From Pseudomonadota bacterium (lineage in GTDB: Bacteria > Pseudomonadota > Gammaproteobacteria > Ga0077536): a stretch of 64,000 nt of DNA. Position numbers and translations under genes: made by a program. The DNA lies in the NCBI GenBank assembly GCA_016719885.1, contig JADJYF010000001.1, positions 414,150 to 478,149 of the forward strand, written 5' to 3'. The notes beneath the pieces are model-generated. The model was not told the DNA's origin and did no database searches. It saw only the letters and a list, made by a program, of their open reading frames with translations. Below are positions 1-64,000 of the stretch, in pieces (the stretch's first letter is position 1; the number at the start of each line of letters is the position of its first letter).

Positions 1-240
1 TGCGCAGCGCCGTGTCCATGGCCTCGGCCGACAGGCGCGGTTCCGAGCCGGCCAACGCGTCCTTGATGGCCATGTACACGGCATCGGCGTCCAACGGCGC
101 GCCCTGGCGCATCATGCTCTGGGTGAAATTGATGCCGAAGGCGTAGCTGAACTTCTCGGCGTCAGTTTCGAGCGAGGTGCCGACCGCGAAGACCGAAGTG
201 CTGGTGACGGCGATGCCGGCGGCAAGGAGAAATCGTTTCA
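1..240 (-). CDS. FKBP-type peptidyl-prolyl cis-trans isomerase, partial: only the N-terminal about 80 aa are in the window and the C-terminus lies upstream of position 1
   Basis: Reverse-complement of 1..240 translates to MKRFLLAAGIAVTSTSVFA (signal peptide) followed by FSYAFGINFTQSMMRQGAPLDADAVYMAIKDALAG. This resembles the FkpA/Mip N-terminal dimerisation domain. The ATG sits at the complement of 238-240. Confidence 0.5.
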
Positions 241-323
241 TGGAATGCCTTTGCATGAGGGATGGGAGGGCGCGATCTTCCCATACCTGCCCCGATCTTG
301 ATATGCCGGGCCGACGGCGAGGC

Positions 324-1310
324 TCACGCCGCCTGGCGATGGATGCGCTCGGCGGGCACGTGGCGGGCGAGTTCGGCGGCGCACCAGTCGACCAGCGCGT
401 CGGCATCGGCGCCGTAACTGACGAGCCCGTCGCGCGCGCTCTCGGCCAGCGCGAACAGGCTTTCGTCGGGATGCAGGCGCGCGATGCCACGCGCCTGGTC
501 GCGCGGCAGGCGCAGCGCGCCCACCGTCACCGAGTGCAGGCGCCGGCCGTCGACGGCGGCGAACACGGTGTCGAAGAACGCGCGGTGCACGGCTTCGAAA
601 TCCGCCACCGGCAACACCGGATCGAAGCGCAGGCCTATTGGCCAGCCATGCGCCTGCAGGCGCACGATGGCGGCGAGGCGCGCGGCCAGGCTCGGCGTGC
701 GCGCTTCGAAGGCGTCGACAACCGTTGTCGGGTTCAAGGAAAACGCACACACACAGCGCGCCACCGGCGGCCGCTTCAACAGGCCGCGGATCTGCGTGCT
801 CTTGGTGCGCAGTTCCAGCCACGCGTTGGGAATGCGCGCGCAGGCATCGATGAAGGTCTCGGCGAAGCCGCTCAGCGGCTCGAGCGCGAGGCTGTCGCAA
901 TCGTAGCCCGAGAACAGCCAGCACGCGGCGTCGCTCGCGGCGCAGCGCGCTTCGATGTCGGCGATGAAGTCCTCGTAGTTGACGAACAGTACGTAGTGGG
1001 CCGAGCGGAACATGCCCTGCAGGAAGCAATATCGGCAGTCGTACAGGCAGTTCAGCATGTGCGAGAAGTAGAACGCCGGCGCGGCGCTGAAGCCGTAGCC
1101 TTGCGGCACCGGCAGCAGGCGGCGGCCGTGCTTGGCGGCCAGGATCAGGGCCGGGTGCGCCTTTTGCAGGCGGAAGTTCTGGTTGTGGCGATTGAACACT
1201 TCGCCGTAGCGTTCGCAGCCCACCACGTGGCGCGGCCGGACCCGTTCCAGGATACGCGCGGTGCGCGGGTGATCGAGCACCTCGCGCTCGACATAGACGG
1301 TTTCGATCAC
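324..1310 (-). CDS. Radical SAM protein, spore-photoproduct-lyase (SplB)-like DNA repair family
   Basis: 328-aa ORF with a CxxxCxxC cluster (NCLYDCRYCF) near residue 90 and overall length typical of SplB-like radical SAM enzymes. The antisense ORF 177..1454 is rejected. Confidence 0.65.
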   Translation of the reverse strand: MIETVYVEREVLDHPRTARILERVRPRHVVGCERYGEVFNRHNQNFRLQKAHPALILAAKHGRRLLPVPQGYGFSAAPAFYFSHMLNCLYDCRYCFLQGMFRSAHYVLFVNYEDFIADIEARCAASDAACWLFSGYDCDSLALEPLSGFAETFIDACARIPNAWLELRTKSTQIRGLLKRPPVARCVCAFSLNPTTVVDAFEARTPSLAARLAAIVRLQAHGWPIGLRFDPVLPVADFEAVHRAFFDTVFAAVDGRRLHSVTVGALRLPRDQARGIARLHPDESLFALAESARDGLVSYGADADALVDWCAAELARHVPAERIHRQAA

Positions 1311-1870
1311 CGCGTGCGCGCCGCCGGCAAGGGCAGGGCGTCGACTTCCTCACGCAACCGCGCCAACAGCGCGGAAGCGTCGCGGCAAGAGACCAGTGAA
1401 GACAGGTCAGGCGTGGCCTGCGCGGTCAGCAAGGCGCGCCGCTGCAAGAGCTGACGCAGCTGCAGGGTTTGCGCGTGGGTGAAATGCCAACGCGCGAGCA
1501 AGGCCTCGGCGCCGGTGTCGGTGGCGATCACCGGCAGGAACAGCAGGCTCGGATACCACGCGCCTTCGCGGCCGTGGTGGGTGATGCGCGCCGCCAGCAG
1601 CGGCGTGCCGACGGCATGACTTACGTGCCCGGCGATGCCGAGATTGAGCCACATGTGATCGCCGCCGGCGTCGGCGAGGCCGGCGGCGTAGCCGACCGCC
1701 GCGGCACTGGCATGGCTGCCGACGCCCGACACCACGACCCGCGCCGGCCCATCGCCATACACGCGAAACGGCCGTTCGCGCCGCAGGGCCAGGCGCCAAT
1801 GGCCGACCAGCGCCTGTGCCTCGCTGGGCAGCGCACACACCACGGTGATGGCGGGCAGGGCGCTCAACGC
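1307..1870 (-). CDS. Phosphorylase-superfamily protein (PNP/MTA-SAH nucleosidase-like); start codon uncertain
   Basis: The translation contains VVSGVGSHASAAAVGYAAGL...WLNLGIAGHV, reminiscent of the PNP_UDP_1 nucleoside phosphorylase fold. The 5' end of the ORF overlaps the upstream gene, so the true start is probably a non-ATG codon near 1870. The 3' end overlaps the SplB-like gene by 4 nt. Confidence 0.35.
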   Translation of the reverse strand, partial: ALSALPAITVVCALPSEAQALVGHWRLALRRERPFRVYGDGPARVVVSGVGSHASAAAVGYAAGLADAGGDHMWLNLGIAGHVSHAVGTPLLAARITHHGREGAWYPSLLFLPVIATDTGAEALLARWHFTHAQTLQLRQLLQRRALLTAQATPDLSSLVSCRDASALLARLREEVDALPLPAARTR

Positions 1871-2406
1871 GGTTGCGCGACGAAGCCGAAGCGGGCCGCG
1901 ACCTCGGCCCGTGCCAGGCGCGCCAAGGGCAGCACGTGCTCGCGCCACAAGAGGGCGCGCGGCACGTCGTCTTCGTCGCACTCGATGAGGCTTTCGCAGC
2001 TCGCCAGGTCGCGGTCGTCCAACAGGCCGATGCCGAGCGAGGTGCGCAGCAGCAGGTTGCCTTCGTCATCCTGGTAGACCGCCGCGAGATCGCGGGCCGC
2101 CATGCCGGTATGGGTGAGGAAGGTCTGGTCCGGCTGCCAGCGATAGATCCAGGGTGTGTAGTCGAGGTCGACGAACACCTGCTGCGGGCCGTTCTGCACG
2201 TACCAGCGGCCGCTGTCGTCGGCGCGGTAGTGGCGTGACAAAAAAGCCTGGGCGCGCGGATGGCGGATGACCTCGCCCTGGATGCGCCATGCGCCGCGCA
2301 GGTCCAGCGACAGCCAGCCAAAGCACTGCGGCACGTCCGGCCACTTGGCCATGGCGCGCACCACGTCGTCGTCGAAGGCCGGCCATGGCAGGTCCTGCTC
2401 GGTCAC
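1864..2406 (-). CDS. Conserved hypothetical protein (GTG start)
   Basis: 180-aa ORF translationally coupled to bioA upstream (4-nt overlap) and to the phosphorylase-like gene downstream. It has normal acidic/aromatic composition (MTEQDLPWPAFDDD...WYVQNGPQQVFVDLDYTPWIYRW). I do not recognise a family. Confidence 0.5.
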   Translation of the reverse strand: MTEQDLPWPAFDDDVVRAMAKWPDVPQCFGWLSLDLRGAWRIQGEVIRHPRAQAFLSRHYRADDSGRWYVQNGPQQVFVDLDYTPWIYRWQPDQTFLTHTGMAARDLAAVYQDDEGNLLLRTSLGIGLLDDRDLASCESLIECDEDDVPRALLWREHVLPLARLARAEVAARFGFVAQPR

Positions 2407-3689
2407 GGTAGTTCACTCACCACTTCGACCATGGCGCTGGTCAGCTGCGTGAGTTCCTCATCGCTGATGATGTAGGGCGGCATCACGTACACGAGCTTGC
2501 CGAAAGGCCGCAGCCACACGCCGCGGCGAACGAAGGCGTGGGGAATGCTGCGCATGTCCACGGGGCGCTCGAGTTCGATGACGCCGATGGCGCCGAGGCA
2601 GCGCACGTCCGCCACCTGGCGCAGCGTGCGACAGGGTTCCAGGCCGCGCGCGAGGGCAGTCTCGATGCGATGCACGTTGCCCGACCAGTCACTGTCCAGC
2701 ACCAGTTGCACGCTGGCGCGCGCGCAGGCGCAGGCCAGCGCGTTGGCCATGAAGGTCGGACCGTGCATGAACACGCCCGGTTCGGCGCTGCAGATGGTAT
2801 GCGCGACTTCGCTCGACACCAGGGTCGCGGCGAGCGTCATGTAGCCACCGGTCAAGGCCTTGCCGAGACACAGGATGTCGGGCGTGACGTCGGCATGCTC
2901 GCAGGCGAACAGGCGACCGGTGCGACCGAAGCCGGTGGCGATTTCATCGGCGATGAGCAGCAGGCCGAATTCGTCGCAGATCTGGCGCACGCCGGCCAGG
3001 TAGGACGGATGGTAGAACCACATGCCGCCGGCGCCCTGCACGACAGGTTCGAGAATGATGGCGGCGAGGCTGTCGGCATGGAACTCGGCGAGTTCGCGCA
3101 GATCGGTCAGCGCCTGGTCCTGCCATGGTTCATGGAAGGCGATGTCCGGACGCGGCGCGAAGATGTGTTCGGGCAGCACGGTGTTGAACAGGCTGTGCAT
3201 GCCGGTGACCGGATCGCAGACCGCCATCGCGCCGAAGGTGTCGCCGTGGTAGCCGCCGCGCACCGTCAAGAGTTTCTGGCGCGCGGGCTCGCGGCGCGCG
3301 GCGCGGTATTGCAGCGCCATCTTGATCGCGACTTCCACCGCCACCGAGCCGGAGTCGGAAAAAAACACGTGCTCGAGACCGGCCGGCGTGATGTCGACCA
3401 GCGTGCGGGCGAGCTCCGCCGCGCCCTCGTGGGCCAGGCCGCCGAACATGACGTGGGCCATGCGCTCGAGCTGACCCTGCACCGCGGCGTCCAGCGTCGG
3501 GTGGCGATAGCCATGAATGGCCGACCACCACGAAGCCATGCCATCGATGAGTTCGCGGCCGTCGGCCAGTTGCAGTCGGCAGCCTTGCGCGCCCACCACC
3601 GGGAACACCGGCGGCGGATCAATCAGCGTGCTGTAGGGATGCCAGACGTGCGCGCGGTCGTAGGCGAGCCAGGCAGGCGTGTTGCTCAT
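2403..3689 (-). CDS. bioA: Adenosylmethionine-8-amino-7-oxononanoate aminotransferase
   Basis: Class-III PLP aminotransferase with BioA-typical N-terminus (WHPYS.., SWWSAIHGY) and a PLP-lysine region (ILCLGKALTGGYMTLAATL). The start is taken at MSNTPAWL. Confidence 0.88.
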   Translation of the reverse strand: MSNTPAWLAYDRAHVWHPYSTLIDPPPVFPVVGAQGCRLQLADGRELIDGMASWWSAIHGYRHPTLDAAVQGQLERMAHVMFGGLAHEGAAELARTLVDITPAGLEHVFFSDSGSVAVEVAIKMALQYRAARREPARQKLLTVRGGYHGDTFGAMAVCDPVTGMHSLFNTVLPEHIFAPRPDIAFHEPWQDQALTDLRELAEFHADSLAAIILEPVVQGAGGMWFYHPSYLAGVRQICDEFGLLLIADEIATGFGRTGRLFACEHADVTPDILCLGKALTGGYMTLAATLVSSEVAHTICSAEPGVFMHGPTFMANALACACARASVQLVLDSDWSGNVHRIETALARGLEPCRTLRQVADVRCLGAIGVIELERPVDMRSIPHAFVRRGVWLRPFGKLVYVMPPYIISDEELTQLTSAMVEVVSELP

Positions 3690-4738
3690 GACACGCGGCT
3701 GACGCGCCACTGCGCGGTGCCCGGCGCCTCGAACACCGCGATGTCGCCGAGCTCGGTGACGCAGCGCCGCGGCGGCGCCTGGTTGGTATCGCGGCTGAGC
3801 GTGATGCGCGTGCTATTGACCGGCAGGCCATAGAAGGCCGGGCCATTGCGCGAGGCGAATGCCTCGAAGTGGGCCAGCGCGTCGTGTTCGGCGAACACCT
3901 CCGCGTAGCCGGCGAGGGCCACCGGCGCGTTGTAGATGCCGGCGCAGCCGCATTCGTTTTCCTTGGTGTGGATCACGTGCGGCGCCGAATCGGTGCCGAG
4001 AAAAAAATGCGGGTCGCCGCCGCACACCGCTTGCACCAGCGCCTGGCGGTGGGTCTCGCGCTTGATCACCGGCAGGCAGTAGAGGTGGGGCCGTATGCCG
4101 CCCTCGAACATTGCGCCGCGGTTGAGCATCAGGTGATGGGGCGTGACCGTGGCGGCGAGCAGCGCGGGCGGCGCGTCACTGACATAGGCCGCGGCCTCGG
4201 CGGTGGTGATGTGTTCGAAGACGATCTTCAAGGCCGGGTGGCGCGCGCGCAGCGGCGCCAGCACGCGCTCGATGAACACCGATTCTCTGTCGAATACATC
4301 GACCGCGCGGTCCACCACTTCGCCGTGAATGAGCAAGGGCAGACCGAGCGCGCTCATGGTCTCGAACACGCGCTCCAGGCGCGTGATGTCGGTGACGCCG
4401 GCGGCGGAATTGGTGGTGGCGCCGGCCGGGTAGAGCTTGGCGGCGGTGAATATGCCGTCGCGTGCGCCGGCGGCAAGATCGTCGGCGTCCGTGACGTCGG
4501 TCAGGTAGCAGGTCATGAGCGGTTCGAACTCGTCGCCGTCGGCGAGCAGCGCGCGAATGCGCGAGCGGTAGGCTTCGGCGGCGGCGGCGGTGGTCACCGG
4601 CGGCTTGAGGTTCGGCATGACGATGGCGCGGGCGTAATGGCGCGCGGTGTCGGGCAGCACGGCCGCGAGCACGTCGCCGTCGCGCAGGTGCACGTGCCAA
4701 TCGTCGGGGCGGGGCAAGGTCAGGCTGAGTGTCTTCAT
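3686..4738 (-). CDS. pyrC: Dihydroorotase, homodimeric class II
   Basis: N-terminus MKTLSLTLPRPDDWHVHLRDG is the E. coli-type PyrC signature; the amidohydrolase metal ligands follow. It overlaps the bioA start by 4 nt. Confidence 0.9.
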   Translation of the reverse strand: MKTLSLTLPRPDDWHVHLRDGDVLAAVLPDTARHYARAIVMPNLKPPVTTAAAAEAYRSRIRALLADGDEFEPLMTCYLTDVTDADDLAAGARDGIFTAAKLYPAGATTNSAAGVTDITRLERVFETMSALGLPLLIHGEVVDRAVDVFDRESVFIERVLAPLRARHPALKIVFEHITTAEAAAYVSDAPPALLAATVTPHHLMLNRGAMFEGGIRPHLYCLPVIKRETHRQALVQAVCGGDPHFFLGTDSAPHVIHTKENECGCAGIYNAPVALAGYAEVFAEHDALAHFEAFASRNGPAFYGLPVNSTRITLSRDTNQAPPRRCVTELGDIAVFEAPGTAQWRVSRVS

Positions 4739-4866
4739 CGCCGCGACTCTAGCATGGGGCGTGGCTGCCCGGCAGCGGCGCCCGTCGGCCGCTGCAAGCG
4801 TCCGTCCACAGTCGCTAGAATGACCACGCGCTCACGCATTTCGCGTATGCCCCGCAGGAGAACACG

Positions 4867-6504
4867 ATGCTTGGATTGATGATGGACCGGCAGCTCACGC
4901 TGTCTTCCCTGGCGCGCCATGCCGAACGCAACCACGGACGGCGCGAGGTGGTGTCGGTCACCGCCGATCACGAGCGGCACCGCTATACCTTCGCCGAATG
5001 CCTGGCCCGCGCGCGGCGCCTCAGCAACGTGCTGGCGCGGCTCGGCGCCGGCGAAGAGGCGCGCATCGCGACCGTGGCGTGGAATGATTTTCGCCACCTC
5101 GAGCTCTATTTCGGCGTGAGCTGCAGCGGGCGCGTGTTGCACACCATCAATCCGCGGCTGTTTGCCGAACAGCTGAGCTACATCGTCAACCATGCCGATG
5201 ATGAGTGGATCTTCTTCGACGTCGCCTTCACGGGCATCCTCGAGAAGATTGCGCCGCTGTGCCCGCGCGTGAAGGGCTACGTGGCGATGACCGGCCAGGC
5301 GCACATGCCGGCGCATTGCACGCTGCCGAACCTGCATTGCTACGAAACCCTGCTGGCGCACGAGTCGGACCACTGCGAGTGGCCGGACTTCGACGAGCGG
5401 CGCGCCAGCAGCCTGTGCTACACCTCGGGCACCACCGGTCACCCCAAGGGCGTGCTCTACAGCCATCGCAGCACCGTGCTGCACACCTATGCGCTGGCCT
5501 TGCCCGACAGCGCCAACCTGTCGGCGCGCGATGCCATCCTGCCGGTGGTGCCCATGTTCCATGTAAACGCCTGGGGCTATCCCTATGCCGGCATGATGGT
5601 CGGCGCCAAGCTGGTGTTTCCCGGCCATCGCCTGAGCTCGCCGGAACTGCTGGTCGACCTCATCAGCGAGGAGGGCGTGACCATCGCCGGCGGCGTGCCG
5701 ACGGTGTGGTTGCCCTTGCTCGACTACCTGCGCAGCAGCGGACGCAGCGTCGCGCCGCTCAATCGCACCGTGATCGGCGGCTCTGCCTGCCCGCTGGCCA
5801 TGATCGAAGAATTCCGCGATCAGCATGGCGTGGCGGTACTGCACGGCTGGGGCATGACCGAGATGAGCCCGGTCGGCGTGGTCAACACGCCGACTTCCGC
5901 CAATGCCGGGCTCGGCGGCGAAGCGCTGGCCGCGCAGCTCGTCAAGCAGGGGCGGCCGCTGCCGGGCGTCGAGATCAAGATCACCGATGACGACAATCGC
6001 GAGCTGCCGTGGGACGGCGAGAGCTTTGGTGCGCTCAAGGTGCGCGGGCCGTGGATCTGCAGCGCCTACTACCGGCTCGAAAGTGGCTCCGAGGCGCACG
6101 GCGCCGATGGCTGGTTCGATACCGGCGACGTTGCGACCATCGACGCCGACGGCTACGTCAAGATTACCGACCGCGCCAAGGACGTGATCAAGTCGGGCGG
6201 CGAATGGATCAGTTCGCTGGACCTGGAAAATGTCGCCATGTCCCACCCCGCCGTGCGCGAATGCGCGGTGGTCGGCATGGCGCATGGCAAATGGCAGGAG
6301 CGCCCCTTGCTGGTGGTGGTGGCGGCCAAGCCCTTCGACAAGGCCGACGTCCTCGCCTGGTTCGAGGGCAAGGTCGCGAAATGGTGGATCCCCAACGACG
6401 TGCTCGAAGTCGAATCCCTGCCGCACACCGCGACCGGCAAGATCAGCAAGCTCGAGCTGCGCCGTCAGCTCGCCGCCTATCGCTTCCCGGACGACGCGGC
6501 GTGA
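4867..6504 (+). CDS. AMP-dependent synthetase/ligase (long-chain or aromatic acyl-CoA ligase)
   Basis: AMP-binding motif YTSGTTGHPKGV, a gate motif (GWGMTE) and C-terminal GWFDTGD...DRAKDVIKSGGE. A tagaat -10-like hexamer lies in the 4739-4866 divergent intergenic region. Confidence 0.85.
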   Translation: MLGLMMDRQLTLSSLARHAERNHGRREVVSVTADHERHRYTFAECLARARRLSNVLARLGAGEEARIATVAWNDFRHLELYFGVSCSGRVLHTINPRLFAEQLSYIVNHADDEWIFFDVAFTGILEKIAPLCPRVKGYVAMTGQAHMPAHCTLPNLHCYETLLAHESDHCEWPDFDERRASSLCYTSGTTGHPKGVLYSHRSTVLHTYALALPDSANLSARDAILPVVPMFHVNAWGYPYAGMMVGAKLVFPGHRLSSPELLVDLISEEGVTIAGGVPTVWLPLLDYLRSSGRSVAPLNRTVIGGSACPLAMIEEFRDQHGVAVLHGWGMTEMSPVGVVNTPTSANAGLGGEALAAQLVKQGRPLPGVEIKITDDDNRELPWDGESFGALKVRGPWICSAYYRLESGSEAHGADGWFDTGDVATIDADGYVKITDRAKDVIKSGGEWISSLDLENVAMSHPAVRECAVVGMAHGKWQERPLLVVVAAKPFDKADVLAWFEGKVAKWWIPNDVLEVESLPHTATGKISKLELRRQLAAYRFPDDAA

Positions 6505-6535
6505 GCGCGTCCATCAGCGCGCGCGAGGAATCCGT

Positions 6536-9500
6536 GTGAGCCATCCTGCCCTGGCCGAGGTCGGCCTCGACGACAAGTACGAACGCGACAGCGGCCGCAT
6601 CTACCTGAGCGGCACCCAGGCGCTGGTACGCATGCTGCTGCAACAGCGCGCGCTGGATCGCGCGCGCGGCTGGCACACCGCCGGTTACGTGTCGGGTTAT
6701 CGCGGTTCGCCGCTGGGCGGTTTCGACCAGCAGCTGTGGCGCGCCAGCGCGTTCCTGCAACGCGCCGACATCCACTTCCAGCCGGGACTCAATGAAGATA
6801 TCGCCGCCACCGCCATCTGGGGCACGCAGCAGCTCGGGCTGTTTCCCGGCGCGCGGGCCGAGGGTGTGTTCGCGCTGTGGTACGGCAAATCCCCCGGCGT
6901 CGATCGCAGCGGCGATGCCCTGCGCCACGCCAACAATGCCGGCGCCGCGCCGCGTGGTGGGGTGTTGGTGCTGGCGGGTGACGACCACGCCGCCAAGTCC
7001 TCGACCGTAGCCTGTCACACCGAGTTGAGCTTCATCGATCTCAGCATGCCGGTGCTGTACCCGGCCGAGATTGAGGAGATCGTCGAATTCGGCCTGTATG
7101 GCTGGGCCTTGTCGCGCCTGACGGCGAGCTGGGTGGTGATGAAGCTGCTGCCGGAAACCACCGACTGCGCGAGTTCCATCGAAGCGGCGCCGCGGCGCTG
7201 GGAGCTGGCCGTGCCCGAGGGCATCGCGCTGCCGCCCGACGGCCTGCACATGCGCTGGCCCGACACCGCGCTGGCGCAGGAAGAGCGTCTGTACCGCTAC
7301 CGCCTGCCATTGCTGCGTGCCTGCCTGGCGGCCACCTCCCTGGATCGCGCGGTGATCGCACCGCGTCACAAGCGCCTCGCCATCGTCACGGCCGGCAAGG
7401 CTTATCTCGACGTCATGCAGGCGCTGGCGGAACTCGGCCTGGATGAACGCGCGGCGCACGCCGCCGGCATCGCGGTATACAAGGTGGCGACGGTATGGCC
7501 GTTGGCGACGGCGGCCTTGTGCGAATTCGTCGAAGACGCCGAGCTGGTGTTCGTCATCGAAGAAAAGCGCGCCGTGATCGAGCCGCAATTGAAGTCGGCG
7601 CTCTATGATCGCGTCGCGGCGCGACGTCCGCGCGTGATAGGCAAGCTCGACGAGCAGGGCGCGCCGCTGGTGCCCGATTACAACGAGTTGAGCGGCACGC
7701 TGGTCGCACGCCTGCTGGGCACGCGCCTGGCGACATGGCCGGACCTGCCACAGGTTGGCGCGGCGCTGGCGCGGATGGCCGAGCGTGAGGCGCGACTGGC
7801 GCGGTCGAGCACGGTGCTGGAGCGCATTCCGCATTTCTGCGCGGGCTGTCCGCACAACACATCGACCAAGGTGCCGGCAGGCAGCCGGGCGCTGGCTGGC
7901 ATCGGCTGTCATTTCATGGCGCAGTGGATGGATCGCGACACCGCGACGTTCACGCACATGGGCGGCGAAGGCGCGAGCTGGTTGGGCCAGGCGCCGTTCA
8001 CCGACACCCGCCACGTGTTCGTGAACATCGGCGACGGCACCTACACGCACTCCGGCTCGCTCGCCATCCGCGCGGCGGTGATCGCCGGCGTGAACGTCAC
8101 CTACAAGCTGCTCTACAACGATGCGGTGGCGATGACCGGCGGTCAACCGGTGGATGGCCAGGCATCGGTCGCCATGATCACGCACCAGATGCACGGCGAA
8201 GGCGTGAAGCGCATCGCCATCGTCAGCGACGATGTCAGCCGTTATACCGACCGCGCCGCGCTGGCGCCGGGTGTGACGGTCAACGATCGCGGCGAGCTCG
8301 ATGCCGTGCAGCGCGAGTTGCGCGAAGTGCCCGGCGTGTCCTTGCTCATCTACGAACAGACCTGCGCCTCCGAGAAACGACGGCGACGCAAACGCGGACG
8401 CATGCCGGACCCGCAGCGGCGCGTGGTGATCAACCACATGGTGTGCGAAGGCTGCGGCGATTGCAGCACGCAGTCCAACTGCCTGGCCGTTGCGCCGCTG
8501 GAAACCGAGTTCGGGCGCAAGCGCCGCATCGACCAGTCCACCTGCAACAAGGATTTCAGCTGCCTCAATGGGCTGTGTCCGAGCTTCGTGACGGTGGAGG
8601 GCGGACAGTTGCGCGCGACCCGCGCCGCGGATATCGGCAATCTCATGGTGCCCGAGCCGCAACGCGTGGCGGCCGATGGCGAAGGCGGCAGCTACAACAT
8701 CCTCGTGACCGGCGTGGGCGGCACCGGCGTGGTGACCATCGGCAATATTCTCGGCATGGCGGCCCACCTCGAAGGGCGACACCTGCGCGTGCTCGACCAG
8801 ACCGGGCTCGCGCAGAAATACGGCGCGGTGATGTCGCATATCCAGGTGGCTGACGATCCGTCCTGCCTGCGCGCCACGCGCATCAGCGATGGCGGCGCCG
8901 ACCTGGTGTTGGGCGCCGATCTCGTCACCGCCGCGAGCCGCGACGGCATGCGACGCCTGGCGCCGGAGCGCAGTCACGTGATCGTGGATACCGAAGCGAC
9001 GGTGGTGTCGGCCTTCACGCGCAACGGCGATCTTGATTTCGGCAGCGGCGCCATGGTGCGCGGCATCGCCGAGGCCGTCGGCCGCGATCGTGTGCATTGC
9101 CTGCAAGCGAATGCGCTGGCGACGCGTTGGTTGGGCGACGCCATCGGCGCCAATCTCATGCTGGTGGGCTACGCCTATCAACGTGGACTCATTCCGATGA
9201 GCGCGGCGGCCGTGGAGCGCGCCATCGCCATCAACGACGTGAAAGTGGAATTCAATGTGCGTGCATTCCGCCTGGGCAGGCTGCTTGCGCATGATCCCGC
9301 ACGCATCGAGGAGCCGGCGCGCGCGCCGCGGGTCGAGCCGCCGGCGCCGCTGCCGCTCGCGGAATTTCTCGAACGGCGGCAGCGCCATTTGAACGACTAC
9401 CAGAATGCCGCCTATGGCCAACGCTACCGCGCGCTGGTGGATAAAGTCGCGGGCGCCGAGCGCGAAGTCATGCCAGCTTCCGAGGCGCTGACGCGCGCGG

Positions 9501-10009
9501 TGGCCGAATCCTACTTTCATCTGCTGGCGTACAAGGATGAATACGAAGTCGCGCGGCTCTACGCGTCGGGCGATTTCATCAAGCGACTCGACGAGCAGTT
9601 CGAAGGCGCGTTCCGCGTGCGCTTCCACCTCGCCCCGCCACTTTTGGCGGCACGTGACCCGGTGACCGGCAGACCGCGCAAGCGTGCTTTCGGTGCATGG
9701 ATGCTGCCGGTATTTCGTATGCTGGCGGGTCTGCGTGGACTGCGTGGCACGCCGTTCGATCCTTTCGGCTATCTGGCCGAAAGGCGTGTGGAGCGACAGC
9801 TGATAGTCGAATACGAAGGCTTGGTCGATGAAGTGTGCGCCAACCTCGACAAGGGCAATCTTGCCGCGGCGGTCGACTTGCTGGCGCTCGCGCGGCAGGT
9901 GCGTGGCTACGGCGTGGTCAAGGAGCGCAGTATCGCGACCTATCGCGAAGCGGTGGCCGCGGCGCGCGCGCATTGGCGGCGGCCGCCAGCGCAGGCCGCA
10001 GGTTTCTGA
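6536..10009 (+). CDS. Indolepyruvate ferredoxin oxidoreductase family protein (fused alpha/beta, about 1157 aa; GTG start)
   Basis: The N-terminal TPP/pyrimidine-binding region resembles IorA (GYRGSPLGG, GDDHAAKSS), followed by a 2x[4Fe-4S] ferredoxin insert (CEGCGDC...C) and an IorB-like C-terminal half. The supplied ORF 6230..10009 extends artificially upstream into the ligase gene; the start is placed at GTG 6536 right after the ligase stop. Confidence 0.78.
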   Translation: MSHPALAEVGLDDKYERDSGRIYLSGTQALVRMLLQQRALDRARGWHTAGYVSGYRGSPLGGFDQQLWRASAFLQRADIHFQPGLNEDIAATAIWGTQQLGLFPGARAEGVFALWYGKSPGVDRSGDALRHANNAGAAPRGGVLVLAGDDHAAKSSTVACHTELSFIDLSMPVLYPAEIEEIVEFGLYGWALSRLTASWVVMKLLPETTDCASSIEAAPRRWELAVPEGIALPPDGLHMRWPDTALAQEERLYRYRLPLLRACLAATSLDRAVIAPRHKRLAIVTAGKAYLDVMQALAELGLDERAAHAAGIAVYKVATVWPLATAALCEFVEDAELVFVIEEKRAVIEPQLKSALYDRVAARRPRVIGKLDEQGAPLVPDYNELSGTLVARLLGTRLATWPDLPQVGAALARMAEREARLARSSTVLERIPHFCAGCPHNTSTKVPAGSRALAGIGCHFMAQWMDRDTATFTHMGGEGASWLGQAPFTDTRHVFVNIGDGTYTHSGSLAIRAAVIAGVNVTYKLLYNDAVAMTGGQPVDGQASVAMITHQMHGEGVKRIAIVSDDVSRYTDRAALAPGVTVNDRGELDAVQRELREVPGVSLLIYEQTCASEKRRRRKRGRMPDPQRRVVINHMVCEGCGDCSTQSNCLAVAPLETEFGRKRRIDQSTCNKDFSCLNGLCPSFVTVEGGQLRATRAADIGNLMVPEPQRVAADGEGGSYNILVTGVGGTGVVTIGNILGMAAHLEGRHLRVLDQTGLAQKYGAVMSHIQVADDPSCLRATRISDGGADLVLGADLVTAASRDGMRRLAPERSHVIVDTEATVVSAFTRNGDLDFGSGAMVRGIAEAVGRDRVHCLQANALATRWLGDAIGANLMLVGYAYQRGLIPMSAAAVERAIAINDVKVEFNVRAFRLGRLLAHDPARIEEPARAPRVEPPAPLPLAEFLERRQRHLNDYQNAAYGQRYRALVDKVAGAEREVMPASEALTRAVAESYFHLLAYKDEYEVARLYASGDFIKRLDEQFEGAFRVRFHLAPPLLAARDPVTGRPRKRAFGAWMLPVFRMLAGLRGLRGTPFDPFGYLAERRVERQLIVEYEGLVDEVCANLDKGNLAAAVDLLALARQVRGYGVVKERSIATYREAVAAARAHWRRPPAQAAGF

Positions 10010-10253
10010 ACGAAGGCGGGCGGGCGCCTCGCGCCACGTTTGTTTACGATCGAGGCGCGGCGCCCGGCGCTCGGCGGCGCTCGGAAATACCTTGCGGTGC
10101 GCGCTTTTGAACCGCGCCGCAGGGCTTGTCAAGCCCGGCTGCAAAAAAATTTGGCGGCGGTTCCGGTCCTGAAAAGGAGCGAGTATGATGCGCGCCCAAC
10201 GACGGCTGGCTCCTTGGGCCGGTCGCAGACCCTACCGCAAGAGCGACTCAAGC

Positions 10254-11216
10254 ATGCCCATGCCCTCGCTGATGTCCGACGCCCAATCCAGCACCCGTTC
10301 CAGCTCATCCGATTCCACGCCCAGCAACGGCATGGTGCGCGAGATCGACGGCAAATCCTGCGTGTTCTACGACGGCTACTGGATACGACGTTACGAAGTG
10401 CCGAAAGACGAAGCCGCCGCCCGCCGCGAACTCATCGACCAACTCACCAAGCGCGTTTTTCATCACACCGAAGCCGGCATCAACACGCCCGGCTACAACC
10501 TTGCCGAAGCGCGCCATGCATACGAAACCGAGACCGACCGCGATCACAAGCGCGTCAATGCCGCGATGCTGGCCGGCGCCTTGCTCAATCGTGGTTCCGA
10601 TATCTTCACCATGATTTTCGAACTCAATCGACGCGGTATCGAAATCACGCAGTCGAACGAGTTGATGCTGGAGTGCGAATCGTGTTTCCTGGAGGCGTTC
10701 GATCTCGGCAAACAGGTCAAGCACTACAGCGGTGAGGAAGGCCTTGACGAGTTGTGGGGCGAGCCGCTGAAAGTGTTCTACATGCCGGTCGCCGAATTTT
10801 ACGAGTCGCGCTATATCAAGATCGCGCAGACCATGGCCGCCATCGACGCCATCGGCGCCTGCCTGCTCGATACCTTCGCCGTGGTGCCGGGGTTCGCCGG
10901 CCTGTCGTCCAAGGTCACGGCCTACTCGCGCGCGGCCAAGCTCGAAAGCGAAACCATCAAGACCGACCCGGCGATTTTCAGGGTGTGGCCGGATTTCGTC
11001 GTCACCGGTGACAACCTGTGGGACTTCGAGCCCGAGCGCCGCGGGCCTGAAGACAATCACGCCATACTCGAACAAGGCACCAAGCTGGTCCGCGAAGGCA
11101 AGCGTCTCATCGAATGGATAGCCTTTGCCCGCGTGCCGATGCCCAAGACCACCGAAAACTTCTTCCGGCGTTGCGCCACTTTCAAGAGTGCGGTCGAAGC
11201 AGCCCGCGCCGCCTGA
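10254..11216 (+). CDS. Hypothetical protein with no recognisable family; Ser-rich N-terminus, soluble
   Basis: About 320-aa ORF with protein-like composition (YDGYWIRRYEVPKDEAAARRELIDQLTKRVFHHTEAGINTPGYNL...). No signal peptide or TM segment is evident. It is flanked by unrelated genes with 240- and 20-bp intergenic gaps. Confidence 0.55.
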   Translation: MPMPSLMSDAQSSTRSSSSDSTPSNGMVREIDGKSCVFYDGYWIRRYEVPKDEAAARRELIDQLTKRVFHHTEAGINTPGYNLAEARHAYETETDRDHKRVNAAMLAGALLNRGSDIFTMIFELNRRGIEITQSNELMLECESCFLEAFDLGKQVKHYSGEEGLDELWGEPLKVFYMPVAEFYESRYIKIAQTMAAIDAIGACLLDTFAVVPGFAGLSSKVTAYSRAAKLESETIKTDPAIFRVWPDFVVTGDNLWDFEPERRGPEDNHAILEQGTKLVREGKRLIEWIAFARVPMPKTTENFFRRCATFKSAVEAARAA

Positions 11217-11236
11217 GATCCGATTCCCCGCATGTC

Positions 11237-12646
11237 ATGAGCGCTGACGCGCTGCACGAGCTCGGTACCCTGGTGGGGACCGACCAGGTGCTGCGCGGCG
11301 AAGCCTGCGCGCGTTACGAAGTCGACGAGCGCGGTCTGTTTCATGGACGCGCGCTGGCGGTGGTGCGACCGGCCGATACCGAGCAGGTGGCGCGCGTCGT
11401 GCGCTGCTGCGTTTCCCATCGTCTCGCCATCGTGCCGCACGGGGGTAACACCGGCTATTGTGGCGGCGCGACGGCCGACCGGTCCGGCACGCAGCTGGTG
11501 CTCAGCCTGGAACGTATGAACCGCGTGCTGGCGGTCGACGCCGACGCGCACACCATGACCGCCCAGGCCGGCGTGACACTCGCCGCCGCGCAGGCCGCCG
11601 CCGAACAGCACGGGCGCTTGCTGCCGCTGGCGATGGGCTCGCAGGGCAGCTGTCAGCTCGGCGGCAATCTCTCCACCAATGCCGGCGGTCTCGCGGTGCT
11701 GAAATACGGCACCATGCGCGACTTGGCGCTGGGGCTCGAGGTGGTGCTGCCGGACGGGCGCGTGCTCGACCGTTTGACGAGCTTGCGCAAGGACAACACC
11801 GGCTACGATCTCAAGCAGTTGTTCATCGGCGCCGAGGGCACGCTCGGCATCATCACCACCGCGGTGCTGAAGCTCTTTCCGGCGGCGCCGCGCAACTGCG
11901 CGTGGGTGAGCATCGATACCCCGGCCGCGGCCCTGCCGCTGTTGAGCGCGCTGCGCGAACTTGGTGGCGACGCGGTCACCTCGTTCGAATACATGAGCGG
12001 TGAGGCGCTGGCGCTGGTGGCGGACACGCTACCCGAGCTGCGCGCACCGTTGCGCGCCGAGCATCACGTGCTGGTCGAAATGATTGGCTCCGAGCACGAC
12101 GAAGTGCTGGAACGGACACTGGCCGCCGCCCACGAGCGCGACCTGCTCCATGACGTCGTGCTGGCGCAGAATGAAAGCCAGCGCCGCCAGCTGTGGCGCC
12201 TGCGCGAGTCGATTCCGGCGGCGGAGAAGCGGCTGGGCGGTTCGGTGAAGCACGATGTGTCGGTGCCCTTGGCCGACGTCGCCGATTACATTGGCAAGGC
12301 GCGCGGCCTGGTGCTGGCGCGCTGGCCCGGCGTGCGCCTGTCGGTCTATGGTCACGTCGGCGACGGCAACGTGCATTTCAACGTGCTGGCGCCGACGGAG
12401 GCCGACGCCGAGGGCTTCAAGCAAAGCCATGGCGATGCCATCAGCGAAGTGTTGCACGATCTCGCGCATGCCATGCGCGGCAGTTTCAGCGCCGAGCATG
12501 GTGTAGGCGTGCTCAAGCGTGACATGTTGCAACGCTATGGCGACCCGGTGGCGTTGAGCTTGATGCGCCAGTTGAAGCATACGCTGGACCCGCTGAATCT
12601 CATGAATCCCGGCAAGCTGCTGGCGCCCGTCCGGGACGCCGGATGA
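11237..12646 (+). CDS. FAD-linked oxidase (GlcD / D-lactate / D-2-hydroxyglutarate dehydrogenase family)
   Basis: N-terminal FAD-binding PCMH domain (VVRPADTEQVARVVRCCVSHRLAIVPHGGNTGYCGGA) and a C-terminal FAD-oxidase_C domain (EHGVGVLKRDM). It overlaps the next gene by 4 nt (ATGA). Confidence 0.8.
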   Translation: MSADALHELGTLVGTDQVLRGEACARYEVDERGLFHGRALAVVRPADTEQVARVVRCCVSHRLAIVPHGGNTGYCGGATADRSGTQLVLSLERMNRVLAVDADAHTMTAQAGVTLAAAQAAAEQHGRLLPLAMGSQGSCQLGGNLSTNAGGLAVLKYGTMRDLALGLEVVLPDGRVLDRLTSLRKDNTGYDLKQLFIGAEGTLGIITTAVLKLFPAAPRNCAWVSIDTPAAALPLLSALRELGGDAVTSFEYMSGEALALVADTLPELRAPLRAEHHVLVEMIGSEHDEVLERTLAAAHERDLLHDVVLAQNESQRRQLWRLRESIPAAEKRLGGSVKHDVSVPLADVADYIGKARGLVLARWPGVRLSVYGHVGDGNVHFNVLAPTEADAEGFKQSHGDAISEVLHDLAHAMRGSFSAEHGVGVLKRDMLQRYGDPVALSLMRQLKHTLDPLNLMNPGKLLAPVRDAG

Positions 12647-13848
12647 GCGCCGCTTACGATTTCGTGGTGATAGGCGCTGGCATCGTCGGGCTCGCCTGCG
12701 CGCATCGTCTGCGCGCCGTGTATCCCGATGCGCGCATCGCGGTGCTCGACAAGGAAGCGGGTGTCGCGGCCCACCAGAGCGGCCACAACAGCGGCGTCAT
12801 TCACGCGGGTGTGTACTACGCGCCCGGCAGCCTCAAAGCGCGTTTATGCCGCGCGGGGCTGGCGGCCACCTACGCGTTCTGCGCTGCCCACGACGTGCCG
12901 CACCGGCGCTGCGGGAAAATGATCGTCGCGACCGACCGTGACGAACTCGAGCGACTGCGCGCCTTGGCCAGCCGTGCGGCGGACAATGGCTTGTCGCTCA
13001 GTTGGCTGGAAGCGGCCGACATCGCGGCGCGCGAGCCCGAAGTGCGAGGCCTCGCCGCCTTGTACGTGGAGGAGACCGGCATCGCCGACTACCCGCGCCT
13101 GTGCCAGGCGCTGGCCGCGCGACTTGTCGCCGAGGGCGTGGACCTCGAGTTCCACGCCGAGGTGCTGGTGATTGACGAGCGGCGTGACGAAGTCGTGATC
13201 GAAGCCTCGCGCGGCAGCTGGCGCGCCGCACACCTGGTGGTATGCGGCGGTCTGCAGTCCGACCGCCTGGCGCGACTGGCGGCCCTGCCGGTGGACTTCG
13301 CGGTAGTGCCGTTTCGCGGCGACTACTACCGCATGCCCGCGGCGCGCTCGTCCCTGGTCAAGACGCTTATCTACCCGGTGCCGGACCCGGCCTTGCCTTT
13401 CCTCGGCGTGCACCTGACCCTGACCACCGATGGCGGTATCACGCTCGGTCCGAGCGCGATGCTGGCGTTTGCGCGTGAGGACTATCGCGCCTGGGCCTGG
13501 CAGGGGCGCGACGCCTGGCAGGCGCTCGGCTTTCCGGGCACGTGGCGCCTGCTGTCACGTTTCGCGCGGGCCGGCGTCAGCGAGATCCTGCACGCCGCCA
13601 GCCGCCATGCCTACCTGCGTGCCGCGCGGCGCTATTGCCCGTCGCTGGTGCTTTCCGATCTGGCGGAGAAATCCTGCGGCATACGCGCCCAGGCCGTCAG
13701 TCGCGACGGCGAGATGATTCATGACTTCCTGTTCCAGACCACGGCGCGCAGCGTGCACGTATTGAATGCGCCGTCGCCGGCCGCGACCTCGGCCTTTCCC
13801 ATCGCCGAGGCGATCGTGGCGCGATTGCAAACAAGCCTGGCGGCGTGA
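12643..13848 (+). CDS. lhgO: L-2-hydroxyglutarate oxidase/dehydrogenase
   Basis: N-terminal dinucleotide fold YDFVVIGAGIVGLACA..., GHNSGVIHAGVYYAPGSLKA and overall length about 400 aa, typical of LhgO/YgaF. Confidence 0.75.
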   Translation: MSAAYDFVVIGAGIVGLACAHRLRAVYPDARIAVLDKEAGVAAHQSGHNSGVIHAGVYYAPGSLKARLCRAGLAATYAFCAAHDVPHRRCGKMIVATDRDELERLRALASRAADNGLSLSWLEAADIAAREPEVRGLAALYVEETGIADYPRLCQALAARLVAEGVDLEFHAEVLVIDERRDEVVIEASRGSWRAAHLVVCGGLQSDRLARLAALPVDFAVVPFRGDYYRMPAARSSLVKTLIYPVPDPALPFLGVHLTLTTDGGITLGPSAMLAFAREDYRAWAWQGRDAWQALGFPGTWRLLSRFARAGVSEILHAASRHAYLRAARRYCPSLVLSDLAEKSCGIRAQAVSRDGEMIHDFLFQTTARSVHVLNAPSPAATSAFPIAEAIVARLQTSLAA

Positions 13849-13956
13849 GCGAAGGCTTGATCCGGCCCTGCCTGGCAGGCGCCAAAGTCGCGTAAAATCC
13901 ATGCATCACAATCGGCGCCCGGCCTGTCGTGCGCCACAATCTTGAGGAGTAGTTCG

Positions 13957-15138
13957 ATGAGTGAAGCGACCGTCATTACCGGGCTTGCACGTACCCCGAT
14001 GGGCGGCATGCAGGGTGATTTTGCCGATGTGAAAGCCACCGTGCTGGGCTCGACCGCGATCCGTGGCGCGCTCAATCGCGCCGGCCTGGCGCCGGAATCC
14101 GTCGACGAGACGATCATGGGATGCGTGCTGCCGGCCGGTCTCGGCCAGGCGCCGGCGCGCCAGGCGTCGCTGGGCGCCGGTATACCGGACAGCGTGCCGT
14201 GCACCACCGTCAACAAGATGTGCGGTTCGGGCATGAAAGCGATCATGCAAGGCCATGACGCCATCCAGGCCGGGTCCGCCGGCGTGGTGGTGGCGGGCGG
14301 CATGGAAAGCATGACCAACGCACCTTACCTGTTGCCCAAGGGCCGCGGCGGCATGCGCTTGGGCCACGGTGAAGTGCTCGATCACATGTTCTTCGACGGC
14401 CTCGAAGACGCCTTCCAGCGCGGGCGCCTGATGGGCACCTTCGCCGAGGACTGCGCGCGCAAGTACAACTTCACGCGCGAGGCGCAGGACGCCTATGCCA
14501 TCGAATCGCTGAAGCGCGCGCAGAACGCCATCGCCAAGAACCTGTTCAAGAACGAGATCGAGCCGGTCACGTTCAGCGGCCGCAAGGGCGACGTGGTCAT
14601 CGATACCGACGAGCAACCGGGCAAGGCCCAGCTCGACAAGATCCCGCACCTGAAGCCGGCCTTTGCCAAGGACGGTACCGTGACCGCCGCCAATTCCAGT
14701 TCCATCTCCGATGGCGCGGCGGCCGTGATCCTGATGTCCGAATCACGCGCCAAGGAACTTGGCTGCGCGGCGCAGGCGCGCATCATCGGTCATTCCACCC
14801 ACGCGCAGGCGCCGGGCTGGTTCACCACCGCACCGGTGTTCGCGATCAAGAAGCTCATGGACCGCATCGGCTGGAGCGTCGATGACGTCGATCTATTCGA
14901 AGTGAACGAAGCGTTCGCGGTGGTGGCGATGGCCGCCATGCAGGATGTCGGTATTCCGCACGCCAAGCTCAATGTCCGTGGTGGCGCCTGCGCCCTCGGT
15001 CACCCGGTCGGCGCGTCGGGCGCGCGTATCGTCGTGACCCTGGTCAACGCGCTGCGCGACACCGGCGGCAAGCGCGGTATCGCCAGCCTGTGCATCGGTG
15101 GCGGTGAAGCCACCGCGCTCGCCATCGAACTCATCTGA
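13957..15138 (+). CDS. Acetyl-CoA C-acetyltransferase (thiolase II)
   Basis: Thiolase signatures: VNKMCGSGMKAI (active-site Cys), NEAFAVVAMAA and GGACALGHPVGASGARI. RBS GAGGAG lies 8 nt upstream of ATG 13957. Confidence 0.9.
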   Translation: MSEATVITGLARTPMGGMQGDFADVKATVLGSTAIRGALNRAGLAPESVDETIMGCVLPAGLGQAPARQASLGAGIPDSVPCTTVNKMCGSGMKAIMQGHDAIQAGSAGVVVAGGMESMTNAPYLLPKGRGGMRLGHGEVLDHMFFDGLEDAFQRGRLMGTFAEDCARKYNFTREAQDAYAIESLKRAQNAIAKNLFKNEIEPVTFSGRKGDVVIDTDEQPGKAQLDKIPHLKPAFAKDGTVTAANSSSISDGAAAVILMSESRAKELGCAAQARIIGHSTHAQAPGWFTTAPVFAIKKLMDRIGWSVDDVDLFEVNEAFAVVAMAAMQDVGIPHAKLNVRGGACALGHPVGASGARIVVTLVNALRDTGGKRGIASLCIGGGEATALAIELI

Positions 15139-15145
15139 GTGCTCG

Positions 15146-15190
15146 CCGCTGGATGCCCGTGGCGTGCGGGCATCCAGCGGATCTGTTTCC
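15146..15190. terminator. Putative bidirectional rho-independent terminator between the thiolase (+) and GST (-) genes
   Basis: Perfect 14-bp inverted repeat ccgctggatgcccg-tggcgtg-cgggcatccagcgg followed by atctgtttcc. Confidence 0.6.
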
Positions 15191-15194
15191 TCCC

Positions 15195-15839
15195 TCAGGG
15201 CGGCGCCGGCAAGGCGCGCACCGACGGCCGTTCACCGACCGCTTTGGCCCAGCGCAAGAGGTTGGTCATGGAAGCCGCGGGCTTCACGCCGACACGCGCC
15301 GCGAACTCCACCGTGATGTAGGCAGTGATGTCCGCCGCCGAAAAAGTATCGGTGGCCACGAACTCGCGCCCCGCCAGCTGTTTGTCCAGCACCTCGAAAA
15401 ACGCCAGGCAGCGCGACTTGCCGCGCTCCGCGAGTTCGGGGATCTGCGCATAGTCCTTGGGACCGGGCACCGCACGGTTGGCAAAGCGCGGTTCGCCGTT
15501 GCGCAAGGCGTCGGCCGCCGGCAGGAAGCCTTCCATCTCGGCGCGACGGCTCCACTGTTCGATACGCGCGATGTCCAGCGGCGTCGCGCCGAACAAACAA
15601 GGCGCCGGATGCAGCGCTTCGAGATAGCGACAGATGGCCATGGTTTCGGACAACAGGCTGCCGTCGTCGAGCGCGAGGCAGGGCACGGTCGCCAGTGGAT
15701 TGACCTTGAGGAACTCGGCGCTGAACTGCTCGCCGCTGCGCAGGTTGATTTCCACGGTCTCGATCTTGAGACCTTTTTCATTGATGAAAACGTTCACCCG
15801 ACGTGGATTGGGTGCGAGTCCGAAATCGTAGTATTTCAT
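15195..15839 (-). CDS. Glutathione S-transferase
   Basis: N-terminal thioredoxin-like GST domain (MKYYDFGLAPNPRRVNVFINEKGL...ATVPCLALDDGSLLSETMAICRYL) and a C-terminal helical domain. Confidence 0.8.
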   Translation of the reverse strand: MKYYDFGLAPNPRRVNVFINEKGLKIETVEINLRSGEQFSAEFLKVNPLATVPCLALDDGSLLSETMAICRYLEALHPAPCLFGATPLDIARIEQWSRRAEMEGFLPAADALRNGEPRFANRAVPGPKDYAQIPELAERGKSRCLAFFEVLDKQLAGREFVATDTFSAADITAYITVEFAARVGVKPAASMTNLLRWAKAVGERPSVRALPAPP

Positions 15840-15944
15840 GGGGCCTCCCGAGGCGAATGGCCGCGCCATGATACTGAAGGCCCGGGCTGCGCGCGAAGTC
15901 GTGCGTGGCTATCATGGAATGCGGAAACAACGCGGGGACGGGGC

Positions 15945-16568
15945 ATGGGCACGAGTGACAAGAGCAAGGCTTTACACGAAGACGGCCGAGCGCGTTGTCC
16001 GTGGGTGGAACTGGACAAGCCCGACTACGTCGCCTATCACGACCAGGAGTGGGGTGTGCCGATACACGATGATCGGCGGTTGTTCGAATACCTCACTTTG
16101 GAAGGCGCGCAGGCCGGCTTGAGCTGGTACACCGTGTTGCGCAAACGCGAGGCCTATCGCAAGGCCTTCGCGAATTTCGAGATAGCCAAGGTGGCGCGCT
16201 TCACGCCGGCCAAGGTCGAAGCGCTGATGGCCGATGCCGGACTGGTGCGCAATCGCCAGAAGCTCGAATCAGCGCTTGGCAACGCGCGCGCGTGTCTCGC
16301 GCTGCAGGAAGAATTCGGCAGCGTGGACGCGTATCTGTGGTCGTTCGTCGACGGCAGGCCGCAGGTCAATGCGCCGCGCAGCCGCGCGGACTATCGCGCC
16401 ACCAGCCCCGAGTCGGACCGCCTGAGCGCGGCGTTGAAGCAGCGCGGTTTCAAGTTCGTCGGCTCGACCATCATGTATGCCTTCATGCAGGCCACGGGCC
16501 TGGTCAACGACCATTCGCACGATTGCTTTCGACAGGCGGAGGTGGTGCGTCTGGCCTCCGGGCGCTGA
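15945..16568 (+). CDS. tag: DNA-3-methyladenine glycosylase I
   Basis: Tag signatures: CPWVELDKPDYVAYHDQEWGVPIHDDRRLFEYLTLEGAQAGLSW and C-terminal HxxxC zinc ligands (DHSHDCF). The long upstream extension in ORF 15153..16568 is rejected because it overlaps the GST gene on the opposite strand. Confidence 0.9.
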   Translation: MGTSDKSKALHEDGRARCPWVELDKPDYVAYHDQEWGVPIHDDRRLFEYLTLEGAQAGLSWYTVLRKREAYRKAFANFEIAKVARFTPAKVEALMADAGLVRNRQKLESALGNARACLALQEEFGSVDAYLWSFVDGRPQVNAPRSRADYRATSPESDRLSAALKQRGFKFVGSTIMYAFMQATGLVNDHSHDCFRQAEVVRLASGR

Positions 16569-16588
16569 GCGTAGCGATATCGCGCGCC

Positions 16589-16622
16589 AAAAAAAACGGC
16601 GGTCAAGGACCGCCGTTTTCAT
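16589..16622. terminator. Bidirectional rho-independent terminator between convergent tag and the BNR-like gene
   Basis: aaaaaaaa-cggcggtc-aagg-accgccg-tttt: a GC stem flanked by an A-run on one side and a T-run on the other. Confidence 0.7.
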
Positions 16623-16642
16623 GGTCACGAATCGCGCTGGCT

Positions 16643-17881
16643 TTACAGCTCGACCGGCACCCGCGTCCAGGCGCCGTCCTTGTAGCGGATCGCGGTAGCA
16701 CGACCGCCGAGCACCAGGATGCTGCCATCGGGCATGGCAACCGGCGTCTTCAGCCACGACAGCAGGTGCAGCTGGGTACGGTCCGCCAGCTTCCAGGTCT
16801 GGCCGTCCAGCACGCCGATGAGGCCCACGGCGCCGGCAATGAGCGGCTTGCCGTCGGGCAGCAGGGTGATGCCGAAAATACCTTCGCGGCCTGGCGCCGG
16901 GTTGTTGGTCCAGGTCACGCCGCCGTCGTGGCTGACTTCGCTGATACCGGCCGCGCCGGCCAGCCAGATTTGGTCGCCGCTGGTGGTGCCGCCCAGCCAG
17001 TAGGCCGGTTCCGGTTCGTGCGGCACGATGCGGGTATCGCGACGAACCCAGCTCGCGCCATTGTCTTCGGATTGCAGAACCATGCCGAACTCGCCGCCGA
17101 TGGTGACCTTGCCATTGGCGACCAGCACCACGTTCCACGACACGTCGCCGATACGGAAGGGCGGACCGGGGTTGAACTTGAAGGTGATGGTCGGCGCCGG
17201 ATTGGCATCAAGCTGGTTGGCGACCTGCACGAAACCTTCATCGGGATAGAGCGTGTAGTCGGTGTCGGCGACCGCCGGCTTGCCATTGACCGTGGCGGTG
17301 AACTGCACGGTGTCGGCGCTGATGTTGCTGACACCCATGTAGTAGTCGGCCGGCTTGCTGTCGGGGAAGGTAGCCAGCGGCTGGGTGATGTCCTTCACTT
17401 CAACGCTGTCGAACTTCTTGCCGTCGGTGCTGTGGGCAATGAGACCGCGCGCGCCGACCACCCAGATGTTGTTGCCTTCGTGGGCGATGTCCAGCACCGG
17501 CTCGTTGAATTCCGACAGCGCCGCCAGTTCGGTCATGGTCGTGCCGTCGTAGCTGTAGACCTTGCCGGTGGCGCTGCCGATCAGCACCATCGACTCGGAA
17601 ATCGCATCGAGGCAGGTGAAATCTTCTTCGGGGTGCTTGGCCAGCAGTTCCAGCTTGGCCGCGTCGTCACCAACCTTCAGTTGACCGACCACGCCGTGGT
17701 GCCCGGTCACGACCACGGACTTCAGTCCCGGCAGGTAGGCGCCATCCAGCAAGTCGGTTTTCAACGGCACACGCTTGGTGCCCTCGGTGCCGGCGCCGTT
17801 GTCATCCTGGGCCAGGCTGGTACCGCTCACCGCGAAGAGCAGGAACAAGCCCGCCAGCGATCGCAATTGAAGTGCGCTCAT
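16643..17881 (-). CDS. Secreted BNR/Ycf48-like beta-propeller protein (photosystem II stability/assembly factor-like family)
   Basis: Signal peptide MSALQLRSLAGLFLLFAVSGTSLA. Repeated S-x-D-x-G-x-T-W-type BNR motifs (SEDNGASWV, SHDGGVTWT, HSTDGKKF). Confidence 0.7.
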   Translation of the reverse strand: MSALQLRSLAGLFLLFAVSGTSLAQDDNGAGTEGTKRVPLKTDLLDGAYLPGLKSVVVTGHHGVVGQLKVGDDAAKLELLAKHPEEDFTCLDAISESMVLIGSATGKVYSYDGTTMTELAALSEFNEPVLDIAHEGNNIWVVGARGLIAHSTDGKKFDSVEVKDITQPLATFPDSKPADYYMGVSNISADTVQFTATVNGKPAVADTDYTLYPDEGFVQVANQLDANPAPTITFKFNPGPPFRIGDVSWNVVLVANGKVTIGGEFGMVLQSEDNGASWVRRDTRIVPHEPEPAYWLGGTTSGDQIWLAGAAGISEVSHDGGVTWTNNPAPGREGIFGITLLPDGKPLIAGAVGLIGVLDGQTWKLADRTQLHLLSWLKTPVAMPDGSILVLGGRATAIRYKDGAWTRVPVEL

Positions 17882-18046
17882 TAGGTATCCCATTTCGTTA
17901 TTTGGTGGAAATTGTCCGGGTGCGCCGCTCGTGCAGCGGCGGCCCATGCCACGGGCATCGCGCGTTTCGAACTTCCGCTCCCCGTCCCCAGCGGAGGCTC
18001 GCTAAAATACCAATACGACTACTGGCATACAAGCCGCGCGCTTTGA

Positions 18047-18547
18047 TCAACCGGCCTTCGTTAGCGCCGCGTAACGACCGCCGAAATACAGCAGCGGCTC
18101 GATGCCGGGGCTGTCGTTGGTGACGATACGTTGGACCTGTCCGAGCATGATCTGATGGTCACCACCGGCGACGATGTCACTCACCGAGCACTCGATGGCG
18201 AGCAATGCGCCCTCGAGCAGCGGGGCGCCGGTGGCGCCGGCCGCGTGGGCGACGCCGTTGAATTTCTCATCGCCCTTCTTGGCAAAGCGGTTGGACAAGT
18301 CCTGCTGCGTACTGGCCAGAACGTTGATGCAGAACACCTTGGAGTCGCGCATCGGCGCCAGGGTGTCGGAGTTGTTGTCGACGCACACGATGAACATGGG
18401 CGGATTCAATGACAGCGAAGTCACGGCGTTCATGGTCAGTCCGTAAGGCTTGCCCGCGCCGTCGACCGTGGTGACGATGGACACGCCGGTGGCCCACAGG
18501 CCGCTGGCCCGTCGGAATGTGTCGGGGGTAATCGTGTTGTCGCTCAT
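18047..18547 (-). CDS. Flavin reductase (HpaC/NADH-FMN reductase family)
   Basis: Flavin_Reduct domain: FRRASGLWATGVSIVTTVDGAGKPYGLTMNAVTSLSLNPPMFIVCV. Confidence 0.8.
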   Translation of the reverse strand: MSDNTITPDTFRRASGLWATGVSIVTTVDGAGKPYGLTMNAVTSLSLNPPMFIVCVDNNSDTLAPMRDSKVFCINVLASTQQDLSNRFAKKGDEKFNGVAHAAGATGAPLLEGALLAIECSVSDIVAGGDHQIMLGQVQRIVTNDSPGIEPLLYFGGRYAALTKAG

Positions 18548-19205
18548 GTAGTGATCCAGGGTGGTTCGTTCCGGGGCGTCACTCTGCTACGAAGCGCGCA
18601 CCGCGTGCAAGGCGATGCCAAGGCTGGCCTGGCTCCGTCCCCGCGCCGAGCCCGTGACGCCGTGGCGCCAGGACGTCGACCCAGGCCGGCATATTGATGT
18701 AGGGCGGTGGGCGGACTAGCGCCAAGGCGGAGCGGGCGACCCCGCCTTATGGGGAGGCAGGATACGGTCGGCCCATGTCCTGATATGGGACACCCGGCCA
18801 TCATGCCGGACCCTTCTCGGGCAGCGCCGACGCCCGACCGCGCGCCGTGGGCTGGCGCCTGCGGCATCCCTCGCTTTGTGGTTAATTTCCAACGCCATTA
18901 GTGTTTATCTTTCACCACACTCGTGGCAGAATTCGCGAGGCTTAGGTTATTGTCGTTGCGGAATTACGTCGCGCGGCCGTTATAGACACGGCGGCCATGC
19001 AACAAGTGGTCGCCGCGTGGCGCTTCGAAACGATTCACGATGGCGAAGCGCGGTGAAATGGGCTGGACGCCCGTGAGCGCAGCAAGGCGGGCAGGGATGC
19101 TCTGGCTCGCCGCTGACAATCACCGACAGGAATTGCGAATGGCCGTGAACGACAGCAATGAAGTTCGCGGCTTTGTTAAATGGGGAAGACATGGGAGATA
19201 AATCC

Positions 19206-21611
19206 ATGAAGCAACCGAAAGGCGTGTTTCGAACAGCCTTGGCTGCCGCGCTGGCGCTTGGCGCCTCGCACGCGCATGCCGTGGTCACCTTCGACGCCAT
19301 GGGCGGCGAGGTGGAAGTCGAAGGCTCCCTGACGAGTACCGTGCGCGCCCACGTGGGTTCGGGCGACGCGTATCTCGGTCAGTGGATACAGCGACTCCAG
19401 GTAGAGGCCTCAGTCAACTACGAAAACGTGGGTGTTTTCGACAAGCTGAGTTTCTTCGGCATCATTCGTCCGGAATATGACATTGCCCAGGACATGGGCG
19501 ACATCACCGGCAACCACATCGGCGAAGGCTCGACCAGCCCGTCGCTGGTCGACAGGTCGAAGTTCAACTACCAGAACGAAGGCTTGGCTTTCGGTGGTTT
19601 CGACGCGTTCTTCGGCCCCGGCTCGTTCCAGACCGGCGGTATCGGCAAGATCGTGGCGATGGGCTTCGAGAACCCGGAATGGCTCGAGAAGAACTTCGAA
19701 GTCGATTTCTCGCGCAGCCCGCTGAACAAGCACCAGCGCATCAAGTTCACCGGCACCACGCCGTTCGGCGGCGGCGGTGTGAACGCGCCCGGCGGCGGTT
19801 TCCCGTTCGTCGTGCAGAAGGGTTCCAATCTCGACCTCGACTGCCGTCATTGCCCGGACCTCAATCTGAGCAACCTGGACGTAGCGCTCAACAACACCGA
19901 CTCCAACGGTCGCCTGTACCCCTTCCGCGAACTGTATGCTGACGCCGTCGCCGGCGACTTCTGGTTCCGCGTCGGCAAGCAGCAGATCGTGTGGGGCAAG
20001 ACGGACTTCTTCCGTCTGCAGGACGTCATCAACCCGGTCGACTTCGGCCAGCACTTCTTCTTCGATTCCTTCGAAGACATCCGCATTCCGCAGTGGATGG
20101 CTTCCGCGCAGTGGAAGTTCGGCTCGCTGGGTCCGTTGACCGACAACGCCGTGCAGGTGGTGTGGAACTTCGACCGTTTCCAGGGCGTAGGCCTCGGCAA
20201 CCCGTCGCACTTCTGGGCGCACCCGTTCTCGAAGGACATCAGCACCTTCGCGATCTTCAACACCTTCTTCACGCCGGAACCCTGCGTGAATGCGGCCACC
20301 GTCATCAACAACCCGGGCTTCATGAAGGCCGTGGACGTTTGCGGCGCCCTGGGCCCGCAGGATCCGCGTAAGGCTTCGGGCTTCGGTGCGTCCGCCGGTA
20401 TGGACGGCTACCACATGCCGGGCTACCAGATTGGTAACACGGAAGCTGGCTGGCGTTGGGAATTCCGCCTGTCTGACTGGCGCGTGGCACTGTCTCACTG
20501 GTATGGCTGGAACGACGCTCCGGTGTTCCGTTTCCACACCGTGCACACGATTGCGGCTCTGACCCCGGGTGGCGTGGCTTCGGCCAACAACCTGACGGTC
20601 GCCGACCTGACGCTCGCGCGTCGTGACCAGGCCACGGCTGTTGCCAACGGCCTGTTCTCGGCCAACAGCCTGGCCGGTGGCGACAAGCCGAGCTCGCTGG
20701 TCCATGCCGCGCGTCTGGGCGCGTTCAGCGCTACCACCAACCCGGGTGCCCTGGGTGGTGCGGTGCCGATCGTGTCGCAGACCCCGCAGCAGGCGGCCCG
20801 TGCCCTGATGCAGAGCCCGGTCAAAGCCTATCGCGATGCCGCGCGTCACGCTGCCAGCACCAAGAACTACTCGGCGCTGTGGGCTGCTACCGCCCCGTCG
20901 CTGGCGGCTGCCATCAACAAGAACACCAACAACGTCAACGGCCTCGGCCCGGTGCTGGGTGGTCAGGCGTCTGCTGAATACAAGCAGGCCCATACCCTCG
21001 GCCTGTCCTTCGACTACTTCGAGCAGTACACCGGCACGGTGTGGCGCGTGGAGTCGTCGTGGACGCTGGACGAACTGGTGATGAACACCCGTGCGGTCGA
21101 CTGGCGCGATACCAGCGACGTCATGCGGTGGTCCATTGGTATCGACCGTCCGACCTTCCTGAAGTGGCTCAACAAGGACCGCACTTTCTTCCTGTCCTTG
21201 CAGATGTTCGACACCTGGTATCTTGATCACGAAGGTGACAAGCACACCGGCTTCCTGAACGACGAGCACAACTTCATCACGACGTTCTTCTTCATCGGCA
21301 ACTACATGCGTGATCGCCTGAAGCCGGTGGGTTTCTACGTCTGGGAAGAAGCGAGCAACTCGCACGTCGCTGGTTTGAACCTCGAGTGGCTGATGGACAA
21401 CCATTGGTCGATCAAGGGTGGCTTCCACACCATCTGGGGTGGCACCGGCAATACCAACCACGACACCGGTCCGTTCACGACTTTCGTGACCCCGGGCTCG
21501 GATAACACCGTCAACCCGTACGTGATCTCGAACCTGGGTGTTGCTCACCAGGGTCTGGGCGCCGTGCGCAACTACGACGAAATCTTCTTCGAGCTGAAGT
21601 ACCAGTTCTAA
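19206..21611 (+). CDS. DUF1302 family outer-membrane protein
   Basis: RBS gggaga 8 nt upstream of the ATG. Signal peptide MKQPKGVFRTALAAALALGASHAHA. 800-aa, Gly/aromatic-rich, beta-barrel-like composition ending in ...FFELKYQF (C-terminal aromatic). It is paired in the locus with a DUF1329 gene. Confidence 0.65.
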   Translation: MKQPKGVFRTALAAALALGASHAHAVVTFDAMGGEVEVEGSLTSTVRAHVGSGDAYLGQWIQRLQVEASVNYENVGVFDKLSFFGIIRPEYDIAQDMGDITGNHIGEGSTSPSLVDRSKFNYQNEGLAFGGFDAFFGPGSFQTGGIGKIVAMGFENPEWLEKNFEVDFSRSPLNKHQRIKFTGTTPFGGGGVNAPGGGFPFVVQKGSNLDLDCRHCPDLNLSNLDVALNNTDSNGRLYPFRELYADAVAGDFWFRVGKQQIVWGKTDFFRLQDVINPVDFGQHFFFDSFEDIRIPQWMASAQWKFGSLGPLTDNAVQVVWNFDRFQGVGLGNPSHFWAHPFSKDISTFAIFNTFFTPEPCVNAATVINNPGFMKAVDVCGALGPQDPRKASGFGASAGMDGYHMPGYQIGNTEAGWRWEFRLSDWRVALSHWYGWNDAPVFRFHTVHTIAALTPGGVASANNLTVADLTLARRDQATAVANGLFSANSLAGGDKPSSLVHAARLGAFSATTNPGALGGAVPIVSQTPQQAARALMQSPVKAYRDAARHAASTKNYSALWAATAPSLAAAINKNTNNVNGLGPVLGGQASAEYKQAHTLGLSFDYFEQYTGTVWRVESSWTLDELVMNTRAVDWRDTSDVMRWSIGIDRPTFLKWLNKDRTFFLSLQMFDTWYLDHEGDKHTGFLNDEHNFITTFFFIGNYMRDRLKPVGFYVWEEASNSHVAGLNLEWLMDNHWSIKGGFHTIWGGTGNTNHDTGPFTTFVTPGSDNTVNPYVISNLGVAHQGLGAVRNYDEIFFELKYQF

Positions 21612-21667
21612 GTTGTTTCGCCAGCCCCCGCGCGGCCATCGCGGCCGCGCCGTGGGCACGAGATTGA

Positions 21668-21698
21668 AAACGGAGGGCACTGCCCTCCGTTTTTTTTG
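21668..21698 (+). terminator. Rho-independent terminator after the DUF1302 gene
   Basis: ggagggca-c-tgccctcc stem followed by tttttttt. Confidence 0.7.
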
Positions 21699-21905
21699 CC
21701 CCGGTCTTTGCCCTCGACGACGAGCGGCGACGCCCGACGGGCATCGCGTCAAGTGGATGGCGGGCGCGCGACCGTTTGCTAACATGCCGCTGCCGTGGTC
21801 CCTGCCTTGAACCCCGCATCGGCCGATGGGAACCCACGTGGGCGATGATGGTCGAGACTAGGCTTGCCGTCCGCTCAGCGCCTTGAATCCCAGGAGTGTC
21901 GTGAA

Positions 21906-23138
21906 ATGCTGTATCCCTTCTCGCTGCGTGCGCTGTGTCTCGGTGTAGCCCTAGCGTGCCCGCTCGCCATGGCGGCCACGACGGTGGCGCCGGCCGCCAA
22001 GACGACGACAACGGCTGAGGCGGCGACCGACGCGGCCGGTGAAGACGCCGAGGGGGCCGCGCGACTGGTGCGCGAGGCGGTGTCCGTGGCGCGCCAGTTG
22101 CGCAAATCCGAGAACTTCTACGACCAGGTCGCGGCGGCCGGCACGCTCGTCGACATCGGCGACAAGGAATCGCTGCAGTTCCTCGCCGATACCTTGTCCC
22201 ATCCCGACTGGTCGCTGATGCGCTCGGCCATCGACATGCTGCTCAACGTCCAACACCCGGCTGGCATCGATCTCATCTATCGCGCTGCGCAACAGGACGG
22301 CGAAGGCGTATTCATCAAGTTCCTGTCCGAATCCCTGGCCACGCGCCCGCGTGAAGACATGGCTGAATTCCTGATGACGGCATTGAAGGCGGATGATACC
22401 TGGGTCAAGAAGCATGCCCTGCAGGCGCTCGCCACCTTGCCCTTCAGCGACAAGGAAAAGCGCATCCGCTCGATCGCCGAAGACACGCATCAGGACTCGA
22501 TGACACGCGCCTATGCCTACTACGTCTTGATGGACACCGACGCGCGCAACCAGTCGCTGGACAAACTGCTGGATCTCGCCGTCAACGGCAGCCCGGATGC
22601 ACAGGAAGCGGCGGCGGTGGGCCTGGGGCTGGTCAAGAACGCCAAGACCCAGGCGGCATTGCAGTCCCTCGAAGCGTCGGACAACTCGCGTGCGCAATTG
22701 GCGGCCTACGCCAGCGAAGCCGGCTTTGGCGCCGATGACGCGATTTCCGTCATCGTCGAGAAGATTGCCCACGGCAGCGGCATGGAGTCATCGGTCGCGG
22801 CCGCCAGCGTGCGTCGCATGCCAGGCCCCATCGCCAGTCAGATCTCCGAATTGGTCACCACCTGCTGCAAGCTCGACACCGAGGTCGCGGCGCGCCTGCT
22901 CGAGTCCTGGGCGACCATCGATGCGGACCCCGGCCGCATGTTGAAATGGGGTTTGAACAATGCCGATCCGTCGGTACGCATGCAGGCGGTGTGGTTGGTG
23001 GGCGAGCGCCAGGATCGCAAGTATCTCAAGGACATCGGCCCGCTGCTCAAGGATTCGGACAGCGGTATACGGGCCATGGCGTCGTGGGCTATAGTCCGCA
23101 TCCTCGGCGACGAATACGACCCCGGGGTTGAGATCTAG
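21906..23138 (+). CDS. Secreted HEAT/PBS-lyase repeat protein
   Basis: Signal peptide MLYPFSLRALCLGVALACPLAMA followed by repeated helical about 30-aa units (...SVRMQAVWLVGE..., ...SGIRAMASWAIVRIL...). Confidence 0.6.
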   Translation: MLYPFSLRALCLGVALACPLAMAATTVAPAAKTTTTAEAATDAAGEDAEGAARLVREAVSVARQLRKSENFYDQVAAAGTLVDIGDKESLQFLADTLSHPDWSLMRSAIDMLLNVQHPAGIDLIYRAAQQDGEGVFIKFLSESLATRPREDMAEFLMTALKADDTWVKKHALQALATLPFSDKEKRIRSIAEDTHQDSMTRAYAYYVLMDTDARNQSLDKLLDLAVNGSPDAQEAAAVGLGLVKNAKTQAALQSLEASDNSRAQLAAYASEAGFGADDAISVIVEKIAHGSGMESSVAAASVRRMPGPIASQISELVTTCCKLDTEVAARLLESWATIDADPGRMLKWGLNNADPSVRMQAVWLVGERQDRKYLKDIGPLLKDSDSGIRAMASWAIVRILGDEYDPGVEI

Positions 23139-23150
23139 TGTGCTGACATC

Positions 23151-23750
23151 GTGAGTGACGCCGACAGCAAACCCGTCGTTGGGGCCTGGGAAGTCCTGGC
23201 GTCCGACGAGCTCTACCGCAATCCCTATTTCGCGTTCCGCCGTGAAACCTGCATGCTGCCCAACGAACGCATCATGCCGGCCTATTACGTGTGGGAGATG
23301 GTCGACTGGGTCAATGTCGTCGCGCTCACCCGCGCCGGCCAGTTGATACTCGTCAACCAGTATCGGCACGCGGCCAAGAATCGCTTCGTGGAATTCCCGG
23401 GTGGTACCACCGAGCCGGCCGCCAATGAAAGCCATGAGCAGGCGGCACGGCGCGAACTGCGCGAGGAGACCGGCTACGTGCCCGGCGCGCTGCACTACCT
23501 CGGCATGCACTATCCCAATCCCGGTTTGCAGGACAATCGCATGCACGTGTATCTCGCCGTCGATTGCGAGCGCATGGGCGAGCCGACCCTGGACCCGTTC
23601 GAAGACATCGAAGTGGAGTTGGTCGAAGTGGCCGATTTCCTCGACATGTTTCAGCATGGACGCCCGATTCATGCCTTGATGATGGCGTCCCTGACCATGG
23701 CCCTGCCGGCCATCAAGAAATTTTGCGCTAACGTGCCCAGCCCGATCTGA
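23151..23750 (+). CDS. NUDIX hydrolase (ADP-ribose pyrophosphatase-like)
   Basis: Nudix box GGTTEPAANESHEQAARRELREETG (GX5EX7REUXEEXGU). Confidence 0.85.
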   Translation: MSDADSKPVVGAWEVLASDELYRNPYFAFRRETCMLPNERIMPAYYVWEMVDWVNVVALTRAGQLILVNQYRHAAKNRFVEFPGGTTEPAANESHEQAARRELREETGYVPGALHYLGMHYPNPGLQDNRMHVYLAVDCERMGEPTLDPFEDIEVELVEVADFLDMFQHGRPIHALMMASLTMALPAIKKFCANVPSPI

Positions 23751-23810
23751 GCGCTTCCGCGTCGTAGCGCCGTCACCCATCATTCAACGGACAAGCAAGG
23801 GGCCTTCATC

Positions 23811-25100
23811 GTGCTCAATCATTTGCGAGCTGTGCTGTGTTCATTCGTGGCGCTGGCCTGGGTGCCGAGCTCCGCGCATGCCGGCGATTTCGATTTCGAC
23901 GTCGCCGCGGCGCAGGCCAAGTCACCGCCGGCCGGCACCGTCATCGGCCAGGACAACGTCGACGGCATGGCCGAGATCATGGACCCGGACTTCGCCGGGC
24001 TGGTGAAGCAGGGCTGGTTGACCATCACCGTCGGCGAACCGATCCCGTTCGACCAGCATCCGAACTATATCGCTGCCACCGAGAAGTACGCGGGCCAGAC
24101 CCAGCTCGGCAGCGAGCCTGGCGAGCTGTTGAACTACACCGCCGGGCGGCCGTTTCCCGGTGAGTTGTCGAGCGATGATCCGCGCGCCGGTGAGAAACTC
24201 GCCTGGAACATGCGTTATGCCTATGCCGGTGACGGCGGTGAAATTCCAGAGATGTACTGGTACTACCGCGACATGCGCAGCCAGAAGGTCGAACGCGTGC
24301 TGGAGTTCGAAGCCGCATCGATGCGTTTCATGTACCGCCATGTCATCGACCCGATGCCGGAGATCAAGGACAACGGCTACAAGGTCTACAACGCCGTCAC
24401 GCTCACCGCGCTCGACCCGGGCGATGTCGCCAATACCAAGCTCATGATCTTCTACAACAGCGATGATCGCGCCGAAGAGCAGGGCTGGATGTACGTACCG
24501 CTGCTGCGCCGCGTGCGCCGCATCGCCACCTCGATGCGCACTGATTCGTTTCTCGGCAGCGATATCATGATCGAAGACTTCCTCGGTTACAGCGGCCGCA
24601 TCATGGACATGGACTGGAAGTACAACGGCGACCGCTACATCCTGCTGCCGATGTACCGCCACGACCAGGTGCCCCATTCCGACAAGAAAGCGCGCAAGTT
24701 CGATCACAAGTATGTCGACTTCGGCGGCCATTCCGGCTGCTTTCCCAACGTGACCTGGCAGGTACGCAAGGTGCACGTGCTGGAAGGCAAGCCCAAGCGC
24801 GCCGATCATCCCTTGTCCAAGCGCTATTTTTACGTCGATGCGCAGACCAAGTTCCCGGTGTTCGGCAAGGTTTACGACCGCGGTGACGCACTGTGGAAGT
24901 TCCTGTACGCGGGGCTGGCCCACCCGGATTATCACCTGCCGGAGAACAAGGGCAGCGGCGTACCGATGCTCGATTCGTCGGCGGTGGTCGACATCCAGAA
25001 CAAGCATTGCACGACCCTGCAGATGCTGACCCGCGTGAACCTGCCGAAGATGAACGCACGTGACTTCGAGCCGTCGTCGTTGAACGTCGGCGCGCGGTGA
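23811..25100 (+). CDS. DUF1329 family protein (LolA-like fold, outer-membrane associated)
   Basis: Signal peptide MLNHLRAVLCSFVALAWVPSSAHA. 429 aa. Typical partner of DUF1302 in the same locus. Confidence 0.65.
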   Translation: MLNHLRAVLCSFVALAWVPSSAHAGDFDFDVAAAQAKSPPAGTVIGQDNVDGMAEIMDPDFAGLVKQGWLTITVGEPIPFDQHPNYIAATEKYAGQTQLGSEPGELLNYTAGRPFPGELSSDDPRAGEKLAWNMRYAYAGDGGEIPEMYWYYRDMRSQKVERVLEFEAASMRFMYRHVIDPMPEIKDNGYKVYNAVTLTALDPGDVANTKLMIFYNSDDRAEEQGWMYVPLLRRVRRIATSMRTDSFLGSDIMIEDFLGYSGRIMDMDWKYNGDRYILLPMYRHDQVPHSDKKARKFDHKYVDFGGHSGCFPNVTWQVRKVHVLEGKPKRADHPLSKRYFYVDAQTKFPVFGKVYDRGDALWKFLYAGLAHPDYHLPENKGSGVPMLDSSAVVDIQNKHCTTLQMLTRVNLPKMNARDFEPSSLNVGAR

Positions 25101-25141
25101 GCGGGCCATACACGCGAAACCCTGGTTTGGGCGGTATGCGT

Positions 25142-25228
25142 GTAGGTGCGAGTTCATTCGCACATTGATCGGCGGGCCTCCAGCGCTGGGCGCGGCTCGA
25201 ATGTGCGAATTAATCCGCACCTGCAATT
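25142..25228. repeat. Nested-palindrome intergenic repeat element, family A (degenerate copy)
   Basis: Left arm taggtgcgagttcattcgcacattg and right arm gaatgtgcgaattaatccgcacctg are inverted copies of each other and flank a roughly 40-bp GC-rich loop. The same element occurs at 27044 and 41924. Confidence 0.7.
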
Positions 25229-25282
25229 ACGTTCGCTGTTCAATTGATGCGCGCCTTCGCGCGCGCTGGAGAGGGGAAGAAC

Positions 25283-26188
25283 ATGGCAAGCCCGCAAGCG
25301 GAAGCAATGAAGGATTTGTATCGTGGCTGGCTGGCCGTGATGGCGGCCAATCCCGAACTCGGCCTCGATGGTACGCGTGACCTGTTCGAGCACTGGGGTG
25401 ATTTGACCACCGACCCCGGTGGCGTCGATTACCTCGAGGTGAATGCCGGCGGTGTGCAATGCATGTGGGCGGTGCCCCATGGTTGCGCCGAGGATCGCGT
25501 GGCCCTGTGCACCCATGGCGGTGGCTACGTCGCGGGTTCGATGTACTCCCATCGCAAGATGTTCGGCCACATCGCCAAGGCCATCGGTTGCAAGGCGCTG
25601 ATCGTGCATTTCCGGCGTGCGCCCGAACACCCGCATCCAACCCCGGTGGAGGACACCGTCGCGGTCTATGCATGGCTGCTCGAGCAGGGTTACAAGCCGG
25701 AACATATCTGCACCACCGGCGATTCCGCGGGCGGTGCGCTGTCGACCACCGTGCTGCTGGCGGCGCGTGACAAGGGCTTGCCGCTGCCGGTCGCGGCCAT
25801 GCCGATGTCGCCCTGGTATGACATGGAAAGCCTTGGCGAATCGCTGAAGACCAATGCCGCCAAGGACTGCCTCGCCAATGAGTCCATGGTCAAGACCATG
25901 GCGGCGACCTTCCTCGGCGGCGCGTCGCCGGTCGACCCGCTCGCCAATCCGCTCAAGGCCAATCTCGAGGGCTTGCCGCCGATCTACATCCAGGTCGGTG
26001 GCGATGAAACCCTGCTCGATGATTCCCTGCGTTTCGAAAAACTGGCGCGGGCGGCGGGGGTCGATGTGCGTTGCGACGTGTTCGCCGAGATGCAGCACGT
26101 GTTCCAGTTCATGGCCGGTCGCGCGCCGGAGGCGGATGACGCCATCGCGCGCATGGCCGCCTGGGTCAAGCCCAAGCTCGGGCTTTAA
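25283..26188 (+). CDS. Alpha/beta-hydrolase esterase/lipase of the hormone-sensitive-lipase (family IV) type
   Basis: Oxyanion-hole HGGGY motif, nucleophile pentapeptide GDSAGG, downstream Asp/His. Confidence 0.85.
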   Translation: MASPQAEAMKDLYRGWLAVMAANPELGLDGTRDLFEHWGDLTTDPGGVDYLEVNAGGVQCMWAVPHGCAEDRVALCTHGGGYVAGSMYSHRKMFGHIAKAIGCKALIVHFRRAPEHPHPTPVEDTVAVYAWLLEQGYKPEHICTTGDSAGGALSTTVLLAARDKGLPLPVAAMPMSPWYDMESLGESLKTNAAKDCLANESMVKTMAATFLGGASPVDPLANPLKANLEGLPPIYIQVGGDETLLDDSLRFEKLARAAGVDVRCDVFAEMQHVFQFMAGRAPEADDAIARMAAWVKPKLGL

Positions 26189-26244
26189 ATCGGCTTGCGC
26201 GCGTCGCAGGCGCATTCAAACTCAGTGATGGAAAAAAGTATTCG

Positions 26245-27027
26245 ATGAATAATCCCGCACACGACCCGCGTTCGGTATTCGATCTCACGGGCAAGCGCAT
26301 CCTCGTCACCGGCGCATCCATGGGGCTCGGCAAGCGTTTCGGCTGGACGCTGGCGCGGGCCGGCGCCGAGGTCATCCTGGCGGCGCGCAGCGAAGACAAG
26401 CTGCGTGAACTGGCCGACAGCATTGCCGCGTTCGGCGGCAAGTGCGTATGCGTGGCGCTGGACGTACGCGACCGCGCCGCGATCCGTGACACGGTGGCGA
26501 GCATCGAACAGGCCGGTCCCATCGACGTGCTCGTCAACAACGCCGGCATCGCCATCGTCAAGGCGCCCGAGCGCTACCAGGATGACGATTGGGACAATGT
26601 CTACGAAACCAACCTACGCGGGCCGTGGGTGTTGGCGCAGGCCATCATCCAGCGCTGCCTGAAGGACGGGCGGCCGGGCAACATCGTCAATATCGCGTCG
26701 ATCCTGGGCATGCGCCCGCTTGGACATATCGCGCCTTATGCTGCAGCCAAGGCCGCGCTCATCAATCTCGGCCGCGAGCTGTGCGTGGACCTCGCCGGCC
26801 GCGGCATCCGCGTCAATGCGCTCGCGCCGGGCTATTTCGAAACGGAAATGAACCGCGACTGGCTGAAGTCACCGGCCGGCGAACGTCTGCGGCAACGCAT
26901 TCCCACCGGCCGCTTCGGTCAACCGGAGGATCTGGACGGCGCCATCCTGTTCCTGGCCTCGGACGCCTCGGTGTTCATGAACGGCCAGGTGCTGACCATC
27001 GACGGTGGGCATACCGCGGGGCTGTGA
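26245..27027 (+). CDS. SDR family oxidoreductase
   Basis: TGASMGLGK cofactor motif, NNAG, and catalytic YAAAK (YxxxK). Confidence 0.9.
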   Translation: MNNPAHDPRSVFDLTGKRILVTGASMGLGKRFGWTLARAGAEVILAARSEDKLRELADSIAAFGGKCVCVALDVRDRAAIRDTVASIEQAGPIDVLVNNAGIAIVKAPERYQDDDWDNVYETNLRGPWVLAQAIIQRCLKDGRPGNIVNIASILGMRPLGHIAPYAAAKAALINLGRELCVDLAGRGIRVNALAPGYFETEMNRDWLKSPAGERLRQRIPTGRFGQPEDLDGAILFLASDASVFMNGQVLTIDGGHTAGL

Positions 27028-27043
27028 CGCGAACAAGCATGGT

Positions 27044-27132
27044 ACCTGTAGGTGCGAATTCATTCGCACATTGTTGGCGGGCTCACACGCCCGGCATGGC
27101 CATTCCAATGTGCGAATGAATTCGCACCTACA
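27044..27132. repeat. Nested-palindrome intergenic repeat element, family A
   Basis: taggtgcgaattcattcgcacattg ... caatgtgcgaatgaattcgcaccta: perfect 25-bp inverted arms, each arm itself a near-palindrome (gtgcgaat/tc/attcgcac), separated by a 39-bp GC-rich loop. Confidence 0.8.
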
Positions 27133-27149
27133 GCGCCACACCTGATGCG

Positions 27150-28172
27150 TTATACCGTCCACACCACCAGGCGCCAATCCAGCACGGTGCTTTCTTCGTA
27201 GCTCTTCCCGTCCGCCGCGGCGCGCTTGGCAAAGGTCAGCGCGTGCAACTCCATGAGCTTGCCGCCGGCCGCTACCGGCGTTTCGCTGGTCACCGTGAAC
27301 TCGGTGCGGATGATGTCTTCTTCCAGCACCGGCGCGGTGTGTTCGCAGCCCTGCCAGCCGATGAGACCGAGCAGGTTCGGCAGCGCGCGCCCGATTTGCG
27401 CGAGCGTAATGGAGATGGTGTGACCACCGTAGACCAGGCGCTTGCCGAGATAGCTGCGCGAGGCGTCGGTGTGGGTGAAGGCGATGTTGCCGGTGATGCG
27501 CACCAGTTCCGGGGCGCAGGTCACGGTGTCCTGCGGACCGATCACGACGCGGTCGCCAACGCTAAGCGCCGGAGCCGGTACCTTGTACTGCTCTGGCGCC
27601 ATGGCCGCGAGGTTCCAGCCGCGCGGCACGGCGTCGATCAACTGCGCATCCTCGAGGCGCTCCGGGATCCAGTCGAATGAATCGTTCTTGCCGGTGTCGG
27701 CATTGGCATCGCGACAGGGGATCATCGGGCAACGCCAGTACTGCATCACGCGCTCGCCGTGCTGGTTGGTGGTGTCCATTTCCAGCGCCACCATGCCGGT
27801 CGCGTCGCGGCCGGGCTTTACCTTGTTCTGCCTGAGGCCCACCACCTTGGTGGTGGTGGTCAGGGTGTCGCCCACGAACACCGGCGCCAGCAGCAGCAGG
27901 CCGCGGTAGAAGAGGTTGCCCTTGACCTGTTGCGAGGCGAACGTGGTCTGGCCGTTGACCAGGTTGATGACCATCATCGGATGCACCAGCGAACGCGCGT
28001 CGCCGGTCACGGCCTGTGACAGGTGACGGTCCAACGGCAAACGCATGCGGTCACCGGTCACCGACTGGTAGAAGGCGGTGTGGCCCTCGGTCACGGTCAC
28101 GGCGGGCGCCGCGAAAACCTGCCCGACGTGGAAGTCCTCGAAGTAGGGACCGTCAATATAGTGTTCGGCCAT
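27150..28172 (-). CDS. MaoC-like double-hotdog dehydratase (mesaconyl-CoA hydratase-like family)
   Basis: About 340 aa with two hotdog halves; the N-terminal half begins MAEHYIDGPYFEDFHVGQVF... Confidence 0.7.
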   Translation of the reverse strand: MAEHYIDGPYFEDFHVGQVFAAPAVTVTEGHTAFYQSVTGDRMRLPLDRHLSQAVTGDARSLVHPMMVINLVNGQTTFASQQVKGNLFYRGLLLLAPVFVGDTLTTTTKVVGLRQNKVKPGRDATGMVALEMDTTNQHGERVMQYWRCPMIPCRDANADTGKNDSFDWIPERLEDAQLIDAVPRGWNLAAMAPEQYKVPAPALSVGDRVVIGPQDTVTCAPELVRITGNIAFTHTDASRSYLGKRLVYGGHTISITLAQIGRALPNLLGLIGWQGCEHTAPVLEEDIIRTEFTVTSETPVAAGGKLMELHALTFAKRAAADGKSYEESTVLDWRLVVWTV

Positions 28173-28271
28173 GATCCTCACCCTGGCTGTGCGGCGCTTG
28201 CGGCCGCTCGTGGTTGTCCGTCCGCCGCGCGAAGCCGCGGACCCGAAATAGATGCGCGGGCGTGAAGCGCC

Positions 28272-29385
28272 TCAGCGCGATGCAAACTCCGCACGCAGCG
28301 CCGCGCCCTGTTGGTCTAGCGCCGGCACCGCGGCGTGGCTGAGCACGTCGCCGGTGCGTCGGATCAGCGAGACCGTGTGTCCGCCGGCTTCGATTTCCTT
28401 GCGCTTGAGGGCCGGATGTTTCTGCAGGCCGCCGATGTCGTTGATGCTGCCGCAGGCGATGCCGGCGCGGTTGAGTTTCAAGGCAAGCTCGGCCTGCGTG
28501 TAACGCGCGAACACCGCTTCCATGTCGGCCCGCAGCGCATCGCGATTCTCGACGCGCAGCACGTTGCTCCGGTAGCGCGGGTCGTCGGCCATCTCCGGTC
28601 TTTCGAGACCGTCGCGGCACAGTTGCACCCATTCGCGGTTGTTCTGGATGACGACGAAAATCGGACCGTCCTTGGCGGCGTAGGCGCCGTAGGGCGCGAG
28701 CTGCGCATGGTCCATGCCGGTGCCGGTCAGCATCTTGCCGGTGTATTCGAGGATCGCGAGCGGCACCGCCATCCATTCCGACAGCACTTCGAACAGCGAC
28801 AGCTCGACATGCGTACCGACGCCACTGCCGTGCCGCGCATAGAGCGCCTTCAGAATCTCGCCATAGGCGGAAAGGCCGGTGGAGATGTCGCAGATCGAGG
28901 CGCCGACCTTGCTCGGCTGGCCGGGCGCGCCGGTCACGGAGCACAGGCCCGTCTCGGCCTGGATCAGGGCATCGTAGGCCTTCATGTCGGCGTAGGCGCC
29001 GGTCGTGCCATAGCCCGAGATGCTGCACATCACCAGGCGCGGATTAAGTGCGTGCACGGCCGCGAATCCGAAGCCGAGCTTGTCCACCGACCCCGGCTTC
29101 AGGTTCTGGATGAACACGTCCGCGCGTTCCAGCATGCGCCGCAACAAGGCGGCGTCTTCGGCGCGGGTGAGATCGACCACCAGCGATTCCTTGCCGCTGT
29201 TCAACCACACGAAGTAGGCGCTCTGGCCGTGTATGGCGCTGTCGTAGGCACGCGCGAAATCGCCTTCCGGACGCTCGAGCTTGATGACGCGCGCCGCCCT
29301 CGGCGAGCAGGCGCGTGCAGTAGGGCGCGGCCACCGCTTGCTCGAGGGAAACGACCAAGAGATCGGACAGGGGCAATGTCGACAT
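28272..29385 (-). pseudogene. Family III CoA-transferase (CaiB/BaiF-like) interrupted by a frameshift near 29285-29295
   Basis: The N-terminal 60 aa (MSTLPLSDLLVVSLEQAVAAPYCTRLLAEGGAR) lie in one frame (ORF 29044..29385) and the remaining 312 aa in another (28272..29210). Adding one base in the run gagggcggcgcgcgtcatc restores ...LLAEGGARVIKLERPEGDFARAYDSAIHGQSAYFVWLNSGKE.... This may be a real mutation or a sequencing error. Confidence 0.7.
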
Positions 29386-29482
29386 GGCTATGGGCTACTC
29401 AACGCAGTGCAAGGGCCGGGGAGGCTGACGGACGCTCGTGGCCATGACCGGCATGGGCGCGGCGACCGCCAGCTTCCTGCGC

Positions 29483-30648
29483 TCAATAGGCGCGCGGCAG
29501 TTCGAGCTCGTGCTCGGCGATGTAGGAAAGGATGAGATTGGTCGAGATCGGCGCGATGCGGTACAGGCGCGATTCGCGGAACTTGCGCTCGACGTCGTAT
29601 TCCTCGGCCACGCCGAAGCCGCCATGGGTCTGCATGCAGGTGTCGGCCGCTGCCCACGCCGCTTCCGAGGCCAGCATCTTGGACAGGTTGGCGTAGGTGC
29701 CGGCATTGCCGCCCGACTCGTAGATGCGGCAGGCTTTCTCCAGCACCGCCTCGGCCGCTTCGGTCTGCGCGAAGGCCTGGGCGATGGGGAACTGGATGCC
29801 CTGGTTCTGGCCGATGGGGCGCCCGAACACCACGCGCTCGCGCGCGCATAGTCCGAGGCCTTCTTGATGAACCAGCGCGCGTCACCGATGCATTCGGCCG
29901 CGATCAGGATGCGCTCGGCATTCATGCCCGACAGGATGTAGCGGAAGCCCTTGCCTTCCTCGCCGATCAGGCTGTCGGCCGGGATCGGCACGTTGTCGAA
30001 AAAGATCTCGGTGGTCGAGTGGTTGATCATGGTGCGAATGGGATTGATGGTCATGCCATTCTTCTTCGCTTCGCGCATGTCGATGAGGAACACCGACAGG
30101 CCATCGGCGCGCTTGGCGACCTTGTCCTTGGGCGTGGTGCGCGCCAGCAGGATCATGAGGTCCGACTGCAGCGCGCGCGAGGTCCACACCTTCTGGCCGT
30201 TGACGATGTACTTGTCGCCATCGCGCACCGCGACCGTGGTGATGCTGGTGGTGTCGGTGCCGGCGGTGGGCTCGGTCACACCGAAGGCCTGCAGGCGCAA
30301 CTCGCCGGAGGCGACGCCGGGCAGGTATTTCTGTTTCTGTTCGGCACTGCCATGACGCAGCACCGTGCCCATGGTGTACATCTGCGCGTGGCAGGCGCCG
30401 GCGTTGCCGCCGAATTCATGGATGGCTTTCAGGATCTCGACGCCCATGGAAATCGGCAGGCCGCTGCCGCCGTATTCTTCCGGGATCAGCGCGGCGAGCA
30501 GGCCGAGTTCGGTCAGACGGTCGACGAATTCCTTGGGATATTGACGCTCGCGGTCCTTGGCGCGCCAGTATTCGCCGGCGAATTCCTCGCAGACCTTTTT
30601 CACGGTGTCACGCAGTTGCGAGACAATTTCCTGGTGTTCGTCAGACAT
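29483..30648 (-). pseudogene. Acyl-CoA dehydrogenase interrupted by a frameshift near 29838-29850
   Basis: The N-terminal 270 aa (MSDEHQEIV...ARWFIKKASDYAR) are in the frame of ORF 29395..31056; the C-terminal 116 aa (VFGRPIGQNQGIQFPIAQ...YIAEHELELPRAY) are in ORF 29483..29833. The junction is inside gcgcgcgcgagcgcg, and removal of one GC dinucleotide restores DYARERVVFGRPIGQ. Confidence 0.7.
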
Positions 30649-30758
30649 GCTTGTGCTTCCACGCTTGAATGCTGTGGCCGGCGAGGATAGCCCACCGGCG
30701 GTTGGAAAACGAACGGCAGCGGCTCGTGGCCACTGCCGTCGGCAACTCGTGATACGAG

Positions 30759-31607
30759 TTATTTCAGCGCCAGGATCTTGTCGAGCACCGGCATCAGGTA
30801 GCGGTTGAACACATCGGGATTTTCGCTCATGGGGAAATGCCCGATTTCCTCCATGATGATGCACTCGGAGTTCTTGGTATTGCGCGCCGCTTCCTCGGTC
30901 ATTTCCGGGGTGCAAGCGAAATCGTAAACGCCGGTCATGTAGTACATCGGCACCTTGCCCGACAGCTGCTGGGTCTTGCCGCGGAAGTCGTGGTCGAAGG
31001 AGTAGAAGTACAGATCCCCCTTGAAGATACCCGGACCGCCCTGGGAGTAGTACCACCAGGTTTCCCAGCGATACTTGTCCGGGCTCTGCGGCGCCATCAG
31101 GCCGAATACCGAAGTGGCGCAGACCTCACCACCGTGGATGTGCGAATGACGCAGCCAGTCGAGATGCCAGCCCGGCGACCATTCGCAGGCTTCGACCGCG
31201 ATCAGCGCCTTGACGTCGTTCTCGTATTCGGCCGCCAGGTGCAGGCAGATGTTGCCGCCCATCGAGCTGCCCATGATCACCGGCTTGTCGAGGCCGAGCT
31301 CGCGGCAGAACGCCATCAGGAGGCCTGAGTAGTACTTGGCAGTGAGCTTGTACTCTTCCTCTTCCTTGTACCAGTCATAGGGCGGAATGGACTTGCCGTG
31401 GCGGGGCAGGTCCAGCGCGATGACGCGGAAGTTCTTGTTGATGGCCGGGTCGCACAGCTGGTGGCGCCATTCGCGTCCATCGGTGCCGGCGGTGTGCAGG
31501 CACACCATCGGAATGCCCTGGCCGGCTTCCTCGTAGTAGATGCGGTATTCGGTGCCTTCGAAGGGCACCCAGATGTAACGGCCAACTATCGGTTCAATTT
31601 TTGCCAT
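30759..31607 (-). CDS. Alpha/beta-fold hydrolase
   Basis: VCLHTAGTDGREW...VIALDLPRHGKS (HG oxyanion region) and a GSSMGG nucleophile elbow. Confidence 0.8.
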   Translation of the reverse strand: MAKIEPIVGRYIWVPFEGTEYRIYYEEAGQGIPMVCLHTAGTDGREWRHQLCDPAINKNFRVIALDLPRHGKSIPPYDWYKEEEEYKLTAKYYSGLLMAFCRELGLDKPVIMGSSMGGNICLHLAAEYENDVKALIAVEACEWSPGWHLDWLRHSHIHGGEVCATSVFGLMAPQSPDKYRWETWWYYSQGGPGIFKGDLYFYSFDHDFRGKTQQLSGKVPMYYMTGVYDFACTPEMTEEAARNTKNSECIIMEEIGHFPMSENPDVFNRYLMPVLDKILALK

Positions 31608-31626
31608 GTCAAATTCTCCCTTGCGC

Positions 31627-32004
31627 TCACACTTCGCGCATGCGGTCGAGCGCCCAGCAGAGCGCGCGCAGGTTCTGCCACAGGACCATCTGGTCGCCTT
31701 CCAGCGTCAGGCGCCCATGGAGCGGATGCGCCATGGCCCAGATATCGTTGTACATCGGCGGCGGAACCTTCTGGCAGAACTTTGCCCACGATTCAGCCGG
31801 GCCACGAATGGCAAGCTGGTAGCAGGTCTCCGGGCCGAGCGTGTCGGTGAACTCCGCGAGTTTGCCCTTCTGAAATGAAACGACGTATTGCTTGTCGCCG
31901 AACCCGAAAAGCAGATCTGCGGTCAGGTGCTTGCCGATCCATTTCATCGGACCGTTGCTGTTGACCGCGTCCTGCCACTTCTTGACCCAGGCAGTATCGA
32001 ACAT
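31627..32004 (-). CDS. Small SCP2-like (sterol-carrier-like) domain protein
   Basis: 125 aa; pattern KKWQDAVNSN...ADLLFGFGDKQYVVSFQKGKL...GPAESWAKF resembles the SCP2/alkyl-sulfatase C-terminal lipid-binding fold. Low-complexity-free. Confidence 0.5.
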   Translation of the reverse strand: MFDTAWVKKWQDAVNSNGPMKWIGKHLTADLLFGFGDKQYVVSFQKGKLAEFTDTLGPETCYQLAIRGPAESWAKFCQKVPPPMYNDIWAMAHPLHGRLTLEGDQMVLWQNLRALCWALDRMREV

Positions 32005-32225
32005 GGTGTTACTCCCTCTTGGTGAGATGAACCCGGTCGCCGATGGGCCGCCAAGGACAGCCGGTACATGCGTGGGGGTCCGGTAATCGGGCGCCGTCAG
32101 GGCCTCGTGGGCACGGCCGGCGTCGCGTGGTGAGGGGGCAGCTTAATGAGTTGGCGACTGGGGTGTAAATGAGGGGATGTCGATAGGACCGATAAGAAAA
32201 TCTTATCGCCGCGCGCGGCCCGCGC

Positions 32226-33143
32226 TCAGCCCTTGGCGACCCGCCAGTACTCGCCGTCGTAGGCCTTCACGCATTCCTCGAGCAGCGTGGTGGTGGCGCG
32301 CACGGCATTGGACACCGGACGGTTGCTGGCCCGCGCCAGCACCATGTGACGCTCGACCCGCGGCGCGATTATCGGCACGGCCTGCAGCTCGCCGCGCGCC
32401 AGTTCATCGGCCACCGCCGCGCGTGACAGCACGGTGTTGCCGACGCCGAGCTTGGCCAGCGCCTTCATCTGCATGAAGGCGTCGATTTCGACCTTGGGCG
32501 ACAGCACCACGTCGTGCTCGACGGCGATCCTGTCGAGCATGTCGCGCAGGCCGTGGTGGCGGCCGGGCAGGATGAGATCCATGGCCGCCAGCTCGGCGAA
32601 GCGCACCGCTCGCCGCCGCTTGCGCGCGTTGGCGCTCTCGACCAGGTAGAGCTCCTCGGTGAACAGCGGCGTGGCGCTGATCGCGGCGTCGCGCTGTACG
32701 CCGTGCAGCACGCAGAAATCGAGCTGGCCGGTGCGCAGCCAATCCAGCACGTAGCCGCTGGTGCCTTCCACCACGCGCAGCGCGACCTTGGGATAGGCCT
32801 CCTGCATGCGCACGATCAGCGGCACCGACAGCGCCGCGCTGATGGACGACGGCAAGCCCAGCACCACGCTGCCTTGCGGGTCGCGACTGCCGGCCTGGAT
32901 GACCTGCCGCGCATCGTGCACCTGGTCGAGGATGAGGCGCGCGCGGGTCAGCAGTTCGCGGCCGGCCTCGGTCGGCACTACGCCTCGCACCGAGCGCGCC
33001 AGGAGCTTCACGCCGAGTTCGTCCTCGAGTTTCTTGACCTGTTGGCTGAGCGCCGGCTGCGCGACGTACAGCGATTCGGCGGCGCGTTTCATCGAGCCGC
33101 GTTCGACGATTTCGACGAAGTAGCGCAGGTTGCGAAGATCCAT
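32226..33143 (-). CDS. LysR-family transcriptional regulator
   Basis: N-terminal HTH MDLRNLRYFVEIVERGSMKRAAESLYVAQPALSQQVKKLE and a C-terminal substrate-binding domain. Confidence 0.9.
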   Translation of the reverse strand: MDLRNLRYFVEIVERGSMKRAAESLYVAQPALSQQVKKLEDELGVKLLARSVRGVVPTEAGRELLTRARLILDQVHDARQVIQAGSRDPQGSVVLGLPSSISAALSVPLIVRMQEAYPKVALRVVEGTSGYVLDWLRTGQLDFCVLHGVQRDAAISATPLFTEELYLVESANARKRRRAVRFAELAAMDLILPGRHHGLRDMLDRIAVEHDVVLSPKVEIDAFMQMKALAKLGVGNTVLSRAAVADELARGELQAVPIIAPRVERHMVLARASNRPVSNAVRATTTLLEECVKAYDGEYWRVAKG

Positions 33144-33184
33144 GGGCGCGCGGCTCGCGGTGGCGGACGGTGATATCGCGCAAG

Positions 33185-33235
33185 TTTATAGCAGGCGCCG
33201 TGATTTGCGGCATTGCTTATAGCCAGTGCTTCGCG
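33185..33235. promoter_or_regulatory. Candidate LysR-type binding site in the divergent lysR / SCP2-like intergenic region
   Basis: tTTATAGCaggcgccgtgatttgcggcattGCTTATAGCc: an 8-bp direct repeat plus imperfect dyad ATAGCA-N20-TGCTTAT, located 80-130 bp upstream of the + strand gene. Confidence 0.3.
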
Positions 33236-33315
33236 CCGGGTGGCCCCGGCGCGGGTTTACACCCGCGCACGGATCGGGGAGGCTTGCCGCTCCCTATCAC
33301 GCATGAGAATTTCCT

Positions 33316-33738
33316 ATGTCATTTCTCGCCAACCCGGCCTTGCAGCGCAAACTGGTCGATGCGCTGAACGCCAACACCGCCTTCGCGACCCAGGCCCAGG
33401 CATTCGACGGCGCGGTGCAACTCGAAGTCGACAACGATTGCCTGTGGCTGAAGATCTACAAGGGCCGGGTCATCGACCACCAGGCCAGCCCGTCGATTTT
33501 CGGCTACACCTTCAAGCTGCGCGGCACGGCGCGCGCGTGGGGCCTGCTGCTGTCCGGTGAGCGCCTGTGGGCGGATCTCACCTTTCCCGGCAAGCGCGAT
33601 TTCTCCGATGACCCGACCTTGAGCCGGGTCGGCGAAATGAGCGTCGAGATTGCCACCGAGGGCAACCTCATCGAGGCCGGCCGCCTGACCGAGGCGATGT
33701 TCGAACTGGCCTACACCCTGCGCAGCGTGGCGAACTGA
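33316..33738 (+). CDS. Small SCP2-like domain protein (paralogous in architecture to 31627..32004)
   Basis: 140 aa; KLVDALNANTAFATQAQAFDGAVQLEVDNDCLWLKIYKGRV ... GNLIEAGRLTEAMFEL. Confidence 0.5.
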   Translation: MSFLANPALQRKLVDALNANTAFATQAQAFDGAVQLEVDNDCLWLKIYKGRVIDHQASPSIFGYTFKLRGTARAWGLLLSGERLWADLTFPGKRDFSDDPTLSRVGEMSVEIATEGNLIEAGRLTEAMFELAYTLRSVAN

Positions 33739-33813
33739 GCGCAGCTGCGCGTCGCCCGCAATCATCAAGACCGCTAGCCGTCGCGCCGCCGCCGGCGTGG
33801 CAAGAGGAATACC

Positions 33814-34635
33814 ATGAGCACACCCGAAGACATCCGCGGCCATTACGTACGCGTCAATGGCACCCGCACCTTCTATGACGAACTGGGCGCAGGCCAACCG
33901 CTGGTTTGCGTGCATACCGCCGGCGCGAGTTCGCTGGAATACCAGTACATCCTGCCGCTGTACGCCGAGCAGGGCTTTCACGCCTACGCGCTCGACCTGC
34001 CCGGCCATTCGCGCTCCTATCCGGTCGACTGGCAGGCGCACCGCAGCATCCACGAACACGCGGAATTCGTGCACGCCTTCGTCAAGACCCTGGGCTTGCA
34101 CAACCCGGTCATCACCGGCTGCTCCATCGGTGGCGACATCACCCTCGACTACGCCGCCCATCATTGGCAGGAGATGGCGGCCGGCATTGCCATGGAGGGC
34201 CTGGGCCGCTCGCCGACCTTCCCGAGCCCGGCCAACATGACGCACCCGTCGTGGACGCCCGGCTGGCAGGACATGATGGAGCGCGCCGCGCTGGAGTCCC
34301 TGGGCCGTGGCGTATCGCAGGACAAGCGCGAGGAACTGCGCTGGCAGCATCGCAATTCCCAGGTTAGCGCGGTCGGCGACCTGGTCGCGTGGGCCGGGCA
34401 CGACGTGCTGGGCAAGCTCGGCGCCGTGCAGTGCCCGATGCTGGTGGTGCGCGGCGAGGACGACTTCTGGGTGCCGCGTGAACTGGCCGAGGAAACCGCC
34501 CGGGCGATGCCGAAAGGCGAGGTCACCCACTTGCCGGCGGTCGGCCATTACCCGATGTTCGAGGAGCCGCAATTGATTTCAATCATGGCTGGTGACTTTT
34601 GCCGCAAACACGGTATCCTGCCGCCCAAGAAATAA
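33814..34635 (+). CDS. Alpha/beta-fold hydrolase (paralogue of 30759..31607)
   Basis: VCVHTAGASSLEY...YALDLPGHSRS and a GCSIGG nucleophile elbow; it shares the unusual CxHTAG motif with the other copy. Confidence 0.8.
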   Translation: MSTPEDIRGHYVRVNGTRTFYDELGAGQPLVCVHTAGASSLEYQYILPLYAEQGFHAYALDLPGHSRSYPVDWQAHRSIHEHAEFVHAFVKTLGLHNPVITGCSIGGDITLDYAAHHWQEMAAGIAMEGLGRSPTFPSPANMTHPSWTPGWQDMMERAALESLGRGVSQDKREELRWQHRNSQVSAVGDLVAWAGHDVLGKLGAVQCPMLVVRGEDDFWVPRELAEETARAMPKGEVTHLPAVGHYPMFEEPQLISIMAGDFCRKHGILPPKK

Positions 34636-34735
34636 ACCCGGCAAAAATTCGGGTAAGCAATCAACGGGGGAAGCCCGGCGATCGCGAGACAGTGGGGCGA
34701 CTCGTTGTCCGGTCAGCCGGGCCAGAGGGGGGGAC

Positions 34736-34765
34736 AAAGGGCGGCGCAAGCCGCCCTTTTGTTCT
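34736..34765 (+). terminator. Rho-independent terminator after the hydrolase gene
   Basis: gggcggc-gcaa-gccgccc stem followed by ttttgtt. Confidence 0.55.
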
Positions 34766-34880
34766 TCCCCAACCGGGAGGCGGCTCGATCTTGAGGAAGT
34801 AGGCGTCCGCCGTGGCCCCTTGATGACTTTGATTTTGTTGTTGATGCCTCGATGAGGTTGGTGTTGCCGCCCTCGGTCGC

Positions 34881-34909
34881 CCCCCCCTCCCCGCCCCCCC
34901 CCCCCCCCT
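34881..34909. repeat. Homopolymeric C tract (C7-T-C4-G-C16)
   Basis: ccccccctccccgcccccccccccccccc in a 330-bp convergent intergenic region that also has G-runs (ggggg, ggggggg). Confidence 0.8.
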
Positions 34910-34965
34910 TCGACCCACGCGACCCGCCGCCCTCCACGCTACGGCGAGACCTTTTTTGATGCGTC

Positions 34966-35286
34966 TCAGCCCTTGGCCAAGGTGTTCAACTGCGCGCCCC
35001 AGTTCTCGTAGGAACGCAGCGCCTTGAACGTGATCTTGGGCACGATGTGCGCGTAGCCGAGCTTCCAGATCGGCAGGCTGTGGATGATGTCGTCAATCTG
35101 ATCGCCATTGTCGACTTCGAACACCGCAATCACCTGGTACTCACCGGCCACTTTCCAGATGGCCTTGATGGCGCCGGCCTTGACCGCCTCTATCGCGGCC
35201 ACGGACTCCTGGCGCCAGATCTCGAAGAACTCTTTGTTGGTAAGACTTTCGGGTTTGGCCAGATCGGCCGTCATCATCACCAGCAT
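34966..35286 (-). CDS. Muconolactone delta-isomerase family protein
   Basis: About 106 aa: MLVMMTADLAKPESLTNKEFFEIWRQESVAAIEAVKAGAIKAIWKVAGEYQVIAVFEVDN matches the ferredoxin-like MLI fold pattern (M-x-F/V-x-V-x-M ... W-R-x-x-G). Confidence 0.55.
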   Translation of the reverse strand: MLVMMTADLAKPESLTNKEFFEIWRQESVAAIEAVKAGAIKAIWKVAGEYQVIAVFEVDNGDQIDDIIHSLPIWKLGYAHIVPKITFKALRSYENWGAQLNTLAKG

Positions 35287-35361
35287 GGGAACCTCCCGTG
35301 TACGTTGTGGATCTAGCATCGGCGGCGTACCGCAAGAGCCGCGCCGAAGGCCGATTATGGA

Positions 35362-35859
35362 TCAGGGACGGCGCGCAAGGCGCGCCAGGTTTTCGGCGCG
35401 ACGTGTCACATCCGGATCGATGACGACGGGCACCGCGGCGATGTTCGCGACATACGCGGCGGGCAAGGCGTGATGACGGGCGCCCGCCAGCACGTAGCCG
35501 TGATACCAGTCGTAGGGCGCGAGCGTGGTGTCCAGCGCCGCGGCTTCGGCCCGGTAGAAGAAACATGCGCCGAGCGTGGGGTCCTCGAGTTGTTCGACGG
35601 CATAGCCGTGGCCGACGCCTTCAATGCGATCGAGCGTGGCGCGCGCCGCCGTGTCGATTCGATACACCACGCCGTAGGCCACCGCGCCCGCGCAACGTTC
35701 AAGGCTGCATTTGCCGGAACCGTCGGCGCCGCGCTTGTGAAACACGAGGGCGGTGTCGGCCAGGCCCACGACGCCGGCCACGCCGTGCACGGCGATGCGA
35801 TCGCCGAGGCGCGGCGGAAACAAGTTGGAACCGTAGGCGAGATAGTTGAGTGTGCGCAT
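35362..35859 (-). CDS. Gamma-glutamylcyclotransferase (AIG2-like) family protein
   Basis: N-terminal YLAYGSNL motif, fold-sized 165 aa. Confidence 0.65.
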   Translation of the reverse strand: MRTLNYLAYGSNLFPPRLGDRIAVHGVAGVVGLADTALVFHKRGADGSGKCSLERCAGAVAYGVVYRIDTAARATLDRIEGVGHGYAVEQLEDPTLGACFFYRAEAAALDTTLAPYDWYHGYVLAGARHHALPAAYVANIAAVPVVIDPDVTRRAENLARLARRP

Positions 35860-35982
35860 GGCCGTTCCGTCGGAGGCTCACATCTTCAGGCGCGCCCGCC
35901 GCGGTGTAAACTTGACGCTGTCCACGGCTGCGGCCCAAGGAACACACCACGCGGCCGATGCGCTGAAGGAGCCTCCCGGATC

Positions 35983-37107
35983 ATGACCCACCCCGACGAC
36001 CTACGCGCCTGGCGTCACGCCCATGTGCCGGTGTTCAACGACAACAAGCTCAAGCTCGGCATTTTCGGCATGAACTGCAGCAACGGCTGCACCATCACCC
36101 ACGCGCCGACCAGCTTCGAGCCGACCTACCAGCACAACGTCAAGATAGCCAGGCTCGCCGATCGCATCGGCCTCGAACTCTTGGTGCCGGTCGGGCGCTG
36201 GAAACATTTCGGTGGCAGCACCCGGTTCAACGCCAACAATCTCGAGGTCTATACCTGGGCCACGGCCATGGCCTGCAACACCGAGAAGCTGATGGTGTTC
36301 GCCACCTCCCACGTGCCGACCGTGCATCCGCTGCTGGCCGCCAAGCAGTCGGCCACCATCGACAACATCTCCGCCGGGCGTTTCGGTCTCAACATCGTGT
36401 GCGGCTGGTTCCGCCCCGAGATAGAGATGTTCGGCATCGAACAACGCGACCATGACGCGCGGTACCGCATGGCTGACGAATGGCTGAGCGTCATCAAGCG
36501 GGCCTGGACCGAACAGGATTTCGATCATCACGGCGAGTTCTACGACATCAAGGGTGGTTTCCTGTTGCCCAAGCCGGTCCAGCAGCCGTACCCGACGCTC
36601 ATAAATGCCGGCAGTTCGGAAGCGGGGCGTGAGTTCTCCGCCCGGCATGTCGATTACAACTTCATCACCATCACCACCGAAGACGAGGCGCGCTTCCTGA
36701 TCAAGGACGTCAAGGCGCGCGCCGCCGCCCACCAACGCGAATGCGGGGTCATGACTTACGGCTTGGTGTGCTGCCGCGATACCGAAGCCGAGGCCCGCGA
36801 GCTGTACGACAGCATCGTGCGCCACGGCGATTGGGAGGCGACCGAGAACATCATGAAGATACTCGGTATCGAAAGCAGCTCTTTCGGCAACCAGGACACC
36901 GTGCGCAATCTCGGCGAACGCTTCATCGCCGGCTGGGGCGGCTACCCGCTGGTCGGCACGCCCGAGCAGGTGGTCGAGAAGATGCAGCACATCCACGCCA
37001 TGGGCATCGACGGGTTTATCCTCTCGTGGCTGGACTATGCCGAAGAGCTCGAATATTTCGGCGAGCGCGTCATGCCGCTGCTCCGGCAGGCGGGGCTGCG
37101 CGTATGA
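35983..37107 (+). CDS. LLM-class (luciferase-like) flavin-dependent oxidoreductase/monooxygenase
   Basis: 374 aa. TIM-barrel LLM pattern (LGIFGMN..., RFGLNIVCGW, GYPLVGTPEQVVEKMQ...GIDGFILS). Confidence 0.85.
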   Translation: MTHPDDLRAWRHAHVPVFNDNKLKLGIFGMNCSNGCTITHAPTSFEPTYQHNVKIARLADRIGLELLVPVGRWKHFGGSTRFNANNLEVYTWATAMACNTEKLMVFATSHVPTVHPLLAAKQSATIDNISAGRFGLNIVCGWFRPEIEMFGIEQRDHDARYRMADEWLSVIKRAWTEQDFDHHGEFYDIKGGFLLPKPVQQPYPTLINAGSSEAGREFSARHVDYNFITITTEDEARFLIKDVKARAAAHQRECGVMTYGLVCCRDTEAEARELYDSIVRHGDWEATENIMKILGIESSSFGNQDTVRNLGERFIAGWGGYPLVGTPEQVVEKMQHIHAMGIDGFILSWLDYAEELEYFGERVMPLLRQAGLRV

Positions 37108-37132
37108 AAGAATTCTAGAAGGGCGCGTTTCT

Positions 37133-37200
37133 TTGTGGGTCAGACTTCAGTCTGACGATTCAAGCGCGACCCGGAGTCAGACTGAAGTCTGACCCACAAC
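37133..37200. repeat. Nested-palindrome intergenic repeat element, family B
   Basis: tgtgggtcagacttcagtctgac ... gtcagactgaagtctgacccaca: inverted 23-bp arms, each a near-palindrome (gtcagact/tc/agtctgac), with a 22-bp loop. Sits immediately after the LLM stop. Confidence 0.8.
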
Positions 37201-37231
37201 ACACTGGCCTTAATCCATTCCAGGAGTCCCC

Positions 37232-38398
37232 ATGTCCGCCACCGCCTCCACTTTCAGCGCCGAAGACGAGAGCCAGATCCTCGACGCCATCGGTGCCTGG
37301 CTCAGGACCGAGGTCCGCCACCAGGTCAAACAGTTCGACCACGCCGACGAATACCCGCACGACATCGTGAAGCAGATGAAGGAGCTGGGGCTGTTCAGCC
37401 TCATGTACCCGACCGAGTGCGGTGGCCTGGGCATGAACGCCAGCGCCTATGCCAAGGTCATCACCTTGTTGTGCGAGACCTGGATGAGCCTCGCCGGCGT
37501 CATCAATACCCACATGATGCTCGGTCAGTTGGTGCTGCGCTTCGGCACCGACGAGCAAAAGGCGCATTTCCTGCCGCGTCTCGCCAGCGCCGAGCTGCAC
37601 GGCGTGTTGTGCCTCACCGAGCCCGATGCCGGCACCGATCTGCAGGGCATCAAGACCCGCGCCAAACGCGATGGCGACGATTACGTGCTGAACGGCTCGA
37701 AGATGTGGATCACCAACGGCATGTATGGCTCGCTGTACGCGGTGCTGACCAAGACCAACCCCGATGCCAAGCCGGCGCACAAGGGCATGACCCTGTTCCT
37801 GGCCGAACGCGGGCCCGGCTTCAACATCGACGGCAAGCTCAAGAAGCTCGGCTATCGCGCGGTGGAGAGCGTGGCGCTGAGCTTCCAGGACTACCGCATT
37901 CCGGCCTCGCGCATCCTCGGCGGCGAGGAAGGCCATGGTTTCCACCACGCGGTGGGTGGCCTCGAGCTCGGGCGCATCAACGTCGCCGCGCGCGCGGTGG
38001 GCGTGGCGCGCGCGGCGCTGACCGATGCCGTGCGCTACGCCCAGCAGCGCAAGACTTTCGGCAAGCCCATCTGCGAGCACCAGGCGATACAGATCAAACT
38101 CGCCGACATGGCGACGCGCGTGGAGGCGGCGCGCCTGCTGGTGGAGCAGGCGGCGAGCAAGTACGACCGTGGCGAGCGCTGCGACATGGAGGCCGGCATG
38201 GCCAAGCTGTTCGCCTCCGAAGCCGCGCTGTCGAACGCCACCGAAGCCATGCGCGTGCACGGCGGCTACGGCTATTCCCAGGAGTTCGACGTCGAGCGCT
38301 ATTACCGCGACGCGCCGCTCATGTGCATAGGCGAGGGCACCAACGAGATCCAGCGCGTGCTGATCGCGCGGGAACTCGTCAAGCGCTTCCCGGCCTGA
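37232..38398 (+). CDS. Acyl-CoA dehydrogenase
   Basis: ACAD N/M/C domains; CLTEPDAGTDLQ, WITNG, and C-terminal ...GEGTNEIQRVLIAREL. Confidence 0.9.
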   Translation: MSATASTFSAEDESQILDAIGAWLRTEVRHQVKQFDHADEYPHDIVKQMKELGLFSLMYPTECGGLGMNASAYAKVITLLCETWMSLAGVINTHMMLGQLVLRFGTDEQKAHFLPRLASAELHGVLCLTEPDAGTDLQGIKTRAKRDGDDYVLNGSKMWITNGMYGSLYAVLTKTNPDAKPAHKGMTLFLAERGPGFNIDGKLKKLGYRAVESVALSFQDYRIPASRILGGEEGHGFHHAVGGLELGRINVAARAVGVARAALTDAVRYAQQRKTFGKPICEHQAIQIKLADMATRVEAARLLVEQAASKYDRGERCDMEAGMAKLFASEAALSNATEAMRVHGGYGYSQEFDVERYYRDAPLMCIGEGTNEIQRVLIARELVKRFPA

Positions 38399-38404
38399 CG
38401 CGGC

Positions 38405-38794
38405 TCACGCCGCCGGCGCGTAGGCGATGACTTCGATCTCGATCTTCGCGCCCGGCAGCACCAGGCCCGACACCACCGTCGAACGCACCGGTGGTGCATC
38501 GGCGAAGGCCTCGGCATACGCGCGGTTGAAGGCCGCGAAATCGCCGACCTCGGTCAGCCACACGGTGGCCTTCACCACCGCCGACAGGTCAAGGCCCGCC
38601 AGCGCCAGCAGCTCGCCGATATTGCGCAGGCAGTGGCGGGTCTGGGCCTCGATACCGTCGGCGACGCGGCCGTTCTCGTCCAGGCCCAACTGGCCGGACA
38701 GGAATACGAAGTCACCGGCGCGAATGGCCTTGGACAGCGGCAGTGGCGTGCCGTCGGCCAGCGTGAAGCGACCGCCCAGTATGGTGTGTTGCAT
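38405..38794 (-). CDS. RidA/YjgF family reactive-intermediate deaminase
   Basis: 129 aa; GDFVFLSGQLGLDENG...KATVWLTEVGDFAAFNRAYAEAF...STVVSGLVLPGAKIEIE. Confidence 0.85.
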   Translation of the reverse strand: MQHTILGGRFTLADGTPLPLSKAIRAGDFVFLSGQLGLDENGRVADGIEAQTRHCLRNIGELLALAGLDLSAVVKATVWLTEVGDFAAFNRAYAEAFADAPPVRSTVVSGLVLPGAKIEIEVIAYAPAA

Positions 38795-38902
38795 GGAACT
38801 CTTCCTCGTTGATGGAACGGCCCGGCGCGCCTGCATGGGCCGCGAGGCGGGTATAGTAACGCGCATCCCGTGATTGCCCGTCGAGGCCAGCCCGTGCAGC
38901 GC

Positions 38903-39679
38903 ATGCCCACCTTGTTCCTGTCCCACGGCGCGCCCAATGTCGCGCTCTACGACCTGCCGGCCAGGCGCTTCTTCGATGGCCTCGCTGCAACCCTGCCGAG
39001 GCCGCGCGCGATCGTGGTGGCGTCGGCCCATTACGCGGCCTCGGTGCCGGCGCTGACGGCCAGCGCGCAACCGCAGACCATCCATGACTTCGGTGGCTTC
39101 GAGCCCGAGCTCTACGCCATGCGCTACGCGGCGCCGGGCGCGCCCGATGTCGCCGCGCGTGCGCTGGAACTCATCAAGAGCGAACTCGGTGTGCAGGGTC
39201 TCGCCGATCACTCCTGGGGCTTCGACCATGGCGCGTGGAGTCCCTTGATGCGCATCTACCCCGAGGCCGACGTGCCGCTGGCGGTGTTGAGCTTGAAACC
39301 CGATGGCGATGCGCGTTGGCATTACCGCCTCGGCCGCGCGCTGCGCGCCTTGCGTGACGAAGGCGTGTTGGTCATCGGCTCTGGCTCCATGACGCACAAC
39401 CTCGGCCGCCTGCAGCCGCCCATGACCTTCGATGCCGAAGCGCCATGGGTCACGGCCTTCATGGCCTGGGTCAATGACAAGCTCGCCGACGGTGATGCCG
39501 AGGGCCTGTGTGACTACCGCGCGAGCGCGCCCCATGCGCGCGATTGCCATCCGACCGAAGAACACTTCCTGCCGCTGTTCGTGGCGCTGGGCGCCGCCGG
39601 CAACGGCTGGCGCGCCAGCAACATTCACCACAGCACGACCTTTGGCACCCTGTCGATGGACGCCTGGCGCTTTGACTGA
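38903..39679 (+). CDS. Class III extradiol ring-cleavage dioxygenase (LigB/YgiD, 4,5-DOPA-dioxygenase-like)
   Basis: MPTLFLSHGAPN...VVASAHY...IGSGSMTHNL: conserved His ligands of the LigB-type fold. Confidence 0.75.
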   Translation: MPTLFLSHGAPNVALYDLPARRFFDGLAATLPRPRAIVVASAHYAASVPALTASAQPQTIHDFGGFEPELYAMRYAAPGAPDVAARALELIKSELGVQGLADHSWGFDHGAWSPLMRIYPEADVPLAVLSLKPDGDARWHYRLGRALRALRDEGVLVIGSGSMTHNLGRLQPPMTFDAEAPWVTAFMAWVNDKLADGDAEGLCDYRASAPHARDCHPTEEHFLPLFVALGAAGNGWRASNIHHSTTFGTLSMDAWRFD

Positions 39680-40826
39680 CACGCCCTTGCGCATCACGCG
39701 CGTCAGCGCGCAGCCGATCTCGTTCGCGGTGCCCGAGGCTTTCCAGGTCAGCCTCGGCATCGGCCGCACCGTCAAACGTGACGCGGTGATCGTGAAGGTC
39801 GAGACCGACGCAGGCCTCATCGGCTGGGGCGAAGCGCATGCCGCGCGCGCGCCGACCGCGATTGCCGAACTCATCAATTCGACCTTGGCCGCGCTCGTGA
39901 CCGGCATGGATGCGCGCGACACCGAGGCAGTGTGGCAGCGCGTGTATCGCATGCAGCTCGCCAGTCACGGCGCCGGCGCGGCCGCCGTGATCGGGCTGTC
40001 GGGCATCGACATGGCGCTATGGGACGTGAAGGGCAAGCATGCCGGGCTGCCGCTCTACGCGCTGCTCGGCGCCGAGCAACGCGCCATCGACAGCTATGCC
40101 GGCGGCATTGCCTTGGGTTTCGAGCCGCCGGCGGCCTTGGCCGAGGAGGCCGCGGCGCTGCATGCGCGCGGCTTCGGCGCGCTCAAGCTGCGCATGGGCG
40201 ACGGCGTCGATAACGACCGCGCGCGGGTCAGTGCAGTGCGCGAGGCGCTGGGTGCCAAGGTCACGCTCATGGTCGACGCCAACACCGCCTACGATCTCGA
40301 TATCCTGCGTGCTGTCGCGCCGTGCTTCGAGCGACATGACATCGCGTGGCTGGAGGAGCCGTTCCCGCCGCACGCCTGGCGCGACTACCAGGCCGCCGCG
40401 CGCCTGACCCGCGTGCCGCTGGCGGCGGGCGAGAATCACTACACGCGTTTCGATTTCGAGCGGGCCGAGGCCGATGGCGCGATCCGCATCTGGCAACCGG
40501 ACCTGTCGAAGACCGGCGGCATCACCGAGGGGCTGCGCATCGCGGCGCTGGCGGCGCGCGCCGGCATCAAGATTCATCCCCACACTTCCGTGACGGGACT
40601 CAACATGGCCGCTTCGCTGCATTTCCTGGCGGCCATCGGCAACGGCGGCTATTACGAGGCCGACGTCACGCGCTACAACCCGTTCCGCGACGCGCTGTGC
40701 AGCCCGGTGCAGGTGTTCGACGCGGCCGCGCGCGTGCTGCCGCCCACCGGCGCGGGTCTCGGCGTCGAACTCGATCTCGCCATGCTGGCCGCCAGCACGG
40801 CCATCGCGGGGCCGGGTTACGTGTGA
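39672..40826 (+). CDS. Enolase-superfamily enzyme (mandelate racemase / muconate lactonizing enzyme family); TTG start overlapping the upstream stop
   Basis: Capping domain plus barrel with KxK (ALKLRMG), metal ligands D(MVDAN)/E(LEEP)/E(AAGE) and catalytic K/H region. The start overlaps the upstream gene stop. Confidence 0.75.
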   Translation: MTDTPLRITRVSAQPISFAVPEAFQVSLGIGRTVKRDAVIVKVETDAGLIGWGEAHAARAPTAIAELINSTLAALVTGMDARDTEAVWQRVYRMQLASHGAGAAAVIGLSGIDMALWDVKGKHAGLPLYALLGAEQRAIDSYAGGIALGFEPPAALAEEAAALHARGFGALKLRMGDGVDNDRARVSAVREALGAKVTLMVDANTAYDLDILRAVAPCFERHDIAWLEEPFPPHAWRDYQAAARLTRVPLAAGENHYTRFDFERAEADGAIRIWQPDLSKTGGITEGLRIAALAARAGIKIHPHTSVTGLNMAASLHFLAAIGNGGYYEADVTRYNPFRDALCSPVQVFDAAARVLPPTGAGLGVELDLAMLAASTAIAGPGYV

Positions 40827-40836
40827 GCGGCGTACG

Positions 40837-41925
40837 ATGATCAACATCCTCATCGGCACGCGCGCGCAGCTCATCAAGATGGCGCCGGTATTGCTGGCGC
40901 TGGAACGCGGCGGGGTGAGCTACCGGCTCGTCATGAGCGGCCAGCATCACGCGACCATGGCCGAACTCCTGCACGAATTTGGCGTGAGCACACCGGCGGT
41001 GCATCTCTACGAGGGCCGCGAGATCACCGGCGTGGCGCAGATGGCGCGCTGGTTCCTGCACATGCTGTGGCGCGGGTGGCGTCAGCGTGAGCGCCTGTTC
41101 GCCCGTGCCGGCCGCGACGCGATGGTGGTGCACGGCGATACGGTGTCGACCTTGCTCGGCGCCTTGCTCGGGCGCGTGCTCGGCTTCGAAGTCGTGCACA
41201 TCGAATCAGGCCTGACGTCCGGGCGCTGGCGCGAACCTTTTCCGGAGGAGCTGACGCGGCGCCTGGTGTTTCGCCTCGCCCACCTCGCGTTCTGCCCCGG
41301 GCCGTGGGCAGCGGCCAACATGCGGCCGTTCACGGCCGAGGTCATCGATACCGGCGCCAATACCATCGTCGACGCGGTGCAGGAGGCAATGGGACGCTTC
41401 GAGCAGGCCGAGGTCAAGGCGCCCGACGCGCCCTACGCGGTGGTGTCCCTGCATCGCTTCGAGAACATCTTCGAAGCCCATCGTTTCGCTTTCATCATCG
41501 CCATGCTCGAACGCATGGCCTTGCGCATACCGCTGGTGTTCGTGTTGCATCCCGCCACGCGCCGGCAGGCCGAGAAATTCGATCTCTTGTCGCGTCTCGA
41601 AGACAACTCGAATATCACCCTGCTGCCGCGCATGACCTACATCCCGTTCCTGAAGCTCCTGTGTGGCGCGCGCTTCGTGGTGAGCGACGGCGGCAGCAAC
41701 CAGGAAGAACTGGCGTGGCTGGGCATCCCGACCTTGCTCATGCGTGGCGCCACCGAGCGCCAGGATGGATTGGGGGAGGGCGTGGTGGTCAGCAACTACG
41801 AGGCCGAGATCATCACGCGCTTCGTCGACGAGGTGCTGGCGGCGCCGGGCGAGCGGCGTGCGCATGCGCGCATGCCGTCACCGTCGGCGATGATCGCGAA
41901 GGTGCTGGCCGAGCGCTACCAGTAG
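40837..41925 (+). CDS. UDP-N-acetylglucosamine 2-epimerase (WecB) family protein
   Basis: GTRAQLIKMAPV, SGQHH, VHGDTVSTL, HIESGLTSG and PFPEELTRRL correspond to the conserved WecB motifs GTRPE-IKMAP, TxQH, HGDT, HxEAGLRT and PEExNR. Confidence 0.65.
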   Translation: MINILIGTRAQLIKMAPVLLALERGGVSYRLVMSGQHHATMAELLHEFGVSTPAVHLYEGREITGVAQMARWFLHMLWRGWRQRERLFARAGRDAMVVHGDTVSTLLGALLGRVLGFEVVHIESGLTSGRWREPFPEELTRRLVFRLAHLAFCPGPWAAANMRPFTAEVIDTGANTIVDAVQEAMGRFEQAEVKAPDAPYAVVSLHRFENIFEAHRFAFIIAMLERMALRIPLVFVLHPATRRQAEKFDLLSRLEDNSNITLLPRMTYIPFLKLLCGARFVVSDGGSNQEELAWLGIPTLLMRGATERQDGLGEGVVVSNYEAEIITRFVDEVLAAPGERRAHARMPSPSAMIAKVLAERYQ

Positions 41926-42069
41926 GTGCGAATTCATTCGCACACTTTCATGTCAGACTGAAGTCCGACCCACACGAAGAGGCCTTCTGTTGTGGGTCGG
42001 ACTTCAGTCTGACATGCATGGCGAGGCCGCTTGGAACCTGTTCGAGTGTGCGAATGAATTCGCACCTGG
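41924..42069. repeat. Composite repeat: family A arms enclosing a complete family B element (A-left, B, A-right)
   Basis: taggtgcgaattcattcgcaca - gtcagactgaagtccgacccaca ... tgtgggtcggacttcagtctgac - tgtgcgaatgaattcgcacct. Confidence 0.8.
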
Positions 42070-42102
42070 GGAAGGCGACGCGCCGTTCGAACCAGGTGCC
42101 GC

Positions 42103-42906
42103 TCAGCGGCCCTTGAACTCCGGCACGCGCTTCTCGAAGAACGCGTTCAAGGCTTCCATGTGATCCTCGGTCTGGTGCAGCGTCACCTGCAGCGCGGCCG
42201 ACATTTCCATGACTGAACCGAAGCTCGCCATGGTGCCTTCGCGCATGAGCTTCTTGGTCATGCGCAGCGCCTGCGGCGGCTGCACGCAGATCTTCTTTGC
42301 GAGCGTCTCGCAGTACGTCATCAGTTCCGCGTCCGGCACCACTTCCGATACCAGGCCCCATTCGCGCGCGGTCGGCGCGTCGATGAGATCGCCGGTGAAG
42401 AACAGCTGCGCGGCGCGTGACCAGCCGATCTGACGCGGCAACAGCCATGCGCCGCCGTCGCCCGGCAGCAGGCCGACCTTGAGGAAGGTCGCGCCGAAAC
42501 GCGCCGAGGCGGCGGCGATGCGGATGTCGCACAGCGATGCGACGTCGCCGCCGAGGCCTATGGCCGGGCCGTTGATGGCGCCCACCACCGGCACCTCGAT
42601 GTCCCACATGGCGTGGATGATGCCGTGGATGTGCTTGCGATAGTGATCGCGGATCTCGGCGGCCGAGCCGCCGAAGTAGCCGCTCTTGTCGCGCATGGCT
42701 TTCAGATCGCCGCCGGCCGAGAAGGCCGGCCCGGCGCCCGTCATGATCACGCAGCGCAGGTTCTTGTCGGCGTTGATGGCATCGGCCGCGGCGCGGAAAC
42801 GCGCGCCGTCGCCGGGCTGGCCGAGCGGGTTGCGCGAGTCCGGGCGGTTGATGGTGAGACGCGCGATGAGCCCGTCGATTTCCAGTGTCAGATCGTTGTC
42901 GAGCAT
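42103..42906 (-). CDS. Enoyl-CoA hydratase/isomerase (crotonase family)
   Basis: Crotonase fold with FSAGGDLK oxyanion motif and GGAW. Confidence 0.9.
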   Translation of the reverse strand: MLDNDLTLEIDGLIARLTINRPDSRNPLGQPGDGARFRAAADAINADKNLRCVIMTGAGPAFSAGGDLKAMRDKSGYFGGSAAEIRDHYRKHIHGIIHAMWDIEVPVVGAINGPAIGLGGDVASLCDIRIAAASARFGATFLKVGLLPGDGGAWLLPRQIGWSRAAQLFFTGDLIDAPTAREWGLVSEVVPDAELMTYCETLAKKICVQPPQALRMTKKLMREGTMASFGSVMEMSAALQVTLHQTEDHMEALNAFFEKRVPEFKGR

Positions 42907-42923
42907 GTTCGTCCGTCTCCGTG

Positions 42924-43976
42924 TCAGGCCGTGATGAGCGGCCAGATGCCGTCGCCACCTACATCGGCCGCGACGCGACCCAGGTATTCACCCCATTCGC
43001 CGGCGCCGCCGAATTCGGCGCGCCACGCCCACAGGCGGCGCGTGAGGAAGTGCAGGCCGTATTCATAGGTGAAACCAATCGCGCCATGTACCTGGTGCGA
43101 GAGGCGGGTGAGCTTTTCCACCGCCTCGCTGGCGCGGCACTTGGCCGCCGCGATCTCGAAGCGCGCGTTGCGTCCGCTTGGCGCCATGCCACGCTGGTCG
43201 AGGCCGACACAGGCGGCCATGGCGATGGCATCGACGGACGCGACCACGCCGGCCAGGTCAGCGAGGTAATGCTGGATGGCCTGGAAGCCGGACAGCGGTT
43301 TGCCGAACTGCGAGCGCTCGGCGCCGTACTTGAGCGCGAGATCCAGCGCCGCGGCGCCGGCGCCGGCGATCTGCGCGCTGCGCGCGAGTGCGCCCAGCCA
43401 ATGCACGCAATCGGGCGCCAGCGGCAGGGCTTGGCGCGTGATGACGGACGCATCACCGGACAGGCTGTCGCGCGGGTCGCGGCCGATGTTGTCCTCGGCC
43501 GCGACGGCGAGGCCGCTGGTGGCAGCGATGATGAGTTCCGCGCCCTCACCCTTGGCCGCGACGCCGACCAGGAAGTCCGCGTTGCGGCCCCAGGGCGTGC
43601 GCGCGTTGCTGAGCGTGAGCGTGGTGGCGCTCACGGCGCTCGCGGCGATGGCACGTGGCAGCAGCCCCGGCACGCCCGCAGGCAGTGTCGCGCCGGCCTG
43701 GCGCGCCAGCCATTCGGCGATGGTTGCTTCGACCACCGGCAAGGGCACGGCATGGCGACCGCAGGCGCGCAGTACCGGGTAGGCATCGCTCCAGCCGACA
43801 CCCATGCCGCCGGCCGCTTCGTCGGCCAGCACCTTGGGGATGCCTTGTTCGACGGTCTCGGCCCACAGCGCGGTGGGAAAGCCCTGCTCTTCGATGGCCG
43901 TCAGTTGGTCCCAACCCAGCCGATCGCCGAACAGGCGATTGACCGTGTCTTCCAGCATCTGTTGAGTTTCGTTCAT
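42924..43976 (-). CDS. Acyl-CoA dehydrogenase family protein (short, about 350 aa; second member of a tail-to-head ACAD pair)
   Basis: ACAD C-terminal helical domain (GAERSQFGKPLSGFQAIQHYLADLA). A 4-nt overlap (ATGA) with the upstream ACAD 43973..45139 resembles heteromeric alpha2beta2 ACAD pairs of steroid side-chain degradation. Confidence 0.75.
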   Translation of the reverse strand: MNETQQMLEDTVNRLFGDRLGWDQLTAIEEQGFPTALWAETVEQGIPKVLADEAAGGMGVGWSDAYPVLRACGRHAVPLPVVEATIAEWLARQAGATLPAGVPGLLPRAIAASAVSATTLTLSNARTPWGRNADFLVGVAAKGEGAELIIAATSGLAVAAEDNIGRDPRDSLSGDASVITRQALPLAPDCVHWLGALARSAQIAGAGAAALDLALKYGAERSQFGKPLSGFQAIQHYLADLAGVVASVDAIAMAACVGLDQRGMAPSGRNARFEIAAAKCRASEAVEKLTRLSHQVHGAIGFTYEYGLHFLTRRLWAWRAEFGGAGEWGEYLGRVAADVGGDGIWPLITA

Positions 43977-45139
43977 CGCACACCCATGCCTTTCGCGATG
44001 ATGCCGCGCAGAATTTCCGGCGTGCCGCCACGCAGGGAGAAGGACGGCGCAACCTGGATCAGCGAGCCCAGCACCTGTTGATATTCCGAACCATGGCCTT
44101 CGAGCGTCGGTTCGAGTTCGCACAATTCCTGCGCGAGGCCCGGCAAGGCCTGTTCGAACTGGCAGCCGAGATCTTTCACCACCGCCGCTTCGAGCAGCGG
44201 GTCCTGGCCCGCGTTGAGCTTGGCGGCGATGCTCAAGGACATGGTGCGCAGCGTCGCGGCCCATGCCACCTGCGTGCCGAGGCGTGCGAGGGTGGCGGGC
44301 GAGGCGTTGTCCTTCACCACGTCGATGAGCTTGCGCAGCAGGAAGAAGCAGGACAGGTAACGCTCGGGGCCGCTGCGCTCGAAGGCGAGCTCCTCGGTGA
44401 CCTGCCGCCAGCCCTGGCCTTCGGTGCCGAGCAACGCGTCGGGCGGCAGTTCGGCGTCGACGAAGGCGACTTCGTTGAAATTGCGGCCGCCGGCCAGGTT
44501 CTGGATGGTGCGCGGCGTGATGCCACGGGTCTTGCTCAAATCGATCAGGAACTGCGAGAGACCCGCATGCTTCTTGTTCGGATCGGGATCGGTGCGGAAC
44601 AGCGCGATCATGTAGTTCGCGCGGTGCGCGTTGCTGGTCCAGATCTTGGTGCCGTTGACTTTCCAGCCCGTGGCCGTGCGTTCGGCGCGGGTGCGCAGCG
44701 AGGCGAGATCGGAACCCGAATTGGGTTCGCTCATGCCGATGGCGAAGCAGGCCTTGCCGGCGGTGATGGCCGGCACGATTGCCTTTTTCTGCTCCTCGGT
44801 GCCGTAGCGCACCACCAGCGGGCCGCTCTGCCTGTCCGCCACCCAGTGAAAGGCGGTCGGCGCGCCGGCTACCAGGCTCTCCTCGACCACCACGTAGCGC
44901 TCGAGCGCGCTGCGACCGTGGCCGCCGTATTGCTTGGGCAGGGTCATGCCCAGCCAGCCCTTGGCGCCGAGCTTGGCCGAGAACTCGGCGTCGTAGGCTT
45001 CCCAGCTATGGCTGCGTTTGACCACCGGCACGTCGGCCAGGGCCTCCTTCAGGAAGGCGCGCACTTCGGCGCGCAGCGTTTCCAGCGAGGCCGGCAGGGC
45101 GGTCGGCTCGAAACGCAGCTTGTCTGCTACTGATGTCAT
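43973..45139 (-). CDS. Acyl-CoA dehydrogenase
   Basis: GMSEPNSGSDLASL, WTSNA and C-terminal ...LRGGTPEILRGIIA. Confidence 0.9.
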   Translation of the reverse strand: MTSVADKLRFEPTALPASLETLRAEVRAFLKEALADVPVVKRSHSWEAYDAEFSAKLGAKGWLGMTLPKQYGGHGRSALERYVVVEESLVAGAPTAFHWVADRQSGPLVVRYGTEEQKKAIVPAITAGKACFAIGMSEPNSGSDLASLRTRAERTATGWKVNGTKIWTSNAHRANYMIALFRTDPDPNKKHAGLSQFLIDLSKTRGITPRTIQNLAGGRNFNEVAFVDAELPPDALLGTEGQGWRQVTEELAFERSGPERYLSCFFLLRKLIDVVKDNASPATLARLGTQVAWAATLRTMSLSIAAKLNAGQDPLLEAAVVKDLGCQFEQALPGLAQELCELEPTLEGHGSEYQQVLGSLIQVAPSFSLRGGTPEILRGIIAKGMGVR

Positions 45140-45196
45140 GTGTGTTCCTTGTTGCTCGCACGACCGCTGACGGTCGTGACGCTGTCAGGCCTGGCT

Positions 45197-46267
45197 TCAG
45201 CCGCGCTTGCCCTCGACGTATTCCCAGGCGCGTTCGGCGAAACGCTCGACGATGTCGGTGGTGGACGGTGCGTCGGAACTCGCCGCCGTGCCGTCCTGCA
45301 CGCGCTTGATGATGCCCTGGTAAATAGCCGCCAGGCGCCACGCGGTGTAGGCGTTGTAGAACTCCATGTGCTTTATTTCCTTGCGGCCGGTGAGCTCGCA
45401 ATAGCGCGCGATGTATTGCGCCTGCGTGGGGATGCCCATCGCTTCGAGATCCATGCCGTCGAGACTGGATACGCGCTCATCGACCGCCGGGATCACCCAC
45501 GGCGCCATGTGGTAGCTGAAATCGCCGAGCGGATCGCCGAGCGTGGCGAGCTCCCAGTCCAGCACCGCGATCACGCGCGGCTCGGTGGGATGCAGGATCA
45601 TGTTGTCCATGCGGTAGTCGCCGTGGATCACGCACACCTCGTCGGACGGCGGAATGTTGTTGGGCAGCCATTCCATGAGCTTGTCCATGAGCGGGATCTT
45701 GGTGGTCTCGGACGACTTGTAGCCCTTGCTCCACACGTGGATCTGGCGCGCGATGTAATCGTTGGGCTTGCCGAAGCCTTCGAGGCCGATTTTCTTGTAA
45801 TCGAGCTTCTGCAAATCGGCCAAGGTCACCAGCATCGCGTCGTAGATGGCGGCGCGCTCGGCCGGCGTCGGGCCCGGCAGGTGCAAGTCCCACAGGATGC
45901 GACCGTCGACCATCTCCATGATGTAGAACATGGTGCCGACCACGCTCGTGTCTTCACACAGCGCATAGGCGCGCGGCACCGGAAAGCCGGCGCGGTAGAG
46001 CGCATCGATGACGCGGAATTCGCGATCGACCTGGTGCGCCGACGGCAGCAGGTTGCCCGGCGGCTTGCGACGCAGGACGTAGCGCTGTTTGGGCGTGACG
46101 AGCTGGTAGGTGGGGTTGGATTGTCCGCCCTTGAATTCGCGGACCGTCAGCGGTCCTTCGTAGCCTTCCACCTCGGCTTCCATGAACGCGGCCAGCTTGT
46201 CGATGGGGAAGGCGAGGTGCGCCTGCACCTCCTTGGTTCCGGAAAATTTCTCCTGTCGGGTACTCAT
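45197..46267 (-). CDS. Phosphotransferase (APH/choline-kinase-like) family protein
   Basis: Kinase-like Brenner motif HGDYRMDNMI and DWE; an ACAD-associated APH-like family. Confidence 0.8.
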   Translation of the reverse strand: MSTRQEKFSGTKEVQAHLAFPIDKLAAFMEAEVEGYEGPLTVREFKGGQSNPTYQLVTPKQRYVLRRKPPGNLLPSAHQVDREFRVIDALYRAGFPVPRAYALCEDTSVVGTMFYIMEMVDGRILWDLHLPGPTPAERAAIYDAMLVTLADLQKLDYKKIGLEGFGKPNDYIARQIHVWSKGYKSSETTKIPLMDKLMEWLPNNIPPSDEVCVIHGDYRMDNMILHPTEPRVIAVLDWELATLGDPLGDFSYHMAPWVIPAVDERVSSLDGMDLEAMGIPTQAQYIARYCELTGRKEIKHMEFYNAYTAWRLAAIYQGIIKRVQDGTAASSDAPSTTDIVERFAERAWEYVEGKRG

Positions 46268-46278
46268 GTCGCTCTCTC

Positions 46279-47502
46279 TCAGGTCGCCGACGGGCCGGCG
46301 ACGATTCCTTGGTCATGCAGGCGGCCGATCGCGGCGCTGTCGAGGCCGAGAACGTCCGCCAGGATTTCATCGGTGTGCTGGCCGACACGCGCGGCGGGGC
46401 GCGGCGGCTGACGTTCCATCTTCGAGAAGTACATCGGCGTGCCGCACACCGGGTAGGTGCCGATGCCGGGTTGTTCGATGTTGGAGAAGATCGGATTGTC
46501 CGGCGAACAGTCCGGGTCGTTCTCGACCAGTTCGCGCACGGTCTGGTACTTGTCCCAGCAGATGCCGCATTCTTCGAAGACCTTGGCGAGCTGCGCGAAG
46601 GGCTGCGTGGCGAACCACGGTTCGAGCAGCGCGCACAATTCGCGACGCGCGCTGAAGCGATCGCCCTCGTTGGCGAAATCGAGACCCATGCGCGCGGCCA
46701 GCGCGGCCACTTCGTTGCCGAGCCCGGTGGCTTTCAACAGGCCTTCCCACTGCTTGGCGCTGACCGCGATGATCATCACGCGCTGGCCGTCGCTGGACAC
46801 GAAGTCGCGGCCGAAGGCGCCATAGAGGTAATTGCCGTTGCGCCCGCGGGTTTCGTGGTTGACGTGGAGCTCGCCGATGAAGCCGAGATTGCCGACCGCC
46901 GCCAGGGCGACGTCGGCCAGCGCCAGCTTGACCTGCTGGCCTTCGCCGGTCAGACGACGATGACGCTCGGCGGCCAACAGGTTAATGGCGGCGAGATAGG
47001 CGGTGGCAATGTCCCACGCCGGCAGCACGTGGTTGACCGGACGCGGGTCTTCCTCGGGGCCGGTCAGGTAGGGGAAGCCGACCTTGGCGTTGACGGTGTA
47101 GTCGAGCGCGCTCGAACCGTGGCGGTCACCGACGATTTCGTGCTGGATGAGATCGGGGCGACGCGCGCTCAAGGCCTTGTAATCGAGCCAGCCGCGCGCC
47201 GGCAGGTTGGTCGAGAAGATGCCGCCGTTCTCGCCCGGCGCGCAGATGAGCTCGGTGACCAGTTCACGGCCGGCCGGCGCGCGGATGTCGACCGCGATCG
47301 AGCGCTTGCCCTTGTTCATTTCCGCCCAGTAGATGCTGGTGTCGTCCTTGGTGACCGGCCAGCGGTGATAGTCGATACCGCCGCCCAGCTGATCGAAGCG
47401 GATGACGTCGGCGCCGAGCTGCGCGAGGGTCATGCCGCACATCGGCGCGGCGATGAAGGCCGAGCCCTCGACGATACGCATGCCTTTCAGGATTGCCTGC
47501 AT
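46279..47502 (-). CDS. Family III CoA-transferase (CaiB/BaiF)
   Basis: N-terminal LKGMRIVEGSAFIAAPMCGMTLAQLGADVIRF and a catalytic Asp region. Confidence 0.85.
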   Translation of the reverse strand: MQAILKGMRIVEGSAFIAAPMCGMTLAQLGADVIRFDQLGGGIDYHRWPVTKDDTSIYWAEMNKGKRSIAVDIRAPAGRELVTELICAPGENGGIFSTNLPARGWLDYKALSARRPDLIQHEIVGDRHGSSALDYTVNAKVGFPYLTGPEEDPRPVNHVLPAWDIATAYLAAINLLAAERHRRLTGEGQQVKLALADVALAAVGNLGFIGELHVNHETRGRNGNYLYGAFGRDFVSSDGQRVMIIAVSAKQWEGLLKATGLGNEVAALAARMGLDFANEGDRFSARRELCALLEPWFATQPFAQLAKVFEECGICWDKYQTVRELVENDPDCSPDNPIFSNIEQPGIGTYPVCGTPMYFSKMERQPPRPAARVGQHTDEILADVLGLDSAAIGRLHDQGIVAGPSAT

Positions 47503-47511
47503 GGGAACTCC

Positions 47512-48372
47512 TCAGGGCGCGATGCGCGCACTGCCGTTGTTAAGCACCACCACCTTGCGCTCCAGCACCGAGGTGCGGAAATAGGCGATGCCGTCCTCGT
47601 TCCAGATCTCGGTGCGCAGCGTCTCGCCCGGCAGCACCGGGGATGAGAAACGCACGTTCAAGGTTTTCATGCGTCGCGCGTCGTAGTCGCAGCAGCTCTT
47701 GAGGATGGCGTGCATGGCCACGCCCAAGGTGCAGCGGCCGTGCAGGATGGGCCGTTCGAAGCCGGCGCCGGTCGCGACCGCGGGGTCGGCATGCAAGGGA
47801 TTCATGTCGCCGCACAGGCGGTAGATCAAGGCCTGGTTGAAGTTGGTCGCGAGATCGCACACCTGGTCGGGCGCGCGCTCGGGCGGCGCCGGCGGCGCGG
47901 GACGCGCCTGGCTCTTGCCGCCGAAGCCGCCGTCGGCGCGCGCCAGGGTATTCGAGCGCACCGTCGCATACAGGGTTTTGCCGTCAGCGCTGCGCAGTTC
48001 TTTCTTCAAGTACACGAAGCAGCCTTTGTCGGCGCCCCGGTCGACCACGTCTTCGATGATGGTTTCGCCCGTCACCGTGCCGGACGACGGCAAAGGCTCA
48101 TGGATTTCCAATGCCTCTTCGGCATGCAGCACCTGCTGCCAGTTGAACCCGTACTTGGGGTCACGCATCCAGAAACCGGGATAGGCGATGACCAGTGCGA
48201 GGGTCGGCAGCGTGCGCAATTCGGGCTCTTCGTAGACATACGGCAGTTGCTTGGGGTCGACCGCGTCGGCGCCGACACCCACCGCCAGCGCATAGAGGAT
48301 GACGTCCTTGATGCCGTAGGTCTCGGTCTGCTTGTTGATGACCGTGCCGATCAGTTCTGCGTGGTTCTTCAT
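47512..48372 (-). CDS. MaoC-like double-hotdog (R)-specific enoyl-CoA hydratase (Hsd4B-like)
   Basis: Two hotdog halves; C-terminal MaoC motif ...YRLCGDMNPLHADPAVATGAGFERPILHGRCTLG. Confidence 0.8.
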   Translation of the reverse strand: MKNHAELIGTVINKQTETYGIKDVILYALAVGVGADAVDPKQLPYVYEEPELRTLPTLALVIAYPGFWMRDPKYGFNWQQVLHAEEALEIHEPLPSSGTVTGETIIEDVVDRGADKGCFVYLKKELRSADGKTLYATVRSNTLARADGGFGGKSQARPAPPAPPERAPDQVCDLATNFNQALIYRLCGDMNPLHADPAVATGAGFERPILHGRCTLGVAMHAILKSCCDYDARRMKTLNVRFSSPVLPGETLRTEIWNEDGIAYFRTSVLERKVVVLNNGSARIAP

Positions 48373-48408
48373 CGGGCCTCCGAATTCACTTCAATGCTTG
48401 AATTCTTA

Positions 48409-48497
48409 TTGTGGGTCAGACTTCAGTCTGACATTTGCATCAGCGGCATGATGCCTTAACGAGGCTCCCCCAAGTCAGACCGAAGTCTGACCCACAG
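48409..48497. repeat. Nested-palindrome intergenic repeat element, family B
   Basis: ttgtgggtcagacttcagtctgac ... gtcagaccgaagtctgacccacagg with a 43-bp loop. Confidence 0.8.
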
Positions 48498-48501
48498 GAG
48501 A

Positions 48502-50187
48502 TCATTCGCCTTTCAATATCAGTTCCCGTGCCACCACCTTCAGCGCCAGCGTCTCTTCCGCGCCTTCGAAAATCGACAGCACCCGCGCGTCGACGAAGTA
48601 ACGGCTGACGGCGGTTTCTTCCGAGTAGCCCATGCCGCCGTGGATCTGCATCGCTTCGCGGGTGATGGATTCCGCCGCGCGGCAGGCGTAGAGCTTGACG
48701 AGGCTCGCTTCCATGTGACCGCGGCCCTGGTCCATCAGTCGCGCCACGTCGTAGGTCATTTCCTGGCAGGCGCGCAGGTTGGCGGCCATCGACACCAGCT
48801 TGGCGCGGGTCAGTTGGTAGTCGGCCAGGGGCTGCCCGAACACGCGGCGATCCTTGGCGTAGCGGATGGCGGATTCGAAGGCGGCGCGCATCACGCCGCA
48901 GGCACGCGCGGCGGTTTGCAGGCGCCCGCCGGCGAAGCCGGCCATGGTGTGGTAGAAACCGCGGTTGAGCCCGGCCTTGCCGCCGATGATGTTGGCTTCC
49001 GGTACGAACACGTTGTCGAAGAACAATGTGTAGGAATGCATGCCGCGATAGCCGATGGTCGGGATGGCCTTGCCGCTCAGCACGCCGCCGCTGGGCTGAC
49101 GGAATTCAAAGGCCTTGTCGTCGGTCTGCGGTTTTTCCAACAGGAACAGGCTCAGGCCGCGGTGGCCGGCGGCCGGGTCGGCGTCGGTGCGCGCCAGCAC
49201 CATCAGCAGGCCGGCCTTGCCGGCGAAGGTGCACCAGGTCTTGGCGCCGTTCAGCAGGAAGCCGCCGGCGGTCGGCGTGGCGCGCAGCCGCACCGCAGCG
49301 ACGTCGGAGCCGCAGTCGGGCTCGGTGACGGCGATGGCCACGATGGGATTGCCGGCGGCGATGCCCGGCAGCCATTGCTGCTTCTGCGCTTCGTCGCCGC
49401 CCGCCATGATGGCGCGCGACAGGATCTCGGGGCGCGTCAGCGGACTGCCGGCGGCGGCCAGCGAGGCGCGGGACAACTCCTCGGTCACCACGCACATCGC
49501 GAGGTTGTCGTGGCCGGAGGCCGGCGCGGTGCCGCCGTAAGCTTCGGGGATGGACAGCGCGAAGCAGCCCATTTCCACCAGCGCGGCGAGGATGTCTTCA
49601 GGAATATTCAGGTCGTCGCGATGGATGTGCTCGGCCTGCGGCGCGACGATGTCGTCGGCGATGCGCGCGAAGCTCGAGGCGATGATCTGCTTGTCCTCAT
49701 CGAGCAGCGAGCGGCCATGGCTGCCGTGCTCGAGGATCTGCGCGGCCGTCGCCTCGAGAAAGGCCGGCTGCAGATGGGTGGCGTTGAAGCGTTCGGCTTC
49801 GGCGGTCTCGAATGCTTCGTGCACCTCGCGGCCGTTCAAGCCCGTGAGGTGACGAATCTTTTCGAAACGCGCGCGCAGCTTGAGCAGGATCTCGGCCACG
49901 AAGGCGCCCGCCAGGTGGCTCTCGAAGGCCGCGCCGTGCTCATCGCCGTCGCGCTCGGTCATGCACGAGCGCGCGTAGTCGATGATGGCGTTGGCGGCAT
50001 GGAGTTCGGCATTGATCATGGCGAACTCGTAACCTTGCACCTGGCAGTGATCCAAGGCCTGGTTGACGTCGGCCGCGCTCGTCACCTCGGCATGCGTATG
50101 ACGCAGCGCGCGGCGGAACAAGGCGTCGATGCCCTTCAGTACCTCGGGGATGGCGGCCAGGGTCGAAGCTTGGGCGGATTGGGTCAT
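48502..50187 (-). CDS. Acyl-CoA dehydrogenase, long form (561 aa)
   Basis: ACAD N/M/C domains plus a C-terminal extension; AVTEPDCGSDVAAV, WCTFA. Confidence 0.85.
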   Translation of the reverse strand: MTQSAQASTLAAIPEVLKGIDALFRRALRHTHAEVTSAADVNQALDHCQVQGYEFAMINAELHAANAIIDYARSCMTERDGDEHGAAFESHLAGAFVAEILLKLRARFEKIRHLTGLNGREVHEAFETAEAERFNATHLQPAFLEATAAQILEHGSHGRSLLDEDKQIIASSFARIADDIVAPQAEHIHRDDLNIPEDILAALVEMGCFALSIPEAYGGTAPASGHDNLAMCVVTEELSRASLAAAGSPLTRPEILSRAIMAGGDEAQKQQWLPGIAAGNPIVAIAVTEPDCGSDVAAVRLRATPTAGGFLLNGAKTWCTFAGKAGLLMVLARTDADPAAGHRGLSLFLLEKPQTDDKAFEFRQPSGGVLSGKAIPTIGYRGMHSYTLFFDNVFVPEANIIGGKAGLNRGFYHTMAGFAGGRLQTAARACGVMRAAFESAIRYAKDRRVFGQPLADYQLTRAKLVSMAANLRACQEMTYDVARLMDQGRGHMEASLVKLYACRAAESITREAMQIHGGMGYSEETAVSRYFVDARVLSIFEGAEETLALKVVARELILKGE

Positions 50188-50206
50188 GACCTGACTCCTG
50201 CGATGC

Positions 50207-51118
50207 TTACACCGGGTCCCAGGGCCACACGTCCTGCGAACGGTCGAGCGCGTAGAGATCCGACTTGAAGGCCGGCATGCAATGCTCGGCGATGGTCTCG
50301 GCGGTCCAGCCGTCGCCGCGATGCATGGAACGCTTCGGGCGGTGTTGGCTCATCAGGAAGATTTCGTTGTTGCGCACCGCGAAGATCTGCCCGGTGACCT
50401 CCTTGGCCGCGTCAGACAGCAGGTAGACCGCCATCGGCGCGATCTTGGCCGGCGTCATTTCCTTCAGCCGCTCGACGCGCTGGCGCTGCACTTCGTCGGT
50501 GATCGGAATGGTGCCGATCATGCGTGTCCAGGCGAACGGCGCGATGCAGTTCGAGCGCACGTTGTTGCGACCGAGATCCAGCGCGATGCTCTTCGACAGC
50601 GCGGCGATGCCGAGCTTGGCGGCGGCGTAGTTGGCCTGGCCGAAATTGCCGATGAGGCCCGAGGTCGAGGTCATGTGCACGTAGGCGCCGGTGTTGCGTT
50701 CACGGAAATGATCGGCGGCCGCGCGGCTGACGTAGAACGAGCCGTTGAGATGCACGTCGATGACGGCATGCCATTCATCGAGGCTCATCTTGTGGAACAT
50801 GCGGTCGCGCAGGATGCCGGCGTTGTTGATGACGCCGTCGAGCTGGCCGAAATGCTTGATGGCGTCGGCCACCATCGCCTGCGCATCCTCGTAGCGCGCG
50901 ACGCTGCCGAAATTGGCGACTGCCTGGCCGCCCATGGCCTCGATTTCACGCACCACTTCCTTGGCGGGCGTGCCTTCGATGTCGGCGCCGTCGGTGCTGG
51001 CGCCGAGATCGTTCACCACCACCTTGGCGCCGGCGGCCGCCATCGCCAAAGAAAAGTCGCGGCCGATGCCGCGTCCACCGCCGGTAACCAGTACCACTTT
51101 GCCGTCGAGCATACCCAT
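50207..51118 (-). CDS. SDR oxidoreductase of the multifunctional-enzyme-type-2 N-terminal (3R-hydroxyacyl-CoA dehydrogenase, Hsd4A-like) type
   Basis: VVLVTGGGRGIGR, NNAGILRD, catalytic YAAAK; 303 aa with a C-terminal extension. Confidence 0.8.
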   Translation of the reverse strand: MGMLDGKVVLVTGGGRGIGRDFSLAMAAAGAKVVVNDLGASTDGADIEGTPAKEVVREIEAMGGQAVANFGSVARYEDAQAMVADAIKHFGQLDGVINNAGILRDRMFHKMSLDEWHAVIDVHLNGSFYVSRAAADHFRERNTGAYVHMTSTSGLIGNFGQANYAAAKLGIAALSKSIALDLGRNNVRSNCIAPFAWTRMIGTIPITDEVQRQRVERLKEMTPAKIAPMAVYLLSDAAKEVTGQIFAVRNNEIFLMSQHRPKRSMHRGDGWTAETIAEHCMPAFKSDLYALDRSQDVWPWDPV

Positions 51119-51236
51119 GATGCGAAGACCTCCGTCGTCTAAAGGATTCGAATGCGTGGCGGCGGGGGCGTGCGTCGCGTCCCGACCGCGTCAGCGTGTG
51201 TCGTTACGGGCGGCGTGTGGACGTCGCCCGGTGCCA

Positions 51237-52136
51237 TCAATCGTCGTCGTCGGGCGCGCGCGCGTCGCCCGCGTTGTCCAGCAATTCTTCGGCGAGTTGC
51301 TTCAACTCGTCGAGGATGTCCTCCAGCTCACGCGCCATGATCCAGACAATCAGTTCGTCGGCGCCAGCCGCCGCCACCTGGTCGCGGCCTTCGGCGCTGC
51401 GGAACAGGCCTTCCAGCGCGAAGGGCGCGACGTGGATGCTGCTACGGTCGCGGCCCGCGGCCGCGCAGGCCGCTTCAAGTTCGCGGCAACCGGCCGCGAA
51501 TTCGTCCAGTGAAGACATCACCGGGATCCAGCCCTCGCCCCAAGCGACCACGCGCTTGAACACGCGCGCCGAACCGGAGCTGCCGAACATGATCGGCGGC
51601 CCGGCCTGGGTTTCAGGTTTGGGGTAGGAACGGATGGGTGGGAAGTTGTAATAACGTCCACTGTGGGACGGGGCGTCTTCGCGCCACAGCTTGCGCATCA
51701 CTTCCACGCACTCGCGGGTCTGGGTCCAGCGGTGGTCGAAATCGACGCCCAGGATCTCCGACTCCTCGCGATTCCAGCCGGCGCCGATGCCGAACTGCAC
51801 GCGACCATGGCTGTAGTGATCGACCGACGCCACCTGCTTGGCGAGGATCAAAGGATTGTGTTCCGGAACGAGACAGATGCCGCTGCCGAGCTTGATGCTG
51901 CGCGTGGTGGTGGCGGCGCGCGCCAGCGCAACCCACGGATCCGGCATCTGCCACAGGTAGTCGGGCGGTGGGTTGCCGGGGTCGCCGACGTAATCCGATG
52001 CAAACGACATCGGCATGATGGCGTGCTCCGGCACCCAGTAGGAATGGAAGCCGAGATCCTCGGCGGCCTTGGCCACGATGGCGGGGTCGCCACGCCTATC
52101 GGGCTGGATCTGGAACACCCCGATTTTGAGCGACAC
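51237..52136 (-). CDS. LLM-class oxidoreductase, probably F420-dependent (GTG start)
   Basis: About 300-aa luciferase-like TIM barrel (VSLKIGVFQIQPDRR..., GSGICLVPEHNPLILAKQ, FGIGAGWNREE). It is convergent with and adjacent to the F420 biosynthesis operon. The upstream 340 codons of ORF 51237..53153 are rejected. Confidence 0.65.
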   Translation of the reverse strand: MSLKIGVFQIQPDRRGDPAIVAKAAEDLGFHSYWVPEHAIMPMSFASDYVGDPGNPPPDYLWQMPDPWVALARAATTTRSIKLGSGICLVPEHNPLILAKQVASVDHYSHGRVQFGIGAGWNREESEILGVDFDHRWTQTRECVEVMRKLWREDAPSHSGRYYNFPPIRSYPKPETQAGPPIMFGSSGSARVFKRVVAWGEGWIPVMSSLDEFAAGCRELEAACAAAGRDRSSIHVAPFALEGLFRSAEGRDQVAAAGADELIVWIMARELEDILDELKQLAEELLDNAGDARAPDDDD

Positions 52137-52388
52137 GAGCGACCTCCGCTGCGAACGAAAACGGCCTGCGACGGCGCCACGGGCAAGGCGCATGCATGGG
52201 CCCGGAAAGGGCCGAATAGTACTCGATCCTTTCGCCGGTGACATTGCCGAACCGAGGGTGTCGGCGGTGTGCGCGGCGCTTGCGCCGGCGCGGCCCTTCG
52301 CGGTTACATTAGCCCGCCCGGCGAGGCCGGGTGCTTGCGCCGAATGCATCGACTCGCCGGGCGCGAGACCACCAGCCGCGGATTGTTT

Positions 52389-53150
52389 ATGCCCCGTATA
52401 TCCCTCACCACGCTGTCGCGTATTCCGCTCGTCAAGTCGGGCGACAATCTCGTCGCGATCATTCTCGGCGCCGCCGCCGACGACGGTGTCAGTTTCAGCG
52501 ACGGCGACATCGTGGTGCTGGCGCAGAAGATCGTGTCCAAGGCGGAAGGCCGACTGGTGCCGGTGGCCAGCGTCACGCCGGGTGACGAAGCCATCGAACT
52601 CGCCGCCGCCACCGACAAGGATCCGCGCATGGCGCAATTGATCCTCGACGAAGCGGCCTACGTCATGCGCCGCAAGCCCGGCGTCATCATCGTGCGCCAC
52701 AAGCTCGGGCATGTCGGCGCCAATGCCGGCATCGACCAGTCGAACGTGGAACACGAGGGCGGTGAACAGGCCTTGCTGCTGCCGGTCGATCCCGATGCCT
52801 CGGCGCAGCGTCTGCACCAGGCGCTGAGCGCGGCGGCCGGGTGCCATGTCGGCGTCATCATCTGCGACAGCATGAACCGGCCGTGGCGGCTCGGCACCAT
52901 CGGTGGCGCCATCGGCTGCGCCGGCATCGAAGTACTGGATGACCGCCGCGGCCAGCATGACATGTTCGGCCGCGAGCTCAAGGTCACCATGATCAACCGC
53001 GCCGACTCCATCGCGGCGATGGCCACCCTGCTCATGGGCGAATCGACGGAGCGTACGCCGGTGGCGGTGGTGCATGGCTTCGCGGTCGATGCGCACCACG
53101 GACGCGCCGCCGACATCATCCGTCCGCCGGCCGACGACCTGTTCAACTGA
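52389..53150 (+). CDS. cofE: Coenzyme F420-0:L-glutamate ligase
   Basis: LVKSGDNLVAIIL...GDIVVLAQKIVSKAEGR...RHKLGHVGANAGIDQSN...GVIICDSMNRPWRLGTIGGAIGCAG: the CofE fold pattern. Confidence 0.75.
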   Translation: MPRISLTTLSRIPLVKSGDNLVAIILGAAADDGVSFSDGDIVVLAQKIVSKAEGRLVPVASVTPGDEAIELAAATDKDPRMAQLILDEAAYVMRRKPGVIIVRHKLGHVGANAGIDQSNVEHEGGEQALLLPVDPDASAQRLHQALSAAAGCHVGVIICDSMNRPWRLGTIGGAIGCAGIEVLDDRRGQHDMFGRELKVTMINRADSIAAMATLLMGESTERTPVAVVHGFAVDAHHGRAADIIRPPADDLFN

Positions 53151-53151
53151 C

Positions 53152-54093
53152 ATGGCAAGCTATGTCGCACTGAGCGGTGGCGTCGGTGGCGCCAAGCTGG
53201 CGCTGGGCCTCACCCACCTGCTCGAGCCGCACGCCCTGACCTTGGTAGTGAACACCGGCGACGACTTCGAGCACCTCGGCCTGCACATCGCGCCGGATCT
53301 CGATACCCTGATGTACACGCTGTCCGGCCTCAGTAATACCGAGACCGGCTGGGGGCGGGCGGGGGAATCGTGGCAATGCCTGGACGCGCTGGCCGAACTC
53401 GGCGGCGAAACCTGGTTCCGGCTCGGCGATCGCGACCTGTCGGTGCACCTGCAACGCAGCCTGCGCCTGCGCGCGGGCGCCAGCTTGTCGACGGTCACCG
53501 CCGAACTCTACGCGGCACTCGGCATCCGTCATCGCGCGCTGCCGATGAGCGACCAGCCGGTGCGCACCCTGGTGCATTGCGACGCCGGTGTGCTGGCCTT
53601 CCAGCATTACTTCGTGCGTGAACGCTGCGCACCGCGGGTGAGCGGATTCAGCTTCGACGGCGCGGCGACCGCCAGCGCGGCGCCCGGCGTACTCGAGGCG
53701 CTGCGCGCAAGCGATCTCGCCGGCGTCATCATCTGCCCGTCGAATCCATTCTTGAGCATCGACCCGATACTCGCGGTGCCGGGTGTGCGTGAGGCCTTGC
53801 GCGCTTGCCGCGCGCCGGTGGTGGCGGTGTCACCGATAGTGGCGGGGCTCGCCATCAAGGGGCCGACCGCCAAGATCATGGAGGAACTCGCGCTGCCGCA
53901 GACCGCGGCGGCGGTGGCGGCCCATTACGGCTCGCTCATCGATGGTTTCATACTCGACGAAAGCGACCGCGCGCTGGCCGCGCAAATCGCCTCGACTACG
54001 CTGCGTGTGAGCACCGCGCAGAGCGTCATGGTGACGCTGGACGATAGGATCAATCTGGCGCACACTGCCCTGGACTTTCTCCGTACATTCTGA
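53152..54093 (+). CDS. cofD: 2-phospho-L-lactate (LPPG):Fo transferase
   Basis: [20 protein letters not shown]...[19 protein letters not shown]...[14 protein letters not shown]: the CofD/UPF0052 family pattern. The start ATG is 1 nt after the cofE stop. Confidence 0.8.
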
Positions 54094-54100
54094 AGCCGGC

Positions 54101-54781
54101 ATGTGGGTCGTCGTTCCCGTCAAACGTTTCTCGAATGCGAAGACGCGACTGGCGCCGCTGTTGTCGGCGGCCGAGCGCGAATCCCTGGCGCAGGCCATGT
54201 TGAACGACGTGCTGCGCGCGATTGCCGAGAGTCGGCGCGTGGCGGGCGTGCTGGTGGTGTCGCGCGAAGTGCGCGCCCGTTACTGCGTCGAGCGCATCGG
54301 CGGCTTGTTTCTCGAAGACACGGCGGACGATCTTTCCAGCGCCATCGAATTGGCGGGCGAATGGCTCGCGACCCACGGTCAACGCGGCATGCTGATGATC
54401 CCGGGCGACGTGCCGCTGGTCAGCGGCCGTGAGATCGACGAACTGCTGCTCACCCATCGCGGTGCGCCGGCCGTGACCCTGGCGCCCGACCGTGAACACG
54501 ATGGCACCAACGCATTGGCGGTCAGTCCCGCCGATGCCATCCATTTCGCCTTCGGCAAGGGCAGCTTCGCCAAGCATCGCCAGGCGGCGCTCGACGTCGG
54601 CATCCAGGCACAGGTCGCCTTGCTGCCGGGCCTCGCGCTCGATGTCGACAACCCCATGGATCTGCAGACGCTGTTGACCTATGACAGTGAGACCGAGACC
54701 CTGGCTTATCTATGTGACAGCGGCATCGCGCGCCGCGTCATGCCTCATCACACCAGTGCGCGCGACTTGACCGGCTGGTAG
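54101..54781 (+). CDS. cofC: 2-phospho-L-lactate guanylyltransferase
   Basis: MWVVVPVKRFSNAKTRLAPLLSAAERESLAQAMLNDVL...GDVPLV: a MobA-like NTP-transferase of the CofC type. Confidence 0.75.
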   Translation: MWVVVPVKRFSNAKTRLAPLLSAAERESLAQAMLNDVLRAIAESRRVAGVLVVSREVRARYCVERIGGLFLEDTADDLSSAIELAGEWLATHGQRGMLMIPGDVPLVSGREIDELLLTHRGAPAVTLAPDREHDGTNALAVSPADAIHFAFGKGSFAKHRQAALDVGIQAQVALLPGLALDVDNPMDLQTLLTYDSETETLAYLCDSGIARRVMPHHTSARDLTGW

Positions 54782-54857
54782 AGAAACATGCTGAGCGCAG
54801 CAGTTTTTTTACTCGCCTCGTAAACGACGTCGCCGCCGCTTCACGGTTTTGTAAGTC

Positions 54858-57317
54858 ATGAATTCCATCGCTTCGATACTGGCAGCCGCGGAAGCGGGGC
54901 AGACTCCGGATGATGCGCAGGCCCTGCGGCTGGCCGAATGCGCCGAACTCGGGCCCTTGATGGCGAGCGCCGCACGGCTGCGCGACCAGGGCTTCGGCAA
55001 TGGCGTGACCTATTCGCGCAAGATTTTCATTCCGCTTACGCAGCTGTGTCGCGACGTGTGTCATTACTGCACCTTCGCCCAGGCGCCGAAGCGCGTCACC
55101 GAGCCCTACATGAGCATCGAGGCGGTGGTGGCCTTGGCGCGCGAAGGTCAGCGCCTCGGTTGCAAGGAGGCGCTGTTCACGCTCGGCGAACGGCCGGAGT
55201 TGCGCTACAAGACCGCGCGCGACGCGCTGGCGCGCATGGGCTTCGGCTCGACACTGGAATATCTGCGCGCGGCGGCCGAGGCGGTGTTCAGCGAGACCGG
55301 CCTGTTGCCGCACATGAACCCCGGCACCATGACGCTCGCCGAATGCGAAATGCTGCGCGAGGTGTCGCCGAGCATGGGCATCATGCTGGAGTCGGCGTCG
55401 GAGCGTCTGTGCGCCAAGGGCATGCCGCACCACGGGTCGCCCGACAAGCGGCCGGCGGTGCGCCTCGAAACCCTGCGCAACGCCGGTCGCGCGCGTATCC
55501 CCTTTACCAGCGGCATCCTCATCGGCATCGGCGAAACCCGCCGCGAGCGCATCGAAGCGCTGCTGGCGCTGCGCGCCGTGCACGCCGAGTTCGGTCACAT
55601 CCAGGAAATCATCGTGCAGAACTTCCGGGCCAAGCCGGATACGAAAATGCACGACGCGCCGGAGCCCGACCTCGACGACATGCTGTGGACGCTGGCGGTG
55701 GCGCGCATCGTGTTCGGCGCGCACATGAGCATCCAGGCGCCGCCGAACCTGAGCCCGGGCGCGCTGCCCGAATTGGTTAAGGCCGGCATCAACGACTGGG
55801 GCGGTGTGTCGCCGCTGACGCCGGATCATGTGAACCCGGAAGCGCCGTGGCCGCATCTCGACAAGCTTGCCGCCGACACCGCCGCCGCCGGCAAACATCT
55901 CCACGAACGGCTGACCATCTACCCGCAGTACCTGCGCGGTCCGGCGTCATGGGTGGCGCAGCGTTTCGAGACCCCGTTGCTGCAGATGATCGATGCGGAT
56001 GGCTATCCGCGCACCGACGACTGGTCGCCCGGCGAGGACATGACGCCGCCGCCGGCGGTGGTGGAGGCGATCTCGCGGCGTCCGGCCCGCGTGTCGAGCG
56101 ACGTGGCCGCCATCCTCGCGCGCTGCGAGGCCGGCAAGCTCATCGACGAAAACGACATCGTCAGGTTGTTCCGCGCGCGCGGCGATGATTTCAGCGCCGT
56201 GTGCCAGGCCGCCGATCGCATTCGTCAGCGTGAGAACGGCGACGTGGTGAGCTTCGTCGTCAATCGCAACATCAATTACACCAATGTCTGCTATTTCAAG
56301 TGCCAGTTCTGCGCCTTCTCCAAGGGCAAACTGTCGGAGAACCTGCGCGGCTCGCCCTACGATCTCGATCACGACGAGATCAAGCGCCGCGTGCTGGAGG
56401 CTTGGGAGCGTGGCGCGACCGAGGTGTGCATGCAGGGCGGCATACACCCGCAGTACACCGGCGACACCTACATCGCCATTCTCGACGCAGTGAAGGACGC
56501 CGTGCCGGACATGCACATCCACGCGTTCTCGCCGCTGGAAGTGTGGCAGGGCGCGGCGACCCTGAAGCTGCCGCTGCGCGATTACCTTACGCGCCTCAAG
56601 GACGCCGGTCTCGGCACCTTGCCGGGCACCGCCGGCGAGATCCTCGACGACGAAGTGCGCGCCATCATTTGCCCGGACAAGATCAACACCGCGCAGTGGT
56701 TCGAAGTGATGCGCGCCGCGCACGAGGTCGGATTTCGTACCACCTCGACCATCATGTATGGACACGTCGACAGGCTCGAGCATTGGGCGCGTCACCTGTT
56801 GCGGGTGCGCGACCTGCAGCGCGAGACCGGTGGCTTCACCGAATTCGTGCCGCTGCCCTTCGTGCACATGGAAGCGCCGCTGTATCTCAAGGGCCGCGCG
56901 CGCAAGGGCCCGACCTTCCGCGAATGCGTGCTGATGCATGCGGTGGCGCGACTCGCCCTGCATCCGCATATCCGCAACGTGCAGACTTCGTGGGTCAAAA
57001 TGGGGCACGCGGGCGTGCGCGCCTGCCTCAATGCCGGTGCCAATGATCTGGGCGGCACGCTCATGAACGAGAGCATCACGCGCGCGGCCGGCGCCAGCCA
57101 TGGCCAGGAGACCTCGCCGGAAGAAATGATGGCGATGATCACGGCCTGCGAGCGCACGCCGCGACAGCGCTCGACGGCCTACGAGGCTGTGTCCGACGAG
57201 CGCATCGCCGCCGGGCGCGACGCCGCCGAACTCGCCGAAATCGTCAACACCCCGGCGCGCAAGTACGAACGCGCCGAGCGCCGCGAGCTGCTGCGTTCGC
57301 GTGTCGAGGTCGGCTGA
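54858..57317 (+). CDS. fbiC: Bifunctional Fo synthase (7,8-didemethyl-8-hydroxy-5-deazariboflavin synthase, fused CofG-CofH)
   Basis: 819 aa with two radical-SAM Cx3Cx2C clusters (CRDVCHYCTF in the N-terminal half; CYFKCQFCAF in the C-terminal half), exactly as in fused FbiC. Confidence 0.88.
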   Translation: MNSIASILAAAEAGQTPDDAQALRLAECAELGPLMASAARLRDQGFGNGVTYSRKIFIPLTQLCRDVCHYCTFAQAPKRVTEPYMSIEAVVALAREGQRLGCKEALFTLGERPELRYKTARDALARMGFGSTLEYLRAAAEAVFSETGLLPHMNPGTMTLAECEMLREVSPSMGIMLESASERLCAKGMPHHGSPDKRPAVRLETLRNAGRARIPFTSGILIGIGETRRERIEALLALRAVHAEFGHIQEIIVQNFRAKPDTKMHDAPEPDLDDMLWTLAVARIVFGAHMSIQAPPNLSPGALPELVKAGINDWGGVSPLTPDHVNPEAPWPHLDKLAADTAAAGKHLHERLTIYPQYLRGPASWVAQRFETPLLQMIDADGYPRTDDWSPGEDMTPPPAVVEAISRRPARVSSDVAAILARCEAGKLIDENDIVRLFRARGDDFSAVCQAADRIRQRENGDVVSFVVNRNINYTNVCYFKCQFCAFSKGKLSENLRGSPYDLDHDEIKRRVLEAWERGATEVCMQGGIHPQYTGDTYIAILDAVKDAVPDMHIHAFSPLEVWQGAATLKLPLRDYLTRLKDAGLGTLPGTAGEILDDEVRAIICPDKINTAQWFEVMRAAHEVGFRTTSTIMYGHVDRLEHWARHLLRVRDLQRETGGFTEFVPLPFVHMEAPLYLKGRARKGPTFRECVLMHAVARLALHPHIRNVQTSWVKMGHAGVRACLNAGANDLGGTLMNESITRAAGASHGQETSPEEMMAMITACERTPRQRSTAYEAVSDERIAAGRDAAELAEIVNTPARKYERAERRELLRSRVEVG

Positions 57318-57394
57318 GCGGCCGCCATCATTGGCCCGGCCGTGAGTGCCGGGCCACTCATAATCATGCCTGATTGCATCCTCGGGGGAGGGGA

Positions 57395-58621
57395 ATGATG
57401 GCTGCCTTACCCAACCACATACTCAATGGCTTCCGCGTGCTGGACATGACCCATGTGCTCGCCGGCCCGACCGCGTCGCGGCTCATGGCGGAGATGGGCG
57501 CCGAGGTCATCAAGGTCGAGTTTCCGCCACTCGGCGACGTGGCGCGCATGTTGCCGGCGCACAAGAACGGGCGCAGCGCCTATTACACCCAGCAGAATCG
57601 CGGCAAGTTCAGCATATGCCTGAACGCCAAGACGTCGGAAGGCCGTGCGATCATCACGGACCTGCTGAAGACCGCCGATGTGTTCATCGAGAATTTCGCC
57701 CCGGGCGTGATTGGCCGCATGGGCTTTTCCTGGGACGAGGTGCACAAGATCAACCCGCGCCTGGTGATGTGCTCGATCTCGGCTTTCGGTCAGAGTGGGC
57801 CGCTGTCGTCACTGCCGGGCTTTGACTACATCGCCCAGGCCTACAGCGGCGTGATGGGCATGATCGGCGACCCCGATGGCGCGCCGTCATTTCCGATGGT
57901 GAGCATGGGCGACATCTCGACCGGTGTGCACGCCGCCGCCGCCATCGGCTTCGCGCTGCTGCACCGCGAGCGGGGCGGCGAGGGCCAGTATCTCGACATC
58001 TCGCTGCTCGACGCCTACACCGGCTACCACGAGCTCAATATCCACCTGTACAGCCTCACCAACGGCGAGGTCGAGCCGACCCGCGCCGGCAGCCAGCATT
58101 TCGCGGTCTGCCCGCTGGGCCTGTTCAAGACCCGCGAAGGCTATGTCTGCATCATCGCGCTGCAAAACCAGTGGGCACCGCTGTGCCGCGCCATCGGACG
58201 CCCGGAGTTGGCCGACGACCCACGCTACAACGACAACGCCAAGCGCGTGGCCCGTGCCAGCGACGTGATCGGCATCCTGCAGGCCTGGTGTGACGCGCAG
58301 CCCGATGACGCCGCCATCCTCGCCGCCCTCGAAGCCGAGCGTGTGCCCTGCGCGCCGGTGCTGCGTATCGGCCAGGTGGTGAGCCATCCGCATATGCTGG
58401 AACGGGGCACGGTGCGCGTGGTGAAGGACCCCAAGCTCGGCGAGGTGCTGATGCCCGGCATGCCGCTGCGTTTTTCCGGTTTCGAGCACAACCAGCCGCT
58501 GGAGGCCGCTTTTCTCGGCCAGCACAACGAGGCGGTGCTGACCGGGATGCTCGGCTACGACGCCGCGCGCATCGAAGCGCTGCGCGCCGCCGGCGTGCTT
58601 CATTCGAATGCCGACACCTGA
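57395..58621 (+). CDS. Family III CoA-transferase (CaiB/BaiF)
   Basis: LNGFRVLDMTHVLAGPTASRLMAEMGAEVIKVE and the catalytic Asp region; RBS ggaggg upstream. Confidence 0.85.
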   Translation: MMAALPNHILNGFRVLDMTHVLAGPTASRLMAEMGAEVIKVEFPPLGDVARMLPAHKNGRSAYYTQQNRGKFSICLNAKTSEGRAIITDLLKTADVFIENFAPGVIGRMGFSWDEVHKINPRLVMCSISAFGQSGPLSSLPGFDYIAQAYSGVMGMIGDPDGAPSFPMVSMGDISTGVHAAAAIGFALLHRERGGEGQYLDISLLDAYTGYHELNIHLYSLTNGEVEPTRAGSQHFAVCPLGLFKTREGYVCIIALQNQWAPLCRAIGRPELADDPRYNDNAKRVARASDVIGILQAWCDAQPDDAAILAALEAERVPCAPVLRIGQVVSHPHMLERGTVRVVKDPKLGEVLMPGMPLRFSGFEHNQPLEAAFLGQHNEAVLTGMLGYDAARIEALRAAGVLHSNADT

Positions 58622-58675
58622 TTTCACCTTCGCCTGCAGAGGTTCGGACTGGCCTGATGATAGTCATGTACATCG

Positions 58676-60352
58676 TTGAAAAAACGATTTAAATTACAGT
58701 ATGAAAAGCTCGGGGTTTGGGCTGTTGGGGGACGAGTGCTAAGAGCATTGCTATTGGCGTGCGCCGTCTCGGCGTGTGGGGGGCAATCCGTCTGGGCGGA
58801 AGAGGCTCCACCTTTGAAAATCGTCGTCAAGACCTACAAGGTCGAGGGCGACAATCCCATTGGCGCTGCCGCCAGTGAGGCGCTGGCGCCGTTCGTCGGC
58901 GAGTTCGATGGCCTCGAACCGCTGTACGCCGCCAAGGATGCCATCAACGCCGCGCTCGCGAGCGGCGGATACCGCTTCTACCGCGCCGTGCTGCCGCCGC
59001 AGGACATCGTCGACGGCGTGGTCACCATCAAGATACTCGCGCTGCCGATCGGCAAGGTGGTGGTGGAAGGCAACAAGCGCGTGTCGGCCGCGGCGGTGGA
59101 GCGCAGCGTGCGCGCCCTGAAGACCGGCGAAGTGCCGAATACCGCCGAAGTGTCGCGTTCGCTGGCGGTTGTCAACGAACATCCCTCGAAGAAAGTGCAG
59201 GTCAATTTCCGCGAGAGCGAGGAGACGCCTGACACCCTCGACGCCGTGCTCAAGGTCGCGGAAGAAAAGCCGTGGTCGGTGTTCGCGCAGATCAACAACA
59301 TCGGCAGTGCCGGGGACGGCGCCTCCGATGTCGCCGCTGGTGGTACCGCTGGCACCGGCCGCACCCGTCTCACCATGGGTGGCCAGTACGACAACCTCAC
59401 GCGTCACGACGACGTGCTGCAAGGCTCGGTCACGACCTCGCCCGAGAACGCCGAAAACGTCCTGCAATACGCCAGTTCCTATCAACTGCCCATCTATCGT
59501 TTGAACGGTTGGCTGACCGGCTTCTACGTCCATTCGGAAGTCGACGTCGACGGCGTGCAGGGCGGCATCTTCGATATCCAGGGCGCCGGCACCTTCTACG
59601 GCCTCAGCTTCAAACACCAGTTGGTGAACATCGGTCGCTACAAGCACAGCTATACGCTGGGCGTGCAGGACCGCCTGTTCGACACCGCCATCTTCACTTC
59701 AGCCAACGGCCTGCGCCTGACGGCGCTCAGCACCAAGGTGCGCAGCCGACCATTCTCGGGACGCTACGACGGCTCCTACTCCTGGTCCAGCACCAGCGTC
59801 GATTTCTACTGGGATGTCAGCCACAACATCGAGGCCGGTAATCACAACAACGCCACGGACTACGCGCTGGTGCGGGCGCCGGCCACGCCGGATTTCACCG
59901 TCGGCCATTTCGGCGCGCTGGTCACGCAACGCCTGCCGCGCGGCTTTGCCGCGCTGGGCCGCATGACCGCCCAGTTGACCGGCCAGGCACTCATCCCCGG
60001 CGAGCAGTTGGGCGCGGGCGGCGTGCACTCGGTGCGTGGCTTCGAAGAACGCACCATCGCCGGCGACAAGGGCGTGATCCTCAATTTCGAATTGTGGTCG
60101 CCGCCGGTCAAACGCCTGCTCGACGCTCGTTTCCTCGGCTTTATCGATGTCGGTCACAAAGCGCTGATCGATCCGGTGGTGGGGCAGCGCCAGAACGATA
60201 CGATTTCCAGTATCGGTCTGGGCGCGAGGTGGCAATGGCGCAAACAGCTGTCGCTGGCTATCGACTATGGACTGCCGCTCGCGAGCGCGGACGGCGAGGC
60301 ATCGGATCGGGGCAATTCGAAATGGCATCTAGACCTTACCTACCGTTATTGA
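58676..60352 (+). CDS. Two-partner-secretion outer-membrane transporter (TpsB; ShlB/FhaC/HecB family)
   Basis: Signal peptide, POTRA region and a 16-strand Omp85-type barrel ending ...KWHLDLTYRY (C-terminal aromatic). Confidence 0.85.
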   Translation: MKKRFKLQYEKLGVWAVGGRVLRALLLACAVSACGGQSVWAEEAPPLKIVVKTYKVEGDNPIGAAASEALAPFVGEFDGLEPLYAAKDAINAALASGGYRFYRAVLPPQDIVDGVVTIKILALPIGKVVVEGNKRVSAAAVERSVRALKTGEVPNTAEVSRSLAVVNEHPSKKVQVNFRESEETPDTLDAVLKVAEEKPWSVFAQINNIGSAGDGASDVAAGGTAGTGRTRLTMGGQYDNLTRHDDVLQGSVTTSPENAENVLQYASSYQLPIYRLNGWLTGFYVHSEVDVDGVQGGIFDIQGAGTFYGLSFKHQLVNIGRYKHSYTLGVQDRLFDTAIFTSANGLRLTALSTKVRSRPFSGRYDGSYSWSSTSVDFYWDVSHNIEAGNHNNATDYALVRAPATPDFTVGHFGALVTQRLPRGFAALGRMTAQLTGQALIPGEQLGAGGVHSVRGFEERTIAGDKGVILNFELWSPPVKRLLDARFLGFIDVGHKALIDPVVGQRQNDTISSIGLGARWQWRKQLSLAIDYGLPLASADGEASDRGNSKWHLDLTYRY

Positions 60353-61689
60353 GCCGCCCGGCGCGGGGCCTGGTCCTGTCGGCGGCGCTGGCGCTGCTGG
60401 CGACGCCGCTGTGGGCGGCCAACAAGGCCGGCGACGTGATGCTCGCCCACGGCGTGGTCAGCGCCCACGTGGCGGGCGGCGCGCCGCACCTGTTGGGCCC
60501 GGGATCAGCGCTCAACGAGGGCGACGTGGTGACCACCGGGCCGCGCAGCGTGGCGCTGCTCAAATTGGCCGACGGCACCAAGATCACCCTGCGTCCCGAG
60601 TCGTCCTTCCAGATTGCGAAGTACGAGGTGGCGGAGAATCGCGAAGAGGGCCTCATGACCCTCTTCAAGGGCGGCCTGCGAGCGGTCACCGGCTTCATGA
60701 GCAAGCGCAATCCGAACGCCATGCGCCTGCGCACCTCGGTGGCAACCATCGGTATCCGCGGCACCGAATTCGACGCGCGCCTGTGCGGCAGCGACTGCAG
60801 CGAGGAAGCGCGGGCCCATTCGACGCCCGCCGGCCGTGCCGGGTTCGTGAAGGGCGATGCCCTGGTGCGCGCGCCAAGCAGCCACGCGCGGCCCTTGAAA
60901 TCCGGCGCGCCGGTCTACAACGGTGACACCGTCATCACCAATGCCGATGCCTTCGCGGTGCTGGTGTTCGCCGACAAGAGCCGCGTGACGCTGATGCCCA
61001 ACACCGAGTTCCGCGTCGAGCGCGTGGAATTCAAGATGGCCGAACCGCAGCGCAGCGAGAGCATCTTCAACCTGCTGCGCGGCGGCTTGCGCGCGGTCAG
61101 TGGCCTGGTCGGCCACAAGGGCCGCGGTACCTACCAGATGCGTACCGCCGTGGCCACGATCGGTATCCGCGGCACCGACTGGACGGCCATGTGCGTGGGG
61201 CCCTGCCAAGCCACGGACCCGAACGCGGCGCCGGGCGGCAATGGCTTCTATTCGCAGGTCAACGAGGGCGCCATCGACGTCAACGGTGGCGAGGTGCAGG
61301 CCGGTGAGACCATATTCGTGGGCAGCACCGGCATGCTGCCGCAGAGCGTGCCGCAACTGCCCGTGCCGATGCCGCCCGATCTGCCGCCGCCAGGTTCGAT
61401 CGAATTCCAGGAACCGCCGCCGGCGCCGACGTCGACCGACCCCGAGAGCGGCCTGTACGTCAGCTGCTATTCCGGTATCTGCGCGGTGCAGACCGAAGAG
61501 AACGAAATCCAGCTCGGCCAAGGCGAGGCCAGCCACGTCGGGAACCAAGGCGGCCCCGCGCAGCAATTGACCGAGGTGCCGCCGTTCCAGGCGGAAGACC
61601 CGATTTTCCATGCTGTCGAGGTCGGCGGACAGCTCGAGCAGTTGAATGAGACGCTGAACAACGGAGGTCTCGAATGCACGGTTCACTGA
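60322..61689 (+). CDS. Secreted tandem FecR-domain protein with Pro-rich linker and Cys-containing C-terminal domain
   Basis: Signal peptide MASRPYLPLLSRPARGLVLSAALALLATPLWA. Two FecR-like repeats (TLFKGGLRAVTGF...TIGIRGTEFD and NLLRGGLRAVSGL...TIGIRGTDW). Linker PVPMPPDLPPPGSIEFQEPPPAPTS. The start is uncertain and overlaps the tpsB 3' end. Confidence 0.65.
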   Translation: MASRPYLPLLSRPARGLVLSAALALLATPLWAANKAGDVMLAHGVVSAHVAGGAPHLLGPGSALNEGDVVTTGPRSVALLKLADGTKITLRPESSFQIAKYEVAENREEGLMTLFKGGLRAVTGFMSKRNPNAMRLRTSVATIGIRGTEFDARLCGSDCSEEARAHSTPAGRAGFVKGDALVRAPSSHARPLKSGAPVYNGDTVITNADAFAVLVFADKSRVTLMPNTEFRVERVEFKMAEPQRSESIFNLLRGGLRAVSGLVGHKGRGTYQMRTAVATIGIRGTDWTAMCVGPCQATDPNAAPGGNGFYSQVNEGAIDVNGGEVQAGETIFVGSTGMLPQSVPQLPVPMPPDLPPPGSIEFQEPPPAPTSTDPESGLYVSCYSGICAVQTEENEIQLGQGEASHVGNQGGPAQQLTEVPPFQAEDPIFHAVEVGGQLEQLNETLNNGGLECTVH

Positions 61690-64000
61690 AAATCACCCGT
61701 CGCCGCGGCGGCCAGGTCCTGTCATTCGTCACAGGCCTGATCGCAAGCGTCGGCGCGAGTGCGAACCCGCAAGGCGCGCAGGTGGTCAGCGGCTCGGCCG
61801 TGTTCGCCAACCCCACGCCCCAGACCCTCGAGATAACCAACTCTCCGGCGGCGGTCCTCAACTGGCAGTCGTTCGATATCGGCAAGGGCGAGACCACGCG
61901 CTTCATACAGCAGAATGCCGCCAGCGCGGTGTTGAATCGCGTCACCAGCGGCAACAGCTCGGAGATCCTCGGCAGCCTCGTTTCCAACGGTCACGTGTTC
62001 CTGATCAATCCGGCCGGCATCCTGATCGGCCGCGATGGCTCGGTCGATACCGCCGGCGTGGTGCTGTCGACCTTGCAGATCACGGACCAGGATTTCCTCG
62101 CCGGACGGTTCAAGTTCGAAGGAGACTCGGCCAGCGGCACGGTCACCAACCACGGCTACATCAAGACCGCGCCCGGTGGCGAGGTGGTATTGATAGCGCC
62201 GCGCATCGAGAACGTTCCCGAAGCGGGGCGCTCCAGGAGCGGCCTCATCGAAAGCCCCAACGGTGACCTGATCCTGGCCGCCGGCACGGCCATCACCATC
62301 GCCAGCCTGGACGACCCGGACATCACCTTCGACGTGCGCGCGCCGGACAACGAAGTCGTCAACCTCGGCAAGCTGCTCGCGAGCGGCGGTACCGCCAGCA
62401 TCCTGGCCGGCACCATTCGTCATTCCGGCGAAATCAACGCCGACACCGCCAGCGCCGATGGCACGGGCCGCATATCGCTGAAGGCCTCGAATCGCATCGC
62501 GCTGGCCGAGGGCAGCCTGGTGCGCGCCTCGGGTGGCAAGGGCGAAGACGGCGGCGACATCAGCATCGATGCGCGCAACCAGGACAAGAACGCGACCATC
62601 GATGCCCTGGGCGCGGTGCGCGCCGACGGCGAGAACGGCGGCACGGTGATCGTGCGCGGCAACAATCTGCTGGTCGACGGCATCGTCTCGGCGCGTGGCG
62701 GCGAGGTGGGCGGCAAGATCAATATCCGCTCGACCGAGGCCACCATCGCCACGGTCAACGCCACGCTGCAGACCTACACCATCGAAGGTAAGGGCGGGCG
62801 CATCGCCGTCGACGGCGGCAAGAGCACCTTCGTCTCGGGCAGCCTGCGCGCCAGCGGCGAGCGCGGTGGCAGTGTCGCGGTGCTCGGTGACGAAGTGACC
62901 CTGGCGGCGGCGCGGATGCGCGCCGACGGTGACTCGGGCGGTGGTCGGGTGCGCGTCGGCGGTGGATTCCGCGGCGGTGAAGACCTGCATGCCGCCGAAC
63001 GCACAATCGTCAACGACACGACCACCATCAACGCCAGCGCGCGCGCCAATGGCGACGGCGGTGACGTGGTGGTGTGGGCTGACGGTACCACGCAGTTCGC
63101 CGGCAGCATCTCGGCGCGCGGCGGCGTGGACGGCGGCGATGGCGGTCGCGTTGAAGTGTCCGGCAAGAACGGCCTCGGCTTCTCCGGCGAGGTCGACGTC
63201 ACTGCCCGCAACGGCGCCGAAGGGACGCTGTTGCTCGACCCGAAGAACATCCGTTTCACGTCTGAGGAATTGCCGGCCGCCCCGACCAAGCTGCTCGACC
63301 CGCACCCCGGCACCGATAATTTCTTTGGCGATCGCGTCGATTACTTCGACGCTTTCGGCAACCGCGTTTCGTCCTTCAACGGCGTCAGTGATGCGACCAC
63401 CGTGGTGGTCTACGATCCTGATGACGACTTCGGCGGTACCAACGCCGGCGCGGTGTATGTCTACCGCCTGTCCGATGGCGCCCTGTTGAGTGAGCTGCAC
63501 GGTGTGAACAACACCTCGGCGAGCGACCAGGTCGGCAACGAATTCCTCAACGCGTTTGCCTTCAACGGCCGGCATTTGCTGCGCTCACGCCAGTGGGGCA
63601 ACGGCGCAGGAGCCTTGACCGTGTTCGACCCGGTCAATGGCACCAGCGGTGCGGTCGACGCCAGCACCAGCCTGGTCGGCGCCAATGCGGGGGACAACAT
63701 CGGCAGCAGCTCGCTGCAAGTGCTCGGCGCCAATTCGGTGGCGGTGCTGAGTCCCAATTTCAATTCCAGCGCCGGCGCGGTCACCATCGTGACCGCGGGC
63801 ACCCTGCGCGGTACGGTCTCCAGCGGCAACAGCCTGGTCGGCGCCAATCCCGGTGACTTGCTGGGCAATTCCATCACCCATCTCGGCGGCACGAACTGGG
63901 CGGTGTCCAGCGCCAACGCCGGGCTAGGCTCACTCACGGTGCTGCACGAGGGTGTACGCACCACCGGCGTCGTCAGCGCGAGCAACAGCGTGGTCGGCAG
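61674..64000 (+). CDS. Two-partner-secretion exoprotein (TpsA; filamentous-hemagglutinin-like), 5' part only; continues beyond the window
   Basis: N-terminal TPS domain: ...VFANPTPQTLEITNSPAAVLNWQSFDIGKGETTRF...SAVLNRVTSG...GSLVSNGHVFLINPAGILIG..., then Gly/Ala/Val-rich beta-helix repeats to the window end. This ORF is not in the supplied track because it has no stop in the window. Confidence 0.8.
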   Translation, partial: MHGSLKITRRRGGQVLSFVTGLIASVGASANPQGAQVVSGSAVFANPTPQTLEITNSPAAVLNWQSFDIGKGETTRFIQQNAASAVLNRVTSGNSSEILGSLVSNGHVFLINPAGILIGRDGSVDTAGVVLSTLQITDQDFLAGRFKFEGDSASGTVTNHGYIKTAPGGEVVLIAPRIENVPEAGRSRSGLIESPNGDLILAAGTAITIASLDDPDITFDVRAPDNEVVNLGKLLASGGTASILAGTIRHSGEINADTASADGTGRISLKASNRIALAEGSLVRASGGKGEDGGDISIDARNQDKNATIDALGAVRADGENGGTVIVRGNNLLVDGIVSARGGEVGGKINIRSTEATIATVNATLQTYTIEGKGGRIAVDGGKSTFVSGSLRASGERGGSVAVLGDEVTLAAARMRADGDSGGGRVRVGGGFRGGEDLHAAERTIVNDTTTINASARANGDGGDVVVWADGTTQFAGSISARGGVDGGDGGRVEVSGKNGLGFSGEVDVTARNGAEGTLLLDPKNIRFTSEELPAAPTKLLDPHPGTDNFFGDRVDYFDAFGNRVSSFNGVSDATTVVVYDPDDDFGGTNAGAVYVYRLSDGALLSELHGVNNTSASDQVGNEFLNAFAFNGRHLLRSRQWGNGAGALTVFDPVNGTSGAVDASTSLVGANAGDNIGSSSLQVLGANSVAVLSPNFNSSAGAVTIVTAGTLRGTVSSGNSLVGANPGDLLGNSITHLGGTNWAVSSANAGLGSLTVLHEGVRTTGVVSASNSVVG

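Follow-up and report, generated by a model that had tools for sequence, protein, structure and literature searches.

The REPs of the GTAG superfamily, which include those of E. coli and Pseudomonas, are divided into 24 numbered families in the survey by Di Nocera et al. (2013, PMC3733652). The survey describes tags that are sometimes GTRG or GTGG, stems of 6–9 bp closed by a 2-nt TY loop, and sub-families set apart by complementary stem changes; the repeats are extragenic, are arranged as head-head dimers with 20–100 bp spacers, as tail-tail dimers, in groups or as hybrid dimers between families, and also flank RAYT genes (PMC3733652). An inverted REP doublet that forms a single hairpin together with its spacer is termed a REPIN (Bertels & Rainey 2011, PMC3116915). 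One genome may hold several REP groups, each in the vicinity of a RAYT of its own (PMC3116915); the doublets are mostly of one family, mixed ones being rare, and stay at the same sites for long periods (PMC3116915; later REPIN-RAYT work). An orthologous position can nevertheless come to hold another type of REPIN (REPORTH preprint, 10.1101/2024.10.14.618302).

In their doublet hairpins, coexisting REP groups, long-lived sites and changes of type, these REPIN/RAYT systems resemble the A and B elements described below. The RAYTs associated with such elements belong to the same Pfam family (Y1_Tnp) as the TnpA of IS200/IS605, and the likeness extends to the use of sub-terminal hairpins in single-stranded DNA beside a short guide/cleavage motif and to the lack of a target-site duplication; unlike IS200/IS605, REPs and REPINs encode no transposase of their own. 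A RAYT is typically a single-copy chromosomal gene with REPs on its flanks, rather than one bounded by distinct left and right ends.

Here we describe five hairpin elements in a window of 64 kb (the whole stretch of DNA that was analysed). With a probability of roughly 0.9, their arms are GTAG/GTGG-tagged REPs, mostly paired as REPINs, which are non-autonomous and served by RAYTs, a kind of domesticated transposase. The elements are ordinary and match published REP/REPIN biology; for the particular arm sequences, a search of the accessible literature gave no match.

Twelve tagged arms form five intergenic elements

An earlier note on this DNA had proposed two families of intergenic repeats, and twelve 22-nt arms were read exactly where it had placed them, six belonging to family A (GTAGGTGCGAATTCATTCGCAC) and the other six to family B (GTGGGTCAGACTTCAGTCTGAC), giving a count of 12 arms per 64 kb window; REPs of the GTAG superfamily are typically dispersed over a genome in more than 100 copies. 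Matches to the 18-nt core pattern numbered six for A, against 0.21 expected from dinucleotide shuffles, and six for B, against 0.03; for either family, six matches were attained in none of the shuffles. The arms make up four doublets in inverted orientation and a single nested cluster:

25142–25224, no strand assigned: A1, a decaying family-A REPIN with arms at 25142–25163 and 25203–25224 and a 39-nt spacer
27046–27133, no strand assigned: A2, a perfect family-A REPIN with arms at 27048–27069 and 27110–27131 and a 40-nt spacer
37133–37199, no strand assigned: B1, a family-B REPIN with arms at 37135–37156 and 37176–37197 and a 19-nt spacer
41922–42069, no strand assigned: composite A> B< B> A<, with A arms outside and B arms as the core
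48409–48497, no strand assigned: B2, a family-B REPIN with arms at 48411–48432 and 48474–48495 and a 41-nt spacer

The composite itself is made up of four arms:

41922–41943, forward (>): A arm, followed by 8 nt
41952–41973, inverted (<): B arm, followed by 18 nt (16 nt between flanking CACA/TGTG)
41992–42013, forward (>): B arm, followed by 34 nt
42048–42069, inverted (<): A arm with its tag decayed to CCAG

Each arm runs from a tag, GTAG in family A and GTGG in family B, through a single G to an 8-bp stem with a TC loop. The palindromic form previously reported, with a tc or ga centre, was confirmed in all cases (12/12) as an 8-bp stem around a 2-nt centre; within each pair, one arm has TC there and the other GA. 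Tags have decayed in 2/6 A arms (GCAG in the right arm of A1, CCAG in the composite). Mismatches are few, with one in the left and three in the right arm of A1 and one in B2, in the arm at 48474–48495. The tags are of the REP type, and the 22-nt unit has the dimensions of a REP palindrome (20–40 bp, with a stem of 6–13 bp closed by a very short loop). Families A and B agree at 15/22 positions; they differ in one base of the tag and in three pairs of the stem, each of these pairs being compensated. With tag position, 8-bp stem and TC loop in common, they are most likely variants of a single REP type that differ in specificity. The likeness to the GTAG superfamily covers tag, stem, TY loop, dimer types, extragenic site and RAYT flanking, whereas the host, which belongs to an uncultured MAG lineage (gamma/'Proteobacteria') of wastewater-type samples, differs from the hosts of the survey.

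In the four doublets the tags point outward across spacers of 19–41 nt and each doublet folds as a single hairpin (z −6 to −10), which is the two-REP arrangement of a REPIN; A2 is contained in a perfect 28-nt inverted repeat (27046–27073 / 27106–27133). Whole-element folds range from −45.6 to −101.7 kcal/mol, with z from −6.1 to −14.5: −47.2 kcal/mol for A1 (z −6.1), −61.8 for A2 (z −10.3), −45.6 for B1 (z −9.1), −48.2 / −54.2 for B2 (one figure per strand) and −101.7 for the composite (z −14.5). With its arms read in alternating orientation (> < > <) and drawn from two REP types, the composite resembles the BIMEs of Enterobacteria, from which it differs in being a nested palindrome and not a tandem mosaic. 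BIMEs are defined by specific inter-REP motifs plus IHF or gyrase binding.

The copies had also been described as intergenic and placed after stop codons, and this holds throughout: the flanking ORFs are all Pfam-supported, every element is intergenic, and all five lie 0–41 nt 3' of a stop codon. The sole coding overlap is the TAG stop of an Epimerase_2 gene (41923–41925), which coincides with the TAG of the left GTAG tag of the composite; a convergent enoyl-CoA hydratase gene has its stop 33 nt past the right end. A1 lies 41 nt past a DUF1329 stop and 58 nt ahead of an Abhydrolase_3 start, while A2 separates convergent SDR and MaoC-like genes, 18–20 nt from either stop. B1 stands between co-directional genes, 27 nt past the stop of a luciferase-like monooxygenase and 34 nt before the ATG of an acyl-CoA dehydrogenase. 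Both genes flanking B2 are on the minus strand, the upstream neighbour being an acyl-CoA dehydrogenase (48502–50187, minus) with its stop 6 nt away and the downstream one a MaoC hydratase (47512–48372, minus) with its start 38 nt away.

The arms recur with paired stems and flank RAYT genes in other genomes

A degenerate pattern (GTRGGTSMGAMTTCAKTCKSAC), which itself imposes no pairing, was scanned over reference genomes. Among the matches listed, more than 120 genome stretches were represented, pairing was perfect in 171/173, and 7 of the 8 possible paired stems were found, the unpaired forms being two singletons only. This provides an unbiased demonstration, across many taxa, that the stem evolves only via compensated changes. 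The identical 22-mer adjoins unrelated genes in dozens of taxa, and the arms occur in taxa with a G+C content from 40% to 71%. The arms recur at many loci, and the elements are intergenic and not coding.

In L037, another proteobacterial MAG, the exact A arm is present on both sides of a RAYT gene, a 150-aa ORF with a Pfam Y1_Tnp match (E 1.3e-9) and HUH and YxxxNP motifs. An exact-A doublet abuts the stop codon of this gene, and four direct and one inverted exact-A arms lie upstream; homologues of the protein are named 'REP element-mobilizing transposase RayT' or 'REP-associated tyrosine transposase' in their sources. Metagenomic RAYT relatives with A arms alongside were found at L123, L124, L127, L128 and L151. 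The B stem flanks the RAYT of L142 (GTAGGTCAGACTTCAGTCTGAC), and B-like arms flank those of L189 and L209 (GTGGGTCGGACTTCAGTCCGAC), so that cognate RAYTs occur in other genomes for A (L037) and for the B type (L142, L189 and L209). Tail-tail dimers like the composite core are found among the B-type arms at RAYT loci.

The RAYTs flanked by B-type arms constitute a sister clade. On clustering, A-flanked RAYTs grouped together, as did those flanked by '..CT TC' (B-like) arms, with one outlier each way (A-flanked L151 and B-like L126), both placed between the clusters. RAYT clades track REP stem variants. The suggestion in the earlier note that these are REP/MITE-like elements and possible targets of a RAYT is supported by their REP anatomy and by the arms bracketing Y1_Tnp genes at L037, L142, L189 and L209. 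Arm-flanked RAYT genes exist in other genomes, but none was present in the 64-kb window or in the loci examined from close relatives, and one was looked for and not found in the source lineage.

Alternative explanations

The elements might be, above all, hairpins that regulate host genes (as Rho-independent terminators, as attenuators or by stabilising mRNA 3' ends), kept by selection for that role and independent of any transposase. Such a role would suit their position just past stop codons, at two sites between convergent genes, their very stable folds on either strand, and the retention of A1 at its site down to 82% gene identity; REPs of E. coli stabilise upstream mRNA. However, the terminator function proposed earlier was not upheld. 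An intrinsic (Rho-independent) terminator combines a G+C-rich hairpin with a U-run immediately 3' of it, and no U-tract lies 3' of the hairpin at any element. The terminator scan returned one terminator-like site inside the elements (41926–41943), with a T-poor tail (ACTTTCATGT), and terminator-like sites in the scanned region numbered 6 against a shuffle mean of 8.6, whereas canonical T-run terminators do exist elsewhere in the window (16583–16621 and 21665–21703). Furthermore, B1 and B2 are each followed after 34–38 nt by another gene of an apparent operon, and strong termination at such a place would be harmful. Nor does site-specific selection explain why dozens of taxa have the identical 22-mer beside unrelated genes, or why it brackets RAYTs. 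We therefore regard a primarily regulatory identity as improbable; a secondary, exapted regulatory role alongside a REP origin is compatible with the data.

Being short, non-coding and repeated, with inverted-repeat ends, the elements also bring to mind classical MITEs, that is, deletion derivatives of DDE-type IS elements with terminal inverted repeats, moved by cut-and-paste with target-site duplication. Yet a flanking direct repeat was read at 0/5 elements, each 'terminal repeat' is a tagged stem-loop, the substrate form of HUH/Y1 enzymes, and Y1_Tnp was the only transposase found beside the arms, no DDE transposase with matching ends being seen; a MITE origin is very improbable. It is just as hard to credit that the arms are operators for a palindrome-binding transcription factor controlling the fatty-acid/acyl-CoA catabolic cluster. 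All five elements do fall within 23 kb of catabolic genes, with a LysR-type regulator gene nearby, but they are situated downstream of genes and not in promoters, the same arms appear in unrelated contexts and in taxa of widely different G+C content, and the families swap at a site while the neighbouring genes stay unchanged. The proposal that the elements mark modular boundaries of a catabolic island is not supported, the same arms adjoining unrelated genes in many taxa. For annotation, the repeats of this 23 kb region should be masked or labelled as REPINs, and not as island boundaries, regulators or novel RNA genes.

Proposed mechanism

For the RAYT-served REPs and REPINs that we favour, we infer both the mechanism in the source organism and all effects at the RNA level. 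Two inverted REPs and their spacer form the one long hairpin of a REPIN, and a single-copy HUH/Y1 RAYT (TnpA-REP) would recognise the tagged hairpin in single-stranded DNA, cut at the tag, and then copy or maintain the element. One RAYT paralogue is predicted for each of families A and B, encoded outside the window. Elements would be expected to build up 3' of genes, in intergenic space that tolerates them. Once transcribed, they would give very stable hairpins without U-tracts, which would hinder 3' exonucleases or be sites of processing, in contrast to canonical terminators, and the two copies situated 0–6 nt from a stop codon could dampen translation of the upstream gene.

Turnover at orthologous sites

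Comparison of the orthologous intergenic regions in relatives, which the earlier note had recommended, revealed that A1, B1 and the composite are present and that the family differs at the A2 and B2 sites. The A1 site holds an A REPIN in 5/5 relatives, down to 82% gene identity, with the arms kept and the spacer diverged, and B1 is kept in L001, L002 and L208. At the site orthologous to A2, family A is found in L001, L212 and L213, a B-like REPIN in L002 and a collapsed B palindrome in L208; at the B2 site, the close relative GCA_016703575.1 has an A-type REPIN instead. Thus, the family is swapped at 2/5 sites in one or more relatives, with flanking genes at least 97% identical between strains and, at one site, a spacer that looks partly retained. 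These relatives show that a site occupied by one family can come to hold the other. Both swaps cover the whole intergenic region, and could therefore represent homologous import from another strain instead of RAYT action. No presence/absence polymorphism was seen among strains that are 98–99% identical, and hence no sign of recent transposition.

The composite is kept in five relatives, in which its 16-nt centre is inverted: the centre agrees with theirs at 15/16 positions as reverse complement and at 8/16 when read directly. Its B arms turn their GTGG tags inward (a tail-tail dimer), whereas the tags of stand-alone B copies point outward. Removal of the 62-nt B core leaves an A spacer of 42 nt, compared with 39–40 nt in ordinary A copies. 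Nesting of B inside A is plausible from this layout. The insertion of B into A suggested earlier fits the leftover spacer length, but the inserted unit would be a tail-tail B dimer and not a standard REPIN.

On the strength of the swaps at 2/5 sites, the partly retained spacer at one of them and the flipped centre of the composite, the A/B pair might conceivably, though this is unlikely, be a natural system of two RAYTs and two REPIN families that is active to this day in an uncultured proteobacterium of wastewater, with one family overwriting the other in situ. If RAYTs did convert families, through a cut at the shared GTRG tag and hairpin-templated copying that keeps the arms matched, the locus would offer a tractable case for studying the co-evolution of REP specificity and RAYT and the competition of REPIN populations for the same sites. 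The comparisons add two new non-Pseudomonas cases in which an orthologous site has changed its REPIN family, and one inverted hairpin loop; these bear on the recent suggestion that resident REPINs are altered or supplanted by RAYTs. Hybrid A-B dimers also occur free-standing elsewhere (L115). In isolate SJ420, a syntenic relative with 86% gene identity, A and B arms are spread over at least nine separate blocks, a free hybrid B>-7 nt-A< dimer among them.

Two families of tagged hairpins and their flanking genes

Reading of five intergenic regions bore out the earlier note's description of two families of palindromic elements (A and B, including a composite copy), as well as its observation that the arms are themselves palindromes, differing at the centre (TC versus GA) and able to fold on both strands. 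The arm pairs, assigned by sequence reading, and the neighbouring genes are as follows:

Arm pairs and gene context of the five elements
A1: family A arms at 25142-25163 and 25203-25224, decayed; upstream DUF1329, downstream Abhydrolase_3, co-directional
A2: family A arms at 27048-27069 and 27110-27131, inside a 28-nt perfect inverted repeat; upstream SDR, downstream MaoC-like, convergent
B1: family B arms at 37135-37156 and 37176-37197; upstream luciferase-like monooxygenase, downstream acyl-CoA dehydrogenase, co-directional
Composite: family A arms at 41922-41943 and 42048-42069, family B arms at 41952-41973 and 41992-42013; upstream Epimerase_2, downstream enoyl-CoA hydratase, convergent
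B2: family B arms at 48411-48432 and 48474-48495; upstream acyl-CoA dehydrogenase, downstream MaoC hydratase, co-directional on the minus strand

In the consensus arms (GTAGGTGCGAATTCATTCGCAC for family A, GTGGGTCAGACTTCAGTCTGAC for family B), a 5' tag, GTAG for A and GTGG for B, precedes a G and an 8-bp stem closed by a 2-nt loop; the loop is TC in one arm and GA in its partner. The two consensus sequences match at 15 of 22 positions and differ in the third tag base and in three stem pairs, all of which are altered on both sides and hence compensated. In doublets the tags point outward, with spacers of 19-41 nt. Patterns built on the 18-nt cores matched the window six times for each family, compared with 0.21 (A) and 0.03 (B) expected from dinucleotide shuffles, none of which reached six matches. 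Whole elements were predicted to fold into single long hairpins on either strand (-45.6 to -101.7 kcal/mol, z from -6.1 to -14.5). A window scan for further tagged hairpin families returned none besides A and B, the remaining matches being short G+C-rich palindromes apparently located within long ORFs, and an Rfam scan of the window at gathering thresholds yielded no RNA families.

In tag, stem length, loop and complementary stem variants, the arms share the anatomy of GTAG-tagged REPs as described in PMC3733652, where stems are 6-9 bp long, loops are TY, the tag is in some cases GTRG or GTGG, and sub-families are set apart by complementary stem residues. The tag-outward doublets correspond to the 'HH dimers' of the same source and to the REPINs (two inverted REPs and a spacer) of Bertels & Rainey (PMC3116915). 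Searching the available literature with 18-mer and 14-mer arm cores retrieved no relevant paper. The elements add new sequences to a well-known class, and every one of their architectural features has precedent.

All ORFs flanking the five elements carry clear Pfam domains, and each element begins 0-41 nt past a stop codon, in agreement with the intergenic, post-stop placement noted before. The TAG within the composite's GTAG tag is also the stop codon of the epimerase gene, and the end of B2 lies 6 nt from a stop codon. The earlier proposal that the hairpins are candidate transcription terminators was not supported: none of the five is followed by a U-run, for which reason intrinsic termination was rejected, the lone terminator-like site returned inside an element (41926-41943) has a T-poor tail, and the scanned region contained fewer terminator-like sites (6) than its shuffles (8.6). 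B1 and B2 are moreover unlikely to act as strong terminators, since they lie 34-38 nt before the next start codon in apparent operons. At 16583-16621 and 21665-21703 lie canonical bidirectional terminator-like hairpins, bordered on either side by A- and T-runs (AAAAAAAACGGCGG...CCGCCGTTTT). U-tract terminators are therefore in use in this genome, and the REPINs differ from them.

Other readings fared no better. Sequence reading found no flanking direct repeats at the five elements, and for lack of a target-site duplication a DDE-type MITE was rejected; an operator site was rejected for the wrong position and far too wide a spread, and an assembly artefact because the same elements occur in independent assemblies. 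No support was found for the suggestion that they mark the boundaries of a catabolic island, and this reading was dropped.

Recurrence across genomes and covariation of the stem

Tagged, compensated hairpins and inverted doublets of this kind are spread over many loci and taxa. GTDB representatives (one genome per species) were scanned with the pattern GTRGGTSMGAMTTCAKTCKSAC, which admits A, B and 126 other combinations and does not require pairing. At least 120 stretches matched; among the matches listed, most belonged to MAGs and isolates of beta- and gammaproteobacteria, with hosts including Gallionella, Sideroxydans, Lamprocystis, Halothiobacillus, Viridibacterium and Uliginosibacterium, and with G+C contents of 40% to 71%. 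The three variable stem pairs were all intact in 171 of 173 matches (122 loci, including the relatives L001 and L002), although REP copies in this count are not independent events. Seven of the eight possible paired stem types occurred among the matches listed, while unpaired types were represented by two singletons only. That unpaired types are nearly absent speaks strongly for the hairpin itself being what is conserved.

The exact family A 22-mer also occurred in low-G+C MAGs labelled as non-proteobacterial, namely a Desulfobacteraceae MAG (L047, L086, L106, L118; G+C ~45%) and a Pelotomaculum MAG (L041, L069), which could be due to horizontal RAYT/REP spread, strong sequence constraint or binning contamination. 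Two contigs of MAG ZE-13nov19-135 (L006:1727-1925 and L026:1238-1435) carry a B REPIN and, ~50 nt further on, an A REPIN that is half decayed; the flanks are similar as well, suggesting duplication of a larger segment; judged by its G+C (~61%) and REP content, the 'Klebsiella pneumoniae' label of this MAG looks wrong.

Association with RAYT transposases

RAYT (REP-associated tyrosine transposase) genes are flanked by these arms, and RAYT clade co-varies with REP stem. In a Betaproteobacteria MAG (L037), ten exact A arms surround a 150-aa ORF, with an A doublet adjoining its stop codon and four direct and one inverted arm upstream. The product is a Pfam Y1_Tnp protein (E 1.3e-9) in which the motifs HUH (HIHWLL) and YIAANPLRAGLV are present. 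Its homologues at E<=1e-10 number 5,100, many of them named at source 'REP element-mobilizing transposase RayT' or 'REP-associated tyrosine transposase'. Both the REP anatomy and this association support the earlier note's view of the elements as REP-like RAYT targets.

Scanning metagenomes with 30 aligned L037-type proteins gave 80 RAYT loci. Among those with recognisable hairpins, five (L123, L124, L127, L128, L151) were flanked by A arms, one (L142) by the B stem (GTAGGTCAGACTTCAGTCTGAC), one (L189) by B-like arms (GTGGGTCGGACTTCAGTCCGAC), and others by different compensated variants (e.g. GTAGGGGCGAATTCATTCGCCC, GTAGGTCGGCCTTCAGGCCGAC). The RAYT of L209, 75% identical to that of L189, has tail-tail B-like dimers on both sides, as in the composite core. 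On average-linkage clustering (n = 27), RAYT groups largely followed the flanking REP stem, the exceptions being A-flanked L151 and B-like L126, both placed between clusters; A and B would therefore each be expected to have their own cognate RAYT, as in other genomes with multiple REPIN families.

Transposases of the kind that the earlier note proposed searching for lie beside the arms in other genomes; phmmer (with an E. coli RayT query) and an HMM of 30 RAYTs detected none in all ORFs of the window and the close relatives' loci. Two NCBI-sourced homologues followed up for a RAYT of this lineage (P0146, P0203) belonged to other genomes (GCA_015657895.1, GCA_053998555.1), and cluster look-up of 10 further homologues gave no accessions tied to the source MAGs.

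Persistence and turnover at orthologous sites

Proteins of the window were found in NCBI MAGs labelled 'Proteobacteria bacterium'. The exact proteins of 37232-38398 and 47512-48372 had no database record; a megablast search for plasmid relatives of 25000-28200 gave trivial Streptomyces matches only. We compared the window with close relatives (L001 and L214, GCA_016703575.1, and L002, JGI 3300056827; flanking genes 98-99.9% identical) and with more distant ones (L208, from the syntenic isolate SJ420, GCA_020849475.1, 86%; L212 and L213, 82%).

Some sites persist for long, while others turn over. A family A REPIN is present at the A1 site in all six sequences, with arms kept and spacers diverged, and B1 is kept in L001, L002 and L208. 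The A2 site (27046-27133) holds family A in the window, L001, L212 and L213; in L002 (10821-10903), where the genes on either side are 97-99.9% identical, it holds a B-like REPIN with arms GTGGGTGCAGACTTCAGTCTGCAC and a spacer partly similar to that of A2, and in L208 (10838-10870) a single 26-nt B palindrome tagged at each end (GTGGGTCGGACTGAAGTCTGACCCAC), the product expected if a B REPIN collapsed between half-sites of its two arms. At the B2 site (48409-48497), GCA_016703575.1 (L214:~706-800) has an A-type REPIN where the window has B; the coding flanks are conserved, while the intergenic sequence differs from the window throughout, ribosome-binding site included. In near-identical strains, divergence is concentrated at intergenic sites, REPIN sites included.

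Families A and B thus appear to have been exchanged in place among near-identical strains, either through modification or replacement of REPINs by RAYTs or through homologous import of a divergent intergenic allele. In Pseudomonas chlororaphis, a REPIN type was replaced at an orthologous position, and RAYTs were suggested to modify or replace resident REPINs (10.1101/2024.10.14.618302). At L212:2800-2880 and L213:2800-2880, an internal duplication (GTGCGAATGAATTTTCAGAAATGAATTCGCA) breaks the right arm of the A2 REPIN, which is decay by slippage.

The composite reads A> (8 nt) B< (18 nt) B> (34 nt) A<, where arrows give arm orientation. In contrast to B1 and B2, the tags of its B pair face inward, so that the pair is a tail-tail dimer. 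With the 62-nt B core taken out, the remaining A spacer would measure 42 nt, much like those of A1 and A2 (39-40 nt), which speaks for a B tail-tail dimer having inserted into an A REPIN. A free-standing hybrid dimer (B>-7 nt-A<) occurs at another locus of SJ420 (L115), and hybrid dimers and grouped REPs are on record in PMC3733652.

Five relatives (L203-L207) also carry the composite (e.g. L205:2283-2505, minus strand). Its 16-nt centre, within 41974-41991, reads CGAAGAGGCCTTCTGT in the window and ACAGAAGGCCTCTTTG in all five, matching at 15 of 16 positions as the reverse complement and at 8 of 16 directly; on these alignments the difference is a small hairpin-loop inversion, the breakpoints of which cannot be placed because the bounding 25-nt arms are perfect inverted repeats. 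This inversion and the apparent in-place family exchange, both among near-identical strains, are what we consider most interesting in these elements.

Possible mechanism

By analogy with IS200/IS605 and TnpA-REP, a RAYT would bind the folded REP in single-stranded DNA and cleave at the tag. Such enzymes make no target duplication, which agrees with the absence of duplications at the A and B elements. In E. coli, transcribed REPINs impede 3'-5' exonucleases, and REPs lying no more than about 15 nt from a stop codon can lower translation of the upstream gene; transcribed A and B REPINs may likewise slow 3'-5' exonucleases, and translation of the upstream gene could be dampened at the composite (0 nt) and at B2 (6 nt).

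Other features of the window

A ~190-bp segment at 34761-34951, which L001 and L002 lack, directly follows a terminator-like hairpin and contains an extended C-rich run (34872-34900); it may be an assembly artefact or what is left of an inserted element. At 60728-63857, several diverged direct repeats of 40-50 nt (families D13-D15, 80-88% identical, spaced 162-423 nt apart) suggest a large repetitive coding region.

Follow-up and report, generated by a model that had tools for sequence, protein, structure and literature searches.

A standard non-actinobacterial operon for F420 biosynthesis, predicted to lead to classical F420, in an uncultured bacterium

[quoted passage not shown] Production was demonstrated in Paracoccus denitrificans and Oligotropha carboxidovorans, both of the fno-linked operon type; in these two alphaproteobacteria F420 was found in trace amounts only, and Alphaproteobacteria with the same ligase-only CofE as described below produce classical F420 (review PMC8498797). 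Which C3 acid phosphate enters the side chain depends on CofC. In vitro, most CofCs favour 2-phospho-L-lactate (2-PL), and users of 2-PL and of phosphoenolpyruvate (PEP) are inseparable by sequence, whereas the CofC/CofD pair of Ca. Entotheonella shifts towards PEP when assayed with the cognate partner. The Mycetohabitans CofC clade, associated with the 3PG-F420 variant, is reported to branch off early and separately. In a proposal by Hasan et al., the lack of a dehydro-F420 reductase together with the lack of a known 2-PL source favoured the switch to 3-phosphoglycerate (3-PG); in the literature, no source of 2-PL is known in bacteria.

Here, we analysed a 64-kb stretch of DNA (the window) from a metagenome-assembled genome of an uncultured, high-GC bacterium of the Pseudomonadota, probably one of the Gammaproteobacteria. 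Its plus strand carries cofE, cofD, cofC and fbiC as four contiguous open reading frames (52389..57317), the junctions of which, as read from the sequence, measure 1 nt (cofE/cofD), 7 nt (cofD/cofC) and 76 nt (cofC/fbiC).

52389..53150, plus strand: cofE, F420-0:gamma-glutamyl ligase, 253 aa (TIGR01916, PF01996)
53152..54093, plus strand: cofD, phospholactate (LPPG/EPPG):Fo transferase, 313 aa (TIGR01819, PF01933)
54101..54781, plus strand: cofC, guanylyltransferase, 226 aa, with a 2-PL/PEP-type active site (TIGR03552)
54858..57317, plus strand: fbiC, fused CofG+CofH Fo synthase, 819 aa (PRK09234)
57333..57355, plus strand: GC-rich hairpin GGCCCGGC-N7-GCCGGGCC just 3' of the fbiC stop codon, without a T-run, from the sequence

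All four biosynthetic proteins score above curated equivalog-level NCBIfam cut-offs with the models covered over their full length, Pfam is concordant, and the E-values of these and the adjacent LLM matches (1e-48 to 0) exclude chance. The operon is therefore real, with gene identities, domain completeness, active-site residues and synteny all computed, and the four adjacent same-strand genes are what the sequence-only reading had taken them for. As a gene call it is an ordinary addition to the known F420 system and adds nothing, since exactly the same five proteins (MBK8957245-49, the LLM included) already carry correct F420 gene names in GenBank from independent pipeline annotation. What the analysis adds is sequence evidence that this lineage should make classical F420 and not 3PG-F420, another case of a ligase-only CofE without a dehydro-F420 reductase or known 2-PL source, which bears on the completion of the side chain, and a clade-wide gene arrangement that combines the loss of fno, the gain of a CoA-transferase and the vicinity of acyl-CoA genes and TIGR03619 LLMs, and that gives a testable starting point for the question why Proteobacteria produce F420. 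We consider it highly probable that this is a functional-looking operon of the standard non-actinobacterial bacterial type, with classical lactyl-linked F420 as its predicted product, in a host represented by a metagenome-assembled genome only; the host itself would then be expected to make the cofactor.

CofE matches TIGR01916 with 259.7 bits (cut-off 180.65) over model positions 3-243 of 244 and PF01996 with 249.3 bits. The FbiB model PRK13294 scores 199 bits, below its cut-off of 304, with the match confined to positions 13-242 of 449; no C-terminal nitroreductase domain of the FbiB type was found in the 253-aa protein, in agreement with its earlier description as ligase-only. CofD sides with the LPPG:Fo transferases (TIGR01819, 284 bits against a cut-off of 257.45), and the YvcK-type paralogue that had been set out beforehand as its alternative identity is rejected (TIGR01826, 27.8 bits against 196). 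For FbiC, the bifunctional CofGH model PRK09234 gives 1167.8 bits (cut-off 1018). As was proposed from the sequence, it holds both radical-SAM halves in full length, the CofG half (TIGR03550, model positions 1-317 of 322) spanning residues 51-370 and the CofH half (TIGR03551, model positions 1-345 of 345) residues 429-778, each with a CxxxCxxC motif (CRDVCHYC at residue 64 and CYFKCQFC at residue 478). At the hairpin behind fbiC (57333..57355), terminator prediction did not call a terminator. The operon had been called complete, which holds for the four core steps but not beyond them: the F420-reducing enzymes Fno and Fgd were not found in the 64-kb window (no Fno-like sequence by tblastn), nor was an FbiE/FbiB-type dehydro-F420 reductase or FDOR.

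In the pathway that we propose, the CofG and CofH radical-SAM domains of FbiC would form the deazaflavin head group Fo. CofC would activate a C3 acid phosphate with GTP, for which its residues point to 2-PL or PEP and not to 3-PG, and CofD would move this C3 unit onto Fo, giving F420-0 (or dehydro-F420-0). The ligase-only CofE would then attach the gamma-glutamates. As local user of the cofactor we propose the divergent TIGR03619 LLM at the head of an acyl-CoA (beta-oxidation-like) gene cluster.

CofC (TIGR03552, 164.4 bits against a cut-off of 105) keeps the catalytic and ligand residues K8, K14, R16, D103, T136, N137, S155, D181 and D183, the reference residues being taken from the Mtb-FbiD and MycB3-CofC structures. 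Alignment with these structural residues places the Mg-binding Asp trio (D103, D181, D183) and the substrate-contact Lys, Thr and Ser in the protein. At the specificity positions it has Gly152, Leu78, Ile82 and Asp134 where 3-PG enzymes have Ser162, Met91, Cys95 and His145, and Gly152 and Leu78 are as in 2-PL/PEP enzymes. Since CofC has 2-PL/PEP-type and not 3-PG residues, classical lactyl-linked F420 is the predicted product, with the C3 precursor in vivo presumably being one of these two compounds, and the earlier suggestion of 3PG-F420 is contradicted at all four positions. It is very improbable that the operon yields 3PG-F420, the glyceryl-linked variant of Mycetohabitans (Paraburkholderia rhizoxinica), through a CofC preferring 3-PG. 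The solved CofC homologue that matches best is indeed a 3-PG enzyme, MycB3-CofC (7P97; 83.5 bits, ~36% identity), ahead of Mtb FbiD (65.7 bits) and the M. mazei protein (2I5E; 45.7 bits), and the absence of a dehydro-F420 reductase and of a known 2-PL source is the very background held by Hasan et al. to favour 3-PG. Against this stand Gly152 in place of Ser or Thr at the diagnostic position, together with the changes Met91 to Leu78, Cys95 to Ile82 and His145 to Asp134, the separate early branching of the Mycetohabitans clade, and the lack of Ser or Thr at the diagnostic position in all 53 CofCs of related loci.

A PEP route via dehydro-F420-0 as in mycobacteria, with the enol reduced by an unrecognised enzyme nearby or elsewhere or with dehydro-F420 persisting, is a minority possibility that we regard as rather unlikely. 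CofC is identical to Mtb FbiD at all eight alignable PEP-contact positions (K17, L92, D116, T148, G163, S166, D188 and D190 in Mtb FbiD), which, like the missing bacterial 2-PL source and the behaviour of the Ca. Entotheonella pair, favours PEP. On the other hand, no nitroreductase-superfamily gene (FbiE or the FbiB C-terminal domain) lies in the window or within ±10 kb of the operon in any relative examined, and the general in vitro preference for 2-PL, in a family where sequence cannot tell the two kinds of user apart, also counts against it.

Upstream of cofE, the predicted cofactor user and the operon lie head-to-head across a short spacer.

51237..52136, minus strand: LLM-class oxidoreductase of the TIGR03619 (Rv2161c) family, 299 aa, predicted F420-dependent (PF00296), heading the divergent minus-strand cluster
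52137..52388, no strand: divergent intergenic region LLM/cofE, 252 bp, containing the 8-mer TACTCGAT at 52220..52227

The sequence-only reading had called the LLM convergent; on the minus strand, its 5' end (52136) faces the 5' end of cofE (52389), so that the arrangement is divergent, head-to-head. Its translation probably starts at a GTG (52136) behind a GGAGG Shine-Dalgarno sequence, which gives 299 aa, equal to the GenBank product (MBK8957245, 'LLM class F420-dependent oxidoreductase'). A mechanically listed minus-strand frame of 638 aa (51237..53153) was discarded as a high-GC read-through artefact. In the window and in four related loci (L006, L007, L008, L040), the 8-mer TACTCGAT occurs 78-172 nt ahead of cofE, and L086 carries TACCCGAT; no Rfam match and no consensus sigma-70 promoter were found in 52137..52388.

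Membership of the LLM in an F420-class family, as had been supposed, is borne out by TIGR03619 (225.7 bits, cut-off 166.9), and the protein is most likely the local F420 user, as judged from a computationally defined family. It seems improbable to us that its position is coincidental and that it depends on FMN and belongs to the acyl-CoA cluster, with F420 serving enzymes elsewhere in the genome: the best FMN-type model (SfnG) reaches only 71 bits, the protein is short, as F420-type LLMs are, and relatives (L008/L087, L086, L088) carry more TIGR03619 paralogues no further than 10 kb from the cof operon, such paralogues recurring beside it in L006 as well. What favours coincidence is that, among PDB sequences, 8cbb, an FMN-type 'alkanal monooxygenase alpha chain', matches best (61.4 bits, with F420 enzymes on a par), that the window, L006 and L086 alone have the LLM in the gap from the SDR gene to cofE, other clade members being without it at this place, and that no characterised TIGR03619 member was found in the literature, the family name being a computational prediction. 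F420 use had also been suggested for a second LLM at 35983..37107; this was dismissed, as FMN-dependent models score best (SfnG 231.1 bits, NtaA/DmoA 172.7, RutA 172) and TIGR03619 stays at 105.6 bits, below its cut-off of 166.9. A flavin reductase gene lies at 18047..18586 in the same window.

A CoA-transferase gene follows the operon, and an acyl-CoA cluster, assigned by Pfam and NCBIfam, lies on the minus strand downstream of the LLM.

57395..58621, plus strand: family-III CoA-transferase directly 3' of fbiC, clade-specific fifth operon gene (PF02515)
42103..51118, minus strand: divergent acyl-CoA cluster, composed of the following genes
50207..51118, minus strand: SDR
48502..50187, minus strand: ACAD
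47512..48372, minus strand: MaoC hydratase
46279..47502, minus strand: Mci-like CoA-transferase
45197..46267, minus strand: APH-family kinase
43973..45139, minus strand: PimC-like ACAD
about 42924..43979, minus strand: PimD-like ACAD
42103..42906, minus strand: enoyl-CoA hydratase

The plus-strand CoA-transferase (PF02515, 383.9 bits, with all NCBIfam models below their cut-offs) has a GGAGG Shine-Dalgarno sequence ahead of its ATG, and orthologues with 64-91% identity directly follow fbiC in L006-L011, L040, L086, L088 and L089. The acyl-CoA cluster keeps its place beside cofE in L007, L008, L010, L012, L040, L086, L088 and L089. The surroundings had been described as a catabolic island, which we reject because GC content is uniform and the flanks are syntenic in relatives; conserved synteny describes them better.

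The order cofE-cofD-cofC-fbiC occurs in 59 of 80 related genomic loci, and fno (TIGR01915) lies directly upstream of cofE in 51 of these 59. Outside the window's clade it does so, at 9-161 bp, in 51/51 loci, while within ±10 kb of the operon it is absent in the window and all 11 closest relatives; among related loci, its absence coincides exactly with the window's clade. Loss of the usual fno, with the operon sitting within a fatty-acyl-CoA breakdown cluster, is thus a clade-specific trait, and the enzyme that reduces F420 would be encoded outside the window. A further-reaching reading, which we put forward as speculation and think unlikely, is that this clade rewired F420 synthesis from an fno-linked operon into a catabolic supra-operon, with the CoA-transferase as fifth gene and a control region shared with the LLM/SDR/ACAD/MaoC/CoA-transferase/kinase cluster. 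F420 would then be the dedicated hydride carrier of one acyl-CoA degradation pathway, with TIGR03619 LLMs as its users and a dehydrogenase of the pathway, instead of NADPH via Fno, reducing it; in a more speculative version, the conserved kinase or CoA-transferase would supply the C3 side-chain precursor. If true, F420 would for the first time have a defined physiological role in Proteobacteria.

Equally unlikely in our view is an operon that is marginally active or mainly a source of Fo, with F420 confined to a niche role of the kind proposed for Paracoccus and Oligotropha. The trace amounts in these two organisms and the loss of the operon-linked fno in the window's clade fit such a role, whereas every gene is intact and the junctions are tight. 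That the operon is conserved across relatives with FbiC identities as low as ~70%, and has several F420-class LLM genes close by, argues for purifying selection and real use. Weighing against the preferred reading, a functional operon for classical F420, are the lack of Fno and Fgd in the 64 kb and of Fno around the operon in the closest relatives, the absence of an FbiE/FbiB-C nitroreductase, which a PEP route would need, the lack of a known 2-phospholactate source in bacteria, the trace level of F420 in the two alphaproteobacteria tested, and the even mixture of FMN and F420 enzymes, at ~60 bits, among the closest solved structures of the LLM.

The locus most resembles the fno-cofE-cofD-cofC-fbiC operons of Pseudomonadales/Halieaceae, Holophagales and alphaproteobacterial metagenome-assembled genomes, with which it shares the cof gene order, a fused FbiC (62-72% identical), a ligase-only CofE and the lack of FbiE, and which often have F420-class LLM genes close by. 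Those operons have fno 9-161 bp 5' of cofE; the window's clade is without it and has instead a family-III CoA-transferase after fbiC and the acyl-CoA cluster divergently upstream. With the mycobacterial fbiC/fbiAB/fbiD system (PEP route via dehydro-F420) it has in common the fused FbiC and the active-site residues of Mtb FbiD in CofC, but its genes form one operon, CofE is without the FbiB C-terminal nitroreductase domain and no Fgd lies nearby. Mycetohabitans (Paraburkholderia) rhizoxinica, the 3PG-F420 producer, likewise is a proteobacterial host with a ligase-only CofE, and among solved CofC homologues its MycB3-CofC (7P97) scores best; the window CofC differs in having Gly/Leu/Ile/Asp for Ser162/Met91/Cys95/His145. 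The archaeal cofC/cofD/cofE/cofG/cofH system (2-phospholactate route) shares the ligase-only CofE and likely the lactyl-linked chemistry, whereas in the window CofG and CofH are fused and, of the three solved homologues, the M. mazei CofC (2I5E, 45.7 bits) lies furthest away.

The four contiguous plus-strand genes cofE, cofD, cofC and fbiC all score above equivalog-level NCBIfam cut-offs with end-to-end model coverage, and Pfam is concordant with NCBIfam for every one of them. Model scores, coverage and motifs bear out the core of the sequence-only reading, namely an F420 biosynthesis operon with an adjacent luciferase-like oxidoreductase (LLM). The genes of the locus are as follows.

51237..52136 (-), LLM; TIGR03619, 225.7 bits (cut-off 166.9)
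52389..53150 (+), cofE, 253 aa; TIGR01916, 259.7 bits (cut-off 180.65)
53152..54093 (+), cofD, 313 aa; TIGR01819, 284 bits (cut-off 257.45)
54101..54781 (+), cofC, 226 aa; TIGR03552, 164.4 bits (cut-off 105)
54858..57317 (+), fbiC, 819 aa; PRK09234, 1167.8 bits (cut-off 1018)
57395..58621 (+), family-III CoA-transferase, directly after fbiC; no NCBIfam model above cut-off

A YvcK-type identity for CofD, named earlier as a possible objection, is contradicted by the 27.8 bits of the YvcK paralogue model vs 284 bits for TIGR01819. FbiC has both of the halves expected of it (CofG model at residues 51-370, CofH model at residues 429-778), with two CxxxCxxC motifs at residues 64 and 478, and CofE is ligase-only as had been noted, the 449-position FbiB model being matched over positions 13-242 alone. 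As shown by computation, these four intact enzymes would lead from tyrosine, 5-amino-6-ribitylaminouracil, GTP, a C3 acid phosphate and glutamate to F420-n. The junctions between the genes measure 1, 7 and 76 nt in gene order, which fits a single transcription unit. GenBank MBK8957245-MBK8957249 are exactly the same protein sequences as the LLM and the four cof products, under the names coenzyme F420-0:L-glutamate ligase, 2-phospho-L-lactate transferase, 2-phospho-L-lactate guanylyltransferase, CofH (for the fused protein) and LLM class F420-dependent oxidoreductase.

To place this operon among its relatives, 80 genomic loci around FbiC relatives were retrieved and the window proteins mapped onto them. 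By FbiC identity, Gammaproteobacteria MAGs come closest (72-91%), followed by GTDB-Pseudomonadales lineages (Halieaceae, Porticoccaceae, Azotimanducaceae and Litorivivens; 62-72%) and by MAGs of Holophagales, Chloroflexota and Alphaproteobacteria (64-68%). The closest, L006 (CAMCBY010000091.1; FbiC 91% identity), was deposited as a 'Klebsiella pneumoniae' MAG, a label that gene content and GC make implausible and that probably reflects a misnamed or contaminated bin. Gene order cofE-cofD-cofC-fbiC was found in 59 of the 80 loci, and in 51 of these 59 a recurrent 228-aa gene, identified as Fno (TIGR01915, 200.7 bits; cut-off 149.8), lies 9-161 bp upstream of cofE. The eight loci lacking fno, L006-L012 and L040, coincide exactly with the closest relatives of the window. 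No Fno-like sequence was detected by tblastn across the 64 kb of the window, nor was any Fno, Fgd, FDOR or FbiE when tblastn was combined with Pfam/NCBIfam models run on essentially every ORF whose GC3 was coding-like.

The CoA-transferase gene follows the same division. Its orthologue stands directly after fbiC in seven of the eight fno-less relatives, the contig of the eighth stopping at fbiC. More distant orthologues (64-72% identity) were sampled on long contigs at four loci, one of them on the contig of L008, and all four showed cofE-cofD-cofC-fbiC-CoA-transferase without fno, with divergent SDR/(ACAD)/MaoC/CoA-transferase/APH genes upstream of the operon. The CoA-transferase gene begins 14-25 bp past fbiC in three of them (L086, L087 and L089), and in L088 the spacer measures about 370 bp. 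The clade with this architecture comprises the window and 11 relatives, and the CoA-transferase follows fbiC in every informative member (L006-L011, L040, L086, L088 and L089), whereas outside the clade the position after fbiC is without it and fno stands upstream instead. On this comparative evidence, the CoA-transferase behaves as a fifth operon gene. One locus, L001 (GCA_009612975.1, contig WBZP01051959.1), encodes an identical CofC on a 2.8-kb metagenome contig, where the gene upstream of it is not cofD and points the other way; either the locus is rearranged or the short contig is an assembly chimera.

The control regions of the operon were searched as well. Rfam at gathering thresholds reported no RNA family in the whole window, which leaves the cofE leader without a known riboswitch. 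We gave up the notion of an RNA sensing the cofactor at that position, since the leader is not widely conserved: with its 256 nt, nhmmer against 85 loci (including the 80 related genomic loci) matched the closest relative L006 only. A scan of 50-59 kb gave no sigma-70 consensus promoter, and terminator-like matches there were as numerous as expected from shuffling; a weak hairpin with T-run between cofC and fbiC (54789..54812) was not significant as a terminator. The 8-mer TACTCGAT (window 52220..52227) is conserved in the window, L006, L007, L008 and L040, at a distance of 78-172 nt ahead of the cofE start; its counterpart in L086 is TACCCGAT, and L010, L012 and L088 carry GGTACT/GTTACTTCAGAA and GGGGAATATCG motifs in its place. 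These conserved motifs may act in the divergent control region as promoter or operator elements. Past the fbiC stop codon, one further element was found.

57333..57355 (+), perfect 8-bp GC stem GGCCCGGC-N7-GCCGGGCC, starting 16 nt past the fbiC stop codon, no T-run

Lying between fbiC and the CoA-transferase gene, the stem could stabilise the transcript or act in attenuation; it is absent in the relatives in which these genes are 14-25 bp apart.

Across the control region lies a minus-strand cluster which, starting from the LLM, runs LLM, SDR, ACAD, MaoC hydratase, Mci-like CoA-transferase, APH kinase, PimC/PimD-like ACAD pair and enoyl-CoA hydratase.

46279..47502 (-), Mci-like CoA-transferase; TIGR04253 (2-methylfumaryl-CoA isomerase, intramolecular CoA-transferase), 581.7 bits, under the 725 cut-off
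45197..46267 (-), APH-family kinase, directly upstream of the PimC-like ACAD
43973..45139 (-), PimC-like ACAD large subunit, overlapping the PimD-like small subunit
about 42924..43979 (-), PimD-like ACAD small subunit, missed by the GC3-based gene filter

With its score under the cut-off, the Mci-like protein is a close but distinct relative of that isomerase, set in a beta-oxidation-like cluster. The stretch 42924..46267 (-) forms a kinase and heteromeric ACAD module; its reading as an LvaA/LvaC- or ACAD10/11-type 4-hydroxyacyl-CoA module was unsupported, the ACAD being PimC-like with a PimD-like partner. Another ACAD gene, at about 29483..30640 (-), is seemingly frameshifted, with its N-terminal and middle domains in a 553-aa ORF (29395..31056) and its C-terminal domain in another frame (29483..29833); either the gene is a pseudogene or the assembly has an indel there. 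Directly downstream of the operon genes is a two-partner secretion system, consisting of a ShlB/FhaC-type transporter (58676..60352, +; 80% identity to a ShlB gene downstream in L006) and a TPS-domain exoprotein (61650..63998, +) running past the window end, with a 531-aa unannotated ORF (60094..61689) between them. The region had been called an island, but its uniform GC (0.64-0.68) and conserved flanking synteny led us to reject a horizontally acquired one.

The LLM is 299 aa long if it starts, as is probable, at the GTG at 52136, which has a GGAGG Shine-Dalgarno sequence ahead of it. It had been described as convergent with cofE; the two genes are in fact head-to-head across a 252-bp spacer. 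Searched by sequence against solved structures, FMN and F420 enzymes tied at about 60 bits, and Mascotti 2018 gives no simple FMN/F420 motif. In the HMM ranking, Mer- and Rv1855c-like models come nearer to the LLM than do the dehydrogenase models of Fgd type, which hints at an F420H2-consuming reductase, for which the reducing enzyme would be needed from elsewhere in the genome. The LLM, a TIGR03619 member, would be an F420 client. In the window, L006 and L086, a TIGR03619 LLM separates the SDR gene from cofE, and the 10 kb downstream hold two to three further ones in L086, L087 and L088. Downstream of the cof operon, relatives carry LLM genes in groups of 3-6 inside 10 kb; the stretches noted in these regions are as follows.

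L086 (relative), 14143..16978
L087 (on the L008 contig), 14172..20160
L088 (relative), 12331..21168
L089 (relative), 12080..12628

Ten of these downstream LLMs were scanned: six are TIGR03619-like (one just under the cut-off), one matches TIGR03620 best, one is SfnG-like and two are without a model match. A HAD hydrolase is conserved between two downstream LLM genes in relatives, and in L089 a gene for the formaldehyde-activating enzyme (Fae) lies 1 kb past the cof operon.

A second LLM (35983..37107, +) had also been proposed as an F420 user. It falls below the TIGR03619 cut-off (105.6 vs 166.9 bits), and its best models (SfnG 231, NtaA/DmoA 173 and RutA 172 bits) all describe FMN-dependent two-component monooxygenases, so that its sequence gives no reason to tie it to F420. 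It neighbours muconolactone-isomerase-like and AIG2-like genes, at 34966..35361 (-) and 35362..35877 (-), and a flavin reductase gene lies 17 kb away.

18047..18586 (-), flavin reductase, HsaB/RutF-like

The F420 variant was predicted from CofC. Activation of 3-phosphoglycerate (3-PG) needs Ser162 of Mrhiz-CofC, equivalent to Gly163 in Mtb FbiD, with Met91 and Cys95 adding to it; in Msmeg-FbiD, T152H (the His145 position) is required together with G169S for 3-PG turnover, H145A/T left Mrhiz-CofC itself unaltered, and Ser/Thr at position 162 is a diagnostic marker of 3-PG activation (Hasan et al., PMC8764529). The window CofC was aligned to three solved homologues (7P97, 6BWG and 2I5E) and the residue numbering mapped. 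Its equivalents of Ser162, Met91, Cys95 and His145 are Gly152, Leu78, Ile82 and Asp134, while the metal-binding and substrate-contact residues (K8, K14, R16, D103, T136, N137, S155, D181 and D183) are all conserved. Among the 53 CofCs of related loci in an alignment of 56 sequences, the diagnostic column holds Gly or Asp and once Asn, never Ser/Thr. The earlier suggestion of 3PG-F420, the 3-PG-derived variant, therefore gives way to a CofC of the 2-phospholactate (2-PL)/phosphoenolpyruvate (PEP) type and a predicted classical F420, and we infer a lactyl-linked product. Users of 2-PL and PEP are indistinguishable from sequence, cognate CofC/CofD pair assays alone telling them apart (Hasan et al., PMC8764529). 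No FbiE- or FbiB-type nitroreductase was found by Pfam/NCBIfam in the 64-kb window, or within ±10 kb of the operon in relatives whose gene tables were read, so if PEP is the substrate, its reductase is not among the genes seen there.

The cluster belongs to the well-known system of bacterial F420 biosynthesis, with which it shares the fused FbiC and ligase-only CofE described for Proteobacteria (2021 review, PMC8498797). According to that review, the reason for F420 production in Proteobacteria is unknown and no F420-dependent enzyme from non-actinobacterial bacteria has been studied to date. Our literature search found no paper on a cof arrangement without fno and linked to CoA-transferase and acyl-CoA genes. 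The sequence-only reading, right in its core, is ordinary in novelty. Compared to the common arrangement among its relatives, with fno upstream of cofE, the window differs by loss of fno and by linkage to the CoA-transferase and the acyl-CoA cluster, and this lineage-specific operon architecture provides a modest, testable lead.

What the first reader, a model, noticed from the sequence alone, without database searches (positions are those of the whole stretch)
58676..64000. Two-partner secretion locus with an unusual gene order, tpsB then a secreted tandem-FecR-domain protein then tpsA
Seen in sequence: a ShlB/FhaC-type transporter gene, then a 455-aa ORF with a signal peptide, two internally duplicated FecR-like modules (GGLRAV...TIGIRGTEFD and GGLRAV...TIGIRGTDW), a proline-rich linker and a Cys-containing tail. 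A TpsA gene with a canonical NPxG-type TPS domain follows immediately, and the three genes overlap at their junctions (60322-60352 and 61674-61689). Established knowledge: canonical TPS operons are tpsB-tpsA or tpsA-tpsB pairs, and FecR domains are best known as periplasmic anti-sigma and signal-transduction modules of cell-surface signalling systems. Inference: the FecR-domain protein is a dedicated third component of this TPS system, for example a periplasmic chaperone or sensor for the exoprotein, or a co-secreted partner. I do not know of a characterised example.
Basis: partly seen in the sequence, partly recalled or inferred. Interest (0 to 1): 0.65.

Follow-up and report, generated by a model that had tools for sequence, protein, structure and literature searches.

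The report
Three-gene secretion system with periplasmic tether
A bacterial two-partner secretion operon carries a conserved third gene for a periplasmic double-FecR protein. Its lone C-terminal cysteine is matched by a lone C-terminal cysteine on the secreted giant protein, which suggests a disulfide "stopper" that holds the exoprotein on the cell surface.

Summary
The window holds tpsB (58736/58676-60352), a 455-aa signal-peptide protein with two FecR modules (60322-61689), and a TPS-domain tpsA (61674 to beyond the window). The genes overlap by 31 and 16 nt.

The middle gene is not a chance insertion. In 44 of 48 well-flanked homologous loci a TpsB gene lies within 10 kb on the same strand, and in 33 it is directly adjacent. 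A TPS-domain gene is usually present too. Gene order varies across Beta-, Gamma- and Deltaproteobacteria.

New finding:
- All 38 complete FecR-linked TpsAs end in a charged tail with one Cys in the last four residues. Only 1 of 12 control TpsAs has a Cys in its last six.
- About 95-99% of FecR-family members have a Cys 2-5 residues from the C-terminus, and most have an odd Cys count.
- The TpsB partners are Cys-free.
- Relatives without the terminal Cys are fused to an OmpA-like barrel and lack visible TPS neighbours.
- The FecR modules resemble the LapA/MpIBP retention module.

Best reading: a trans-acting periplasmic anchor, disulfide-linked to the TpsA tail threaded through TpsB. This is inferred, not shown. 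A signalling role is a live alternative, because seven related loci add an adjacent CHASE2 cyclase and the S. meliloti NsrA-CyaK pair is a precedent.

I found no published description. I rate it a new variant of a known kind.

The parts
58736..60352 (+). tpsB, an Omp85/TpsB-type outer-membrane transporter of 538 aa counted from GTG 58736. The alternative upstream TTG at 58676 gives 558 aa. Signal peptide MLRALLLACAVSACGGQSVWA|EE, POTRA domains, then a ShlB-type 16-strand barrel ending ...LDLTYRY.
   Evidence: Pfam ShlB 5e-19, POTRA_2 3e-9, Omp85 and POTRA weak. 92% identical to the L080 TpsB. The mature part has no Cys. In a crude NJ tree the FecR-linked TpsBs form a clade apart from 8 control TpsBs.
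60322..61689 (+). fecR2, a 455-aa periplasmic protein: signal peptide, two FecR modules, a third beta-rich region, a Pro-rich linker, a small beta domain and a flexible tail ending ...GGLECTVH.
   Evidence: Pfam FecR 3e-21 in 2 stretches. NCBIfam retention_LapA 51.4 bits against a cut-off of 50. AF2 model mean pLDDT 82. Foldseek top hits 4M0N, 6OVK_R (PupR) and 5IX9. The only PDB sequence hit of the family profile is 5IX9, E 1.5e-4. The family has 324 clusters at E<=1e-30.
60322..60417 (+). Signal peptide of FecR2 (aa 1-32, ...ATPLWA|ANKAG). There is no lipobox and no transmembrane anti-sigma segment.
   Evidence: Read from the sequence. The N-terminal helix 12-26 has low pLDDT in the model. 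The homologue alignment shows the same layout.
60424..60801 (+). FecR module 1 (aa 35-160), closed by the invariant CxxxC pair C155/C159.
   Evidence: Pfam best stretch 68-153. Invariant columns are listed. Duplication shown.
60832..61212 (+). FecR module 2 (aa 171-297), followed by C295/C299. Its start aligns with the MpIBP/LapA-type retention (cell-surface anchoring) domain.
   Evidence: 5IX9 matches with TM 0.78 and rmsd 1.2 A over 63 columns.
61351..61449 (+). Proline-rich linker (aa 344-376). It precedes a small beta domain that carries the C382/C387 pair.
   Evidence: Sequence. pLDDT dips at about 360-370.
61675..61677 (+). Codon of Cys452, the lone invariant cysteine 4 residues from the FecR2 C-terminus and the proposed disulfide partner of the TpsA C-terminal Cys. 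The codon overlaps the tpsA ATG.
   Evidence: C452 is invariant in 31 of 31 aligned homologues. 105 of 106 and 125 of 133 homologues have a Cys within 5-6 residues of the end, and 102 of 106 and 122 of 133 have an odd Cys count. Position read.
61674..64000 (+). tpsA (5' part, 775 codons in the window): signal peptide, TPS secretion domain (aa 30-297, with NPAG), beta-helix extension, then DUF5650 repeats. The gene continues beyond the window. No Cys occurs in the 775 residues seen.
   Evidence: Pfam TPS 9e-28, DUF5650 1.6e-13, NCBIfam adhes_NPXG 1e-21. The syntenic homologue in L080 (73% aa identity) is 2671 aa: TPS plus 23 DUF5650 repeats, no toxin domain, ending ...KEGETSVDCN.

Best explanation
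This is a three-component subtype of two-partner (type Vb) secretion. TpsB exports a giant repeat exoprotein, TpsA (about 2,400-2,700 aa in close relatives: TPS domain plus DUF5650 repeats).

The third gene encodes a soluble periplasmic protein with two FecR-fold modules (FecR2). I propose that FecR2 is covalently coupled to TpsA. The link would be an intermolecular disulfide between its single unpaired Cys, four residues from its C-terminus, and the single Cys at the penultimate position of TpsA's charged, flexible C-terminal tail. That tail would stay in the periplasm or thread the TpsB pore after the rest of TpsA has been extruded. Folded FecR2 cannot pass the pore, so it would act as a stopper supplied in trans and keep TpsA displayed on the cell surface.

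What is shown:
- the gene content
- the conserved synteny
- the FecR fold
- the matched terminal cysteines and their statistics

What is inferred:
- the disulfide
- the topology
- the anchoring function
For: 1. Synteny. Of 48 homologous genome loci with at least 2.5 kb on both flanks, 44 have a TpsB homologue within 10 kb on the same strand, 33 of them directly adjacent, and 33 have a TPS-domain N-terminus. Gene orders seen are B-F-A, A-F-B, A-B-F and B-A-F. The same holds for independently looked-up contexts, with unrelated flanking genes, so the three genes move as one module.
2. TpsA termini. 36 of 39 distinct TpsA C-termini carry a Cys in the last 6 residues, 31 of them at the penultimate position. 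TpsA Cys frequency overall is 0.26%. Two 'exceptions' are frameshifted and truly end ...VLMCF and ...PEKC. The third has no C-terminus in the locus. That gives 38 of 38.
3. Controls. Only 1 of 12 TpsAs from TPS loci without a FecR gene has such a Cys (Fisher p = 8.5e-8, computed on the 36/39 count). 5 of 12 instead have a pair of Cys near the C-terminus, the HMW1/HxuA-type cis loop.
4. FecR2 family. 57 of 58 locus copies, 105 of 106 close homologues and 125 of 133 remote cluster representatives have a Cys 2-6 residues from the C-terminus. 102 of 106 and 122 of 133 have an odd Cys count, made of local CxxxC pairs plus one lone Cys.
5. The TpsB partners are essentially Cys-free, so TpsA is the only in-cluster partner.
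6. Covariation. A FecR relative with no TPS neighbours (L076) lacks the terminal Cys. Four relatives that lack it are fused at the C-terminus to an OmpA-like barrel and have no TPS genes in the visible context. This places the FecR2 C-terminus at the periplasmic face of the outer membrane.
7. The TpsA tails are 27% charged against 10% in the body, and are depleted in Gly and hydrophobic residues. That is linker-like.
8. The FecR modules match the LapA retention-module model above its cut-off. They also match the MpIBP cell-surface anchoring domain 5IX9 by sequence (E 1.5e-4) and by fold (TM 0.78). That module is a periplasmic plug for a type 1 secreted adhesin (bioRxiv 10.1101/198937, listed).
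9. Precedent within TPS. HMW1 and HxuA are held by a C-terminal periplasmic disulfide loop (review PMC5422565).
10. The same trio with both terminal Cys occurs in a deltaproteobacterial locus with a 3xFecR protein.
Against: - No experiment and no complex model was possible. The disulfide, its partners and the periplasmic location of the TpsA tail are inferred from sequence statistics only.
- Ten Comamonadaceae loci keep fecR2-tpsB, with the terminal Cys, but have no tpsA within 10 kb. So FecR2 can persist without a cis-encoded TpsA. The partner there is unknown: possibly a distant tpsA or a homodimer.
- Each lone Cys could instead form homodimers or be a site of some other modification.
- The OmpA-fused relatives suggest that FecR2 has a function of its own beyond being a stopper.
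- The adjacency of CHASE2 cyclases in 7 loci points to signalling.
- The window's own TpsA C-terminus is outside the window. It is inferred from a syntenic homologue with 73% aa identity.
- A few TpsAs have even Cys counts.
- The control set is small (12) and comes from plasmids only.
Confidence: 0.5

Rival explanations
1. Signal relay. FecR2 is a periplasmic transducer that couples the outer-membrane TPS machine (TpsB, surface TpsA) to an inner-membrane sensor, typically a CHASE2-domain cyclase or kinase. The terminal-Cys tether would then be the input arm of a cell-surface signalling device rather than a mere anchor. This is compatible with the tether and differs only in purpose.
For: - A CHASE2 adenylate/guanylate cyclase lies directly beside the trio in 7 of 79 loci, in at least three different gene orders. 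The Limnobacter loci also carry a cNMP-binding patatin, a class-II phosphodiesterase-like gene and a cNMP-binding redox protein.
- Secreted FecR-domain proteins are already known to be linked to CHASE2 sensors. Examples are the LysM-FecR plus CHASE2 kinase operon in Burkholderia/PA4035 (PMC5192318) and the Campylobacterota CHASE2-cyclase clusters (PMC9239204).
- On S. meliloti pSymB, the 1219-aa ORF directly upstream of a CHASE2 cyclase carries a FecR domain plus TPR repeats. It is presumably NsrA, whose beta-barrel portion is given as residues 600-1200 in PMC7529298. NsrA is required experimentally for signalling to CyaK (PMC7529298).
- OmpA-barrel-fused FecR2 relatives exist without visible TPS genes, so the module has a role independent of TpsA retention.
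Against: - There is no CHASE2 gene in this 64-kb window, nor next to the trio in the close relatives L080 and L081 or in L082.
- Most loci (about 70 of 79) have no adjacent sensor.
- No contact between FecR2 and a CHASE2 domain has been shown for any system.
- That the pSymB ORF is NsrA rests on its position and length, not on an annotation.
Confidence: 0.22
2. Periplasmic chaperone or secretion assistant. FecR2 binds unfolded TpsA or the TpsB POTRA domains non-covalently. It keeps the giant substrate export-competent or gates the transporter, and is not attached to the mature product.
For: - Tight linkage to tpsB, directly adjacent in 33 of 48 loci.
- Overlapping reading frames, consistent with translational coupling.
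- A periplasmic beta-rich fold of a kind that engages partner domains in PupR-PupB (6OVK).
- It persists with TpsB when tpsA is absent nearby.
Against: - It does not explain the near-universal lone terminal Cys on both proteins, nor the loss of that Cys in relatives that lack TPS neighbours.
- Characterised TPS systems need no dedicated chaperone (review PMC5422565).
Confidence: 0.12
3. Co-secreted partner. FecR2 is itself exported through TpsB, or released with TpsA, and sits disulfide-linked at the distal end of the exoprotein as an extracellular functional domain.
For: - Matched terminal cysteines.
- fecR2-tpsB pairs without tpsA could mean that FecR2 is a TpsB substrate.
Against: - FecR2 has no TPS domain.
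- It has three local disulfide-type Cys pairs and a compact predicted fold, which would form in the periplasm.
- In the OmpA-fused relatives the FecR2 part sits N-terminal to a barrel whose termini are periplasmic (established OmpA topology), which argues for a periplasmic location.
Confidence: 0.08
4. FecIR-type cell-surface signalling or a chance neighbour. Either the middle gene is an anti-sigma regulator that controls the TPS operon, as VreR/PUMA3 controls PdtAB in P. aeruginosa, or it is an unrelated insertion or frame artefact.
For: - A Pfam FecR domain is present.
- In P. aeruginosa a FecR-type anti-sigma system does regulate a TPS system (PMC2729926).
Against: - It has a cleavable signal peptide instead of a cytoplasmic anti-sigma domain plus transmembrane helix.
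- No ECF sigma or TonB-dependent transducer is found in the window (tblastn, a weak test) or beside the trio in relatives.
- The gene is conserved with TPS genes in dozens of lineages, and its start is supported by homologues. This excludes chance or artefact.
Confidence: 0.03

Closest known systems
HMW1/HMW1B and HxuA/HxuB two-partner secretion systems (Haemophilus influenzae), which have a C-terminal anchor
   Same: The TpsA stays on the cell surface because its extreme C-terminus remains periplasmic and carries a disulfide-dependent bulky element that cannot pass the TpsB pore (review PMC5422565). Five of 12 control TpsAs here show the corresponding pair of C-terminal cysteines.
   Different: In those systems the plug is a small intramolecular loop made by two Cys of TpsA itself. 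Here TpsA has a single terminal Cys, and the proposed plug is a separate 45-kDa FecR-fold protein with its own lone Cys. It would be an anchor supplied in trans by a third gene.
LapA/MpIBP-type RTX adhesins with an N-terminal retention module (type 1 secretion; LapE pore, LapG/LapD control)
   Same: A periplasmic beta module holds a giant repeat adhesin in its outer-membrane pore. The FecR2 modules match that module's NCBIfam model (51.4 bits, cut-off 50) and the solved MpIBP anchoring domain 5IX9 by sequence and fold.
   Different: The secretion pathway differs (T1SS/TolC-like against TpsB). The module is part of the adhesin itself rather than a separate protein. Release is by LapG proteolysis. 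No LapG/LapD genes are present here.
NsrA-CyaK of Sinorhizobium meliloti and other secreted FecR-domain proteins linked to CHASE2 sensors (LysM-FecR/PA4035-type, Campylobacterota clusters)
   Same: A periplasmic FecR domain is attached to an outer-membrane beta-barrel component and is genetically coupled to a CHASE2 receptor. The pSymB ORF next to the CHASE2 cyclase has FecR plus TPR. Seven loci of the present family have an adjacent CHASE2 cyclase.
   Different: NsrA is one polypeptide with its own barrel and no TPS partner. The present locus has a TpsB/TpsA pair, two FecR modules, a terminal Cys and no CHASE2 gene nearby.
FecR/PupR/VreR anti-sigma regulators of TonB-dependent cell-surface signalling
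   Same: They share the FecR (PF04773) fold. Their periplasmic domains (4M0N, PupR 6OVK) are the best structural matches for the whole model.
   Different: FecR2 has no cytoplasmic anti-sigma domain, no membrane anchor and no C-terminal STN-type subdomain detected by Pfam. There is no ECF sigma or TonB-dependent transducer nearby. FecR2 is a duplicated, soluble periplasmic version.
Known three-gene TPS loci (HMW1C/EtpC glycosyltransferases, BcpO, HxuC)
   Same: A third gene is conserved inside a TPS operon and is needed for the exoprotein's function (PMC5422565; EtpB locus seen).
   Different: Those third components are a cytoplasmic glycosyltransferase, a small lipoprotein or cytoplasmic protein, or a TonB-dependent receptor. 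None has a FecR fold or a matched terminal cysteine.

Membership tests
Two-partner secretion (type Vb) | TpsB transporter with POTRA domains and a ShlB/FhaC-type Omp85 barrel | tested here: met
   Pfam ShlB 5e-19 (69 bits against a cut-off of 22.7) and POTRA_2 3e-9.
Two-partner secretion (type Vb) | Exoprotein with an N-terminal Sec signal and a TPS secretion domain (NPNG-type motif) | tested here: met
   Pfam TPS 9e-28 at aa 30-297, NCBIfam adhes_NPXG 1e-21, and the motif ...VFLINPAGILIG.
Two-partner secretion (type Vb) | tpsA and tpsB co-located in one transcription unit | tested here: met
   Same strand, overlapping ORFs, no internal terminator-like site. The linkage is conserved in relatives. 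Co-transcription itself was not measured.
Two-partner secretion (type Vb) | TpsB-dependent export of TpsA | not testable with these tools
   Needs secretion assays.
FecR-type anti-sigma factor (cell-surface signalling) | Periplasmic FecR (PF04773) domain | tested here: met
   Two copies, E 3e-21. Foldseek hits to 4M0N and PupR 6OVK.
FecR-type anti-sigma factor (cell-surface signalling) | N-terminal cytoplasmic anti-sigma domain followed by a single transmembrane helix | tested here: not met
   Only a 32-aa cleavable-type signal peptide precedes the first FecR module. Pfam and NCBIfam find no N-terminal domain.
FecR-type anti-sigma factor (cell-surface signalling) | Cognate ECF sigma factor and TonB-dependent transducer encoded alongside | tested here: not met
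   None beside the trio in L080, L081 or L082 according to Pfam-annotated neighbours. No tblastn hit to ECF sigma queries in the window (a weak test).
HMW1/HxuA-type cis C-terminal anchor | Two cysteines in the last ~20-30 residues of TpsA that form an intramolecular loop | tested here: not met
   FecR-linked TpsAs have a single terminal Cys. For example, L080 has Cys only at 2603, 2606 and 2670 of 2671 residues, and many others have one Cys in total. The window's own C-terminus is not available.
LapA-type retention module | Sequence and fold match to the retention (cell-surface anchoring) module | tested here: met
   NCBIfam NF033682 at 51.4 bits against a cut-off of 50, in 2 stretches. 5IX9 at E 1.5e-4 by profile and TM 0.78 by fold. 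The score is only marginally above the cut-off.
LapA-type retention module | Located at the N-terminus of a type 1-secreted RTX adhesin, with LapG/LapD-type release control | tested here: not met
   It is a separate protein in a TPS operon. No RTX, LapG or LapD genes are in the locus or in its relatives.
NsrA-like FecR/outer-membrane/CHASE2 signalling unit | FecR domain fused to its own outer-membrane barrel | tested here: not met
   FecR2 ends in a soluble tail. Only remote relatives (P0168, P0208, P0218, P0234) carry an OmpA-like barrel.
NsrA-like FecR/outer-membrane/CHASE2 signalling unit | Adjacent CHASE2-domain receptor gene | tested here: not met
   None in the window or in L080, L081 or L082. 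Present in 7 of 79 related loci.

The most novel reading that the evidence does not exclude
The TpsA-S-S-FecR2 assembly would be a trans-envelope signalling wire. A giant surface adhesin is threaded through its TpsB pore and covalently joined to a periplasmic FecR-fold transducer. That transducer reports binding or mechanical load on the adhesin to inner-membrane CHASE2 receptors, which signal through cAMP, cGMP or other outputs. This would be a new class of cell-surface signalling that uses a secretion pore instead of a TonB-dependent transducer. It would also supply a long-missing physiological input for CHASE2 domains.
Probability: 0.18. Interest if true: 0.85.

Novelty: new variant of a known kind. 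Interest (0 to 1): 0.68.

Why it matters
Two-partner secretion is usually described as a minimal two-protein pathway. How its giant exoproteins are kept on the cell, or released, is understood for only a few pathogens.

This locus represents a widespread environmental subtype: 324 protein clusters at 50% identity with E<=1e-30, found in Beta-, Gamma- and Deltaproteobacteria. It has a conserved third subunit.

The matched lone C-terminal cysteines give a simple, directly testable mechanism for surface retention by a stopper supplied in trans.

The finding also ties three fields together. FecR-fold modules would act as periplasmic plugs or transducers in type 1 adhesins (LapA), in TonB-dependent signalling (FecR/PupR), in NsrA/CHASE2 signalling, and now in type Vb secretion. 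If the CHASE2 link holds, it offers a route to the unknown inputs of CHASE2 receptors.

Tried and rejected
- **ECF sigma factor or anti-sigma architecture.** The neighbours of the relatives have none. Rejected.
- **CHASE2 cyclase, phosphodiesterase or cNMP-patatin in the window.** None found.
- **Conserved upstream block in gammaproteobacterial loci.** It consists of 5-FTHF cyclo-ligase, UPF0149, PepP and two UbiH-type genes. The Comamonadaceae flanks are a DUF3683 oxidase, HIT and a ubiE/Tim44-like/SCP2/ABC1 set. Both are housekeeping synteny and not part of the system.
- **FecR2 homologues on plasmids.** Only one weak hit, so no annotated cultured example was found there.
- **Toxin or other C-terminal effector domain in full-length TpsA.** None. 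L080 shows only TPS plus DUF5650.
- **Promoter, terminator, tRNA and Rfam scans.** All were empty.
- **Literature.** Ten full-text searches found no paper linking a FecR-domain protein to a TPS system other than by regulation. The 'MtxA' search was uninformative. The NsrA paper (PMC5952392) is not held.
- **Apparent exceptions to the terminal-Cys rule.** L069 and L078 proved to be frameshifted ORFs. In L008 the C-terminus lies outside the locus.
- **ORF-caller artefacts.** My crude longest-ORF caller produced antisense and over-extended ORFs, for example the '793-aa' FecR in L037. I used tblastn coordinates and database gene calls instead.

Full report
**1. What is in the window**

Three genes lie on the + strand between 58.6 kb and the window end.

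- tpsB runs to the stop at 60352. The longest ORF starts at TTG 58676. GTG 58736 is the more plausible start: it has a GGGGGA Shine-Dalgarno sequence, it yields a normal signal peptide (MLRALLLACAVSACGGQSVWA|EE), and the same N-terminus is seen in relatives. Pfam finds ShlB (5e-19) and POTRA_2 (3e-9).
- The middle gene starts at ATG 60322, overlapping tpsB by 31 nt, and stops at 61689. It encodes 455 aa with a signal peptide (...LWA|ANK). Two FecR (PF04773) stretches give E 3e-21. The two modules are 38% identical to each other, E 2e-23. A Pro-rich linker and a Cys-containing C-terminal part follow.
- tpsA starts at ATG 61674 behind GGAGG, overlapping the middle gene by 16 nt, and runs off the window. 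It has a TPS domain (9e-28), the NPXG-type model (1e-21) and DUF5650 repeats.
- No terminator-like site or sigma-70 consensus lies within the three genes.

**2. The middle gene is a conserved third component**

A database search found more than 3,000 relatives. An exhaustive search of 1.84 billion cluster representatives gave 324 clusters at E<=1e-30 and 4,013 at E<=1e-10.

I aligned 31 relatives (A1) and used the alignment to fetch 79 genome loci with up to 10 kb of flank.

- tblastn with the window's TpsB and TpsA showed that 44 of the 48 loci with at least 2.5 kb on both sides have a TpsB homologue within 10 kb on the same strand, 33 of them directly adjacent. A TPS-domain N-terminus was found in 33.
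- In several of the rest, tpsA is simply longer than the 10-kb flank (for example L018).
- All four possible orders occur: tpsB-fecR-tpsA in the window's gammaproteobacterial group; tpsA-fecR-tpsB and tpsA-tpsB-fecR in Betaproteobacteria; tpsB-tpsA-fecR in Limnobacter and others.
- Independent look-ups gave the same trio in unrelated chromosomal contexts. A deltaproteobacterial locus has a three-FecR version.
- Genes conserved around the trio within one lineage are housekeeping genes: the ygfB-pepP-ubiH block, or a DUF3683 oxidase and ubiE/ubiB-type genes. So the module is the trio itself.
- In a crude NJ tree, the FecR-linked TpsBs cluster apart from eight TpsBs of ordinary TPS loci, with one exception.

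L080 is a close relative of the window: 85-92% nucleotide identity, the same F420-gene synteny, TpsB 92% and FecR2 90% identical, TpsA 73%. It shows the full-length TpsA as 2,671 aa, made of a TPS domain and 23 DUF5650 repeats with no toxin domain. An MFS gene on the other strand follows, so the operon ends with tpsA.

**3. What kind of protein FecR2 is**

The AlphaFold2 model has mean pLDDT 82 and is almost all beta. Low-confidence regions are the signal peptide and the last ~20 residues.

- Foldseek's best PDB matches are the periplasmic domains of FecR-type anti-sigma factors (4M0N; PupR, 6OVK). Next is the 'cell surface anchoring domain' of the Marinomonas RTX adhesin MpIBP (5IX9; TM 0.78, rmsd 1.2 A over 63 columns).
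- The family profile's only sequence hit in the PDB is also 5IX9 (E 1.5e-4).
- NCBIfam's LapA 'retention module' model scores just above its cut-off (51.4 against 50).

FecR2 is not an anti-sigma factor. It has a cleavable signal peptide instead of a cytoplasmic domain and membrane helix. No ECF sigma factor or TonB-dependent transducer is nearby.

**4. The matched terminal cysteines**

FecR2 has seven cysteines. Six form three local pairs: C155/C159, C295/C299 and C382/C387. The seventh, C452, is four residues from the C-terminus and is invariant in the alignment.

| Set of FecR-family proteins | Cys within 5-8 residues of the end | Odd Cys count |
|---|---|---|
| Close homologues | 105 of 106 | 102 of 106 |
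| More distant cluster representatives | 125 of 133 | 122 of 133 |
| Copies in the fetched loci | 57 of 58 | not counted |

The exoproteins show the mirror image.

- They are almost Cys-free (0.26% overall). Yet 36 of 39 distinct complete TpsA C-termini carry a Cys in the last six residues, 31 of them at the penultimate position. Typical endings are ...SVDCN...NLECN...LICR...PVCQ and ...AVCK.
- Two of the three exceptions are frameshifted ORFs whose true ends are ...VLMCF and ...PEKC. For the third, the C-terminus is not in the locus.
- The Cys follows a charged, Gly-poor tail: 27% charged residues against 10% in the body.
- The TpsB partners have essentially no cysteines.

As a control I took 12 TpsAs from annotated plasmid TPS loci that have no adjacent FecR gene.

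- One has a Cys in its last six residues, and it is part of a pair.
- Five have a pair of cysteines near the C-terminus.
- Six have no C-terminal cysteine.
- The contrast is 36/39 against 1/12, Fisher p = 8.5e-8.

The paired pattern is the known HMW1/HxuA anchor. [quoted passage not shown]

**5. Covariation**

- The only FecR relative in the loci that lacks the terminal Cys (L076) has no TPS genes around it.
- Among remote representatives, four that lack the Cys (P0168, P0208, P0218, P0234) carry an OmpA-like transmembrane barrel at the C-terminus instead.
- The two of these whose contigs I could read have no TPS genes beside them, although the downstream context of one is short.

So the C-terminus of the FecR2 module is either built into the outer membrane by its own barrel, or ends in a lone Cys when a Cys-terminated TpsA and a TpsB are encoded alongside.

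**6. Mechanism proposed**

The simplest reading is as follows. After export of the bulk of TpsA, its charged tail remains in, or below, the TpsB pore. The terminal Cys is disulfide-bonded to C452 of periplasmic FecR2. Folded FecR2 acts as a stopper.

This would be a trans version of the HMW1/HxuA loop. It would be built from the same fold that plugs the TolC-like pore in LapA-type adhesins (bioRxiv 10.1101/198937, listed).

The gene content, synteny, fold and cysteine statistics are shown. The disulfide, the topology and the retention function are inferred. I put the whole chain at about 0.5, and the statement 'dedicated third subunit' at about 0.9.

**7. What does not fit, and the main rival**

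Ten Comamonadaceae loci (Ramlibacter, Caenimonas, Variovorax) keep fecR2-tpsB, with the terminal Cys, between housekeeping genes but have no tpsA within 10 kb. Rhodoferax saidenbachensis has a tpsA at the same site. FecR2 can therefore persist without a cis tpsA.

Seven loci, in at least three gene orders, place a CHASE2 adenylate/guanylate cyclase directly beside the trio. The Limnobacter loci add cNMP-binding effectors and a phosphodiesterase-like gene.

Secreted FecR-domain proteins are already known to be linked to CHASE2 sensors (PMC5192318; PMC9239204).

On S. meliloti pSymB, the 1,219-aa ORF upstream of a CHASE2 cyclase has a FecR domain and TPR repeats. It is presumably NsrA, the outer-membrane receptor needed for signalling to CyaK (PMC7529298).

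A signalling role for the tethered FecR2 is thus a serious alternative or addition. However, neither this window nor its close relatives have a CHASE2 gene next to the trio.

**8. Novelty**

Ten full-text searches found no paper that describes a FecR-domain protein as a structural partner of a TPS system. The only overlap is the PUMA3 anti-sigma system, which regulates a TPS operon in P. aeruginosa. The library is incomplete, so this is absence of evidence only.

Every individual element is known: TPS, third genes in TPS loci, C-terminal disulfide anchors, FecR-fold plugs, and FecR-CHASE2 links. I therefore rate it a new variant of a known kind. It is widespread in environmental Proteobacteria and comes with a concrete, testable mechanism.

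Noticed in passing
window 51237-58621: Directly upstream of the TPS operon lies a coenzyme F420 biosynthesis cluster. It comprises a luciferase-like oxidoreductase on the minus strand (~51237-52136), an F420 ligase (CofE-type, ~52395-53150), CofD (~53150-54093), CofC (54101-54781) and a fused CofG/H FbiC (54858-57317), followed by a family III CoA-transferase (57374-58621). The same order is found in relative L080. F420 genes are uncommon in Proteobacteria.
   Followed up: partly
L020, L024, L028-L030, L035, L036, L038, L043, L055, L070, L072 (Ramlibacter, Caenimonas, Variovorax MAGs and isolates): 'Orphan' fecR2-tpsB pairs with no tpsA within 10 kb. They sit between a DUF3683 FAD-oxidase/HIT gene and a ubiE, Tim44-like, SCP2 and ABC1 (UbiB-type) gene set. 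Rhodoferax saidenbachensis (L046) has a 1321-aa tpsA at the same site. FecR2 keeps its terminal Cys (...NQCK, ...NQCR).
   Followed up: partly
L054, L058, L060, L061, L064 (Limnobacter and a related MAG); L050, L051, L057: The trio is embedded in a cyclic-nucleotide island: a cNMP-binding patatin-like phospholipase, a class-II phosphodiesterase-like MBL protein, tpsB, tpsA, fecR2, a CHASE2 adenylate/guanylate cyclase, and a cNMP-binding pyridine-nucleotide-disulphide oxidoreductase/ferredoxin protein on the other strand.
   Followed up: partly
P0168, P0208, P0218, P0234; loci L098 5979-8126 and L099 2497-5745: Relatives in which the double-FecR unit is fused to a C-terminal OmpA-like 8-strand barrel (ending ...GAGLVWxF). 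They have no terminal Cys and no visible TPS neighbours. In L099 the fused gene is followed by a TPR/SlipAM protein and a second FecR protein.
   Followed up: partly
L100 3205-6864 and 6864-8813 (S. meliloti 1021 pSymB, NC_003078.1 ~1567228-1572836): The unannotated 1219-aa ORF directly upstream of a CHASE2 cyclase carries a FecR domain (aa 85-179) and TPR repeats (aa ~400-600) ahead of its C-terminal half. By position and size it should be NsrA next to CyaK. The papers I could read describe NsrA only as a beta-barrel receptor.
   Followed up: partly
L086 11818-18012, L088 14851-20877, L089 14920-18474, L093 1059-6923 and 13851-18194: Control TpsAs on E. coli, Salmonella, Caballeronia and Ensifer plasmids end with a pair of cysteines (CLDESGC, CLVVNGQHGC, CGC, CSDGEEC) within about 30 residues of the C-terminus. 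This suggests the HMW1/HxuA-type cis anchor is common outside Haemophilus.
   Followed up: no
L085 (Ruegeria conchae plasmid) and L088 (Caballeronia sp. M1242 plasmid): Ordinary tpsB-tpsA pairs sit inside type VI secretion gene clusters, next to CHAT-domain or caspase-family proteins.
   Followed up: no
window 61674-64000 against L080 11353-13850: TpsA is much more diverged between the window and its closest relative (73% aa identity, with indels) than TpsB (92%) or FecR2 (90%). This fits faster evolution of the surface-exposed repeat protein.
   Followed up: no
L063 9899-13531 and L066 9851-13276: In two Burkholderiales MAGs the FecR protein between tpsA and tpsB is 1141-1210 aa. It has two N-terminal FecR modules, about 800 further residues without any Pfam match, and the usual terminal Cys (...NMCVIR, ...NMCSIR).
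   Followed up: no
L089 29230-30432 (Ensifer sp. PDNC004 plasmid): A separate FecR-domain protein, TPR protein and adenylate/guanylate cyclase cluster lies about 11 kb from a TPS pair and beside an NHLP bacteriocin export system. It is another instance of the FecR-TPR-cyclase association.
   Followed up: no
window 1-64000: No tRNA or tmRNA gene and no Rfam family at gathering threshold in the whole 64-kb window.
   Followed up: yes
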